In this document: one piece after another, positions 1-64,000 of the stretch
Layout: the number at the start of each line of letters is the position of its first letter
How positions within the stretch are numbered: position 1 is the first letter of the stretch
Assembly: GCF_009914755.1 (NCBI RefSeq)
Contig: NC_060925.1
DNA: 64,000 nt
Reading direction: 5' to 3' (one strand)
Source of the DNA: the human T2T-CHM13v2.0 reference genome, Homo sapiens
Notes under the pieces: generated by a model
The model's database searches: none
Told to the model about the DNA's origin: nothing
What the model saw: only the letters and a program-made list of their open reading frames with translations
Translations under genes and position numbers: made by a program

Positions 1-465
1 GAAGGAACAAATGCCACTGTTAGGAACGTGATTGAGTACTTCCTGCTGAGGAGTGTCAATGCTGCTCCTTCTGGAACATTGTTTTAGGAATTATAAAGAA
101 AAGACTCATCAACAGCCCATGTTAAATTTCCTTCCCCAAATAAATTCATATTTCAAACAGCGGCAGAAAGTTCAATCGGATGCTTATTTAATGAAATGAA
201 AAGCCAATGATCATGGCTGCTTGGAAAAGCTTCATGATTAATTGTGTTTAGGCAGTTATTAGCATTTTTCACTAATGAAAGGTTATGGATTCTGGTCATT
301 AACAACCCACAATAAAGATTGAAAGCATATTCTTAGCAGCAGTTCATTTCATGTAAGGAAAAATGCTATAAGACAGTTTACCTCTGCAATCTTCAGAATA
401 TGACTTTATTCATTCACCAAAGGTAACATCAGAACCTCAGGAGGTAGAAACCAACTTTTCTATGA

Positions 466-754
<289 letters not shown>

Positions 755-974
755 TGAATGATTAAATTTTAATACACAAATATTTATTGTGGTTCAACCT
801 ATCTTTCCTTTAGCACAGCAGTATATATGTAAGTATGGGTGTCATTCCAAATGCTTACATAAAAGTAAAATTGATATCCAGGGAGGCTGGCAAAATGCAG
901 CCGCATTTCAAAGGCAGCACATCAAGAGAGCACAAATGCACACAGAGTTATATGGGAGATGAGACGATCTGCTA

Positions 975-1165
975 TAGTGAAAGAACACTGCCCAGGAGGT
1001 AAGAGGCTGAGTCTGGCTTCTAACTGGGCTTCTATTTGGGCTTCTGATTAGTTCTGTGACCTTGGGTGAGCCACTTAATTTCTTAGGGCTTTAGTTTCTC
1101 TGTCTGTAAAATCTAAGGGTTAGATGAGGTTATCACTGAAGTCGTCACTCAAGTTTTGATTCTAT
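975..1165. mobile_element. MIR fragment
   Basis: MIR core-like TGTGACCTTGGG...AGTTTCTCTGTCTGTAAAAT. Confidence 0.7.
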
Positions 1166-3915
1166 TGAGCTATAAGCACTCTAAATCAGCTGAACTCAAA
1201 ACTCAACAAATAGCGTTTTTTGAAATTATACCCCAACATATGTAGAGTTGTTTATTTATAAATTATACCCATATGCTAGATTGCTCATGTGTCAAATGTA
1301 TTAAAAATACCCCCAAATGTTTAAAAGAATGAGATAAAGATGAAATAAACAATTATTTTAAAGATAATGTATTTACTATTTTTACCAACAATTATTTTAA
1401 TAAGAGTAAAAGGGTTGACTATGCTTCATTCTTTTTCAAACTCCTGATTTAAAATCTCGTGATACAGTGACCCAAATCTAATTCTAAGGCCACATTTATT
1501 CTGACACTTCGTTTCAGCAACTAACATAAGCAAAATCAACAAGGATATAAGACATAAGATGTATGCAAAATCAACAAAAATATGGAGATCCAGACAGAAA
1601 AAAAATGTATCACTGACCATATTTATTAGCAGGCATATGTTTCTTCAGTTTCATCCACTATCAGTACCAGTAACACAATGGTTTTGGCTGAAATTCAGCT
1701 AATAATTTTACCATAATGGGAACAATTACTTAATAGTCAAACAGGAGGTTCAAATATATCTATAATTGCATTTAACATAAAATGACTGAATAGTACAATT
1801 AAAAGACAAAGATTTTCAGACCGGATTTAATAATCAGCCTCATTGGTGATGCTTCCAAATGTCATACTTTAAATGTGAGGAAGGTTGAAAGTGAAAGGAT
1901 AAACAGATTGTACTATGTCCACACTAATCAAAAGAAAGCTTCTATGTTGTATAAATATCAGATCGAGTAGACTTTAGTGTCATAAATCTTACTAAAGATT
2001 GAGACATTTTATAATAAAATGGTTAATTCAACAGGAAGTTATAATAATCCTACATGTGTATACGTCAAGTATCATGGCCTCGAAATATATAAAATGAAAA
2101 TTATTAGCACCAAAAAAGAGGAACACCTAAGTTGTAGTTGTGGATTTTAATGACATCTTCCAATAACTGATAAAACAAGGAGACAAAACGTTAGTAAAGA
2201 TATAGATTGAATGGCATCATTATTAACAAATTTGACCTAATTGACATTTATGGAAGGTGTACCCTTTTGAAGCGTACAGGGAACATTTACCAAAATGGAA
2301 CATATTTTGGGTCATAATGTAAGTCTCAACTAATTTCAAGGCCTGAAATCGTATAGAACTTGCTTTCTGTCACTGGTAGGATTAAACAAGAAATCAATAA
2401 CAAAAAGAGACCTAGAAAATTCCCTAATGTTTGAATATTAATCAACGCATTGCTAAATAGCCCATGTGTCAAAAAAGAAATAAAAATGTAAATTCTAAAA
2501 TATTTTCAATCAAGTGTTAAAAACAAAATATGTAAAAACATATGGGCTGAAGATTGAGTCAATTTTAGAGGAAAATGTATTGTCTTAAATGCATGTATTA
2601 TAAAAGAAGAAAGGCTGAACATCAATATTCTGAGCATCCCTGTTAAGATCTAGAAAAATCATAACAAATCAAACCTAAAGAAAGTAGAAGGCCTGAAAAA
2701 ATGAAGAGGTGAAATCAATGAAATTGAGAAGTGAACAATAAAAATAATCAACTAAGAGTTGGTTCTTTGAATAAACTAAAAAAAACTGATAAACCCCTAA
2801 CAATATAGTTCAAGAAAAAAAAAAGAGGAGGATACAAATTACCAATAAGAAAAGAGGAGATATCACCAAGGATCCTATAGCAAACAATGATTAAGAAGGG
2901 TTCTGAACAACTTTATGCCAAAATTTTAAGATTTTAGATTAAATGGAAAAGTTTATTGAAAAAGTTTAACAGAATCAATCATTAAAAAGCTGCCCCCCTT
3001 TTAAAAAGTGAGGTTAAACAAATGGCTTAAAGAATAAAATTTTCAATTATTTAAGGAAGAAATAACATGACTCTCTAAAACAATTTCTCTAGAGAATTAA
3101 GAAGAGAGAACAATTCCCAACTTGTTTTATGAGACCAATTTGTTTTGTTCTGACAAGGGCATTACATGAACAGAAAATTACAGGCCAATCTTTCTCATTA
3201 ATTTGGATGCCAAATTCTTGAACAAAATATTAGCAAATATAATCCAATGATGTATTAAAATGATAATATACAAACTTGAGTTTATCCCAGAACACAGCAG
3301 GAATCTAGCATTTCAAAATCAACCATCGCATTAGAAGAATAAAGGTGAAATAATGTACAATCATGTCAACAAATGCAGAGTATTTGACAAAATTAAACAT
3401 CTATTCAAGATTAAAAGTCTTAGAAACCTAGAGATAGAAGGAAATTTTTTTAACCTGATAGAGTCTCCAATAAAAACCTATAGCAAACATCATACTAAAT
3501 GATGAAATACTGAGCACTTCTCTTCTGAGACTGAGAACAAGAGAAAGATATTTGCTGTCATTACTTCCAATGCACAGCATGCTAATGTCTAGCCTGTGGA
3601 AGAAAGAATAAGAAATGAAGAGCATAAGGATTGAACAAAATAAAAACTATTATTATCTGCAGATGACCTGTTTGTGTATATACAAAATCCAAAATCATCT
3701 ACGGATAAGTCAGAAGTAAATTTAGCAAAGTCTGCAGATAAAAGCTCAATATACAAAACTTAACTGTAGTTTAATAAAGCCACATTAATTTAGAAAATAA
3801 GCTTGGGAAAAAATACCACACTAGCTATAAAATTAAAATAGATAAACTGTACTTCATCAAAATTAAATTGTTCTGCTAATAAAAAGACATTAAGAAAATT
3901 AATTTCTCACTGTGA

Positions 3916-4261
<346 letters not shown>

Positions 4262-4723
4262 AAGAATATATTTTTTAAAACTACAAGTCAACAACAAAAT
4301 GATAAACTACCCCATAAAGAATGGGCAAAAGACTTAAACATGTACTTCAGAAAAAAAGACATCAAAATGGGCAAAAGCACATGAAAAGACACTCAACATC
4401 ATTCATTATTAGAAAAATGCAAATTAAAACCAAAATGAGGTACCACTTTATACCGAGTAGAATGGCTAAAATTAAAAGACTGACATGACCAAGAGTTGAT
4501 GAGAATGTGGAATTTCATACCTTCATTGCTGGTGGGAATATAAATAAAATGGTTCAACCACTTTAGAAAACCATTTGGAAGTTTCTTACAAAGTTAAGCA
4601 TATGATGACTATATCACTCAGCAATTCTACTTTTAAATATTTACCCAAGAGAAATAAAAACATATGTATATCTGCACACACACACATACACGCACACACA
4701 CACGATGTGTACAAGAATGGTTA

Positions 4724-4992
4724 TTTTATTTTTTATTTTTTATTTTTGGAGATGGAGTCTTGCTCTGTTGCCCAGGCTGGAGTGCAGTAGTGCGATCTCT
4801 GCTCACTATAACCTCCGCCTCCCGGGTTCAAGCAATTCTCCTGCCTCAGCCTCCTGAGTGGCTGGGACCACAGGCACATGCCGCCATGCCTGCCTAATTT
4901 TTTTGTATTTTAGTACAGACATGGTTTCACCATGTTGCCCAGGCTGGTCTCAAACTCCTGAGCTCAGGCAATTCGCCTGCCTTGGCCTCCCA
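4724..4992 (-). mobile_element. AluS, 5'-truncated
   Basis: Alu consensus stopping at GGCCTCCCAA; TSD AAGAATGGTTA at 4713-4723 and 4993-5003. Confidence 0.93.
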
Positions 4993-5772
4993 AAGAATGG
5001 TTACTAAAGCTTTACTCATAATAGCCCAAAACTTCAAAAATCCATATTTACATTAATAGGGGAATGAATAAATTATATGTAACCATACAGTAGAATACTT
5101 CTTAGCAATAAAAAGGGAGTTACTGCCATACACAAGGACATGGATAAATCTCAAAAACATTATGTTGAGGGAAAGAAACAAGACACAGAAGAGTAGATAC
5201 TGTATGAGTGCATTTATTTGAAGTCCAAGAAGAAGGAAAATTAATATAGGGTGATAGAAATCAGAGCTTCTAGGTGGAGGATGGAGGGGTTGCCTGGGAA
5301 TCAGCATGAGGCAGTGGCTGTTCTGTCTCTTGAATTGGGCAGTGGGTACATAGGTAGATACACTTGTCAAAACTTATCAAACTGTATATGCTCTGTGCAT
5401 TTTATATTTAAATTATACCTCAATAAAAATACAATAAAAAACCACTTATACTAACATCAAAAACCACTGAATGCTTACAAATTAATGATTAAAGAACAAG
5501 AGAAGAAAGGACTTGAATAGGAATAGATCTAATGAAAATATTCAAGGCTTCTACATAGAAAACTACTGCTGAGAAAAAGTAAAGAAAACCAAATACATGG
5601 AAGGATAAACTATGTTTATAACACGATGGAGAGACAGGACTATAAAGTAGTAGGAAAGAAGGAACTAGTCTATAAATAATAATGAACAATGTGAAAAAGG
5701 CATACACTGGAGTCACTTTCAGGCAGCCAATGAAACTAGGGACTTCATCAAAATACTTGAGAAAATATTTTT

Positions 5773-6078
5773 ATTTGTTTTATTTATTTATTAATTTATT
5801 TTTAGAGACAGACTCTCGCTCTGTTGCCCAGGCTGGAGTATAGTGGCAGGATCACCACAGCCTTGACTCCCAGGCTCAAGCAATCCTCCCACCTCATCTT
5901 CCCAAGTAGCTGGGACCACAGGCATGCACCACCACACCCAGCTAATTTGTGTTTATTTTTGTAAAGACGAAGTCTGGCTGTGTTGCCCAGGCTGGTCTCA
6001 AACTCCTGGGCTCAAGCAATGCTCCTGCTGTAGCCTCTTAAAATGTTGGAATTACAGGTGTGAGCCACCGCAGTCGGC
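5773..6078 (-). mobile_element. AluJ
   Basis: Diverged Alu; TSD TGAGAAAATATTTT. Confidence 0.92.
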
Positions 6079-6299
6079 TGAGAAAATATTTTTACAAATA
6101 CTTTTAAATTGATCACTAACCTGATAGGACAATAAGGACATCAATGTGAAGACAAGCATACCAAGAAATAGTCTAGTGCCAAGGCTAGCCTTTGCCCTAA
6201 TGGCTTTTGTGAACCTTCGGATTTCTGCTTTAAAGATTGCATTATGTGCCGAGGACAGCAGATAAAGTTCAGGGCCTGCCCAGAGTTGGAATTTCAAAT

Positions 6300-7378
6300 C
6301 CAAAAATCACAAAACACAAAAAGACATAAGATACCCTGGTTGAAAACCAGCAGAAACAATAAACAGCAAACTAAATAAGTAGACTTAATTTGAATTATCA
6401 GATACAAAATATAAAAAAACCACACTTAATATATTTAAGAAATCAAAGGGAAACTTGAAAAATAAAAGAGGGGAGAGCAGTCAGATTTGATAAGAACTAA
6501 ATAAAACTTCCAGAAATAAAAACAATAATAATAATTAAAAAGTTAAAACTCAGCAGGTGAGACTTCACTGAAGAGGGGATTATTGAATGGAATAATGAAT
6601 AAAAAGAAAGTATCCAGATCAGTCTACAGAGGAAAAGAAATGGAAAATATAGAGGTAAAAATGAATGAATAACAGTGCAATAATAGATTAAGTATTGGAA
6701 TAATAGAGTATTCCATATTCCAGAACAAGAAGGAAAACAGCAAATAATGCATATGGGGAAACAATGACACACGGCCTCTACATCACACATACACAAAAAT
6801 TAAATAAAAGATGAGGCATTAACCTAAAGACAGGAGCTAAAACTATAACCCTTCCAGAAGTAAACATGGGAGATTATATTCATGATCTTGCAGAAGGCAA
6901 AGATTTCCTAGCACGGAGGCAAAAAGTGTTAATCTTGTAAGAAAAGAAAACTGATAACATGGATTTTGTCAAAATTCAAACTCGCTGCTTATAAAGAAAT
7001 ATTATCAAGGAAATGAAAAGGCAAGCTACAGACTTGGAGAAAATATTAATAATACATATATCTGACAAATGACTAGTATTTAGAATACTGAGTAATAAAA
7101 GGTACTTACAAATTAATAACAAAAGAATAAGCAAAGAAAGGTCTTGAACAGACACTTAAAAAGATAAATGAATGGCCAGTAAGCACCTGAGAAGGCACGC
7201 AACATCATTAATCATTAGGGACATGAAAATTAAAACCACTGATAGACATCGCTTTATACCACTAGTATGTCTAAAATTGACAAAACAGCACTACATGTTG
7301 GTGAGGATGTGAAGCAACTAGAACTCTCATGCCTTGCTGGTGGGAATGTAAAATGACACAACTATCTTGGAAAACTGA
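6300..7378 (+). mobile_element. Old L1 fragments
   Basis: L1 ORF2 3'-region motifs (GGCAAAGATTT, AACATCATTAATCATTAGGG, GCTGGTGGGAATGTAAAATG). Confidence 0.75.
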
Positions 7379-7688
7379 TGCCCCAATGTGTTATGAGCTG
7401 TGCTTTCAGCCTTCTACCCTTTGGTTTTATGGGTCAAACGTTCCCCCTTTTCTTAAGCTAGTTTCTCTTGCTAGCAGCCAACGAGTGTGGCTAAAACTAA
7501 TAGACAAAACAGATAGACCACATCACTGGCTGGTCTGTGGCATTGTTCTGCTGAGCAATGTGGAGCTAGGGCCACTTAACCATGGGACCTAAGGCAAGGG
7601 CTTGAGTCGTCCTGCTCAAATACACGTCCACAAAGCCAGCAACTCTGAACTACACTCTAGATGCCTTGTGCTGCTCCTTCTCTGGGTG

Positions 7689-8521
7689 TACCTTCAAGTT
7701 TCTATCTACACACAGATCACCCCAATCTACCAGTGTGACTTCCAGGGATGGGTTCTTTCCTGAGCCCTGCATTCCTCAAGTTTTCAAGCATCAATGACAC
7801 CAGTTAGGTTGGATTTCTATCTGACTCCACATCATTTCTGTGGGTTCTTCATCTTGTGGATCTTAGCTTACTCTTTCCCCGGCTGTGCGCCTCTGTTTTC
7901 TCCCTACAACGCCCTTCTGCAGATAATCTGGGTCAATCAACATGAATGGGTGAAGCAGAAGTGAGAAGGAAATGAGAAAAAGCATAAAATAATAAATGGC
8001 AATGTAAAATATTAATTTGGAAGCCAACTTTGGAGACTGCATAATGTACATGCCATCTACATGACCATAAATTAAATATTTGCAACAATGTGTAATTTTC
8101 GTGATTATGGAGGGTGTGGCCTTCAAGAAAATACTAGTGGCAACAGATACAGTCCTATATTCCTGTAAGATGTTACGTAGGATATTTGCATGTTCTAAGG
8201 ATTAAAGTAACCGGATCTTAATAGACTAGTGGGCACATATAAGAACATTCTGAATTGGGGTTTACATTTTTAAAATGTTAGACAAATATCACAATAAGTC
8301 AAATGGAAAACCCATGGGGCATTAAATTACCTGCAAATTTTAATATACAGACAACCTCAATCCACCAGTGTGGCTCCTGGGGATGGGCTCCTTCCTGAGT
8401 CCTGTATTCCTCAGGCTTTCAAGCACTGGGGACACCAGTTAGGGGGATTTCTGACTCCACATCATTTCTACTGGAGGCATTCATTTTTTTTTTTTTTTAT
8501 CTTGTGGATCTTAGCTTACTC
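7689..8521 (+). repeat. Diverged local direct duplication of ~185-195 bp (7689-7873 and 8328-8521)
   Basis: Shared blocks CCAGTGTG..GGGATGGG..TTCCTGAG, GACACCAGTTAGG, TCTGACTCCACATCATTTCT, ATCTTGTGGATCTTAGCTTACTC. Confidence 0.9.
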
Positions 8522-8580
8522 GAATGCAGCCAAAATAACCATTTCCTATTCAGCTTTATCATATTTCCCATCTGACCTTT

Positions 8581-8858
8581 TTAAATTTTTTAAAATTGAT
8601 TTTGTTATTATTTATTTATTTTTAATTTCAGTGGTTTTTTGGAGGAACAGGTGGTGTTTAGTTACATGAATAAGTTCTTTCGTAGTGATTTCTGAGATTT
8701 TGGTGCACCCATCTCCTAAGCAGTGTACACTGTACTCAGTGTGTAGTCTTTTATCCCTCACCCTCCTCCTGCCCTCTCCCCCAAGTCCACAAAATGCATT
8801 GTATCATTCTTATGCCTTTGCATCCTCGTAGCTTGGTTCCCACTTATGAGTGAGAACA
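8581..8858 (-). mobile_element. L1PB-like 3' end fragment
   Basis: GTTACATGAATAAGTTCTTT...GAGATTTTGGTGCACCCATC; TSD CATCTGACCTTT at 8569-8580 and 8863-8874. Confidence 0.88.
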
Positions 8859-8912
8859 TTCTCATCTGACCTTTCTTAATATGTAGAACTTTTAACAAAG
8901 AATACTGCATAC

Positions 8913-9037
8913 CTGTGTCATAACACACGATAAGTCTTCCACTGTGATCGCCCACACTCTGTGGCTCAAACTCCACTTCCAGTTGCATGGACTCTCCCAC
9001 ATTAAGAGTTCCAATAGCTGGTTCTATAGAGAAAGGC
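8913..9037 (-). CDS. HYDIN2: HYDIN-type coding exon (exon 7 equivalent, 125 nt): (R)PFSIEPAIGTLNVGESMQLEVEFEPQSVGDHSGRLIVCYDT(G)
   Basis: Acceptor CTCTCTGTGTGTTGCAG|GCC and donor ACAG|GTATGC; ORF 8758..9063; in frame with the 200-nt exon (AG|G = Arg). Confidence 0.93.
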
Positions 9038-10502
9038 CTGCAACACACAGAGAGGCACATCATCAGAGCATATTTCTGACTAGTGTGAGATGGGGAGGAA
9101 AGGAGACAGGAGTTCTAGTTCTGCAGACAGCTCAGACCCAGCACTGCAATTTCATGATCTAGAAGTGAAGTAGACTTTTGCTACGTAATGTGAAAGAACT
9201 TTAGTTTTAACGTTAAAATGACAGCATTAGATTAGCAATCGTAAGGGCAACTTAAACAATGCAACAATATTCTTGTTTGTGTCCTTGCCATTCAGCCCTG
9301 CTTTTAACATTCATTGAGTATCCCCGCTGGGCTCAGGCACTCAAGTTAGGGTGACTGCAAATGAATAAAATCCAGCCTTTGTCCTCAAACACTGAGATTG
9401 CTGTAAGGAACAGACTTAAAATATGTATGCAAATATTGTCATTTTCAAAAGAACAGTGCCTTCAAAGGGATAAAAATCGAGTTTTGCGAGAGTTCACAGG
9501 AGAGAGGGCATCATAGTGGAAAAATATATCTGAGCCCCAAAAGGAAAGGGATAGCACCCTCACTTGCCTTAGGATAATTCAGGACAGATGAACAGAGGGT
9601 CTATATTAAAAGGGTGGGAGGGGTGTAGAGGAACTACAGGAGATGATGCAATAGCCCAGGTGGTAACAGTAGCGCTGCCACAAAAGAGCCATGGAGAGAA
9701 GGCATGGTTTTTAAAACCGCAAGGAGAGGCCTAAGAGAAGGCTGCCTTATGGGGAGCAAGGAGACGTAGCCAAGGGAGACAGCAGCCCAGGTGGTCTCCC
9801 GGGGAAGACAATGGGGAAAAAATATCCTGACCTCACATCCCCTCCCATCTCATTGTCTACCAGACCCTCACTGGGTGAACACAACCAGAGCCAGAAATGC
9901 GAGTCGAGGGCTGTTGACCCAGGCTGTAGAAGCCAGCCTCCGGGGCTAGAGCAAACTGAAGAAGGGTGGAGAGTGCATTTGAAAAGGCAAACTGAGGACA
10001 AATTCTGTGTCTTGAAAATATAATTTGGGATGCAGACATTGTGGGGAGTGAGGGTTGATTTGGAAACAGGAAATAGTTTAATTGTTTTGGAAGAGAATAG
10101 TAAGAGGGAAGCTGGATCTGATGGTGAAATACCTTAAATAACTTAGAGAGTTCTTCCTAAATAGGAAACCCAGCCCATTTAATTATTTTCATGGTCCATT
10201 TCACTTCTTTAAATTGCTAGTTTTTCAAAGTAATGTGTTGTGTAATGCATCTGGCAGACCGAGCTGTTTCTGATTATTTACTTCGATCACAACAGTTCTT
10301 AGAGCTGTCATTCCTTAAATCTTCCCTTAGATGATGAACTCAGTTTCAGAAAATCTAAGCTTTCTGCTATAAGGATACAGAGTTTATGTCAGGGGTAGCA
10401 CTGGGTGGCATCTGAGAGTATTACTACAGGACCTCAGGTGCTCCCTACTGTGAGCAATTGGTTATTTTCTCTGGTACTTTCTACTTGATCTCCTCTCTTT
10501 TC

Positions 10503-10898
10503 TTTTTTTAAGTTTAAAAAAAAATTTACTTTTTGTGGGTACACAGTAGGTATATATATTTATGGGGTACGTGAGATGTTTTGATACAGGCATGCACTGT
10601 GAAGTAATCCCATCATGGAGAATGCATATCCATCCCCTCAAGCATTTGTCCTTTGTGTTACAAACAATCCAATTACACTCTTTTAGCTATTTTAAAATGT
10701 ACAATTAAGTTATTGACTATAGTAACCTTGTTGTGCTATCAAATAGTCTTATTCATTTTTTCTAACTATTTTTTAATACCCATTAACCTTCCCCAACTCC
10801 CCACCCAACCCCCACTACCCTTCCCACCTCCAGTAACCATTCTACTCTCTATGTCCGTGAGTTCAATTGTTTTGATTTTTAGATCCCATGAATAAGTG
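10503..10898 (-). mobile_element. L1MA-like 3' end fragment
   Basis: GTGTTACAAACAATCCAATTACACTCTTTTAG; TSD GATCTCCTCTC at 10487-10497 and 10899-10909. Confidence 0.88.
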
Positions 10899-11012
10899 GA
10901 TCTCCTCTCCTTTCACTTCCTGATTTTCCTGCTTCCTTTCCTTTTTCCTGTCCCCATACCTGTAGCACTGATTCACCAGTGAACCCCAGGCATTGCTGCA
11001 GAGGCACTCTGG

Positions 11013-11240
11013 GGCAGTGGTTACTAGCCTGACCTCTGGAGCCAACCGAATGAGTTCAAAACCCAGCTCTGCCACAACCTTGGGCAAGTCACCTAACCTT
11101 CAGTTTCCTTATCTGTAAAAGGAGGGTAATGATAGCACCTACTTCATATGGTTATAGTGAGGATTAAAGGGGTTGATATAGGTCAAGTGCTTAGAATAAT
11201 GCCTGGCACAAAGGAAATGCTGTACAAGTGTTTATTATTC
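11013..11240 (+). mobile_element. MIR
   Basis: CCCAGCTCTGCCAC..CCTTGGGCAAGTCACCTAACC..CAGTTTCCTTATCTGTAAAA. Confidence 0.85.
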
Positions 11241-14200
11241 TTTTTGTTATGGCTATTTTTATCTCCCTCACTGGCAGCCTCTAGATGCTGTGTGATGAAT
11301 CTGTGGATGTGTTTGGGTGTTTCGATGAGTTCAAGCTTTTATCATTCCCCCCTCACTCCTTCACACTGCTCTAGAGAGAGTGTAAAAAACACACACAGGT
11401 CATAACACATCAATCTCTTGTTCAAACACCTTCAGCGGTCCTCATCACCTGTGCAATCAAGTTCAAACTCCTAGGCATTTCAGGTCCCACACAATCTGCT
11501 CCCAGTAGGTTTTTGCATTTTCATTACACACATACATCTGTCCAAATATCCTATACACCTGTCATGTTCCAAGGCAGTGCTGGGGTGGGATGGGAGGCAG
11601 GCTTTAGTCTCTTCACCCACAACCTCCCCCAGCACTGCACCTGCTTTCTCTTCCCACCAGAATGTGGCCCCCACATAGACAATCGGAACTGCTAGGATCA
11701 CATCAGGTGACTTGCCATTTCCCACATGCCATACTCCTTCTGAAGCCACCTCTCACAGCCCAGACTCAAAGTCACCTCTTAAATAGAATCTTTCCTGATT
11801 CTCCCTTTTGTGAATAGTATCTCTTTCCTCTCAGAGACTATAACTTCCCTTTTAGTTTATACAGTGGTTTACTTTGTACTTGAGTTGGTTTTCATGCCTG
11901 CCTCTCTCAATAGCTAGAAACTCTTGAGAAGAGAGGGAAGGGAAAACACAATCACGAGTCATCTTTGTGTCACTCATCACCCCATACATGGTTCTTTACT
12001 CAGGAGCCTCTCAGAAGAGGTTCTTAATTGAATTACAATAAACTCTTAAAGGTAAATAAAAATATTTGTAATCAACTATCAGTGTTTATGACATCGTGGT
12101 GGAATGAGAAGGAGCAAACCTTCAGTAGAATCTGTGCCTTGTGGGAAGTGACGGTGAGTCTCCCAGTCTCAAAGTTTCTTCCTTCCTTACGGCCTCAGTG
12201 AGAATCGGAAGAAGTGAGAACTGGGCCCAGTTTCCCGGCTTTAGGAACAACACCACCATATTTACTTCTATCCTTTGCCTCCCTACTTCCTAATATTTTT
12301 CTTCCTGCATTGTACTTTCATTTTATTTTCAAATATTTCTTGGTAGCAAAAGAATAGTTTTAAAATGAATTGGATATTATTATATTGCAGTACCTAAACT
12401 ATTAATAATTTTTACAGAAAAAGTGATACTAGTATCCCATCTGTAAGACCTCCAGGAATCCAAGTTCCACGGAGTGGTAAGGGTTACTTTGCCTTTGTGC
12501 TAATCGTTGGGTTTAGGTTACACAAACTTCTTCAGTAGTTATAATCACCTGGGATTGCCATTGCTACTTACAGCTGCCTAACAGATGTTAATTGGGTAGA
12601 GTGTGTTAAGTTCTGGTGGTTACACATTGTCTATAATTTGATTTTGTACTTCATTTTACTAAAATGCAGACAGGCTGAACGGGCTAGAAAATATCAAGTA
12701 TCAGAAAATGCTCTTACAAAGAAGTAAAAGGTGTTGTTCTTCAAGGGTATAAGGATGGTTCAGTCTATCAAAATATTTGGTTTTGATATCATATCTTGAT
12801 TAATATCAAACAATTATGGAGGGAGTTTGGTTTTGTGAAAAATCATGAGCCATGAGAAAGATTTGAGTTTTTGTTCCATCAATTATGAGCTCTTCTTAAG
12901 AACTAAAACCATCCAAATGATTCAATATTTTAGCAGAAGACTAAATATGGATCCTACAATATTAAATATTGAATATAATATTAGTATTTATTCTTCAGAT
13001 GATCTTTCTTGTTTAATTCCTTACTTGAGTTTTTAGATTTTGAAATTGCTTCTTAATCCTCTCTATTTCACCTTCCAATGTTAATCCTACTTTAATCATC
13101 AAAGTTATTCTGATACCTACTAGAGTTTTAGGTCAAATTTAACAATAATTGCTTATGTTCTCTGTACATTTTATAGCCCATTGCAGCCTCTTTTGTTAGT
13201 GTAAAATTATTATGCTTATTTTATAGCAGTTGGAGAATGTGTTTTATTTTATTTTATTGTAGAGGTTTATAGTTGTAGTTTTGCCTTTGTGATATATTGT
13301 TGGTTAGGCATCTTATAAACATTTATTGGGTGTTTATTTATTCTAGACAGATGCTGGGGACATACAAATGAAAAGAGTTAGATACAATCCTTCCATCTGA
13401 GAAGCTCACATTCGAATAAGGGTAACAGACATGCAAAGAAAGTTTTAGTTTTTGTGATTTATAAGAACCTAAGCATTTTATAAACTTAACCACTAATAAA
13501 ATCATTATTTCAACGAGAAAAGGATGATCTGTTTTTTTAAACAATTTCCTGTGGGACATTATTTCTAGCTGTATATTGACACTAAAAGTGGGAGGACCAT
13601 GGGCTTTTGACTCCAAATTCTCAAACTATATCCGCTGCTCTACCATGTCTATTAACAACCATATTAACTGAAGAACACTGTCTAGGAACAGAAACATCTG
13701 TGTGGTTTTTAGAACGGATCCTTGTCAGGGGATCTCCTTAGAGATTCTAACTCAATATGATGTGACCACAAATTCAACCACATTCTTTCTCATTGAAGCC
13801 ATCAGCGTTCTCAGTTGCAAACAACAGAAGCCAGCTGTGGCTAATTTAAACAGAAAAGGGACTGACTGGAAGGACTTGAGGCAATTCACAGAATCAATGA
13901 TAGTTGAAAAACATGCATTTTGTGGAGAAAACATAAAGCCATTATTTCATGAAGAGTCTAAACAGGAAAACAAAAATATTTGCAAACAGGGAATTTGAGA
14001 GACTTGGTTACACAGAAGATGGGAGAGGTGAGAACTCCAACTGAAGAAGGTGAGACAGCTCCGAGATTCATAACAGCGGTAAGCTTTTTCCACCCCTGGA
14101 CTGGAAGCAAAAGGAGAGGAGGAAGTGTTATCAGATCCTGGGGACCAGGGTCACCTGGCAGAAGTTAGAACCGTGGCAGGCCAGCCTGACAGTGGCTAGA

Positions 14201-14560
14201 ACCATGGAGGAGGTGCAGTGGTGGCTGGGGACTCTGCTGAAGACAAAGAGGGAAGAGGCTTCTTCCTTCTTCCTACTCTCCAGTCTCCTGCTAGTGTCCC
14301 TGACTGGTCAAACCTAGCTGGAATCTGGCTGAGCCAGGAGGCTAGGAAGGCTCAGGAAGCCCCACAGGGACACTGAGCAGCAGCGCAGGGGAATGGTGAG
14401 ACATGTACCTGAGGGCAAACAAGCCCAGAGCTAGCCCATGTTTGCACGAATCCAGGTTTTGATGTTAACTTCCTGGGGGAGTTTGGGTAAGTCATTTAAC
14501 TCCTCAGGCTTTACTCCCTTCACAGTAAAATGGCAATGCTGGGCCAGCATGTCTACTGTT

Positions 14561-14624
14561 GACAAATCCTGACCAGTCCCTGAGTTGCCTCCGACAAATC
14601 CTGGCCAGTCCCTGAGTTGCCTCC
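14561..14624. repeat. 32-bp tandem duplication (2 copies, 1 mismatch)
   Basis: GACAAATCCTGACCAGTCCCTGAGTTGCCTCC / GACAAATCCTGGCCAGTCCCTGAGTTGCCTCC. Confidence 0.95.
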
Positions 14625-14864
14625 CATTTTACCTTAGAATTGTTTCTATATTAGGAAAACATAATTCATATTCATAGGTAGATGGATAGAAAGATTTTAT
14701 ATTTTTTTTGCAACTTCACACTATTAAATCTGTGAAGTGATTTTTGCTTCACATTTACATGAATCTAAAATATACGAAATTGCCATTTTGGCGTGGTTTT
14801 TTTCAAATTCAGCCAAACAGCGCAGGAAGATATGTTCCCGCACTTGCATATCCACCTTAGGTAG

Positions 14865-15272
<408 letters not shown>

Positions 15273-15459
15273 AAGATGGGTTATTTCTAATTCATGGGAA
15301 GCCAGCTGAACAACCTGTTTCCTTCTCCTCCATCAAAATATGTGAGGTTTGCCATGAGACGACAAACAAGGCCTGTAGAGAATTTATGACCAATGTCTGG
15401 AGACACTGAGTTCCAAAAGAACTTTTCCTTTGCCTTTAGTGGTTGATTTATTTAAGGTG

Positions 15460-16960
15460 GTTTAGAATCTTGCTTCTACCTAGAATGCAGAAAGCTGGAA
15501 AGAATGTTTCTTTTACCCTAACCATAAGAAAAAGTGAAATAAATAACAAAATCACAACCTTTCTTGTGCCTGTCAGAGAGCAGAGGTAGCACATCAAATA
15601 GCCTGAAATCTAAAGACAGACCAACCCATTTCCCCCGAGGGGGATGGGATATGCACATACGGTTTAGACTGTGGCTTTCGCCTGTGGCAGGCAGAACTTT
15701 CCTGCAAGCAGAAGAAAAAGTGAAAGAGGATAGAACAAAAAAAAAATTTGGAGAGATAATAGCTGAGATTTTCCAAAATTAATGAAAGATTCAGGAAGCT
15801 CAGAGAACCTCAAGCAAAATTAAAACCCAAACCAAGCAAAAGCAAAACAAAATCTTTAAAACAAAAAGCAAAACATAAACAAAACTTACACCTAGACACA
15901 TCATTTCCAAACTGCAAAAACCAAATAAATCAGCAAGTAGCCCAAGAAAAAGAGACAATTACATACAGAGGAACAAAGATAAGAATCACAGCAGACTTCT
16001 CATTAGAAAAATGTAAGTCAAAGGACAATTGAGTGACATATTTAAAGTACTGAGGAAAAAAATCTATATATAATTGTTAGCCCAGAATTCTATATGGTGA
16101 AAAAAAAAATCTTCCAAAAATGAAGGAAAAATAAACACTTTTTTCCAGATAAACAAAAACAGGGAATTTACAGTAGACTTGTGCTACAAGAAATATTAAA
16201 GGTAGTTTTAAGCCAGGAGAAATAGGATATCAGACAGAAATGTGGATCTACACGAAATAGTTCAGAGAGAGTGATTCACCTAGAGTACTTGGAGAAATAA
16301 ACACAAATTCCCTCCCAAAGGATGTGCCCTCAACTGGCAATATGGCAGTGCTGCTACCCACAGTATGGCAAAGTGGGTCACTTGAAAACCCTCCCACCAG
16401 AAAATACCTAGAAAGACTGGATAAAAGATAATGTAAATAAATGCATAACTGAGCATGCACAAAAATAAGAAAAACTCATACCATTCCAAAACAAAGAGGA
16501 ACCTAAGAACCACAGCAGTAAGCCACTGAGCTAATGATAGGACTGCCCTGGGTTCCCAGTAGCCCAGAAGCCTGGGTTTTTAATAGCCCTGCTGGAGCCG
16601 GAGACAAGGCCTCACAATGGTCAAGTTAGGGGACTGGTACCAGATCCCCGTATAAACCTGAGAAATGTGAAGGACTCCCCAAACACACTCCCATCAGCAA
16701 AAGAAAAAGTGTGTATCTGAGTTTTTAATTAAAGGAACAAAGTTTCTCTAGGACATTCATAACTTGAACTTGTGTCTTATGAAGGTGTGGGATTTGCATA
16801 TGAGCTATCAGTCCAGGAACTCCTAAGGCAGGAAATTACCAAAAGAGTACTCCATGGTAGCCTAACTTTTGGGAATCAAGTAGAAGCAAATTCTAATCCC
16901 TTTTGGACAAATGAGTCATTAAGTCAGCAAAGGATGCCACAGATAATGCCCTTCTGAAAG
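15460..16960 (+). mobile_element. Old L1 5'/ORF1 remnants
   Basis: ORF1-like motifs (GATAATAGCTGAGATTTTCCAAAATTAATGAAAG, ACACCTAGACACATCAT, AGCAGACTTCTCA). Confidence 0.7.
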
Positions 16961-17050
16961 AGAACTTAAATCCAGTATATACACACTACTTTTTAAAAAC
17001 AGAACTTAAATCCAGTATATACATACCACTTTTTATAGAAAAGAACTTGA
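16961..17050. repeat. 40-bp tandem repeat (2 copies plus a partial)
   Basis: AGAACTTAAATCCAGTATATACA..ACTTTTTA at 16961 and 17001; AGAACTT again at ~17042. Confidence 0.9.
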
Positions 17051-17196
17051 ACCCCTGCTTCCTGTCTTCCCAAGCTGGTTGTTCTTTTTAAGACCCCACT
17101 GGTCAGCCACTTGCTCTCATGCCCCAAAACAAATCCTTCTTTCCCATCTTATAAGAGAGGTCCTTGAGAGATGGGGTTGTTTCATCATTCTTATAC

Positions 17197-17717
17197 CAGC
17201 AGTCCCCAACCTTTTTGGCACCAGAGACTAGTTTCATGGAAGGCAATTTTTCCACAGATTGGGGGTGGGGTGGATATTTTCAGGATGATTCAAGCACATT
17301 ACATTTATTGCACACATTATTTCTATCTTATTACATTGTAATATATAATGAAATGATTACACAACTCACCATAATGTAGATCAGTGGAAGCCCTGAGCTT
17401 GTTTTCCTGCAACTAGACGTTCCCATCTGGGGGTGATGGGAGACAGTGACAGATCACTGGGCATTAGGAGCATGCAACCTAGATCTCTTACACGCACAGT
17501 TCACAATAGGGTGTGTGCTCCTATGAGAATCTAATGCCGCGGCTGATCTGACAGGAGGCGGAGCTCAGGCGGTAACGCAAGTGATGGGGAGCAGCTGTAA
17601 ATACAGATAAAGCTTTGCTCTCTTGTCCACCACTCACCTCCTGCTGTGCAGCCTGATTCCTAAAAGGCCACGGACTGGACCGGTACCAGTTCATGGCCTG
17701 GGGGTTGGGGACACCTG
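17197..17717 (+). mobile_element. MER1A (hAT-Charlie) non-autonomous DNA transposon
   Basis: TIRs CAGCAGTCCCCAACC / GGTTGGGGACACCTG; near 8-bp TSD TCTTATAC/CTTTATAC; ~520 bp. Confidence 0.9.
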
Positions 17718-17859
17718 CTTTATACTGTCCCATGGTGTCTACACTGTGGTTAGTCCACAAATACTCAGATTAAAATCCAGCTCTATCACTTACTAGCTCT
17801 GTGCTCTTCAGGAAATGATGTGACCTCTCTATCCCTCAGTTTTCTCATCCTCCAAAGCC

Positions 17860-18487
17860 AGCAACAGCAGATTGAGTCCCTCTCACAGCGCACCACGCTG
17901 AACTCTTCTGCTTCCTTCTTCTATTTTTAAAAGCCCTTGTTGGTTACACTGGGCTCATCCAGTGAATCCAGGATTATCTCCCAATTTTAACATTAGCTGA
18001 TCAGCAAATTTAATTATATCTGCAATATTAATTCCCCTTTGCCATACAACATGATACAGTCACAGGTTCTGGGGATTAGGATATGGACATGTCTGGAGAG
18101 CCATCATTCTGTCTACCACACTGGCCATAGCTCATTTGAAGGAAAAAGAAAAGAGCAAACACCGATTATATAGCACTTGATATATACCAGCAGTTTCTGT
18201 TGATTATCCCAACAACCTTATGAAGTGGCTGGTATACTTTTCCCCATTTTTCAGAGAAGAAAACTGAGGGCCATGAGCCAAGGAATGTGGGCGGCCCCTA
18301 GAAACTGGAAAAGGCAAAGAAATGTACTCTCCCCTCAAGCCTCCAGAAGGGAATGCAGCCCTGCTCTCACTTTGATTTTAGCCCAGTGCAACTTCTGACC
18401 CACTGAAAAGTAAGATAATAAATTTGTGTTGTTTTAAGCTACTGAGTTTGTGATAATTTGTTACAATGGCAACAGAAAACTAATCAA
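17860..18487. mobile_element. MLT1 (MaLR) LTR fragments in both orientations, plus MIR
   Basis: CACAGGTTCTGGGGATTAGGATATGGACAT and AAGATAATAAATTTGTGTTGTTTTAAGC..GAAAACTAAT. Confidence 0.7.
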
Positions 18488-18812
18488 GCCAGTTATAAAA
18501 ATTCTCAGTCAAGACAAATTTATTTCTATATTCTCATGGGCCATTCTCTGTACTAAAAGAAGGACTTTTATCCAGCATTTTGAAGAACCAAAAAGAGGAT
18601 TTAGTATAATATGGATATAAGATATTAAACCTTGAATTTTTGTTTCCTCTGAGGATGAAGAGGAAGTCTACCCTACATCAGTGAGGTCTCCCAGCTTTGC
18701 AACTGAAGACTGTAACAAGCAATTCCACCCCCCAATGTTATGGTAGCAAATTACTTGAGCTGACTAGATTTAGCTATAATCAATCAAAAACAAGAGCTAA
18801 AGGCATGCATAC

Positions 18813-19012
18813 CTACAAGTTTTGATGTGAAATACAGCATTTTTGTTGCCAATGTTTCGTACCAGCAGAATCTTCTGGGTGCTGTATTTGACAGGACAAG
18901 TGGAAAAATTCAGCTTGTCAGGAAAATCGAGAATGGCTCGTGCCCCTCTAGCTTTGATGGGTACAATAAACTTTTCTCTTTCAGTAACACAGGTCAACGT
19001 ATGGGCGTAATC
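18813..19012 (-). CDS. HYDIN2: HYDIN-type coding exon (exon 6 equivalent, 200 nt): DYAHTLTCVTEREKFIVPIKARGARAILDFPDKLNFSTCPVKYSTQKILLVRNIGNKNAVFHIKTC(R)
   Basis: Acceptor CCCTTCCCTTGTAG|GAT and donor TGTAG|GTATGC; open frame in ORF 18797..18997; peptide recognised as the HYDIN N-terminal region; phase joins the next exon. Confidence 0.93.
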
Positions 19013-19179
19013 CTACAAGGGAAGGGTATGATCATTATTTGTGGAAAAAGCAACATGATCACGATAACTGTTCAAGAAAAGGGTCGATGAGAGGCATTTT
19101 GCAAAACAACTTTTAGTATAGTTCTATGAAAACATCTTAAAACAATTACAGAAGTACTTTCAAATGAGATTGTCTTTTC

Positions 19180-19204
19180 TGAGAGAGAGAGAGAGAGAGA
19201 GAGA
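19180..19204. repeat. (GA)n microsatellite
   Basis: Direct reading. Confidence 0.95.
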
Positions 19205-19392
19205 ACAGATCTAGTGTTAAAACCTACAGCTGGTAGAGAAGCTATGCTTCATGTGTCTGTCAGGCAATAGGGAGGTAGGATGAAGGTCAGTGGAAGGCCA
19301 GGCCCATTTCTCCCGTAGATCCAAGAAGATTCACAACAGTTCCCTCAGGTCCTCCTTCCAAACCCCACTTCTCCTTCAAGCCCATGTATTAG

Positions 19393-19700
<308 letters not shown>

Positions 19701-19709
19701 GATGTTTCT

Positions 19710-20168
19710 AACTAATGGCCTCTTTCTGCCTATACTCTTTGCAATGTGACTTTGCAGCTCCTCCATCAAGTAATGAGTCTCCACTCCACTTGCTTTCAGC
19801 AATACAAGGTGGCCAAAGTTATGCTATGCCAGTTTCAAGCTGAGACCTCAAGAAGCTTTGGGTCTACCCAGTCTTGTTCTTGGAACCCTGCCAATGGCAT
19901 GTGAACAAGCCTGGTCCAGCCTACTGCAGGATGTGCACCTGGATGCTCCAACCAAGACCATGCTAGACCAGCCTAGAGCCAGCTGATCCCCAGATATGTG
20001 AGCCCAGCCACAATAAGCAGAGTTCCCTACCTGATGAGAGGGCCCAGGCAACACCAGAAAAACCACCCAGCTGAACCACAGTCTTGTGAGCAATAATAAG
20101 TGCTTATTATTTTAAGCCACTAAATGTGGGATTGTTTGCAATCATACAGAACTAGCTAACTGATGCGT
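19710..20168 (+). mobile_element. MLT1-family LTR
   Basis: TTTGCAATGTGACTTTGCAGCTCCTCCATCAAG ... TTTTAAGCCACTAAAT..AGCTAACTGAT. Confidence 0.75.
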
Positions 20169-20669
20169 AAGTCAGTTGAAACCTCACTTCTTGCACAAAG
20201 CCATTTCTGACCATTCCAAATAAAAATGCTGAGGCCCTAGGCATCTCTCTTCTCCAGTCATGAGTTTAAATGCAACAGAAATGCTGAATAAAGTCACTCT
20301 TTATGCCATCTCATAAGATAGAAATAGAATATTTGCCTGCAGTGTAGCAAAGAAAAAGTTAAAAGAAGTCACCATAAAAGGTATCTGATATCTAAAAAAA
20401 GCTTTGTTTTCCTTCATTTTCTCATCCTTTTATTGTGTGTTTTAGCTGCAAGGAGTCTTGATTAATGAAAAGTCATTTTGAACAGAAATTTCCTTTTGGT
20501 AACCATGTGATAAACGGTAGTAAGTGGTGGAGGTTTTAAAAAAAGCTCTTTTTGGGCTTTGGACATAGAATAAGAATGGGACCATCTGGCATACAAATTG
20601 GCATACAGGGCTGGCCACATACTCAACCTCATGAAGCCACAGGACAAGCATAAAGCAGTGGCATCCCCA

Positions 20670-22820
20670 GTTTATTCATTCAACTATGTTCATTAAGTGC
20701 CCAGGTGCCAGCACAGCACTGTGCTAGGTCTAGGAATACAACCAATTAGGAAATGCAGACATGGTCACGGTCCTCCTCCAGCTCACATCAGGATGGAGGA
20801 GACAATGAACAGATGAATAAAGGATATGTAATGTACAGTGCAACTCACATATAAATAAATATAAAGCTAAAACTGCCAGGAATGCTCACAAATAGCCTTT
20901 ACGCCTGTAGTTCTATCTGTCCCCTTGGGCTCCAAACTCATAACCAGCTGCCCAGTCAGCATCTCATTGGATATAAACTTATGTCCCAAACCAAAGCTCC
21001 TGATGAATGTCACTGCCTGCTACTGTGCATAAAGATTTCTGCTGAGGGCCAGGAATGGAGGCAAAACAGCTTCAGCCCAAAGGGGGAACCTTTTTCTAGT
21101 ACCCACAAAGGCTCCACAAAGACAGCTAAGGTCTGACCCTCTCTCCAACTGCAGCATCTCTCCAGCGGTCTGGCTTTAGAACCCTGAAATGAGGCATCCT
21201 TTCATGCTCGATTTCTCAATTTCTTGATACAATCCATAGGATCTACCTTCAAAATATATCCAAACTGCAATCACTCTTCACCACCTCCACCCCCGCCACC
21301 CTGGTCCTAGCCACTCCGATCTTTCCCAGGCTAACAGGACTTTCTATTTCAACCGTTGCTCTCCTAAAGTCTATTTTCCACCCAAGGGTCAGAGGGACCC
21401 AGTAAAAATGTAAGTCAGCTCAGGCTGCTTCTCCGCTGAAAAGTACCTAGGCTGAGGCTGGCGCACTTGCGAAGGTCCCGTGGTCTGGTGCCCCCATCGC
21501 TTCTCTGGCCACATCTCCTCCTCTCCCCTGGTTCCCCCTGCAGCCACAGGTTTCCCCTTCAGAGCCTTTGCACATGATGTTCTCTCCTTCCCTCTACTTA
21601 TTCGTGGTGCTCACCCCCTCACCTCTTCAGCACTTGGCACGGCGATCCACTGTCTCCCCGAGGCCTCCCGACTGCCCTATTTTCAATAGAACTCTCCCTC
21701 TCCTGCCCCATCACTCCCTTACCTTCTGTCCAGCTTTAGTCTTGCCCAGAGCCATCTAGTATATCGTATATTCTACCTCCCCAGTGAGTGTAGTGCATGT
21801 CTCCCCCGTATTTCCATGTCAAGAGGGATTTGCCCATCTTCTTGCCTTCTGTATACCCAGTACCTAGAACAGAGCCTAGTATCTAGCAACTACTCAACAA
21901 ATACTTCCCGAAGGAAGGAAAGTCGGTAACAGAACATTTGGTAGTGATGAGTGACGGGAAATAAATCATGATATGGGGACAGAGAGACTGGAGAGCTCTT
22001 TTACATGGCGTGAGGGGGGGGGCGGTCAGGAAAGGCCTCTATGAGGAGGTGACACTTCAGCAGAGACATGAGTGACAAATGAAGCCATGTGGATGGATGG
22101 CTGTCTGGGGGAAGTGTGATTTGGAACCTGTGGCCAGAGGGGAGCAAGGGAAGGAGTGTGGTTAGACACATGGCCAACAGGTTGTGGCGGCCAGATCCCA
22201 GAGATCTTGTAAGCCATTGTTAGGACGTGAGAGGGCTGAAGGCATTCCCAAGGCTGAAAGCTGATCTTGATGTAACCTGAGTAACGTTTTAGAAAAAGCG
22301 CTGGCTGCTATGTGGGCCACGGACTGCAGCGGGAAGAGGGAGGCCAGTTAGGAAGCCACTGCTGTAGTCCAGGCATGAGATGACACAGATGTGGACTTGT
22401 GTGGGCAAGTACTTAGCCTAGCATTTAGCAAGTAGTAAGTACTCAATAAATGTTAACTGTCCTTATCAGACTTTTGTATTAAGTACAATTTGTGTAAGGC
22501 ATATAGGAAAAATTCAACATATGTTTACTCTCGTTGGTAGGGAGCCATCTAGCCATCTATATACTGATAAGGATAATAATAATAGAACAAGATAATTTCA
22601 GAAAGTGATGAGGGCTTTGAAGAAAATAAAGCACAGGAAAGTGATAATATCGGATGGGGTTGATTTAGGTTAGAATAACTAAAGAGGTCTTCCTGAGGAG
22701 GTGACCTTCGGATGGGGACCTGAACAGCAAAAGGAGCCAGTTGGGTGAGATCTAGGAACAGAGTGCTCCTGCCAAGGGGAACTGCAAACATACAAGTCCT
22801 AAGGCAGGAGTGAGTCATAA
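20670..22820. mobile_element. Cluster of L2 fragments in both orientations
   Basis: L2 motifs (CTGTGCTAGG, TCTACCTTCAAAATATATCC, GAGGAGGTGAC, ACTCAATAAAT). Confidence 0.7.
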
Positions 22821-22874
22821 AAAGGAATAAATAGGATTCAAGAAATTGATTAAAACTGGGTTGCTAGTATATTT

Positions 22875-23035
22875 TTAAATAAAGAATGTAACTGGATTGT
22901 GTGTAACTCAAAGGATAAATGCTTGAGGGGATGAAACCCCATTCTCCATGAGGTGCTTATTTCACATTGCATGCTTACATCAAAACATCTCATGTACCCC
23001 ATAAATATATATATCTACTGTGTACCCACAAAAAT
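22875..23035 (+). mobile_element. L1MA 3' tail fragment
   Basis: AAAGGATAAATGCTTGAGGGGATG..CATGTACCCCATAAATATATA..TGTACCCACAAAAAT. Confidence 0.8.
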
Positions 23036-23065
23036 ACTTTTTATTTAAAATATATCTTTTAAAAT

Positions 23066-23384
23066 GGCTGGGCGTGGTGGCTCAAGTCTATAATCCCAGC
23101 ATTTTGAGAGGCTGAGGCAGGTGGATCACTTCAGGCCAGGAGTTCAAGACCAGCCTGGCCAACATGGCAAAACCCAGCCTCTATAAAAATTAGCGGGGCA
23201 TGGTGGCTCACACCTGTAGTCTCAGCTACTCAGTAAGCTGAGGCAGAGAACTGCTTGAACCCGGGAGATGGAGGCTGCAGTGAGCCGAGATCGCACCACT
23301 GCACCCCAGCCTGGGCGACAGAGTGAGACTCTGTCTCAAAAAAATTAATAAATAAATAAAATAAAAACAAAAATAAAAATAAAA
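23066..23384 (+). mobile_element. AluS
   Basis: Alu consensus with A-rich tail. Confidence 0.93.
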
Positions 23385-24271
23385 TTTTAAAAATTGAGTT
23401 GTTAGACTCTTAGCTCTGCAATTGATTCTGGTTTCCAGATGGTAATGCCAGACTCAAAACTTATGCTATCTAGACATGAGGAAGCACAAATTACACTAAG
23501 CACACTTGATCTTAGAAAACCCCACATAATTCAACAATGCAACAGCCTAGTCTGATTACTACAGAATCCTAAAGAGATAAGTACTATTTTCGCTTTTTCT
23601 TAGGCGATCAAATCCAGCCAGCATATGTTTTTTTGGGAATTATAAACTGAAAAGCCCCTGGCACATGTGGAGACTGAGCATTAACTGAGGCGTTGAGAGC
23701 TAGAACAAAAGATGCTGCTGAATCCAGGATAAGAGGAGATCCTGAAGTGTTTGTCTCATTTTATTCTGTACTCACATATCCGCTGCCTTGTTCTAGAAGG
23801 AATTAAAGGCAGCTGTAAATAGTTTAGGAGGCTAATTGAAATACTGAGAGAGATGTTTTCAGACCTTTTCAAGTTCCCAAATAAGGAAGGTTTGAAGTTT
23901 GATTTGCCTTATAAATTTTTTCATAATCAATTCACACACCCATAAAAGAATATAAGGTTCTTTAAACAAGTCCCTTAAAATGTATTCCAATCTCTGAAGT
24001 TATGCACTTAATATGACTATATTAGATCATACATCATTATATATTGCTCTGCTGGCTTACAATTAATTCAGATGTTATGACTAGGGAGGCTCTGATGGCC
24101 TGCAGGCTTAAGCAATCACTTCAGTTGATGAACTGAACACCCAGCCTCACAAACCTGCTTTTCCTCCTCTGTTCCCTATCTCTGTAAATGACACCACCAT
24201 TTGACCAGTTGTTAGCCAAAATCCTACAGTTCAAACTAGGTGCATTTCTTTCTCGTATCATCGATCCATCA

Positions 24272-24608
<337 letters not shown>

Positions 24609-24943
24609 AAAAGTATACATCCTTACTCCTCCTACTTCTCATCACCTTCACTGTCACCACCCTCATCCAAACTTCCTTATCTTTTACCTGAACTACTATA
24701 GTAGCCTCTGCCCCCTGTATGCATCAGGGATCAGTCAGCTACGTTATAAAAGGAAAAAGAGCAAAATCAGAGCAGTTTACACTAGGCAGAAGTTTATTTA
24801 TCTTATACAAAGAAGTCCAGAGGTAGGTAGGCCAGGTCGGTAGGGTGGCTCAACAGTGTCATCAGAGACTCAAATTCCTAAATTCCTGCTCTACCATTCT
24901 AGCATGCAGTTCCCATCCTCGATGTCACCCTGTGGGGCAGAGT

Positions 24944-25672
24944 TGTAACCACCCAATGGGTTCTTCCAGCCTGCTCCCCAGAGAGAGCCAATTTATCAAG
25001 ACAGGGCAATTGCAATAGAGAAAGTTTTACACATATAGAACTGGCTAAACAGGAGACTAGAGTTTTATTATTACGCAAATCAACCGCCCTGAAAATTTGG
25101 AGACTATGGTTTTTTAAAGATAGTTTAGGAGAGGGGGGTGGCTAGGGAATGGGTGCTGCTGATTGATTGGGGGTGCAATCATAGGGGTGTGGAAAATGGT
25201 CTTCATGAGCTGCTAAGTCCACTTCTGGGTGGAGCCGCAGGACCAGTTTGTGGGTCTGGGTGGAGCCATCCATTTTCAGAAACGCAAAAATCTGAAAAGG
25301 CATCTCAAAAGGCCAATCTTAAGTTCTACAACAGTCATGTTATCTGCAGGAACAACTGGGAAGTTGCAAATCTTGTGACCTCTGGAATAATGGTTGGTAA
25401 TTATTTATATCTACATGTTAACAGAATTCAGGTTCCTCTCATCCTCCTAACCTGGTGATCTTTCATCAGCTTTACACAAAGGTGGTTTAGTTTTGAGGAA
25501 CAGATACAATCTTTTAAACTATAAACTAAATTTCTCCCAAAGTTAACTTGGCGTAAGCCCAGAAATGAGTAAGGCATTTTGGAGGTTAAAAGCAAGATGG
25601 GGGTTGGTTAGATCAGATCCCTTTCACTGTCATAATTTTCTCACTGTTATAGTTTTTGCAAAGGTGGTTTCA
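24944..25672 (-). mobile_element. Solo LTR8A-like (ERV1) LTR, probably chimeric
   Basis: Minus strand starts TGAAACCACCTTTGCAAAAACTATAACAGTGAG and ends GGGTGGTTACA; 729 bp; flanks GAGT and TAAT are not a TSD. Confidence 0.85.
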
Positions 25673-25895
25673 TAATGGAGAAAACAGCAGACACTAACCT
25701 AATGGAGTGCTCAAAATAAATAACACCATTAATAAGTCATATATCAGCATCATGAATCCCTTGGCATGATGTGCTGAAAAGGGATACAGTATCATTTCTG
25801 CGGTATTCTTGCCAAAATGGCATGACTTCACTCTAATCATGACAAAACATTAGACAAACCTAAAGTGAAGGACATTCTACCAAATTACTAATCAG

Positions 25896-26566
25896 TGTAT
25901 TTATAGGTAGACAGGCATAAGCAGGGCAGGAGTGGGCTTTTCCCCCACCCACTAAAAATGTCAGGTGATGGTTTGGCAGTTATCACATTGCCTCTCTAAA
26001 AGTGATAAATTGGCAGCCAGCACCAGGGAGAGGCCTTTTCCTGATGGTCCACACCTGTTGCACTAAAGAGTGAACTGAGTATAGGTGCCAGGGAAACACA
26101 ACTTCCTAGACATGCGCATTAGGAGATAAAATGGCAGGGTATGACCTTCCAAGGGCACGCCATGAGAAAAGGGAAGAAAGCCTCTAATGGGCATGCATAC
26201 AACTTCCTAAACACAGTGCACATGCTCATCTCCCAAGGGTAAGGAGGGCTCTGTGCATGAGGGCAGCCTACTTTAAGGGAAGAATCATGGGAAAGAGGCC
26301 AGCCTATAAAGTCTTAGGATCAAGGTTAAACACTACTCTTGACCTTCACATGCCCACTTGGGTCTCTTCCAAGCATACTTTCCTTTCTTTCCTGTTCTAA
26401 AGCCTTTTTAAATAAACTCCCACTCCTACTCTGAAAGTTGCCTTGATCTCTTTTTCTGCCTTATGCCCCTCAGTCAAATTCTTTCTTCTGAGGGGGCAAG
26501 AACTGAGGTTGCTGCAGACCTGTATGGATTTGCCACCAGTAACTCGGATACCTTCCACTGGTAACA
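25896..26566 (+). mobile_element. MER50-like solo LTR (ERV1)
   Basis: TG..CA ends; AGCAGGGCAGGAG, CCTATAAAG TATA-like box, AATAAA, end CCACTGGTAACA; TSD ATCAG at 25891-25895 and 26567-26571. Confidence 0.82.
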
Positions 26567-26712
26567 ATCAGTATCCTTCAAAGAGTGCCAAAGTTATGAA
26601 GGATAAGGAAAGACTAGGGAACTGTCACAGATTGGAGTCAACTAGGGAGAAATACAACTCAATACAATGCGGGGTCCCGGATAGGCTCCTGAGGCAGAAA
26701 AATGATATTTGG

Positions 26713-26801
26713 GTCTATGGCCATACCACCCTGAATGCACCCAATCTTGTCTGATCTTAGAAGCTAAGCAAGGTTAGGCCCGTTAGTACTTGGATGGGAG
26801 A
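26713..26801 (+). pseudogene. 5S rRNA retropseudogene, 3'-truncated and tailless
   Basis: GTCTATGGCCATACCACCCTGAA...GTTAGTACTTGGATGGGAGA matches about the first 90 nt of 5S rRNA with CpG decay; TSD AGAAAAATGATATTTG at 26696-26711 and 26799-26814. Confidence 0.95.
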
Positions 26802-28958
26802 AAAATGATATTTGCAGGAAAACTGGTAAAGATCAGATGAAGTCTGTAGCTTAGTTAATAATATTGTACCGATGTCAATTTCCTATTCTTGATAATTAAA
26901 ATGATGAGAGAGATTCAACATAAGTGGAAGCAGGGTAAGGGATTAAAGGAACACTTTCTAGTGTTTTTGCAATTTCTTAAAGTCTAAAATTCATTCAAAA
27001 TAAAATAATGCTTTAAAACCAAAAATAAATAAATAAAATGGGTCTCTTCTATTAAGGGTTTTCTAGAAACCTCCATCTTTCCACCACTCTCCTATAAAAG
27101 TTTTAAAACATTTTCAAAAGCCACTTATCACTATTCTTAGACTGCCAGTGATCAAAAGGGCAGCCTCGCGGGTTGCAAATTAGTGAAGAAGAGAAAGCTA
27201 GAAGGAAGAGGAAGTGGAGCATCTGAGGGAAAGATTTTTAAATGAACTTCTTTGTGTTGCTAAATTTATTCGTATCCTGGAATGGGCTACAACCATCACA
27301 AGGACATAAAAATCATCAGGTAAATTCAAGGACTTTTTAAAAATGCATCTAATCACCTCCTGTCCAAAACATTCAAGCTTAACCTTTCTCTTGAAAATGC
27401 AATCTGCTCTTTACACCCTGCCTGCATACCAGATTCTGAGACCTAGATTGCCACAGGAGCAGAATCATCACCTTGTCCTGATTCAATAGGTTCTTGTTGT
27501 TACATTATCAGCTTAAGATCCTGGGATATGTGGAGATGTGCCTATTCATTACTGAAAGAGTTCATGCACAATTTATGTCCTTCACATAACTTTGTCCTTA
27601 AAGGCTATTTTCTGAATCCATTTCAGTTATGTTTTCCCAACAGCCATATTAGGAGGTGACTGTTGTTTTTCCATATTCAAAGTAAAAGAAATGAGACAAA
27701 TATCTCAAAATGATTGAGGTGCTCACAATAAAAATGTAGTGGTAAAGATAGTACCAGATCTCGTGTCTGTAGCTTCTGTGCCCTCTTTCATAGTCCAGAG
27801 GACTGAGCTACTCTAGCAAATGGGTATATGAGAACTGGTGACCACAGTTAATCCAGCTGACATGACACCAGCCATTACATTCAAGTGCAGTGATGTATTT
27901 TGCATTGCTCAGCTCTTTCTACTTTTCAAAGTCCTCTTCACATATTTCATTGAATTTGATTCTCAAACCACATTGTAATGTAAGTAGAATAGCTATTTCC
28001 TTTTAGTAATCGTAACATCATGCCATTCAATATATAAATAAAGCCCCTTTATTAACATTACCTTATCTAGGTCCCACTAAAAGAAAAAATATAAAGTAGT
28101 AGAGTCCCCATTTTCTAGATAACTGAGGCTCAAAGATTGACTGGTCCAAAGACACCCAGGCAATGAAGGGGAAGATGGAATGTAAGAGCAAGTCTTTTTG
28201 ACTCATTATCCAGTCATATTTCCCCCACTGTGCAATAGCTGCATAGCAAAATGAAGAAAAATTACAAGTTTCTGACTATGAGTCCAAAAATGAGTTAACA
28301 TGTGATTTTATGCTAGAAGATAATCTAATGAGGTCACTCTGCTTAGCTGCTTAGCTACCGCTGTTATCCCAATGGGACTGGGCAAGAATAGAACCAAGTC
28401 ATGCAAGTAAGAGTAGCACCTGATTGGGCACTGGGCTTGGATTCAGGTTGTTATCTCTATGGATAGCTGTGGTTCACTGAGGAACCATTCCAAAGATGTT
28501 AGAAGAGCCAGACAGAACCTACATTAATTCATTGGTTAAAGCTCAGAAATAATCATGAGGTCTCTGAGACAGGAGACAATTAGACATAGGATGGCTCCTA
28601 TTATACACAAAATTTCATTGAGTCAGCTCTCTCCGCTTTACTTCTTGCCCTAGTATATCTTAAATATGTGGTTTTCCCCTTGCCTAATCCAGGAAAGCTG
28701 GATTTCATAACTAACAAGACTTTAGACTTGTGCTTCACCTTTCAGCATGCTTCTGGGTTCCATGATGTCCCAGAGCCTATGTGCTTATGATTAAAAAAAA
28801 AAAAAGAAACTGAAGAGGGACCCCAGTCTGCAGGAGTGAGATGGGCATGGGAAGAATTACATTTTCTCTGGTTCCTGGGTATGCTGAAGATGACATCCAG
28901 GAGAAAACTTCTGGCCCCTCAAACTGCCCCATAGCTCAGCCTGCGGGCTGCGACTTAC

Positions 28959-29281
28959 AGTGACATCAGCAACATGATGGATTCCATCGCCAGCAGCCTG
29001 GACTCCAGGAGGCACCCCAGGCGTGGCCGATGTGCACAGGTAGGAGCATGTCCTCTGCGTGGCCTCTGCACTGGAAGAGCTTCAAGGCCTTTTCCTCCAG
29101 GGCTGAGGGGATTTGTGTTTCGCCTCTGTTTGTTTTTGTGTACTTCTGTTTGGCGAAACTTTCAAGCACGCAGAGCAACGTTCTGATAGATAGTGCAGAG
29201 AGGAGCTGCGCAGCATCCTGGAGCCGAAAGTTACAAGGAAGAGACCAAAACCGGTAAAGTCACGGATGTTGTGGCCCGAAC
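28959..29281 (-). other. Candidate non-HYDIN 5' leader exon (323 nt)
   Basis: Acceptor TTGTTTGGATTTACAG|GTT and consensus donor CACT|GTAAGT; unique sequence with locally retained CpGs; same strand as the HYDIN exons. Confidence 0.55.
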
Positions 29282-32200
29282 CTGTAAATCCAAACAATCT
29301 CACAGTTATGAAATGGAAAATTTGTGGGGAAAAACAAATGCTTTGGTTATTACAGTGTTACTACATTCATAAAATGTATTTCATTTGGGGGAGTTTACAC
29401 TGGGGGTAATGAGATTTTTGCTTTATGCGTTATTTATAACCGCTTAATCCAGGTACTGTGGGTTTTTTTAATTCCTTCATTTTCACAGCTACAAAACACT
29501 TCAGCATTTCTAATTTATTTCTGCTTACAATACAGATGTTCTTAGTTGTGTTTCTAACTATATTTCAACCGTTACGATCACGTTTGTTTGTGTCAGCGCA
29601 CAAGCCGGGGTTGTATGTGCAATACACAATAGTAAGGCTTCAAGAAGCCTGTAAAAAGGCCTCTTGTGCTTTCATTATCAACAAATTAAAATATGCTGCA
29701 TGGCACTATCTTTATCATCAGTGGTTTTAATCTTTGGATAATTCCCCTGCAGTTGGGTAGGCAGAGTGACAGCCCTCTCTCAGTGTAGAAACACTGCATG
29801 CCTTAAAATGGCACTTTTCAAGATGACCATTTGGAAGCAACATTTGGAGAACACTTGGGTTATGTCCTCTAACTGAATTTCCAAGCTGTTGGTAACGGAC
29901 TAAAGAAAATGTAGTCTGTACTGAATATTAAGGAAGCAAGAGTGTAAGAGCCTTGAAGGTCATGTGTAAATATTGACATTTTATTTTATTTAGTAACCAA
30001 ATTGGGGCCCTTGCATTGCTTATCTTGCCATAAAAACTCCTCACTCACTTTCACTGCCCTGCAGATTGTCAGGGAAAGATCTGATCTGAGCAGCTCTGGG
30101 TGCTCTTCCTGCCATTGCTAACAAGACTGAATTTTGTTTGTGCAAAATCTGAGTCAGAGGGGTGTTCCTCCCCTCTCATCTCCACCACGGACTGATGCAC
30201 CTGATTAGATAACAGAAATTTGTGGGCTGAATGTTCATGTAGTGACATGAAAGCCAAGATGCAAAAACAGTCAGAGAAAACAGCCTCCCACTCACTCAGA
30301 GTCAAGTCAGGTGTCTAAAACCAAAGTTATCTGGGGAACCAATAACTGGCTAATTTGGCCAGAATACCCTTCTCTGTGTCCTCAGCAGCAGTGTGAGGAA
30401 GAAATACCAGCATGTCCTCAGGCCCTGTACCCTTCTCAGAAACCAGGACTCTACCTGCAGAGCTTAATCAGGGCCATATTCTGAAGGTGAGATGCAGGCA
30501 ATGGCCAGGTCTCTCCACCAGCAGCAGTGGCTAGAATGCCCCACACACTTAACAACTTCCGGGACACATTTGACTGTTGACCTACAACAGCATTGCTTTC
30601 CTCTGCCAAAGCAAAGAGCTCTGCTCATGTAGAATAGGCTGGCAGTTTGGTAACTTGCCAGAGGCTCCTGTCTCCCTACAGTGAGGTCACCAGAATCGCT
30701 TCCCTCCTGAAACACAGTCGATTGAAATGAAGGTCCAGCAGAAATTAGGGGCCAGTGAGTTAAACATGGAGGCCACTTCCAATGGTCTTTAGCCTAAGAG
30801 GTTTTCTCCAAGTGAAAAGAAGAAAATTGAATATGGGAATAAAATGATCTTTTAATGCTTCATAACTCAACTCTCTGACTTACCTCAAAAAGAGAGAAAT
30901 AGTGTAAAAAGCCAACACTGTTTTCTGCCCTCTAAATTTGAGTTTTGAAAGGTGCTCCTCAAATATTAATGATCTGGTTTCTGTGCCCAAATAAATGTCA
31001 TGATTTACAACTCATGCTTATGGTTGCAATCCTAATCACCCTTCCCTACGGCAGCTTTATAAGTCTTGCCCAGTTCCACTACTGAAATAGTGCACTTGGA
31101 TTCAAACAACACTCAAAAACCTTGTTTTTTGTTTTGTTTCATTTTTAACTATTACTGAGTGGACAGGGTCAATCCCATTCAAAATTCCCAAGTAGACAAA
31201 ATCTGTCTGTGGCCCTTCCCCTTCCCCTCACCTTCTTGGCCGCCTCCCTCCATTCCCACTGATGAACTTCCAAGCTTCCTACAGCTCCACTAGTCCTTTT
31301 CAACCAATGGGAAACAAAGCAGTTTCCTACATTAGTGTATCTGCCTTCATAAAGTAGTTTAGTGTTTTGCACAAACCAAGAGAATGTTCATTTTAAAAGC
31401 AGGAAAGAAAGATTACAGATGGAATGTCAGACACCAGGGCACCTGGATAAAATATAATTTGGGGCAGGGGAGTATATTCTCATCTTACCTAAAGTAGATG
31501 AACCAGTCAAGTCAGTACCCATAAGGTAGGCTTGATAAATCTCAGGACCAGGCACCTCCACCCCCAACAAACACACACACACCTTTCCACTGTGATGTTT
31601 TAGGCACAGTGTATTGTAGCTCTGCCTATCTACTCAGAACCTAATGTATTCACATGAAAGTAAACTAACAGAGTCTGGCTGTCCTGGTGATTCTCAAGAC
31701 CCTATTGCCTCCTCACTTACCCAAAAGGAAAGGAGCAGTAGTTTTTTTTTTTTTTTTTTTAATTCAAGAAATCAGCAAAAAAAAAAAAAAAATGTGTTAG
31801 TGTTTCTCCAAAACTTCTAAGTTAGAGTGGCACACTTCATTTTTTTTATAAAGAATTTGATTAACTCTGGTTGGCCCAGATTTGCTTCAGCCTAAAGCCC
31901 AACATCTCTTTTGCAGCGTGGTATCCTTCAGTTGCTCATACTTGAGCCAATAGAGGTGGGAGGGGAGATGGAGAAGACTGGTTTTATTTGAGCTTGTGAA
32001 AATGGCTTTTTATCAAGTTCAATGTCATAAGTTTTCTTCCACAGGAAAGTAGAATATATTTTCTGGTGAGCAATAGTTTTTTATTATATAGAAATGGTTC
32101 CTAATTCTTAGCAGACAGGGATTTGAGAAAACAGGGGAGTTCTCCCAAGTCACAACAAATAATGTGATGGTCAACGTGATAGACTATTGTATGCTTTGAT

Positions 32201-32351
32201 AGCTAGTTTCAGACTGATTTTCTGACACATGAGAGAGGAGCAGTGCCTGTTGCCCATGGAAGGCGATTTGCTGGGAGGAGGAACACAAACATCCCCAAAG
32301 GCTACCAGGTCAACTGTCATTTTCAAAATTACCATTAAAAGTAGGCTGGTG

Positions 32352-33118
<767 letters not shown>

Positions 33119-34189
33119 TTATTATTAAAAGTAATAAGAATAGAAAACATAGGCTGTGTATGCTAGATTAACAAAACATTCCCCCTACAAAAGGGGGAAA
33201 TTTCAATTTTCTATGAAGTTTGAAATCTATAATCATCTGGCATTATTTCCAGGCATGTAGAAAAAAATTCATTTGTCTTTTCATCTGGATTAGTTTGTCT
33301 CCATCAGTGTGTACATCAAAAGTACCTGGGGATTCTGTGGGTTTGGGGAACATTTTTTTGTTTGCTTGTTTGTTTGTTTTCAAAATATATGGTAGTATCC
33401 CACCACAAATCTATACTAAAATAAAATTTCGCAGTGTATGTCAAATAAATGTGCACTTTGAAAAATTCCCCAAGTAAATTTTGAGATTGGCTCTTGATTC
33501 AGTGACACTAATATAAACACTTTCACTTACTTTTGAATTTTGTGGTGACCGATCTTAAGATTTGAAGCCTACACCTTCTTAACTTGGTCCATGGGGGCAC
33601 AAAAGGAGAGAGAGTATAAATGCTGAGGATGACCTTAACAAAAGTGAACACGAAATTAAGAGATGTGAACCCAAAATAAAAGAAAGCAAAGAACTCTGTC
33701 TTCCCTTGTCATCTTTAACTCTGCTCTATCTTGATTCTTCTCTGTGTTTTTCACAGGCTCTTCTTCCTATACCCACTCTGTAAAGTGATTTACCCCATAG
33801 CTCTCCACCCCTTTCACCTTGGATCTCTGGTCAGATAATCTCACCTTCCTCTGTGGCTTCAAAGCCATATACATTTGACTTCTGAATTCATCTGCTAGGG
33901 CAGCCATAACAAAGTACCACAGACTGACTTGGGTGGCTTAAACAACAGAAATGTATTTTCTCACAGCTTTGGAGGCTGAAAGTCCAAGAGAAGGTATTTG
34001 TGGCTTTGGTTTCTTCTGGGGCCTCTCTCCCTGGCTTGTAGATGGCTGTCTTTAGCCTGTGTCCTTACAGGACCTTTCCTCTGTGCTGGCACTTCTGGTG
34101 TCTCTTCCCCTTCTTACAAGGACATCAGTTCTGTAGAATTATGGGCCACCCTAATAACTCCATTTTAACTTATTACCTCTTAAAGACCC

Positions 34190-36425
34190 TAATATGGTTT
34201 GGCTCTGTTTCCCCATCCAAATCTCATGTTGAATTGTAATTCCCAGTGTTGAAGGAGGGGCCTGGTAGGAGGTGATTGAATCACGGGGGGGCGGACTTCC
34301 ACCTTCCCGTTCTTGTGATAGAGTTCTCACCAGATCTGGTTGTTTGAAAGTGTGTAGCACCTCCCACTTTGCCTCGCTCTGTTCTGCTGGCCATGAGAAA
34401 ATGTACCTGTTTCCCCTTTGCCTTCCGCCATGATTTTAAGTTTCCTAAGGCCTCCTCAGCCCTGCTTCTGGTACAACCTGCAGAATGGTGAGTCAATTAA
34501 ACATCTTTTCTTCATAAATTACCCAGTCTCAGGTATGTCTTTATAGCAGTGTGAGAAGGGACTAATACAGAAAATTTGTACCAAATAGTGAGGCATTGCT
34601 ATAATGAAACCTGAAAATGTGGAAGCAGCTTTGGAACTGAGTAATGTACAAAGGTTGGAGCAGTTTGGAGGGTTCAGAAGAAGATAGGAAGATGAGGGAA
34701 GGTTTGGAACTTCCTAGAGACTTGTTGAATGATTTTGACAAAAATGCTGACAGTAATATGGACAGAGATAGCCAAGCTGGTCTCAGATGGAGATGAGGGA
34801 CTTACTGGGAACTGAAGTAAAGGTCACTCTTGCTATACTTTAGTAAAGAGACTAGTGGCATTGTGGCCCTGTGCTAGAGATCTGTGGAACTTTGAACTTG
34901 AAAGAGATTATTTAGGGTATCTGGCAAAAGAAATTTCTAAGCAGCAAAGCATTCATGATGTGGCCTGGCTGCATCTAACAGCATAAACTAATATGCATGC
35001 ACAAGGAGATAATTTGATACTGGAAATTACATTTAAAAGGGAAGCAGAGCATAAAAGTTTGGAAAATTTATACCCTGGCCATGTGGTAGAAAAGAAAAAC
35101 CCATTTTCTGGGGAGAAATTTAAGCCAGCTGCAGAAATTTGCATAAGTAAAGAGGAGCCACATGCTAATAGCAATAGCCAAGACCATGGGGAAATGCCTC
35201 CGAGGCATTTCAGAGATGCCTCGGAGGCATTTCCGAGACCTTTGCAGCCGCCCCTCCCATCACAGGTCTGGAAGCATAGGAGGGTTATATGGTTTCATGG
35301 GTCAGGCCCAGGGCCCTGCTACTCTGCGCAGCCTCAGGACATGGTTCCCTGCATCCCGGCTGCTCCAGCTCTAGCCATGGTTCAAAGGGCCCCAGATATG
35401 TCTTAGGCTGCTGCTCCAGAGGGTGAAAGTTGCAAGCCTCATGGCTTCCATGTAGTGTTAAGCCTGTGGGTACACAGAGGGCAAGAGTTGAGGCTTGGGA
35501 GCCTCCACCTAGATTTCAGAAGATGTATGGAAATGCCTGAATGTCCAGGCAGAAGACTGCTGTAGGGGCAGAGCCTTCAGGGAGAACCTCTACTGGTGCA
35601 GTATGGAGGGGAAATATGGTCTTGGAACCTCCACACAAAGTTCCCACTAGGGAATTGCCTAATGGAGCTTTGAAGAGAGGGCCACCATCCTCCAGACTCA
35701 GAATGGTAAATCCACCAACAACTTTAAGCTCCATTATTTTGGAGCTTTAAGACTTAATGACTGCCTTGCTGGGTTTCCGACTTGCATAAGGCCTGTATCC
35801 TCTATATTTTGGAATGGGAGCATTTACCCAATGCCTGTACCCCCCATTGTATCTGGGAAGTAACTAACTTGTTTTTGATTTTACAGGCTCATATTTGGAA
35901 GGGACTTAACCTTGTCTCAGAAGAAAATTTGGACATGGACTTTTGAGTTAATGCTGGAATGAATTAAGACTTTGGGGAACTGTTGGGAAGGCATAATTGT
36001 GTTTTGAAATGTAAGAAGGACATGAGATTTGGGAGGGGCTGGGGCAGAATAAAATGGTTTGGCTGTGTGTTCCCACCCAAATCTCATGTCTAACTGTAAT
36101 TCCTAGAGTTGGGGGAGGGGCCTGGTGGGAGGTGACTGAATCCTGGGGGTTGACTTTCCCCTTGCTGTTCTCCTGATAGAGTTCTCGCAAGGTCTGGTTG
36201 TTAGAAAGTGTGTAGCGCCTCCCCCTTTGCTCTCTCTCTTTCCTGCCAGCCATGTGAAGATGTGTCTGCTTCTTCACCTTCCACCATGATTGTAAGTTTT
36301 CTAAAGCCTCCCCAGCCATGTTTCCTGTACAGCCTGCAGAACTGTGAATCAATTAAACCTCTTTTCTTCATAAATTATCCAGCCTCAGGTATATCTTTAT
36401 AGCAGTGTGAAAACAAACTAATGCA
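34190..36425 (+). mobile_element. Two-LTR THE1D/MSTA-type MaLR element (LTR 34190-34569, internal region, LTR 36050-36425) inserted in an older MLT1 LTR (~33890-36518)
   Basis: Both LTRs start T.A.ATGGTTTGGCT and end ACTAAT.CA; typical MaLR internal sequence; 5-bp TSD GACCC at 34185-34189 and 36426-36430. Confidence 0.92.
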
Positions 36426-39400
36426 GACCCTGTTCCCAAATACAGTCACATTCTGAGGCACTGGGGGCTGGGAATTCAACATATGAATCTGGAGAGACAT
36501 GGTTCAGAACATAACAACTTCCAGTTATATAACTTCAATGCTACGTGATGACTGGCTCATATATTTGAAAAACTTTCACATGAAAAAGGGACAAGACAAG
36601 GACCAATGTGTGGAAGGTAAAAGCTGAAATTTTCAGCTGAACAAAAGGAAGGCCTATGTGATAATGAGGGGGGTCTAGTTATTACAGGCTGCATTCCCTG
36701 ATAGTGTGTCCCTGCCACAGGAAGGGCACAGCAGAGGCTGAGTGGACCACTATCGTGCCTGTCTTTGGGGAAATCCAGCATAAGCCTCCAAAATCCCTTT
36801 TCCTCTTTTAATTTGATGACATTAATGAAGGAATATGAGCTCACAGGGATTAAATCAAGATGATTAAAACAAAGAAGTAGAAAATATGGTCACACGTCTA
36901 CAGTGTGTCTACAAACACGGCATAATCAGATATGAGAAAAAGGAGTTTTGTGAAATGTTAGAGTCACACCCTCCCTGACGTGAGCAATACAGTGGCCAGC
37001 AAGGCAGGAGAGGATGTGCTCTGTATCAAGAATGTGAGGCCTACGGTAAAGCTGACCGGTACAGGTGGAGCAAGACCAACTAAGAAGCATCTTTCCCTGG
37101 AGAAAACTGTCACTCATCAAGAGGATGTCCATGGCAATCTAAGTGGAGATTTTCCCAAAGGGACTACAAATGTCAGAACCCAGGTGATCTGACATCAATG
37201 AATCTTCCTGAAAGCCCCTTGGGATGTCATCTGATGACATGAGTTAGCATTGGTGGACTAGGGTTGGGAGATCTGACTTGAGAGCCAATTTCTCTGTGTA
37301 CACTAGTCAGCTGACCTAAGGTGTGTCATTGCCTTCTCTGAGTCTCAAGCTCCTCATCTGTAAAATAGAAAGAATATGGCCTTACCCTGACAGCATATTG
37401 TAAAAATTGATGAGATATGATTTAACTATAAATGTGCTATGAATTTAACCATGCAATTTAATTTATGTAACTGTGAATTGTAGACTATTATTTAAACATG
37501 TGGTATTAATATTATTGTCATGTTTTCATTTTGCCCAATGTGATGGTCAATACCGTGTGCTATAAATGTAAGTGAGCTCCTCATTAGATGCAGCATGAAA
37601 GATTCTGAGGGATGCCCTTTGATAATTTGATTCGCTCAAAAAGATACAGACTTCCTAGTCACAATGGGGAAAGTAATCCAGTGGAGGTATTCGTATTCCA
37701 AAATACCACTGGGAGATACAAAGGAATAAAAAATTAAGAAATTCCATACATCAGAAGGACAAGAGCTCTTGAGGTTCTTTCAGTGGACAGTGGTTTTAGA
37801 CTTCACTGTGCATTAGTTCTGTCCAAGATGCTTATTACAGATGAAGGCTCTCCTTCACTAGAAGCCCTCCCCATCACTACTCTTGATTGCATGGTTCAGT
37901 AGGACAATACTTTGAAAAACATTTCCCTGGTGAGTGAATTCAAACCCTCAGAAGAGGGATTCCATGCTTCATACAACACTATGGAGGCTTTGAAGTGTTT
38001 ACCATACTTGGGTTCTATTGGCAATATCCAGGGGTGACTTGGAGTTTCCTTAAGTTTCCTCTCAAAAATTTCCATTTACTTAACTCCGAGATATGTCAAA
38101 ATAAGCATTCAAGCTAAGTAAAAAATTGGTGCTTGTTAGACAAAGCCGCTTCAAGACAATGCCCTTGATCCTTCCTCCTCTCCAGGGTGCCACCCTAAAC
38201 CCCTCTACCTAGAAATTTTGGATTTGCCAATTGCCCAGAAGGATGAAAGCCTCACAGTGCAATCATTGTCAAGTCCTGCTGAGCTGTGTGGGAGCTGGCT
38301 TATGTGGAACTGCCTGAGCTTCTCAGGGGCCTCCTCCTGGCACATCGAGCTCAGATGAAATGGAAGGCCTCAAAGCCCCACTCACCCCACCCTACCCACC
38401 TTCATTTATACCAGTTCACAGAAGAATAAGGAAAACAGACAAATACCGTATCTGGAAGATATCTCCAAAGACCTAAAGCCCTAAATAGGAAACTGAGAAA
38501 TTTGTGGGAACCTTTAGAATTTTGATCTCTTCATACACACTGCTAGTCACTGTTACTGAGAAAGTAGCAAGACCAGCTTTTTCCATTCATTGTCATCTGC
38601 TCTTGACATGCTGGACTCACCTGCTGTGTCTCCAGATCATGTGCATGGCTGCATGCAGTCTAGGGTTCTCCACCAACAGGCAGATCCACCTCAATAAAGG
38701 AAATTACTTGAATCAGTGAGGGACAACTAACATCAGGTGACATTTTAAGGTAAACTCTTTTATGGCTATACTATTTCTGTCTTTACTAAGTATACTTGTA
38801 ATCTGATCAGTAGAGTATAAGTAGCCTGCTCTCTCATAATATTTTTGTAGAAATCAATACAGTGTAATCAAATTGGTGTCAATAGGTTAGATTCCTTATT
38901 TGTAATTATTGAGGGTTTTCATATCTTCATTGAAAGACTATTGGTTTACATCATGCCATTTGACTTTTGGTTCAAGTGCTTTCAAAGAAACTGATTTCTT
39001 AAAATGCATCCTTGCAAGCCTGACAGTCTAACAGTTGAAAATCTATGCAAGACCATAAGGCAGACTAAAGATGGGTGAGAAGGCAGGGATGGGGGTAACC
39101 AAGGACAGAGATACTAAGTATACAAATAGATGTTTTCCAGCCAAAGCTGGAGGAGCAAATGGAGCAACTGCTAATAAAAAGTGGGCATGTACATTTTGAT
39201 TTCAATATTTAAAAGTAGCCCAGTGTTCCATTAAAAAAAATGCAGCCACTATTCAAGGAAAAAAATGTGTGTAATATGTATGTGTGTGTTACATTAAGAA
39301 AGGAGTTCCACTTCAATTTCTGGGCTTCATAAGCAATCATCCTTGTGATCTTTCGTTTGTGCAGTTTCATAGTCTACAAAACACTTTCACAAATATTACT

Positions 39401-40695
39401 TATTCATCCAACAAACATTTATTGAGTTCTTCCTCACCCCCAAGCATTGTGCCAGACACTGGAGATACAAATATCAAGAAATAATACTTACCTTCAAGAA
39501 GTCCACAGAAGCAATCTGCAATCTCTTACCCTCAACAAATTTAAGGAACAGAAATATCTTTGCAAAGAACAGAATGGGAAGATGATTTTTTAACTTACAA
39601 TGCCCTGCTACAATCCAGATTTCCAAAACCCTAGGAATGATAAAGGAGAGAAAAAGATCATGAATTTCCCAATATTTTGAGAAAGCCATTATACTGCTTC
39701 TCATTCATTAGACTCCATTGCTAATCACTGGAGTTTCATACTGTTTAAGGAGGCATTCCTCCAATGCCTTTCTGAAAGTTTCTAGGGATGTCCTAATACC
39801 TACAGACATCTCCATTTGCCATACACCTGGACTGAAAGGGGATAGTATTCTCTCTCCTTAATTGTAATAGGTTAGGCATTCAATTGACAAATAAACCTTG
39901 AGTACATTAACTTAAAACATAATTGAGGATCAGCTATGATGTGTCATGCACTGATTGGAATTATAAGAGATGAGTAAGTCCATGCCCCTTGATCACAAGT
40001 AACCCAGAAAGGGAGAAATATTTACAAAAAGCTAGGTAAAATAAAATGTAAAGCAACTGCTCTCCAGTAGTGGGAAGGGCATGCCCTAGGGCAGACTTTT
40101 TCACCTAGCTAAACTTCCCAACCTCTGACTCCTGTCTTCGCCATGCTACACGTGGTAGGACGAGCATCCGAAACAGACAGCTGACATGCTTTAGGCACTG
40201 TGTTGTGTGCACTTAGATTCTTCAAAATTCTGGAATGGGAATATGTCCTCTCAGCCCATTAGGAAACAAGCCAGCCTAACTTCACTTTTTAAAAAAAATC
40301 TCATCAGATTCATCTTATTTTGATAGGAATATTGAGTTAGGTGACTAGAAAGATATAGGGAATCTTGACTTGAACAAGAATTCTGAGAAAGTCTCAAGAT
40401 TTCTTGCTGGTCAAGCTGGAAAATAATTTGTACCAAATGATACCACACAAGATTAATTCATAATATTTAAATGACAGTGCCCTAAGGGTGCTGGTGAGCC
40501 TAGAGGAAAGTTTCTAAAGATATTTCTTTGCCTGTGCCCTTAGCTCTGTATTATCCAAATATGTTACACAACAATTCAGATGAAGGTATAGAAATCATGC
40601 ACAATTAAAATGCCAATGAATGTTTAAAATCTTAGAATATGGCAAATAACTGGCACTGTGCTGGCTCATGATAAATATATGTTTGACTTTCTAAA

Positions 40696-40722
40696 ATGAA
40701 TGAATGAATGAATGAATGAATG
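40696..40722. repeat. (TGAA)n, L2 tail
   Basis: Direct reading. Confidence 0.85.
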
Positions 40723-41315
40723 GCTTATACAGATTTGAAAAGGAACTAACACTAAAGAAATCACATGTAATGGGATAAATTTAAGATCCTGCACTAGTAT
40801 CCAAAACTAAATACTAAAGCACAACACACAAGAGGAGAGATTTTACTGAGAAGTTTAATTGGAGATAGTCATTCCCCATCCCTGAAAAAAAAAAAAAAAA
40901 GATACATAAACAAAACAACTCATATCCTACCTTTAGACTGCATTAATAGAAACATAATACCTAGAATGAAGGAGATGATAGTTTACTTTGCACTATCAGG
41001 TCACATCGGGGGTGTTTTGTTCAATTCTGGATGCTACACACTGAACTGACTTCAGGAAAAATAGAACAGTGAATAGGCTAAACAGCATGTGATGTGAGAC
41101 ATAATTTATTGTGTCTGATTATCATTATAATCATAAAAAGAACTAAGTGCCAAGTGCTTTACATGCATTTTCTCGTTTAGTTCTCACAACATTTTGCCTA
41201 TGAGGCAAGTACTATTATTATCCCCATTTCACAAAAAGAAAATAAAGGCTGAGAGAGGCCAGGCAACTTGCCCAAAGTCAGAGAGGTGATGGGGGGTGGG
41301 CAGCCAGGAATCTCA

Positions 41316-41678
<363 letters not shown>

Positions 41679-42859
41679 TTAGAAAGACTACCACTTGGAA
41701 ATAGGATTGGTGCATAGTCATACCGACTATAAAAGGGAGCACTAAAACCAAAGAATGGGAAAATTGGCCCGTTACGTGGAAAAATGTACAGTAATTCTTT
41801 TAGGTGTCTCACACAGATCCCTTCCCAGGCTTTTCAACCCCATTTCAAATCAAATTGACTATTTCCTTGAACAAGGGCAATTATATTAATTGCAAAGAGT
41901 TTTCTGTTTGCCATCTACCAAAGGTTACAGCTCAAACATTTAAGGTAGTGTCTTTCTGTTGGCCACATTTCTCTGTCTCTTTCTATTTCTGTTCCTATTA
42001 ACTACTGCACGGATCTGAATAATGCAAATATTAAAGATGTTAGCTTTGACTTTACAAAATATATCAGCTATAGGTGCCCTTGAAAGCCAGGACTTGCTCC
42101 TTCCCTTGGTGCCACCTTGAAACCAGGATGGGAAATTTGCAGGTCACCCTAGGTTTTGAAAAGAAGCGATCCATTTCCAAGTTGCAATCTACTTGAAATA
42201 ATCTCCCCAGTTACGTGGAAGTAATTTATTCCATATTTACTTTCTGCTTTGGATTATCAAATATCTCTTCCTCTTACCCCCGGGGGCAGCATTTGGGATT
42301 AAAAAACTTCTACTACCTGCCCTGCTGGGGCTGCATTATTTAACTCTTTCATGCCTATTTAAGAGCAGGCAAAATTTGCAGCAAATGATAACTGAAGTCC
42401 CTACTAGCCCTAAGATGTATTATTCTACGTTAACTTTATTTGTTTTAGATGTACTCTATTTCCAAAACTGTTTATTATTTTTAGCAACATTTTTTTAACA
42501 ACACTGAGGCTGACCTATATAAAGTTAAGCAGCTGAAAGTAAAATATTTAAGTAACAAGTTGACCCATGCAATGCCAAACTAAAGAGTAGATGTATTGTT
42601 TATTCCAGGGTCAGACGAAGGTCAAGTGGTGCTAAACCTAGAGGTCCCCTCATTTGGGTCAAGTCTCACTTTCCACATGAATGGATTGCCACCAATGAAG
42701 GCAGCCAGGGGACTGTTTTGTTTCAAATTCCCTGTCCTGGGTGTAGCCCTCCAAATATCAGTGCTTGCTTGTTGAACTTCTTATGGAGAAGAAGAAAAGT
42801 CTTTTAAAAATAAATCTTGGACCCTCACATCTCAGAGCCATGGGCGAGCCTGACTTGCT

Positions 42860-43150
42860 TTTGTTTTTAATAATAGACTACCTTTTAGAGTTGTTTTAGG
42901 TTTACAGGAAAGTTAGGCAGAAAGTATGAAGAGTTCCCATATACCCTCTTCCTACCCTACCCCTACTCCCACAGTTTCCTCTATTATTAACATCTTGCAT
43001 TGAACATGACTCTTTTTTTTTTTTTTTTTTTTTTTGAGACAAGGTCTTGCTATGTTGCACAACCTGGACTTGAACTCCTGGGCTCGACTGATCCACCCAC
43101 CACAGCCTACGGAGTAGCTGGGACTACAGGAGCACCCCGTCAGGCCCGAC
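42860..43150 (-). mobile_element. L1MB/MC 3' fragment followed by a single Alu monomer (FLAM-like, 43012-43150)
   Basis: TTTTAGGTTTACAG..AGAGTTCCCATATACCC; monomer flanked by TGAACATGAC / TGAGCATGAC. Confidence 0.75.
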
Positions 43151-44569
43151 TGAGCATGACCTTTTGACAGAGTAGTCCAGGTTTGCTATTCTTAAGTTCC
43201 CTGACCTTAAGATGGCAAAGAATACTGTAAGGCCCATCCCTGTTCCAAATAGGACTCACTCAATCTGTAGACCTTAACCAGCTTCTAGGGCCAAGGCATT
43301 CCTCCTACTAAGAAGCCTTTGTCACAACAACAGGAACCTGACCCAGACGCAACCTCCCCTAAAAACAAGCCAGACAAGAGAGTGGGCAGGGAGCAGACAG
43401 CAGGAACAGGCTCTGGCGAGGGCCTGAGAACAGCAAGTTTCAACGAGGTACTTTTGAAGAGATTGTTGGCTACATTATCTTATTTAATTACCGTGGCATA
43501 ATCCTTACATGGCTAAACTATTTATCAAAAACAAGGCTGTGCAACAATTCAGCAAATGTCACTGTGTTGTTATTGGTGAAAGTTGCTCCCACAAACTGCT
43601 CTTTCGGGGTGTGCTGTGCTAGGAAGAGCCTTTTCCAGGTGCCTGGCCATTCTTCTGCACCAGTTTTTAATTGCTAATGAATTAAACTTTCCAAAGAGAT
43701 AAGAATAATGTTGTTTTGTTTGCGCACAGATTGCATGACTAACAAGGACGATATAAATAAAACCATTCCAAGCTTTATCTGTGGGTGGACAACAGTGCCT
43801 GTGTTCAAGTGAAGCCTGAGATGGCTCCCACACAAGATTAGGTTGTTATTGCGGAAGCTGAGGCTTGCACACTGTTAAAAGCCCGAGCTAATATGTTCGC
43901 TTAAGACATTATGCCTAATTATGCTATGTGTCAGTAAGGGAACCTGTTCCCCAAACGTTAAACTATCCTGAAGCACCAGTGTGGGTCTGAGCCAAGTGGA
44001 CTCTGTAGGATTCTGAGCTAACTATGCTCCATGGTGTTTATGAAAATGGGTAAGATCTGATCCTGGTGCATTCTCTACCTTCAGGATGATATGTATTCCT
44101 ACTTGGACCAGTAACTATCTTAACAAATATATGTGAGGAGAAATGTTTGTGCTTTTATTTTTGGAAACTTACCATAAAAATCTGCAAACATTTCCTATAA
44201 AATGCAGAGTTCTCTGTCCATCAAGTTGTTTGGGGGCACTGAGGAAGGAGATGTTTATTTATGAGTTTGTTTCCAGTTCAAAAAAGGAATGCCTTCATGA
44301 GCAGGAGAAATGACTGAGGTCTGGATTTCTGAGTCATGATTTGGGCTTGGCTCGTGGTTTTAGGAGAGTTGAACATCCTTTAGCTAATGTTTCTTGTCTC
44401 TATGCGGGTGGGGTGTGCTATGATAAGAACACTAGCCTTGTTTTGGCTGAATGTTGAGTGCAAGAATCCTTTGCTGACCTAAGACCATCTAGAACTGCTA
44501 GAAATTCAGAATGGCTAGAAATGTATGTGTTGTGTGTGCCTTTCTCTTTGTTCCAACCCTAACCTTAAT

Positions 44570-44587
44570 TGTGTGTGTGTGTGTGTG
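44570..44587. repeat. (TG)n microsatellite
   Basis: Direct reading. Confidence 0.9.
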
Positions 44588-47500
44588 CACGCACACGCGG
44601 TCAAGTCAAGCAGGGTAGAAATCTGAGGCACTGGTAGCCCACTGGGATGCCTTTGTCTGGGATTCACTCACCATCAGTCAAGAGGCTTCAAAAATTAATT
44701 TAATTTGATTAATGGGAGATTGAAATCCCACACCAAGGCCTTAGGAAATCTCATGGTGAATTAAGTCACATGGATCATTTCATACCTCAAACTTCCTGTG
44801 GCTTCCAGGGAGAATCCATAATCTCCAGGAGTTGGTGAGGCAATCTTTCACCCCTAGACACATCTGGACTCTGACTGCAACAGGTAGAATCTTGACTCTG
44901 TCCAGCCATCCACATCTCTACTCCCAGCCTCTTTCCATATATTTTCCAAAATACTTAAAGTCACCCTGAATGCCCCTCTTAGCACTTAATGCTCAGTATC
45001 ATCATTTAAGCTCATTTTACAATTTTTCAATGTGTCTAGAAGTGTCCTCATTATTTCCTAAAACAATATCCTTTTCCCTGCACCCCACATTTCTTCCTAG
45101 AGGATGCCCATTCTCTCCTCTCCCTTCCATCAGAGCTCTAACCAAAGCCCATGGTTGCTCCCTACTCTCTGACTTCAATTCCTCATTCTTCCTCATTCTC
45201 ACTTTCACTGATGCATGCTCTAATCACCTCAGTTCTCCTAGTCTTTCATCATTCTAACCCACTCATAAATACTATTTGTATTTGTTTACACACTCAGTCA
45301 AGAACTTTTTACTGTCATATCTGGCTCAACATTTTTCCTGCCTCTGTGTCAATTTGGTTCCCTTTTTTGTTCTAAATGTATCATCCACTATTCATCCTTT
45401 CATCTAAATCCATCTTTCCATCCATCTACTTCACAATTATTTATGGAGCACCTAATGGGCTTTATGGACTGCTTTAAGCACTGAGAATAAGAAGGTGAAT
45501 AGGTGGCAGCCCCTATTCCCAAGGAGTTCACAGGGGAAGATGGATGCACATACATCACATGTGGTTAATTATCTGGGTGTGATAAAGGCAATGAGAGAGG
45601 AGCACAGAGGACCAGTCTAGACCAGGGCAGGGGAAGGTAATCAGAGCAGTCAGCTCCTCCTCCCCAGCCAGGCTGGTCTTTCTGCAAAACCATCACTCCT
45701 CAGTTCATGGCTTCCCATGCCGTGTACCTGAAATGCCCTTTCTATCCAAATCTTGGCTATTTTACAAGATCAGAGGTATTCTACTCTACCTCTGGGAACT
45801 TTTGGACTTATTCATAGCATCCAATTTAGGAATTCTTTGATACATGATGCTTTGCCTTCTCAAATAGGTTACGGCTTCGAATTTAAGGAGAGATCATTGT
45901 GTCTCAGTACTTTTGTGTTCCTTACACTGTGCTACCAAAAACACTGAATTAAAAAACAGGACATGGATAATTCATTCCTAGATTTTCCTGACCATCTTAC
46001 CTTTTCTGCCAACATGAGTAACACCTTATCTATATGTAGTAGGCACTTAATAAAATAAAGACATTGTGAGACATTGGAAAGAATAAGAACTTCAAACTCA
46101 AGTTCAAATTCTAATTCAATTACTGGCTGTTTGGACTTAGGCAACTTTATCTTTTCTGAGCCTCAGGCTCCTTAAATGCAAAATGAGGACTAATAACACA
46201 AACTTTATTTCTATTTAGGGGACGATTAAATGAATCTGTATATGTAAAATGCCTAGCACTGTGCTTTGCATATATTAAGGAATCAAAATATGCTAGATCC
46301 TGTCCCTCCCTCTATTCTTCGTCCCCTCTCCATCCCCAACCCTTCATGCCAGGCAAAATTTGGCAAGAAGCAATAGAGACATTTAAAACTTTAACACCTG
46401 CATGCTTTTGGTTGCAAAACAGTGCTTAAGCTTTTCTCAAACTCCCAACATAAAGCCTGGGAAGGACCTAGATTTGTTCATCACACCCAGCTTGTCACAG
46501 GGAAAATCTTGGTGTATGTATTACTCAGTCTTATGTGGGCATAAATGTGATAAAAGTTCTGTGATCTTTGAATTTTATGGCTCTCAAAAACATGTGACAC
46601 TCTACATTTTTTACTGCCCTTCGTCAGTCAGCTGATTTTGAGACCTAGGGAAACCCCTGTACGTTCTTCGACCCACAGAAAGGGTTAAAGATTCCTACTA
46701 CAAAAGGACTCAGTGTTCTAACTCTAAATGTCTTGGGAACATGGCCTGGAAAGGCTGAGGGCCATTGCATTACACAATTACCTATTTGCTGGAGACAGTA
46801 TATTTAATAACTAATCATCTAATCTAATAATACTGAAGAATATCAGACTCAAAGGTCAAGTGTTTAAGATTAGGGAGAAAGCAGCCTTAAAAGTACATTT
46901 TAAAGAGCCTCACAGGTCAACAAGTCAGCCTTAGAGCCTGCCATGCAACCACCACTTCCAGGCTGCTAGGGGAATCAGAAATGTCACTATCTTTCAAACT
47001 TAGAATATTGATTATATCCACTCTACTCATAGGGGCTTTATTCCATGACATCTCTTAGTTAGCAATTTAAGAAAATGATTTCATCCTATATAATGCCAGA
47101 TTAGCTCAATGACGAAAAATGTTACACTAGGAGCTCTTCGATACACACTTGAGAGCTCTTACCCAAAATGTTATTTTCCCTCTGGACTTTCCTGTGTTGA
47201 TAAGTTCTGTTTGCTTCCAATTGTGGTTCACTCTTGTGGATCTTTTTCTCAGAGACCTAAGTGATCATCATTCCTAGAGATATTTGTGGTACAAATTCTT
47301 TATTTTCAAGTTCTGAAAACCTCATTCTAAAAAGTCACCCTTTATTTCTCACTTTTAAAAGCCTGAATGGGCACTCTTCCTCATCTTTCATGAAGTTAAA
47401 GTCTTGTCACAATTCAAATTCCCTAGATGAATCCCTTAAAGAATCACTACACAGTGCTGACTCTCCAATGTGCACACTTGACCAGCAGGACGTGTATGTT

Positions 47501-47689
47501 TATTTCAAATATTTGAGTCCTTTTGCTTGATCTTTTCATAAGTTGGTCTCACTTCAGTCCCCTGATGGCTTTAAATCGTGGTACTTTGCTCACAATTTCT
47601 CAGAGTAGAACATTTTTAGAGAAAGATCTAGACATCTCTGCTTTTTCTAGGAAAAATAAAAACATAAAAACTAAAAACCCCGCAACTCT

Positions 47690-48060
47690 CAGGATAGACC
47701 GGATTATGCTGAGGTAACAAATTAACCCTAAAATCCCAGTGGATCATCAAAACAAAGGTTTCTATTTTGTTTCACTACATGCTCATCACAAGTTAGTGAG
47801 ATGCTCTGCTCCTAGGGCTACTCAGGCACCAGGAGCAACTCCAGGTAGTTCCTCAGGGACCCAGGCTGAAGGTGATTACACCATCTGGTCATGTCCCTAC
47901 TGTAGAAGACAAAGAGGACCTCATAGCATTCTTCTATGCCTAGGCCCAGAATGTACATTGTCCCACTTCAGTTTATAGCCCATTAGCTAGTGCAAGTCAC
48001 AAGTCCCCTAAGTACCAGGAAATGTGGTCTTTTCTGTGTGCAGAAACAAGAGAAGAACAA
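47690..48060. mobile_element. Old LTR33-like element
   Basis: TCAGGATAG..TTATGCTG.GGTAACAAATTAACCCTAAAATCCCAGTGG; GGGACCCAGGCTGA. Family call is tentative. Confidence 0.5.
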
Positions 48061-48288
48061 AAAAAGTATGCAAACACACTCACATCACCATTGCCTACAT
48101 TAAGATTTTATGCTTCAAGAAGAGTGAAGCCAACAGAAAAGGCTGAACATAAAGGAAATCTCTAAGCCTGGACACCCGGTGGATCCAGAATAACCAAAAC
48201 ATAATTAAAATACTTACTGAGCACTTACTGAGTACTTTTCTCAAGATTAATGCAAATTTCTATTCTGCCTTTAATTCCTTGATTTTTA

Positions 48289-48679
<391 letters not shown>

Positions 48680-49859
48680 TGATCTTCCAAGAAGAAAGGT
48701 TGATACTAATTTTTAAATGTAAGGTCAATCACTACTTGGTTCACATTAAATTTTCTAGCAAATCTTGTGTTCCTCATTTGCAAGATTTGCTTCTGATTTG
48801 CTAGATTTGCTTCCGGATTTCCCTTGGTTTGCTTCTCTTTGTTCAGAAGATAAATTCACACTCAAAGTAGCACAGGGCCTGACATAGATGTAAATGCTAA
48901 GCATATATACCAATGCTTAGGAATAACAAATAAATGAGTGTGAAATTAGAAGCATCACTACCAAGAATATTTATACAAATATCTAGACTTATACTCCATG
49001 CTACAACAATAAAATCCAAAATCAATGTGTCTTACCTTTCGCATACGATCATTAATGCCAAAGGGCAGTACTGATTTCATTAAAAGAACAATTAGAAAAG
49101 ATGAAGAGAGATTTTCCTGTTTTCCTCCAATTTTGAATCTGTCCTCCTTTTCCCATTTTCCCCATTTTCACAGATTCTTATGATAAAGTTTTCATTTCTC
49201 AAGGAGCCAACGTCACCCCAGACTCACACAAGGGAACACAACTGTGTTATCATTGCTTGTCTGAAGGAAGGGAAGTCACCAATCCTCCTTCAAACAGGAA
49301 ACCTTGTGGAAAATAATTGTGAATGTAGAGCACACCTGAGCAGAAAAAAAATGCTGACCAGAACTGTGCAATAAGTTTCTTCCATGTTGGAAGAGTTTGA
49401 CTTACAACTCAGCCATTCTCTGCTGCTTATATAAGAGCAAAGTCACGTCAAAAAAGAAGCCAAAGGAAACAGAATGTTCTCCATTGCAGGAATGACTGAA
49501 GTTTCGCCAATTAAACTTTTCCTTAGGCATGAACATAAGTAATAACCTAACATATCCTGAGTACTACTTTGTGCTATGCAGCCTGCTAAACACACTACAT
49601 GCATTAAGGTTATTGAAAGTGGAAGTAATGCTCCCAGTATTTGTGCAGGATAAAAAGAAAATATTAAATTATTTGTTTTTGTTTATTTTGTAACCTTATT
49701 ATTTAGTTTACTTTTTTGCATTTTATTATTTACATCATACTGTATATAGTATATTGGTACCTATATAAAATAAATATATACTCACACACACATATGTTGA
49801 GAGCATACGAATAGCAGTTGCAGCTCAGTTTATTTTTAATCAATGAGAAAGGATTATTA

Positions 49860-50010
49860 TTATTATTGTTAGTTATCATTATTCCTGTTTGCAGAAAAGG
49901 AAACTGAGGCTTAAAGAGGTTAAAAGGACTTACCCAAAGTGTCAAAGTTGGTAAATGGCAGAGCTGGAATTCAAAGAGTCTGATTCCAAAGTCTATATAG
50001 TCCGGCGTGA
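49860..50010 (-). mobile_element. MIR
   Basis: GGAAACTGAGGCTTAAAGAGGTTAA..GGCAGAGCTGGAATTCAAA. Confidence 0.8.
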
Positions 50011-53000
50011 TCATTAAAGGAATTCCTTGTGTTCAAAGAGCAGTGCTTGAAAACCAAGCTCATTTGTGCCTGCAGAAATGCCAGCCTCTGGGGTAGAAGA
50101 AATGTCATACTTTGATCATCTTCCACACTGAATTAGGAGGAAAAGCAGAAGAAAAGAAACTGAGGGTACCAATGCCAGACAGTCACTAGGTAGTAAATGG
50201 AAAAGAATTTAAAGAAAGTGAAAATCAAAGGAAAATATCACAACGTTTGGTTGACACCCTATTCCTCACCCAGCCCCTTAATGTCTTTCTACAGAAATCA
50301 GATTTCTGGTGCAGGCAGTTCATTGTTTGAACATGCAGTAATGGACACATCCAGATTCCTAACACTGGGGAGTTCAGAGTCAATCAACATGGATTGAGAC
50401 ACTTACAGCTTCATCTTTTGCTGATTGAGCACTGAGGGGTGTGTATCCCCATGCGGTCCCTAAGAGCTACACCCACGGGAGAAACATTTTATGTTGTTCA
50501 AAATACTTGGTGCTATGGTTGTTATCTTCAATTTTCTTAACTAGTAATGAGTGATCCTAGTAAGTGTTAAACCAATATGCACTAGGCTCTCTTTAGGATA
50601 TTCATTACGGAAGGCTTTGAAGCTGAGAAAGAAGTTTAGAGTTTAGGGAAAATTTTTAAAACAACTCTATATTATAGGCATTTTAAAAAATAAGTGCAAT
50701 GGAATTCTTTAGAGGTAACCAAGTTTCTCAGGATATCTTTGAGGCAGTGATAAAGATTTAAGTTTTTAAAATCACTATCAAACCCCTTTGTGCAACATTT
50801 GCATAAATTCTCAAACAATGGGACTGTTTTCATGTAAATTTGTTTTCAGGGAGATTCCTGCTTTCTGAAGGCAGTGTAACTGTAGCTGAGTTACATAAAG
50901 TGACATTTTATTGCCTCCTGTGGAAGATGCTTTGCACTAATGATCTGAAATCTGATGTCTCAAGCTAGGAATTAGATGATCTGTGGCTCAAAGTGTGAAA
51001 AGAGAAAGTGGGGCCTTTATGTTTTAGTTAATTACTTCTGGCTAAAATGTGGGGAGCGCTCCCTGGACCTTCTGGGACTCCTGGAATCCGGAAACCTGTC
51101 TACAAAACCTAAAGGATTGAAGCAGTTGACCTCATCACAGGAGTGACCACAGGGGGAAAAAACAGTGATTCACAAATCCAAGCCTGATTTCAGTCAGAAA
51201 TTTTTCTGTGTTTCATAAATCTGCCTTTTTTCTCTAACTGCCCTTGCCACCTAGCAAGCCAGGAACAGAGAGACCAAAAATCATCATAAATATGGAATAT
51301 GCAGTCGGAAATGTGGAAAAAGAGCTTGCTACCCAGGGAGAACAAAGCTTTCACCCCTCTGGGGCTTCACTGTGAAAAAGAAACAACTCTGCTTGTTTTG
51401 TCTTATTTTCCCAGATACTTCTATTTGAAAAATATAGTAAATCAATTAATCAATTTTTCTCTCCCTACTATCCACGCCCCCTCATTTCTCCAGTTCTCTA
51501 ATTCTCTAATTCCTGAGTTGTCTAATTCCTGAGTACTCCTAGGGCAGTTCAGCTTACTACAAGAGAATTTTTTGTGGCTGTTCTCAAACTCCATATTCTG
51601 TTTGCAGAGAATGCTGTTCCTTAATTCTGTTTGAGTTTCAAAGAGAAAAAGCTCATACCAGTTTAGATTACCCACAATCCTCAATGCATATCGAACAAAA
51701 TTGTCATTCCTAATGGCAAAGTTCAGGATATAACTGTGTTAGTTAATTTAATCATTTACCATGAAATACCAGGTGTCTTAATCTTATATATAGTTCTTAA
51801 GTTGGCTGCATATTTTTGTGCAATTGAATACTGACCCTACATGAAGAATACAAGAATTTTGTTTTTAAGTAAATGTTGTTAGAAATAAAATGTTTCTACT
51901 GGAAAAAAAAATATGTTATTAGAAGCACTGTGAATTTTTCTCCAATGCTTGAAGAGTGACCACTCCAGCAAGCCTGGCTTATGTTGGTGGCATTCTGCCC
52001 TGCCACTACCTCCAGCACATCCACAGACCTTTATTTTTGTTATTTTATGACCACATGCAGGATTCTGGCACCAAGGACTCCATTTGGACTTAGGAAAAGT
52101 AGAAGAGCACTCTGAAAACTGGACGTCGGGAATTGATGAACTGGCATCGCACCCCAACAACACACTCTGCTTGTGGGCCTTACTCTCCAGATACCTGATG
52201 TATTACTGGAGAAGCAAATGCAACAAGGCAAAGATGTCTTCATTTTCTGTCAAAGCAAGGCCTCAACTATGGTGTCATTGAGGCCCTGAATCTCCGCAGC
52301 CAGCCAGTCAGACCCCATCAACAGCTGCAGCAAGCAGGGCTGAGGAGGGGAATGGGAGGCGATAGGAGCCAATGAGGGCTGAGCCCGCAGCTCTGTGTCT
52401 GACTGGAGCAGAGAGACAGAGAGGCCAGGGCCAGAGGAAACCCCAGCAGCAAGGGAAAAACAGATTGACTCTCAGTGACTCATTTAGCTCCTGGGTTGGA
52501 CAGATCTCTCCCCTGCTGGCAATTTGGCTCTGCATCAATAGTTCGAATACCAGGCTGAACAGCTTCAAATAATTAGGGGGAAAAATCTGCAAAACTGCTA
52601 GCCATCCAATTCTTTACTCTGTGCTGAAAGACACAGTACAAATGACATCTAGGTTATTAAATATGAAGTCACTGGATTTGCTGCCCATTTGGTCCAAAGG
52701 CAGAAAACTGGATAAAACTCAAATTTATAATTCAGTGTAGATGGCCTGTTTGTCCTTGAGGCGATCCATGAATTTTGGCTGGGCAGGCGCTGTGAATGTG
52801 GAAGTAATGTCGTGGGGGAAGGGGGATGAACAAGGTTTGTTCCCCCCGCCCCGCCCCGACTCGGCTTACACCCCCTGGGGAAAAAAAAATGAAAATGTCA
52901 ATAAAGACTGTGAATGTGAAGAGAAATGGAATCTGAGCCCAGAGTTTAGTAGCTGGCAGTTTAAACTTTATATACTTTAGGCCGACAGGCGTCTGGATCT

Positions 53001-53649
53001 CCTGTACTTTATATCCAGCGTACAAAAACTGAAGCAACAGGCTCATTTGGTATCAGTAAAGGTCAGTTAAAATTATAGAGACATTTTTTGGAGCAAATCT
53101 CCAGTCTTGTATTTGCATATTTATGAACTAGAGATTAAGATAGGCCATTCCACTTATTAGAGCAGTGCTGCTATAGTTAATAGTCTGTCAGCATTTCCAT
53201 TATAAACCCCATTTTTCAGTGTTTAGTATCTCAGCTGTTAGAAATTACATCAGGCTGAAAAGTGGTCTTCAGCATCTCAGGCCTTGGCAGGGTGAGCCGG
53301 TGGTGGTGGTGGTGATGGGGCTTGGGAAACCAACAAAGACATTTAAATCAAGCCAACTGTTTTTACATTGGATATTAACAGTAAATATGAAATCAGAGAT
53401 TTTGAGGGGAGTTGGTGAATTCTTCTCCTCCCTCAACACCCCCCCACCAAATTATCTTTCCCCTGTCTTATCCTTGTCAGTATCAGGGCTTTCACTCTCT
53501 ATTTAAAGGGAAGACTCTGGGATTTTAGGGCAAAGATCCAAAGTTTTGGCTTGGCAAAATAGTTTTCCTCACTTCACTGGAATTGTGGGGGTAGGGGAGA
53601 GCATCAGAGTAAAGCAAAGATGTTGAAGACATTCATTCATTCATTCATT

Positions 53650-54015
53650 CATAAAGAATTGGCTCATGCAATCATGGAGGCTGGTAAGTCCAAAATCTGC
53701 AGGTTAGGTGGGCAGGCTGGAGACTCAGGGAAGAGCTGATGTTGCAGTTTGAGTCCAAAGGCAGTCTGCTGGCAGAATTTCCTCTTCCTCAGTGGAGATC
53801 AGCCTTTTCCTTATGACCTTCAACTGATTGGATGAGGTCCATTCACATTATGGCACATAAAATTAACCATCACAGAGGCTAAGCTGCTTTACTCAGTCTA
53901 TGATTTAAATGTTAATCTCTTCTAAAAAATACCTTTGCAGCAATATCCAGACATCTTTGACCAAATATCTGGGTACCAGGGCCTAGCCAAGTCGCACATA
54001 AAATTAACCATTGCA
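53650..54015 (-). mobile_element. MLT2 (ERVL) LTR fragment
   Basis: AAGAATTGGCTCATGCAATCATGGAGGCTGGTAAGTCCAAAATCTGCAGG..CACATAAAATTAACCAT. Confidence 0.8.
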
Positions 54016-54787
54016 GGGACCATGTTTTAAAGATCTCCTATACATCAAATCCTGGGCTTGGCCTTGGAGACACAAAATTAATGACACACTCCTTGTCCTC
54101 AAGAAACTTATGATCTACCATCACACTGGTACCAAGTTTTCACAATAAAATTACAGACTCAATAGCTGGTTCCATGCTTTGCTTTCTCTTTTTGGCCACT
54201 TGGGATATCCCCTGCACAGAGGCACAATTGTGAGTGTGCTTAGCTGCATTCTCAAGAGAAGGCACTGCTATCTAGGGACTCCTTATCACATAGGAAGACA
54301 GCCTGCTCTTTCCAAACCAAATTCTTGTAAATTCACTGGACACTAACCTGTCAAGTAACTCAGTGATATTCAAAGATCCTTTGGGATTTGAGGAGAAATT
54401 GGAAAAAGAGAAAAGAGGAAGCAGCTTGCTTTCTCAAGTCATTCATTCAAAAAAAAAATGAGTATTGGCTCCTGTTATATGGCTCCTCGATGTGTTTTAG
54501 AAACCACACAAACACATCCTCAACTGGACAACCATAGAGCAGGTTGAAAAATTCCTACTCTACCTGGCGGAGTTTCCAGCCCCTCTGCAGAAGTGCACAC
54601 CTATGCAAAAACCTTCATCAGAAGAGAACCTTAAGGGATAGTCTGACAGTAGGGAATCCCAATGTGTATAACCAGTGGTCCTTGCTATCTGACTCCGAGA
54701 GCTACACTGAGTAATAGAAGCAACTCTCCTTGCCCTGTCTTCTAGGTTTCTATTATACTTGGAGTAGGTAAGCTTTATTTTATTTGC

Positions 54788-54892
54788 TCAAGATATGTCA
54801 CACCCCTGGACACACAGAATAAAAATTCAAAGTCCTCCTGGAATTCAAGATGTGTCATACCCCTGGACACACAGAATAAAAATTCAAAGTCC
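54788..54892. repeat. 48-bp direct duplication, period 57 bp, 2 mismatches
   Basis: TCAAGAT.TGTCA.ACCCCTGGACACACAGAATAAAAATTCAAAGTCC at 54788 and 54845. Confidence 0.95.
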
Positions 54893-55120
54893 GACTAGAG
54901 AGGCAGAGAATATCATCACTGTATCACTCCATTTTACTTTATTGAAAACCTTAAAAGTAAATATAAAACGACAAATTACGGTGCTGCTATTGTTGCTTGC
55001 TGTCTGGGAAAAAAAGAAATGTTGGATAAGAAGGTCAAAATGTGCCAATTCAATGCCCTGAGAATGGTCACCTAATCTTCTATCAAGAGATGTGACATAC
55101 CATCTAAAGAACGGCTGCCC

Positions 55121-55438
<318 letters not shown>

Positions 55439-56586
55439 TCAATGCCTAGGAGCTTGACTCTGCTTTACTTCTGCCCTTTCGATTCTCTGTGAAATGAACA
55501 GGACTTATGTAATTGCTTTCAGCAGCATCTTTGAATTACAATTACATAATAAGACACACACCAGGATGTGTGTAATTGTGTAATAACAGCATGCCTCACT
55601 GTGCTAGGTTGGTGGCCAATAACCACTTAGTCATGCTATTATATTATAAGAACATATGCCCTCAAGGCATGTTGAAATTATTCTGGGGATCTCTAAAGGA
55701 AAGCTGACTGATCAAAAGAGAACCCCAACTTAAAAAGCTATAAAATAAATAATTTTTAAAAATCTGATAGTAATCCCAACAAGAAACAAAAAAATTACAC
55801 CTACCCTAAAAACAAACAAACAAAAAACCTGTAGTGTAAAATCAAAATCAAAGTGTTGTGTAATGATTCACTTACGTCACCACAGGATTTAAGATGACAG
55901 AGTGTTAATAAGGAAAAAACAAGAAGCTGGCCAGAAGTCAGGTGTTGTGATGCCCTCTTCATAGTTGGTCAGCGTGAAGACTACAGAGGAGTTATGTCTC
56001 AACCCAGAAAGTTCTAGCTTCTTTGGAGCCTACTCCTTCCCAAGAAAATGACACCCCAAAGGCTCTATAAACTTTCCACACTTTGAACTTTTGTGTTGTT
56101 CTCATAGTCATCAGATCAAAAAATAATCTCAGAAATGTGAGATCAGACTTTTGCAGTTGAATCTCCCCAATGATATTTTCCTTACAGTGAAAGTATGTGC
56201 TAGGATAAATTGCCCACACTTTATTCTTACAGCACAAGATACGTATATGTTATATATATAGTATGTGTACATACGTTTCAATACCTAATTTTTCTGTATA
56301 TGCAAACTACATTTCCATCTCTTCCACTCTTCTAACTCATTTGGCAGGAAAAAAACCTCATGCAACAAAAATAAGGCAGTATGAGATGAGGGGAGAGGTG
56401 GGAGAGATACTTTTGCAATTTATAAAATATTAGTTTGTCACTTCTTAGATAAGGCTGTATCAATACAAGTTATAATATCGAGGTAAACATAAATGTATAT
56501 GTGTAATATACTTGTAATTCACAATTGATGTTTTGTTTTTTCCTTATGCAATTAGAACCTTAAAATATAGAAGTTTTGATCATTAC

Positions 56587-57660
<1,074 letters not shown>

Positions 57661-59644
57661 CATTTATTACATTATTATATCAACTGCACATTTATTACAT
57701 CAACAAACTTTTTTTTAAACAATGCTGAGTATAAGTAATGAGAATATAATGGAGAGGAAAACAAGGTCCATGTTGTTTTAGGGCTTATAGTCCACCAAAA
57801 AATAATTTTGACAGGACATGCATAGGAAAGGCAGCAAATATAGTTGTGGGTTTTAATCCATTACGTATGTGGCATTTCCAAAATACCATATGTAAGCTGA
57901 TTTTAAATATTTTCAGTGATCTTAAAGGACATCAACTGAGTATTTCAGTCACCTTAACAACCAAAAGTATTCAATGATTCAACAAATGACCTGCAACTAA
58001 TGACTCAATCTAAACCCAATCTAAACCTCCATTGAGTTAAATTTGAGGAAGTACCTACAAAATTATTGTTACCTCTCTGCAGGGTGCTGGACTGGCTCTC
58101 ACCCACTTCAATTATGCACATCTCTTCCCAACTTCATGTTCAGTCATACCAGATGAGTTGTTTGAAATCAGCACCCTTCACACTGCCCACTGAAGGCTCC
58201 ACTTCAAGTCTGCCCTCCTCTGGAGCCTTTTGTTAAATCTTTGCCAGCACACCATTCGTCAGGGTGCACCCCCATCAACAAGACAGCTTAAAGACATTTA
58301 GAAAGCAAAACCATGACAGAAAATGTCAAAGGGGAAGAGAGGAATATACAAATATGGAAATAAAATAATAAAGTGGAAGATTCTGATGTATTAAGCCAGA
58401 GCAGCAGTTCTCAAATGTTATGGCCTATATCCAAATCACCCAGAGATGTAGGGTGGGGCCAGGGAATTGAATTTCTAACAAGTTTCCTGGCTATCCCACT
58501 GCACTGGACCATCGGTATGGCTTTTTCTCCTAACACCAGTTCGTCTCCTGTGCTTACCACCTGGTTGAGGAGGGGTGGAAGTGCATGGCAGGTGTGGCTA
58601 ATGCCATTGGATTGGCAGCTCTTGGTAAAGGAAATCGATGGCCATGTATAAACAATGTTTAAGCTGAAGTCCAGTGAAATGGTCCCTGGGGACCCACAAG
58701 CTGCTCACAGCCAGGAAGGCAGCACTGCCCAATGTTGCCCCCACCATGGAAGAAAAAGCATGCCAAACACCTTCATCTAGCCCTGAAGGTATTTTCACTA
58801 GGCCTATGTAGAAGGTAGTTTGGCTAAAACAGCTTCAGTTGGCATATGCAGAAAGACACAATCTTAGAGCCACAGTGAATTATTTGTTTGGAAGGCAGGA
58901 CCCTATTAAGACACTGGATGTTGCCTTATCCATATCTGGATCACCACAATGCAAACCATGCCCCTGGAGACAGAAATCTACAAGCCACAAAGACAGGGAG
59001 AAAGCTAACATGACATTACTGGGAAGGTGAGCATACAGTAATTAGATCTCACAAAATAAGGATGATAGAAGAATTCCATTGTGTTCACATTTCTTACCCT
59101 CTGTAATGTTGAAGATCTGAAATTTGGTTGTAAATACATTGGTAACTTTTTTGTCCAAATTACATTCCCAAGAAACAGATAAAAACTGAACACAGGTTGA
59201 AGTTTGGCTGTTTTATAAGTATGCAGTTACTGAAAGCACTGGTGATAACACTGTCAGAAGTGAAAAATTATAGATGATTAATAAGAAATCGTTGAAAGAA
59301 ATGGTTCTTGCCAAACAAAACATCAATGAGATTGAAAACAATTTTCATTGACAAAACATGTGCCTGTTGGGCATTCCAGAGGAGTGTGATGAGAATAAAT
59401 TTGACTGAACCTTTAAAAGAGTTTTTACTTGTTGGGTCAGATCTTTCTGCTAAATCCCTCAGTGTCAAAATGCTGTTTTGCCTTTCCTACCTGCTCTGGG
59501 CATACTCCGTCACAAACTACGTTGTGTGAATCTGAGGACTGCTTTAGAAATGAGTTCCCAAATTGCTCAAGAAATAGTTCAGGCTGTAATTCTGAAAAGC
59601 CTTCTGCTCACTCAGGTCCTGTGGGGGGAGTTTAGCCAATAAAG

Positions 59645-59672
59645 GAAAGAAAGAAAGAAAGAAAGAAAGAAA
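59645..59672. repeat. (GAAA)n microsatellite
   Basis: Direct reading. Confidence 0.9.
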
Positions 59673-60084
59673 TTAAACTCTTTCAAAAGCAAACTTTGGA
59701 ACCATGACAAACATGGAAGCCATGTGTATACCATGCTGTCAGCATTTCCTGAAGAAGCTGTGTGTGGGCTTCAGGGAGGGCTCTGGGATGATAATCTGGA
59801 AATGATGAAGAATTCTTTTATGTATTTTATTGTAGTACAGGTCTAATAAAAGCTAAGTATTATAAATGTTAATGGTGCATTAATTGTAAGTTAAAACAAT
59901 AATTTGATACTATTTTTCCAACCACAAATTGGCAAAAAAATTTAAAAGTGGTAATGAAATAGGAAAATGGGTGAACACTCAAATACAGTTTGTGGAAATA
60001 TAAATTGATAGAACCTTTTTCAGGGACAACTTGGCAGTATCTATCAAGATTCCAAATATACCTATCCTATGAGGAAGCAGAATG

Positions 60085-60315
60085 CATATGAGTTAAGGAC
60101 AGACTGGATTCAGAGATCCTGGATTCCAATCCTGGCTCTACCAATTAGAACCATGAGATCTCAAACAAGTTGCTTAACCTCTCTGAGCCTAAGTTTATCA
60201 TCTGCAAAACTGAGATAATAATAGTATCTATAACTCATGGGGTTGTCATGGGAATTTTAAAAGTTGATATTTGTAAAGTGTTTACACTGGTGCCTGGCAT
60301 ATAGGAAGTGCCTAG
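60085..60315 (+). mobile_element. MIR
   Basis: AATCCTGGCTCTACCA..CAAGTTGCTTAACCTCTCTGAGCCT. Confidence 0.8.
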
Positions 60316-60499
60316 AACCCTAATTCAAGGAAAACATTCTATAAAACTTCTAGCCAAATGTCTAAGTTCAATACAACATGGTTTCTCACAACATATAAAT
60401 GGAAACTAACTCTAGAGGTCCAACACTGAGAAAATATGCAAATAAATGCTAGTTCATCAGCGTGATTGAATAGTTTATAGCCCTTTAAAGAATAAGGTA

Positions 60500-60808
60500 G
60501 GCTGGGCGCGGTGGCTCACGCCTGTAATCCCAACACTGTGAGGCCGAGGCGGGTGGATCATGAGGTCAGGAGATTGAGACCATCCTGGCTAACACGGTGA
60601 AACCCTGTCTCTACTAAAAAATAGAAAAAATTAGCCGGGTGTGGTGGAGGGCGTCTGTAGTCCCAGCTACTTGTGAGGCTGAGGTGAGGCAGGAGAATGG
60701 CGTGAACCTGGGAGGCAGAGCTTGCAGTGAGCCAAGATTGTGCCACTGCACTCCAGCCTGGGTGACAAAGTGAGACTCCGTCTCAAAAAAAAAAAAAAAA
60801 AAAAAAAA
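60500..60808 (+). mobile_element. AluY-like
   Basis: CATCCTGGCTAACACGG, GGAGAATGGCGTGAACC, GAGCTTGCAG; TSD AAGAATAAGGTA / AAGAGTGAGGTA. Confidence 0.92.
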
Positions 60809-61979
60809 GAGTGAGGTACAGCTCTGTGTACCCCAAGAACAACGTATTGCTGAGTACAAAAACAAATTGTAAAACAGCATGTTCAGTAGAATCTCATTAT
60901 TATAAAAGTGAAGTTTGTGTGTGTGTGTGTGTGTATGTGTACCTGAAAAGATATATACCATACTTACCAGTGATCACCTCTGAGGAGTGAGATTAGAGCA
61001 GCGAAGAGACTTCCAATTCTTACTTTATACACTTCTGTATTGTTTGAACCTTTGAAAATGAACATAAATTACTTTTTAATTAAAAAAGCTTTTAAATCAC
61101 TAGTCTGAGCATAGTTTAGATTTAAATAATTATTCTTTCTCTCTCTCTTTTTTTTTTTAAAGATTCAGATTCATAGCCATGCGATGAATGCTACTGTTAT
61201 CATTGACATAGATGACCAGCCCGGAAATAAGATTGTATGAATAGTCCATTTAGTTAAATGTTTCGGCCACTTAGATCTATGTGAATGTGAGCATAAAATG
61301 TGGAAACACTTAGGAAATAAGCTTTCATTGTATAGTATAATAGGGGGTAATGAGATTTGGTCAATCTGTCAGAGATTTAAACCTACCCGATCCTAAAGAA
61401 AAATAGGCCTAAAATATTTCAAATGTGAGGTTATATTAAAAGCCACAGTTTCAAACTGTGAAGCTAAAGAAATCAGTTGTTTCAGTTTATTGTCTCAGGG
61501 AAAGCACAGTGTAATACCTGAAGGACTTGAAAGAGAACCAAAAGGAGGGGTAGCATTCCCAGCAGCTAGCACTTTCATCCAATGCCAGGGCTTTCATTGG
61601 CCAAATTATTTTCAAAGATACTGCCTGACCGAAGCACTTCTGCAATAAAAGTATCTCTGTGTTAGTCAATGGAATGGGGGAATGTTAAAATTGAAAGAGG
61701 CCTTTGAGACCAGCTAGGTCAGTGTCCACATTTCACAGAAGAGGACACTGAGTTCTGGAAAGATCACGGGACTTCGTAACAAAAACAAACTACAGCTCAG
61801 GTCAACTGACCATCAGTATAGTATGCCTTCTAATACACTACTGTCCTCGCACTTTTTGTATTTTAATGTAATGGTTTTAAAATGCACATGGGAAAAATAA
61901 ATATAAACTATAATATAGAACACAAAAGCTCCCAGAGAAGAGTTTACTTCCTATTCTTGTACTCCAAGTCCCAGTTCCT

Positions 61980-62023
61980 CTCCTCAGATATGACCACTAT
62001 GCTCCTCAGATATGACCACTGTG
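61980..62023. repeat. 22-bp tandem duplication
   Basis: CTCCTCAGATATGACCACTATG / CTCCTCAGATATGACCACTGTG. Confidence 0.9.
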
Positions 62024-62024
62024 C

Positions 62025-62335
62025 TTTTTGTTTTGTTTTGGTTTTGGTTTTTGAGACGAGTTTCACTCTGTTGCCTAGGCTGGAGTGCAGTGGTGTGATC
62101 GTGGCTCACTGCAGCCTCAACTTCCTGGACTCAAGCGATCCTCCCAGGTCAGCCTCCTGCATAGTTGGGAGTACAGGTGTGCACCACTACGCCCAGCTAA
62201 TTTTTTGTATATTTTTGTAGAGACAGGATTTCACCATGTTGCCCAGGCTGGTCTTGAACTCCTGGGCTCAAGTGATCTACCCACTTCGGCCTCCCGAAGT
62301 GCTGGGATTATACCTGTGAGCCACTGTGCCCAGCC
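62025..62335 (-). mobile_element. AluJ
   Basis: Alu consensus. Confidence 0.92.
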
Positions 62336-62441
62336 TATAACTACTGTCAGCAGTTCCTCTGATAGTCTTTCAGAGATGCTCTATGAACTTCTAAGCAAGT
62401 GTATATATGTGTGCATGCATGTGTGCAGCATATTATATATA

Positions 62442-62875
62442 CAGTTGACCCTTGAACAACATGGGTTTGAACTATGTGGGTCCACCTATACATGGATTCT
62501 TTTCCACCTCTGCCACCCACAAGACAACAAGACCAACCCCTCCTCTTCCTCCTCCTCCTCAGCCTATTCAATGTAAAGATGATGAGGATGAAAACCTTTA
62601 TGATGATCCACTTCCACTTAATGAATAGTAAATGTATTTTCTCTTCCTTATGGTTTCTTAATAACATGTTAACTTACTTTAAGAATATTGTATATAACAC
62701 ATATAACACACAAAATATGTATGTGTTAATTGACCGTGTATGTTATCAGTAAGGCTTCCAATCCACAGTAGGCTATTGATTTTTAAGTTCTGAGGGAGTC
62801 AAAAGTCATATGCAAATTTGCAACTGTGTTGAGGGGGTAGGTGCCCCTAACGACCAATTGTTCAAGGGTCAACTG
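62442..62875 (+). mobile_element. Tigger2a (MER28)-like TcMar DNA transposon
   Basis: TIRs CAGTTGACCCTTGAACAA / TTGTTCAAGGGTCAACTG; TA at left; 434 bp; characteristic (CCT)n stretch. Confidence 0.9.
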
Positions 62876-62879
62876 TCCT

Positions 62880-64000
62880 ATCAAGCTTCTTGTTTATTTC
62901 TTTGTTTTCACTTGAATATATCATGCAAATTATTCCTTATCAATACATGTTAATCTTCTCTCATTCTTTTTAATGGCTGCACATTATTTCATTACATTAT
63001 AATATATTACAATTTATTTCATCAGTCCCATCTCAATAGATATTTAGACCTTTTTGTCTTTTGTATTACAAACATGCTGTTATCAATAAAAAGTACTCAT
63101 ATACACATCTTTAAGCACCTGTCCAAGTATGTGTGGAGTATACATCAGATAAATTATTAGATGTGGAATTTAGCCAAAGAGTATATTTAATTTTGATAAG
63201 CAATGCCAAATTTTTCTCCAAAAAGGTATATTAATTTACACTTCTACAAAGAAAATATAGTCATTATTTAAGTTTTATTTGTGATTTTTTTCTTCACTTA
63301 TTAAATGATAAGTTCCTTGAAGAAAGAAACCATAGCTTCTACAACTTGATTCCAATGCCCATGGCCACACATATCATCATTCTTTAACAAAGATTGAATG
63401 ACCAAAACTGTGCTAAAGACTGAAATACAAAAATAGATATATATTATTTCCTATAGTGGTAGACTAGTTATCTCAGAGTAACCCCTCTGCTGAGAAAAAG
63501 TAAAATGAAATTGGGAAATATATTTTTTGAAAACCCACACCTTCCAAAAGCACCAAATAGTTAATCAAATAAGAAACTGCCCAGTCAAAATCTAGAAAAA
63601 ATGAAGCCCCTATATTAAAATCTGTTTGGCCCTAATGAGATTTGCTTATCTCGAAGAAATAACTGTGAAACTGCATTTGCTTAGGGCAGGTGGGGGTCTT
63701 TCAGGGCAGAGGAAACAAGACTTAAAGCTCAGGGTCCACCTTAGCTTAAGACTCAGATAAACCACCTGCCACTGTAAGGTAGAACCTAGCAAGGTTATCA
63801 CTTCAGGGTAAGGGTAAACCAGAATTAAACCAGTCCTTCAAAAGACTTGCAGCCTAGCTTCTCATCATTTGGCTCTTTTAGGGAACCTGAAGCCTCAAAC
63901 TTAGATTAAGATAGTCCTGCATCAGTAGCACCTCTAGAATCGTGGCAGAAACAAATTAAAATACTCTCTTGTAAGAGGCACTATCATCTTATGTCTCAAA
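62880..64000. mobile_element. Old L1 fragments (antisense 3' piece, then a 5'-like piece)
   Basis: CTCATTCTTTTTAATGGCTGCA..TTAATTTACACTTC; GTGGCAGAAACAAATTAAAATACTCTCT. Confidence 0.6.

What the first reader, a model, noticed from the sequence alone, without database searches (positions are those of the whole stretch)
8913..64000. Headless HYDIN: exons 6-7 with no upstream HYDIN exons, consistent with the 5' fusion boundary of HYDIN2
Seen: two intact in-frame HYDIN exons on the minus strand, then 45 kb upstream in which I recognise no HYDIN coding exon (I looked for the preceding ...FRILFTPEENK exon). Known: HYDIN (16q22) was partially duplicated to 1q21.1 in the human lineage. The copy lacks the first exons and promoter and is transcribed from adopted upstream sequence with more neural expression. 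Inference: the window spans the seam between HYDIN-derived DNA (left ~25 kb) and the unrelated block supplying new 5' exons (right ~39 kb). This is the main biological system here, a gene born by truncation and fusion; it is published, not new.
Basis: partly seen in the sequence, partly recalled or inferred. Interest (0 to 1): 0.8.

Follow-up and report, generated by a model that had tools for sequence, protein, structure and literature searches.

The report
HYDIN2 5' duplication junction, already published

Summary
The observation and the interpretation both hold, and the system is already published (Dougherty et al. 2017, PMC5345166).

- **HYDIN part.** Window 1-24943 is collinear with chromosome 16 HYDIN at 99.33% identity. 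It carries exon 6 (18813-19012, minus strand) and exon 7 (8913-9037, minus strand). Both are open in frame and identical to the chromosome 16 exons.
- **Seam.** Homology to chromosome 16 stops at 24943, inside HYDIN intron 5. The two homologies overlap by 3 bases (AGT, 24941-24943).
- **Flanking part.** Window 24941-64000 is collinear, in inverted orientation, with a chromosome 1 copy at 146.6 Mb (99.8%) and with 1p22.3 at 87.3 Mb (about 94.8%). It has no match on chromosome 16.
- **Missing exons.** The four coding HYDIN exons for residues 1-172 lie on chromosome 16, 6.9-18 kb beyond the break. They are absent from the window at both protein and DNA level.
- **Insertion model.** The uninterrupted chromosome 1 copy shows that a 364,446-base HYDIN segment was inserted with loss of 840 bases, as published.
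- **Fusion exons.** All nine annotated upstream exons in the window have usable splice sites, but they put 12 in-frame stops ahead of exon 6. The first usable ATG is in exon 7.

Three small additions are reported as side notes: a low-divergence tract of about 17 kb, a 788-base stretch found only in HYDIN2, and splice-site differences in the 1p22.3 copy.

The parts
1..24943 (.). HYDIN-derived DNA: the 5' end of the 364-kb duplicated segment. It covers part of intron 7, exon 7, intron 6, exon 6 and the 3' 5.9 kb of intron 5.
   Evidence: Collinear with C16:76955914-76979800 on the same strand. Identity 99.333% (161 mismatches in 24,144 ungapped aligned bases). One search gives the genome-wide hit C16:76973848-76979800 for window 19001-24943.
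8913..9037 (-). HYDIN exon 7
   Evidence: Open in phase 1. AG/GT splice sites. No mismatch to the chromosome 16 exon. Matches PF22544 profile positions 48-88. tblastn against alpaca HYDIN: E 2.4e-18.
8986..8988 (-). First ATG in the HYDIN frame that stays open in the annotated transcript
   Evidence: it is the in-frame ATG in exon 7, with a pyrimidine at -3 and C at +4. Exon 6 has no Met. The 3 earlier in-frame ATGs stop after 11-44 codons. The paper likewise predicts initiation at the exon 7 ATG.
18813..19012 (-). HYDIN exon 6, the first HYDIN exon of HYDIN2
   Evidence: Open in frame 1. AG/GT splice sites. No mismatch to chromosome 16. tblastn E 2.4e-35. 112 of 120 database candidates pass E<=0.001, and most of those that a source names are called HYDIN or hydrocephalus-inducing protein.
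19013..24943 (-). Retained 3' part of HYDIN intron 5 (5,931 bases)
   Evidence: Collinear with chromosome 16 up to C16:76979800. Exon 5 on chromosome 16 lies 6.9 kb further on, at C16:76986737-76986871.
24941..24943 (.). Duplication/insertion junction: 3 bases (AGT) shared by both parental sequences
   Evidence: One search gives a three-way view of the window, chromosome 16 and the chromosome 1 paralogue. The alignment ends overlap at 24941-24943.
24944..64000 (.). Older chromosome 1 duplicon (the '5' exon block', 39 of about 41 kb). It is not HYDIN-derived.
   Evidence: Collinear and inverted with C1:146615481-146576409 (99.795%, 80 mismatches in 39,045) and with C1:87298356-87258609 (94.8% over ungapped bases). 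Exactly three full-length copies genome-wide.
24944..25663 (.). Dispersed repeat of about 720 bases directly at the junction, starting with TG. The paper calls the insertion site an LTR/LINE boundary.
   Evidence: copies at 81% identity on C17 and C8 covering query 144-864. Repeat class was not tested here, because no repeat library was available.
28959..29281 (-). Fusion exon that splices onto HYDIN exon 6 in NR_103556.2
   Evidence: AG acceptor and GTAAGT donor. Same splice dinucleotides in both other copies.
32995..33094 (-). Fusion exon
   Evidence: AG/GT. The 1p22.3 copy reads AC/CT at these sites.
38621..38689 (-). Fusion exon
   Evidence: AG/GT in all three copies.
39599..39630 (-). Fusion exon
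   Evidence: AG/GT in all three copies.
40931..40960 (-). Fusion exon
   Evidence: AG/GT in all three copies.
41530..41651 (-). Fusion exon with a GC donor, inside a masked repeat
   Evidence: AG/GC in all three copies. It lies within the masked stretch 41362-41674 of the hub's table.
49934..50127 (-). Fusion exon
   Evidence: AG/GT. The 1p22.3 copy reads AA/GC.
59491..59618 (-). Fusion exon
   Evidence: AG/GT. The 1p22.3 copy has a GC donor.
60968..61049 (-). Fusion exon
   Evidence: AG/GT. The 1p22.3 copy has TT at the donor.

Best explanation
The window spans the 5' junction of HYDIN2, the human-lineage partial duplicate of the ciliary central-pair gene HYDIN.

A 364-kb piece of 16q22 HYDIN was copied into an older chromosome 1q21 duplicon. 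The piece starts inside intron 5, so it lacks the promoter and exons 1-5. The duplicon itself derives from 1p22.3. The join shows 3 bases of shared sequence and the loss of 840 bases of the target.

Transcription starts further upstream, outside the window. It runs through the duplicon on the minus strand and picks up a chain of short non-coding exons with ordinary splice sites. The last of these (28959-29281) splices onto HYDIN exon 6. These exons carry stops in the HYDIN frame. Any HYDIN-frame protein can therefore start only at the ATG in exon 7 or later, inside an Ig-like domain.

Shown here: the mosaic structure, the junction, the absent exons, the insertion model, the splice sites and the frame analysis. 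Taken from the paper or the annotation: the transcripts, the promoter, the neural expression, the age and the human specificity.
For: Mosaic structure.
- Window 1-24943 is collinear with C16:76955914-76979800 at 99.333%. Window 24941-64000 is collinear and inverted with C1:146.58-146.62 Mb at 99.795% and with C1:87.26-87.30 Mb at 94.8%.
- Genome-wide searches agree. The exon 6 probe finds 2 of 2 scored places, itself and C16. Window 19001-39000 finds C16 only for 19001-24943. The right-part probes find itself plus the two chromosome 1 copies and no other full-length match (40 of 6599 candidates scored; 10 of 10; 40 of 4852).

Junction. It is read base by base.

Missing head.
- The alpaca HYDIN N-terminus (residues 1-172) maps to four chromosome 16 exons at C16:76986737-76998026, all beyond the break. 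It maps nowhere in the window.
- 34.2 kb of chromosome 16 beyond the break gives 130 DNA matches to the window. None of the 130 overlaps those exons, and the 12 best-scoring are repeats of about 300 bases.

Insertion model. The paralogue's sequence continues across the insertion point and reappears at C1:147899820-147902497 from query base 841. 1p22.3 is also contiguous there. This gives a HYDIN segment of 364,446 bases.

Splicing and frame.
- 11 of 11 annotated exons have AG acceptors. 10 of 11 have GT donors and 1 has GC.
- There are 12 in-frame stops upstream of exon 6, and no Met between the last stop and exon 7.

Published account. It matches on exons 6-84, 364 kbp, 99.4% identity, a 41-kb 5' exon block from 1p22.3, loss of 841 bp, a start site 55 kb upstream, the ATG in exon 7, and fusion exons that do not extend the ORF (PMC5345166: abstract, sections 5 and 7).
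Against: Nothing in the sequence speaks against it.

Limits of what was tested:
- Transcription, promoter use and tissue pattern were not testable here.
- Human specificity and the age could not be tested, because no other primate genome was on hand.
- The LTR/LINE nature of the insertion site was not verified. No repeat library was available, and the LINE side shows no recognisable reading frame.
- The paper places the second 1q21 copy 1.1 Mbp telomeric (its Discussion says 2 Mbp). In this assembly it lies 1.65 Mb on the centromere side. This is probably a difference between reference assemblies (see the side notes).
- Window 32301-43199, 48301-57399 and 60451-64000 were compared only with the fetched loci. 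No clean genome-wide search covered them; 32301-39000 was part, where repeat hits crowded out the scored places.
Confidence: 0.97

Rival explanations
1. The window is the ancestral HYDIN gene, or a full copy of it, whose exons 1-5 are diverged or were simply not recognised by eye.
For: None beyond the presence of exons 6-7.
Against: Homology to chromosome 16 ends sharply at 24943. The real exons for residues 1-172 are found on chromosome 16 beyond that point and are absent from the window at protein level and DNA level. The window lies on C1, not C16.
Confidence: 0.003
2. The junction is an assembly artefact: a chimeric join of chromosome 16-like and chromosome 1 reads in a region rich in segmental duplications.
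For: 1q21 is a notoriously hard region. GRCh38 itself may be misassembled nearby (passages of PMC11956922).
Against: An independent study found the same junction architecture by BAC sequencing, including the loss of about 841 bp. It also reported fusion transcripts that cross the junction (PMC5345166). The RefSeq transcript NR_103556.2 has exons on both sides of the junction. The left part differs from chromosome 16 by 0.67%, so it is a distinct locus rather than misplaced chromosome 16 reads.
Confidence: 0.007
3. The order of events was the reverse. A HYDIN copy sat at 1q21 first, and the chromosome 1 duplicon was later brought next to it, rather than HYDIN being inserted into an existing duplicon.
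For: The flank is more similar to its 1q21 paralogue (99.8%) than HYDIN2 is to HYDIN (99.33%). Taken at face value, that dates the flank duplication later. The paper notes the same oddity.
Against: Both the 1q21 paralogue and the 1p22.3 copy are contiguous across the insertion point. The two halves flank the HYDIN segment at C1:147902497 and 148266944 with only 840 bases missing. That is the signature of an insertion into a single pre-existing segment. The high identity is explained at least in part by a tract at about 0.03% divergence, which looks like gene conversion.
Confidence: 0.02

Closest known systems
HYDIN2 (human 1q21.1), as described by Dougherty et al. 2017, Genome Biol 18:49 (PMC5345166)
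   Same: It matches in every structural respect tested: the first HYDIN exon is exon 6, a break in intron 5, 364 kb, about 99.4% identity to HYDIN, a 1p22.3-derived 5' exon block with an inverted 1q21 paralogue, about 841 bp lost at the target, non-coding 5' fusion exons, and the first usable ATG in exon 7.
   Different: This is the same locus in a different assembly. The 1q21 paralogue lies 1.65 Mb on the centromere side here, while the paper has it 1.1 Mbp telomeric. In this window the flank is 99.8% identical to the paralogue, against 99.6% in the paper over the whole duplication.
HYDIN (16q22.2), axonemal central-pair apparatus protein
   Same: Exons 6 and 7 are base-for-base identical to chromosome 16. 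Together they encode one PF22544 Ig-like domain.
   Different: The window lacks the promoter and the exons for residues 1-172. The break falls inside the region that aligns to the first Ig-like domain of the orthologue (about residues 98-195 of P0003).
Other human-specific incomplete duplicates, such as NOTCH2NL, SRGAP2C and ARHGAP11B
   Same: These are also partial gene copies created by recent segmental duplication. NOTCH2NL lies in the same 1q21 region (passages). SRGAP2C and ARHGAP11B are recalled and were not checked here.
   Different: As I recall, those copies keep the parental 5' end and promoter and are truncated at the 3' end. HYDIN2 lost its 5' end and depends on an adopted promoter and exapted exons.

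Membership tests
HYDIN2 5' fusion junction (Dougherty et al. 2017) | Near-identical (about 99.4%), collinear copy of 16q22 HYDIN genomic DNA located on chromosome 1q21 | tested here: met
   99.333% over 24,144 ungapped bases. The window is on C1 at 148.24-148.31 Mb.
HYDIN2 5' fusion junction (Dougherty et al. 2017) | The copy begins with exon 6; exons 1-5 and the promoter are absent | tested here: met
   Residues 1-172 of the orthologue map to four chromosome 16 exons beyond the break and nowhere in the window. None of the 130 DNA matches overlaps those exons. The exon 5 motif is absent from the window. The non-coding exon 1 and the promoter were not located on chromosome 16.
HYDIN2 5' fusion junction (Dougherty et al. 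2017) | The flank is the 1p22.3-derived duplicon, with one further, inversely oriented 1q21 copy | tested here: met
   C1:87.26-87.30 Mb at 94.8% and C1:146.58-146.62 Mb at 99.8%, both in minus orientation. Three copies in all.
HYDIN2 5' fusion junction (Dougherty et al. 2017) | The HYDIN segment bisects a formerly single segment, with loss of 841 bp | tested here: met
   The paralogue's continuation reappears 364 kb away, starting from its base 841.
HYDIN2 5' fusion junction (Dougherty et al. 2017) | The insertion lies at an LTR/LINE boundary | tested here: inconclusive
   The flank starts with a dispersed repeat of about 720 bases. No repeat library was on hand, and no LINE reading frame is recognisable on the other side.
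HYDIN2 5' fusion junction (Dougherty et al. 2017) | Upstream exons from the flank splice onto HYDIN exon 6 and do not extend the ORF | tested here: met
   Splice dinucleotides are canonical for 9 of 9 fusion exons (one is GC-AG). There are 12 in-frame stops. That the transcripts exist rests on the annotation and on the paper.
HYDIN2 5' fusion junction (Dougherty et al. 2017) | New promoter about 55 kb upstream of the breakpoint, with neural-biased expression | not testable with these tools
   The site lies outside the window (annotated 5' end at 80048). No expression data were available here.
HYDIN2 5' fusion junction (Dougherty et al. 2017) | Human-lineage specific, about 3.2 million years old | not testable with these tools
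   No other primate genome was available. The 0.67% divergence is in line with the paper's 0.6%.
HYDIN protein family | HYDIN/CFA65/VesB-like Ig-like domain (PF22544) and close identity to vertebrate HYDIN orthologues | tested here: met
   Scores of 39.1 and 43.3 bits against a cut-off of 25.5. Identity to mammalian HYDIN is 86-97% among the top hits.

The most novel reading that the evidence does not exclude
Some of the non-coding 5' exons of HYDIN2 may have become splice-competent only after the 1p22.3 to 1q21 duplication. In 4 of the 9 in-window fusion exons, the ancestral-locus copy differs from the window at one or both splice dinucleotides. In three of them these are plainly unusable (TT donor, AA acceptor, AC/CT); in the fourth the donor reads GC. 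All 9 are intact in both 1q21 copies.

The exon block may also still be being homogenised between the two 1q21 copies by gene conversion. A tract of about 17 kb covering six of the nine exons shows 0.03% divergence, against 0.33% around it.

If both hold, the 5' leader of HYDIN2 was assembled stepwise from point mutations in a transcriptionally silent duplicon, and it co-evolves with its lncRNA-producing twin.
Probability: 0.4. Interest if true: 0.3.

Novelty: already known. Interest (0 to 1): 0.2.

Why it matters
HYDIN2 is one of the few well-documented cases in the human lineage of a gene that lost its head by incomplete duplication and then acquired a foreign promoter and exons, with a shift of expression towards the brain. 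It lies in the 1q21.1 microdeletion/microduplication region. This window is the physical seam of that event. Confirming it in a complete assembly shows that the scan can recognise such junctions from raw sequence, but it adds nothing of substance to the published account.

Tried and rejected
- **** (genome-wide search with window 1-19000). Repeat hits from one element at 17.2-17.7 kb swamped it, and neither chromosome 16 nor the window itself was listed. I replaced it by fetching the chromosome 16 loci and aligning locally.
- It lists neither the window itself nor the chromosome 1 paralogues, because dispersed-repeat hits around window 34.2-36.4 kb filled the 37 scored candidates. Narrower probes solved this.
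- **** (Tandem Repeats Finder, 4000-9200). It returned 0 rows, so the stretch 4981-5768 that does not align to chromosome 16 is not a tandem-repeat expansion.
- **** (reading frames on the paralogue's side of the insertion point). No long or recognisable frame was found, so I could not confirm that this side is a LINE.
- It failed on a term with an apostrophe and was resent.
- **Left out.** I considered a fold or complex prediction for an exon-7-initiated protein. It would not bear on the finding.
Full report
**1. Observation**

The two exons are real.
- Exon 18813-19012 (minus strand) is open for 66 codons in one frame and closed in the other two.
- Exon 8913-9037 (minus strand) is open for 41 codons in phase 1 only.
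- Both have AG acceptors and GT donors. Their phases fit, so the frame runs on from one to the other.
- Pfam places exon 6 on profile positions 1-42 and exon 7 on positions 48-88 of the HYDIN/CFA65/VesB-like Ig-like domain PF22544, with both scores above the curated cut-off.
- A database search with the exon 6 peptide gave 112 proteins at E<=0.001 among 120 candidates. Most of those that a source names are called HYDIN or hydrocephalus-inducing protein. Mammalian top hits are 86-97% identical.

**2. Where the HYDIN homology ends**

The window is G000:C1:148242001-148306000. I fetched 100 kb of chromosome 16, 50 kb of C1 at 146.6 Mb and 50 kb of C1 at 87.3 Mb and aligned them to the window. The result is a clean two-part mosaic.
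- Window 1-24943 is collinear with C16:76955914-76979800 at 99.333% (161 mismatches in 24,144 ungapped bases).
- Window 24941-64000 is collinear, in inverted orientation, with C1:146615481-146576409 at 99.795% (80 mismatches in 39,045).
- The same right part is collinear with C1:87298356-87258609 at 94.8% over ungapped bases.

Genome-wide searches agree with the local alignments.
- The exon 6 probe has 2 of 2 scored places, itself and C16.
- Window 19001-39000 matches C16 only for 19001-24943.
- Three right-part probes find themselves and the two chromosome 1 copies, with no other full-length match.
- The intervening right-part stretches were compared only with the fetched loci.

Read base by base, the window follows chromosome 16 up to 24943 and follows the chromosome 1 paralogue from 24941. 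The junction therefore carries 3 shared bases, AGT. The word 'microhomology' does not occur in the main text of the paper. Its Figure 1b, which I could not see, shows the breakpoints.

**3. The missing head**

An alpaca HYDIN orthologue with a complete N-terminus (P0003) was run by tblastn.
- In the window it hits only residues 173-239 (exon 6, E 2.4e-35) and 238-281 (exon 7, E 2.4e-18).
- The best hit for residues 1-172 has E 7.5.
- On chromosome 16 the same protein finds four further exons: residues 1-59, 46-91, 87-136 and 128-172, at C16:76986737-76998026.
- All four lie beyond the chromosome 16 breakpoint at 76979800.

It is absent from all six frames of the window.

At DNA level, 34.2 kb of chromosome 16 beyond the break gives 130 matches to the window. 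None of the 130 overlaps those exons, and the 12 best-scoring are repeats of about 300 bases.

The break therefore lies in intron 5, and 5,931 bases of that intron are retained. If exon 1 is non-coding (an inference), the numbering 'exons 6-7' fits the paper's 'exons 6-84'.

**4. Insertion model**

The sequence that follows the junction point in the uninterrupted 1q21 paralogue (C1:146615482 onward) reappears at C1:147899820-147902497 (minus strand), but only from its base 841. The 1p22.3 copy is also contiguous across the point.
- One formerly continuous segment was therefore split by a HYDIN-derived insert spanning C1:147902498-148266943, which is 364,446 bases.
- 840 bases of the target were lost.
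- The paper reports 364 kbp and 841 bp.

**5. How the locus is read**

This step is inferred from the sequence, the annotation and the paper.
- All nine annotated upstream exons in the window have AG acceptors. Eight have GT donors and one (41530-41651) has a GC donor.
- In the annotated splice chain the HYDIN frame meets 12 stops before exon 6. The last stop is 41 codons upstream, with no Met after it.
- Exon 6 has no Met.
- The first in-frame ATG that stays open is at 8988-8986 (minus strand) in exon 7. It has a weak context and is preceded by 19 ATG triplets in the in-window part of the leader.
- It lies at about profile position 64 of 100 of the Ig-like domain. A protein starting there would begin inside a domain.
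- The paper reaches the same conclusions: the ATG in exon 7 or 11, and fusion exons that do not extend the ORF.
- RefSeq calls the gene a transcribed pseudogene.

**6. Comparison with what is known**

This is the published HYDIN2 junction. For PMC5345166 I read the abstract and outline, sections 5 and 7 in full and passages. Every structural feature that I could test was met. The promoter, the expression pattern, the age and the human specificity could not be tested here.

One apparent discrepancy concerns the second 1q21 copy. The paper places it 1.1 Mbp telomeric (its Discussion says 2 Mbp). Here it lies 1.65 Mb towards the centromere. Passages of PMC11956922 state that GRCh38 differs from T2T-CHM13 by an inversion of nearly 2.5 Mbp around NOTCH2NLB that was seen in no other haplotype. 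That probably accounts for the difference, but I did not check that HYDIN2 lies inside that inversion.

**7. Small additions, none of which changes the verdict**

(a) Splice sites in the other copies. The splice dinucleotides of all 9 fusion exons are the same in the 1q21 paralogue. In the 1p22.3 copy only 5 of 9 match the window at both sites: four are AG/GT and one is AG/GC, as in the window. The other four read TT donor, GC donor, AA/GC and AC/CT. The paper notes that there are no transcripts at 1p22.3. The direction of these changes needs an outgroup.

(b) Uneven divergence from the 1q21 paralogue. There are 5 mismatches in 38056-55420 (0.03%), against about 0.33% outside that tract. For bounds 37600-54600 the counts are 8 against 72, binomial p about 1e-10. 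The bounds were chosen after looking at the data, so the p-value is too small. This fits the gene conversion that the paper suspected.

(c) A stretch found only in HYDIN2. Window 4981-5768, flanked by two repeats of about 280 bases that both align to a single chromosome 16 repeat, is absent from chromosome 16. It has no other full-length copy in the genome. The simplest reading is a repeat-mediated deletion in chromosome 16 intron 7 after the duplication. This is not polarised.

**8. Verdict**

The seam moves to 24941-24943. The system is already known, so interest is low.

Noticed in passing
window 4981-5768 (HYDIN2 intron 7): A 788-base stretch is present in HYDIN2 but absent from chromosome 16 HYDIN in this assembly. 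It lies between two masked repeats of about 280 bases (4715-4999 and 5754-6030), and both align to one repeat on chromosome 16. Its only full-length match in the genome is itself. It is probably a repeat-mediated deletion on chromosome 16 after the duplication, so HYDIN2 would preserve ancestral intron sequence. No outgroup was available to confirm this.
   Followed up: partly
window 38056-55420: A tract of about 17 kb has only 5 mismatches to the 1q21 paralogue at C1:146.59 Mb (0.03%), against about 0.33% on either side (the bounds were chosen after looking at the data). It looks like recent gene conversion between the two 1q21 copies, and it covers six of the nine fusion exons.
   Followed up: partly
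window 32995-33094, 49934-50127, 59491-59618, 60968-61049: At four of the nine fusion exons, the ancestral 1p22.3 copy has different dinucleotides at one or both splice sites (AC/CT, AA/GC, GC donor, TT donor). The 1q21 paralogue is the same as the window at all nine. The direction of change is unknown.
   Followed up: partly
window 26713-26834 (+): A 5S rRNA pseudogene scores 48.3 bits in Rfam RF00001 against a gathering score of 38. It lies in a stretch that aligns without a gap of 30 bases or more to both the 1q21 and the 1p22.3 copies. It was therefore probably there before the first duplication of this block.
   Followed up: partly
C1:146576409-146615481 against the window: The inverted 1q21 paralogue of the 5' exon block lies 1.65 Mb on the centromere side of HYDIN2 in this assembly. 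The 2017 paper, working on GRCh38, places it 1.1 Mbp telomeric. Passages of PMC11956922 report an inversion of nearly 2.5 Mbp between GRCh38 and T2T-CHM13 around NOTCH2NLB, which probably explains the difference. I did not verify that HYDIN2 lies within it.
   Followed up: partly
window 34188-36433: A dispersed repeat of about 2.2 kb has many copies genome-wide at 73-82% identity. It dominated the hits. It was not classified.
   Followed up: no
window 41530-41651 (-): This annotated fusion exon uses a GC donor and lies wholly within a masked repeat (41362-41674). It also has a 78% match to a repeat in chromosome 16 intron 5. It appears to be an exonised repeat.
   Followed up: no

What the first reader, a model, noticed from the sequence alone, without database searches (positions are those of the whole stretch)
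24720..25900. TSD-less, probably chimeric LTR8A marks the duplication breakpoint
Seen: a full-length (729 bp) LTR with intact TG/CA ends whose flanks are GAGT and TAAT. The neighbouring MER50, 5S, Alu and MaLR insertions all keep recognisable TSDs. The old repeat-like sequence on the left (~24720-24943) does not resume on the right, where an L1MC 3' region starts abruptly. Inference: the two halves come from different LTR8-family copies (chr16 donor, chr1 acceptor) joined by homology-mediated repair, so this LTR is the scar of the event that created the fusion gene.
Basis: partly seen in the sequence, partly recalled or inferred. Interest (0 to 1): 0.75.

Follow-up and report, generated by a model that had tools for sequence, protein, structure and literature searches.

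The report
HYDIN2 duplication junction beside intact LTR
This is the already-published edge of the duplication that created the human-specific HYDIN2 gene: chromosome 16 DNA is joined just outside one old, intact retroviral LTR on chromosome 1, likely by end-joining or template switching rather than by recombination between two LTRs.

Summary
Window 23001-24943 is 99.6% identical to chr16 (HYDIN). Window 24941-28000 is 99.6% identical to an uninterrupted chr1 paralog and 93.8% to a second. The switch is a 3-bp overlap (AGT, 24941-24943) immediately outside the LTR. All 729 LTR bases follow the chr1 copies (2 differences from the near paralog), and chr16 has no such LTR at either junction, so the LTR is not chimeric. 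In the paralogs its flanks are TAGT/TAAT, a 4-bp TSD with one change, as in 10 of 27 other family copies. GAGT arises because chr16 replaced the first TSD base. The far junction has 1 bp of perfect microhomology, and 840 bp of L1 were lost between the two overlaps. Dougherty et al. 2017 (PMC5345166) already report insertion at an LTR/LINE boundary with loss of 841 bp. Verdict: known breakpoint; LTR-LTR recombination refuted; likely microhomology-assisted or non-homologous insertion.

The parts
23001..24943 (+). End of the chr16 (HYDIN intron) duplicated block; continues leftwards out of the checked stretch
   Evidence: 99.6% identity, 8 mismatches in 1943 bp, to G000:C16 ending at 76979800
24716..24943 (.). 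Old repeat (MaLR/MLT1-like, name recalled) cut in two by the donor break; the rest lies on chr16
   Evidence: 1 of 3 fetched copies (L066) matches both sides of the donor break above all 100 shuffles; L067 spans it more weakly (3 of 100 shuffles reach the right-side score); L068 matches the left side only
24941..24943 (+). Junction: 3-bp microhomology AGT shared by chr16 and the chr1 pre-insertion site; equals the last three bases of the LTR's left TSD copy
   Evidence: four-way alignment; chance of 3 bp or more is 6%
24944..25672 (-). Intact solo LTR, 729 bp, TG...CA, ERV1/LTR8-like (name recalled), wholly from chr1
   Evidence: 2 differences from the 1q21 paralog, 93-98% to the 1p22 copy in every sixth, 22 locus-private positions spread 4,4,4,2,4,4; orientation inferred from the single minus-strand AATAAA
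25064..25069 (-). AATAAA in the LTR, in HYDIN2 sense orientation; use untested
   Evidence: motif scan
25673..25676 (+). Right TSD copy TAAT (likely TAGT with one old change)
   Evidence: left copy TAGT in both paralogs; the unsplit site reads xAGT in 7 of 10 other L1 copies
25673..25895 (+). 3' part of the old L1 (L1MC-like, name recalled) into which the LTR had inserted
   Evidence: other L1 copies run from the paralog's left flank into this piece, with a 4-base overlap in 5 of 10
25896..26566 (.). Second solo LTR (MER50-like, name recalled) inserted in the same L1, 5-bp TSD ATCAG
18813..19012 (-). First HYDIN-derived exon downstream of the junction
   Evidence: open frame matching PF22544 HYDIN Ig-like domain, E 9e-10; exon coordinates from the hub's RefSeq table

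Best explanation
The LTR at 24944-25672 is one intact chr1 insertion, and the chr16 HYDIN block is joined to its outer edge through a 3-bp overlap, likely by microhomology-assisted template switching or end-joining at a break in the adjacent L1. Step 1 (shown): a solo LTR sits in an old L1 with a 4-bp TSD (TAGT/TAAT) in both uninterrupted chr1 paralogs. Step 2 (from PMC5345166): that segment was copied from 1p22.3 to 1q21 about 21 Mya and again about 3 Mya. Step 3 (shown): in the 1q21.1 copy, 840 bp of L1 left of the LTR, including the first TSD base, were replaced by about 357 kb of chr16; the two junctions have 3 bp and 1 bp of perfect overlap and no inserted bases. Step 4 (inferred): a break or stalled fork in the L1 copied chr16 DNA without extended homology (MMBIR/FoSTeS-type switching or Pol theta/NHEJ-type joining). 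The LTR is likely a bystander.
For: Switch point mapped outside the LTR. The LTR follows both paralogs end to end, with locus-private positions evenly spread. No LTR match on chr16 at either junction; best hits 16-17 bp, E at least 0.11. TSD state normal for the family: of 27 unrelated copies, 11 perfect, 10 one mismatch, 3 two, 3 four. The L1 is continuous across the LTR site in other copies. The far junction and the 840-bp loss agree with the chimpanzee-based 841 bp in PMC5345166.
Against: The overlaps are weak: chance of 3 bp or more is 6% and of 1 bp or more is 45%, so microhomology use is not proven over blunt joining. A break landing within 3 bp of an LTR end is uncommon by chance (my rough post hoc estimate is about 0.25% for LTR ends). 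No non-human primate genome was available, so human paralogs stood in for the pre-insertion site. The donor and acceptor spans differ by about 7.2 kb and the interior was not checked.
Confidence: 0.9

Rival explanations
1. One reading: the LTR is a chimera of a chr16 and a chr1 LTR8-family copy joined by homologous repair.
For: The window's own flanks GAGT/TAAT differ at 2 of 4 positions, and left and right flanks come from different loci.
Against: chr16 identity ends at 24943 and chr16 continues with the old repeat, not an LTR. The first 121 LTR bases are 100% identical to the chr1 paralog, while unrelated copies reach at most 86.8%.
Confidence: 0.01
2. The LTR end helped fix where the break or resection stopped (for example a protein-bound or nucleosome boundary, or cleavage at the terminus), so it was more than a bystander.
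For: The junction can be placed exactly at the LTR's terminal base, and that is rare by chance (rough estimate from about 10 LTR ends seen in 64 kb).
Against: One case, noticed post hoc. The other three break ends lie inside an L1, an Alu and an old MaLR-like repeat. None of the four 101-nt break regions folds better than shuffles (z -0.22 to 0.75). Family copies are about 21% diverged, so an active cognate integrase about 3 Mya is unlikely (inference).
Confidence: 0.06
3. The LTR is an older chimera, from before the 1p22 to 1q21 duplication, formed by recombination between two LTRs at different loci.
For: The TSD in the paralogs is imperfect; a 3-of-4 match arises by chance about 6% of the time.
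Against: The L1 runs continuously across the site with a 4-base overlap in 5 of 10 other copies, and the paralog's left flank beats all 200 shuffles in 6 of 10. One-mismatch TSDs are common in the family.
Confidence: 0.02
4. No rearrangement here; the TSD simply decayed at one contiguous locus.
For: One TSD base did decay (TAGT vs TAAT) before the duplications.
Against: The left flank is chr16-derived and the right flank chr1-derived.
Confidence: 0.01

Closest known systems
HYDIN2 5' duplication breakpoint (Dougherty et al. 2017, PMC5345166; seen: abstract, passages, section 5 with the Fig. 1 legend, term search of 2 text supplements; the figure itself is not held)
   Same: [quoted passage not shown]
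   Different: No conflict. The text I saw does not name the LTR family, the TSD or the microhomology; the Fig. 1b alignment may show them.
HYDIN2 as a 'simple intron fusion' chimeric pseudogene (PMC13122177; seen: passages and section 24)
   Same: Intron fusion of RP4-565E6.1 and HYDIN, checked by genomic PCR and Sanger sequencing.
   Different: No occurrence of LTR, breakpoint or microhomology in its main text; supplements not read.
Duplicative transpositions with short microhomology or none at 16p12-13 (bioRxiv 10.1101/2025.07.09.663898; seen: passages)
   Same: Interspersed duplication junctions with 3-bp microhomology (AAG, CCT) or no homology.
   Different: Those events are tied to LCR16a cores and often to Alu-Alu homology; here no extended homology exists at either end.
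NAHR between solo LTRs/HERVs giving chimeric LTRs (recalled)
   Same: Mismatched flanks around an apparently full-length LTR.
   Different: Requires an LTR at both parental sites and an internal switch point; both tested and not met.

Membership tests
Chimeric LTR from LTR-LTR recombination (NAHR/HR) | An LTR of the same family at both parental loci | tested here: not met
   No match to the LTR in the 4.4-kb chr16 loci at either junction
Chimeric LTR from LTR-LTR recombination (NAHR/HR) | Identity switch point inside the LTR | tested here: not met
   Switch at 24941-24943, outside the LTR; 2 differences in 729 bp from the chr1 paralog
Chimeric LTR from LTR-LTR recombination (NAHR/HR) | Left and right flanks from different loci | tested here: met
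   chr16 left, chr1 right, but explained by a junction outside the LTR
ERV1-type solo LTR | TG...CA termini and a dispersed family of same-length copies | tested here: met
   copies at 76-82% identity, most with the same ends
ERV1-type solo LTR | 4-bp TSD (ERV1 rule recalled) | tested here: met
   21 of 27 unrelated copies have a 4-bp TSD with 0-1 mismatch; paralogs TAGT/TAAT; 4-base overlap in 5 of 10 unsplit L1 copies
LTR8A subfamily (HUERS-P1 LTRs: LTR8, LTR8A, LTR8B per PMC5753468 Table 4, passages seen) | Best match to the LTR8A model over LTR8 and LTR8B | not testable with these tools
   No Dfam/Repbase library; the LTR8-like name is recalled
Microhomology-mediated (MMBIR/FoSTeS/TMEJ) duplicative insertion | Short microhomology and no extended homology at the junctions | tested here: inconclusive
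   3 bp and 1 bp perfect overlap, no in-register extended homology; chance levels 6% and 45%
Microhomology-mediated (MMBIR/FoSTeS/TMEJ) duplicative insertion | Target-site deletion instead of target-site duplication | tested here: met
   840 bp of acceptor L1 absent between the two overlaps
Published HYDIN2 5' breakpoint | LTR/LINE boundary with 841-bp LINE loss | tested here: met
   840 bp plus the 1-bp far overlap vs PMC5345166
Published HYDIN2 5' breakpoint | Agreement with the chimpanzee pre-insertion sequence | not testable with these tools
   No ape genome held; human paralogs used instead

The most novel reading that the evidence does not exclude
The terminus of an old solo LTR set the break or resection boundary of the HYDIN2 insertion (for example through bound protein or chromatin at the LTR end), which would make LTR ends a general determinant of where segmental duplications land; its sense-strand poly(A) signal might also shape HYDIN2 fusion isoforms.
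Probability: 0.06. Interest if true: 0.55.

Novelty: already known. Interest (0 to 1): 0.12.

Why it matters
The site is the birth junction of a human-specific fusion gene, so it is biologically notable, but it was mapped in 2017. Had the LTR been chimeric, it would have shown ERV-LTR recombination between chromosomes creating a human gene; that is refuted. What is added is small: the 3-bp overlap is the remnant of the LTR's own TSD, which explains the false 'TSD-less' signal. The practical lesson for this scan is that mismatched LTR flanks inside segmental duplications need a paralog check before being called chimeras.

Tried and rejected
LTR chimerism: rejected. Extended donor-acceptor homology at either junction: none in register; the one 109-bp, 71% match at the near junction is out of register, between L1-like pieces away from the break. 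Secondary structure at the four break ends: not above shuffles. First L1-continuity test with loci L024-L028: uninformative, since the right flank found no in-register match; repeated with 10 short stretches chosen from the 40 rows because their match began near the flank's start, of which 2 (L071, L078) gave no significant left-flank match. A 20-kb genome search scored only 36 of 81742 candidates, all repeats, and showed nothing about block extent. Three partial LTR copies (L040, L047, L057) were left out of the alignment. Literature: 'HYDIN2 + duplication + microhomology' gave 0 papers; 'HYDIN2 + breakpoint + LTR' gave 1; bioRxiv 10.1101/2025.10.03.680410 passages have no LTR mention. listings were not read further. 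The FASTA supplement of PMC5345166 and its figures could not be read and may show the junction bases.

Full report
Observation. The window holds a 729-bp element at 24944-25672 with TG and CA ends and flanks GAGT and TAAT. All repeat family names in this report are recalled; no repeat library was available.

Where the junction is. A search of the own genome with 23500-27500 split the query in two. Window 23001-24943 matches G000:C16 up to 76979800 with 8 mismatches in 1943 bp. Window 24941-28000 matches a chr1 paralog at C1:146.61 Mb with 12 mismatches in 3060 bp and a second at C1:87.3 Mb at 93.8%. The next exon downstream in HYDIN2 orientation (18813-19012) encodes a HYDIN Ig-like domain.

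The LTR is not chimeric. It differs from the near paralog at 2 of 729 positions. In each sixth of its length it is 99-100% identical to that paralog and 93-98% to the 1p22 copy, while the best of 24 unrelated copies reaches 84-90% (three partial copies were left out). Twenty-two positions private to the three chr1 copies are spread evenly (4,4,4,2,4,4). The chr16 loci at both junctions hold no match to the LTR; the best hits are 16-17 bp at E 0.11 or worse.

The TSD exists. In both uninterrupted paralogs the flanks are TAGT and TAAT. Among 27 unrelated copies fetched (the best-scoring rows of 43, from 40 scored of 3746 candidates), the 4-bp flanks are identical in 11, differ at one base in 10, at two in 3 and at four in 3; some of the last are truncated copies. 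A 3-of-4 match alone arises by chance about 6% of the time, so I tested the host L1. In 10 other L1 copies, chosen from the 40 rows, the paralog's left flank beat all 200 shuffles in 6, was reached by 2-3 shuffles in 2 and failed in 2. The two flanks overlapped by exactly 4 bases in 5, and the site read xAGT in 7 (TAGT in 4). The window's chr16-derived left flank scored only 7-10 against all ten. So the LTR inserted once into this L1, the right TSD copy likely changed by one base before the paralogs split, and the chr16 junction later replaced the first base of the left copy.

The far junction. The paralog's left flank resumes at C1:147901839-147902497, where it meets C16:76622556. The perfect overlap there is one base (GAAC vs GAGC, 3 of 4), with no inserted bases. 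The chr16 break lies inside an Alu and the chr1 break inside the L1. Exactly 840 bp of paralog L1 lie between the two overlaps and are missing at HYDIN2. Both ends map to chr16 on the + strand in the expected order; the interior was not checked.

Mechanism. Shown: a target-site deletion, overlaps of 3 and 1 bp, and no extended homology in register. Inferred: a break or stalled fork in the L1 captured a copy of chr16 by microhomology-assisted template switching or end-joining. The overlaps are weak evidence (chance 6% and 45%), so these pathways cannot be told from blunt joining. None of the four break regions folds unusually. One oddity remains: the junction abuts the LTR end. From about 10 LTR ends seen in the 64-kb window and four break ends, my rough post hoc estimate of that chance is 0.25%, and it is much higher if any repeat end counts. 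I give a role for the LTR end 6%.

What is known. Dougherty et al. 2017 (PMC5345166; abstract, passages, section 5 and a term search of two text supplements seen, figures not) report a 364-kb duplication of HYDIN exons 6-84 about 3.2 Mya. [quoted passage not shown] My 840 bp plus the 1-bp overlap matches that figure. PMC13122177 (passages and section 24) lists HYDIN2 as a Sanger-validated simple intron fusion. Similar 3-bp or zero-homology duplication junctions are described at 16p12-13 (passages). A search for HYDIN2, duplication and microhomology found no paper, so the TSD-remnant detail may be unstated in text, though Fig. 1b of the 2017 paper probably displays it.

Verdict. Real junction, already known; chimeric-LTR reading refuted; interest 0.12.

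Noticed in passing
G000:C1:147902494-148266943 vs G000:C16:76622553-76979800: The chr1 copy of the duplicated block is about 7.2 kb longer than the chr16 donor span (364,450 vs 357,248 bp), although PMC5345166 reports a 2,095-bp deletion in HYDIN2; about 9 kb of gain on chr1 or loss on chr16 is not located.
   Followed up: no
L023/L059, G000:C1:147902497: The far junction can also be read as a 3-bp overlap (CTA) if one unit of a short AAC repeat in the acceptor was dropped by slippage; this needs an extra event and was not tested.
   Followed up: partly
window 25064-25069: The LTR lies in HYDIN2 sense orientation with an AATAAA about 6 kb upstream of the first HYDIN exon; it could end some transcripts of the 5' exon block. 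No transcript data checked.
   Followed up: no
window 26696-26814: The 5S pseudogene is 3'-truncated (about 26712-26798) between 16-bp TSDs, whereas the RefSeq row RNA5SP536 runs to 26838, past the right TSD.
   Followed up: partly
window 56747-57439: A MaLR-like solo LTR interrupted by an Alu has flanks ACTGG/ACTGA, another one-mismatch TSD like that of the LTR studied.
   Followed up: partly
L003/L031, G000:C1:87297627-87297628: The 1p22 copy of the LTR has lost its terminal CA (reads TA), while both 1q21 copies keep it.
   Followed up: yes
window 7712-7808 and 8347-8443: A two-copy 97-nt direct repeat, 80% identical, 635 bp apart, not identified.
   Followed up: no
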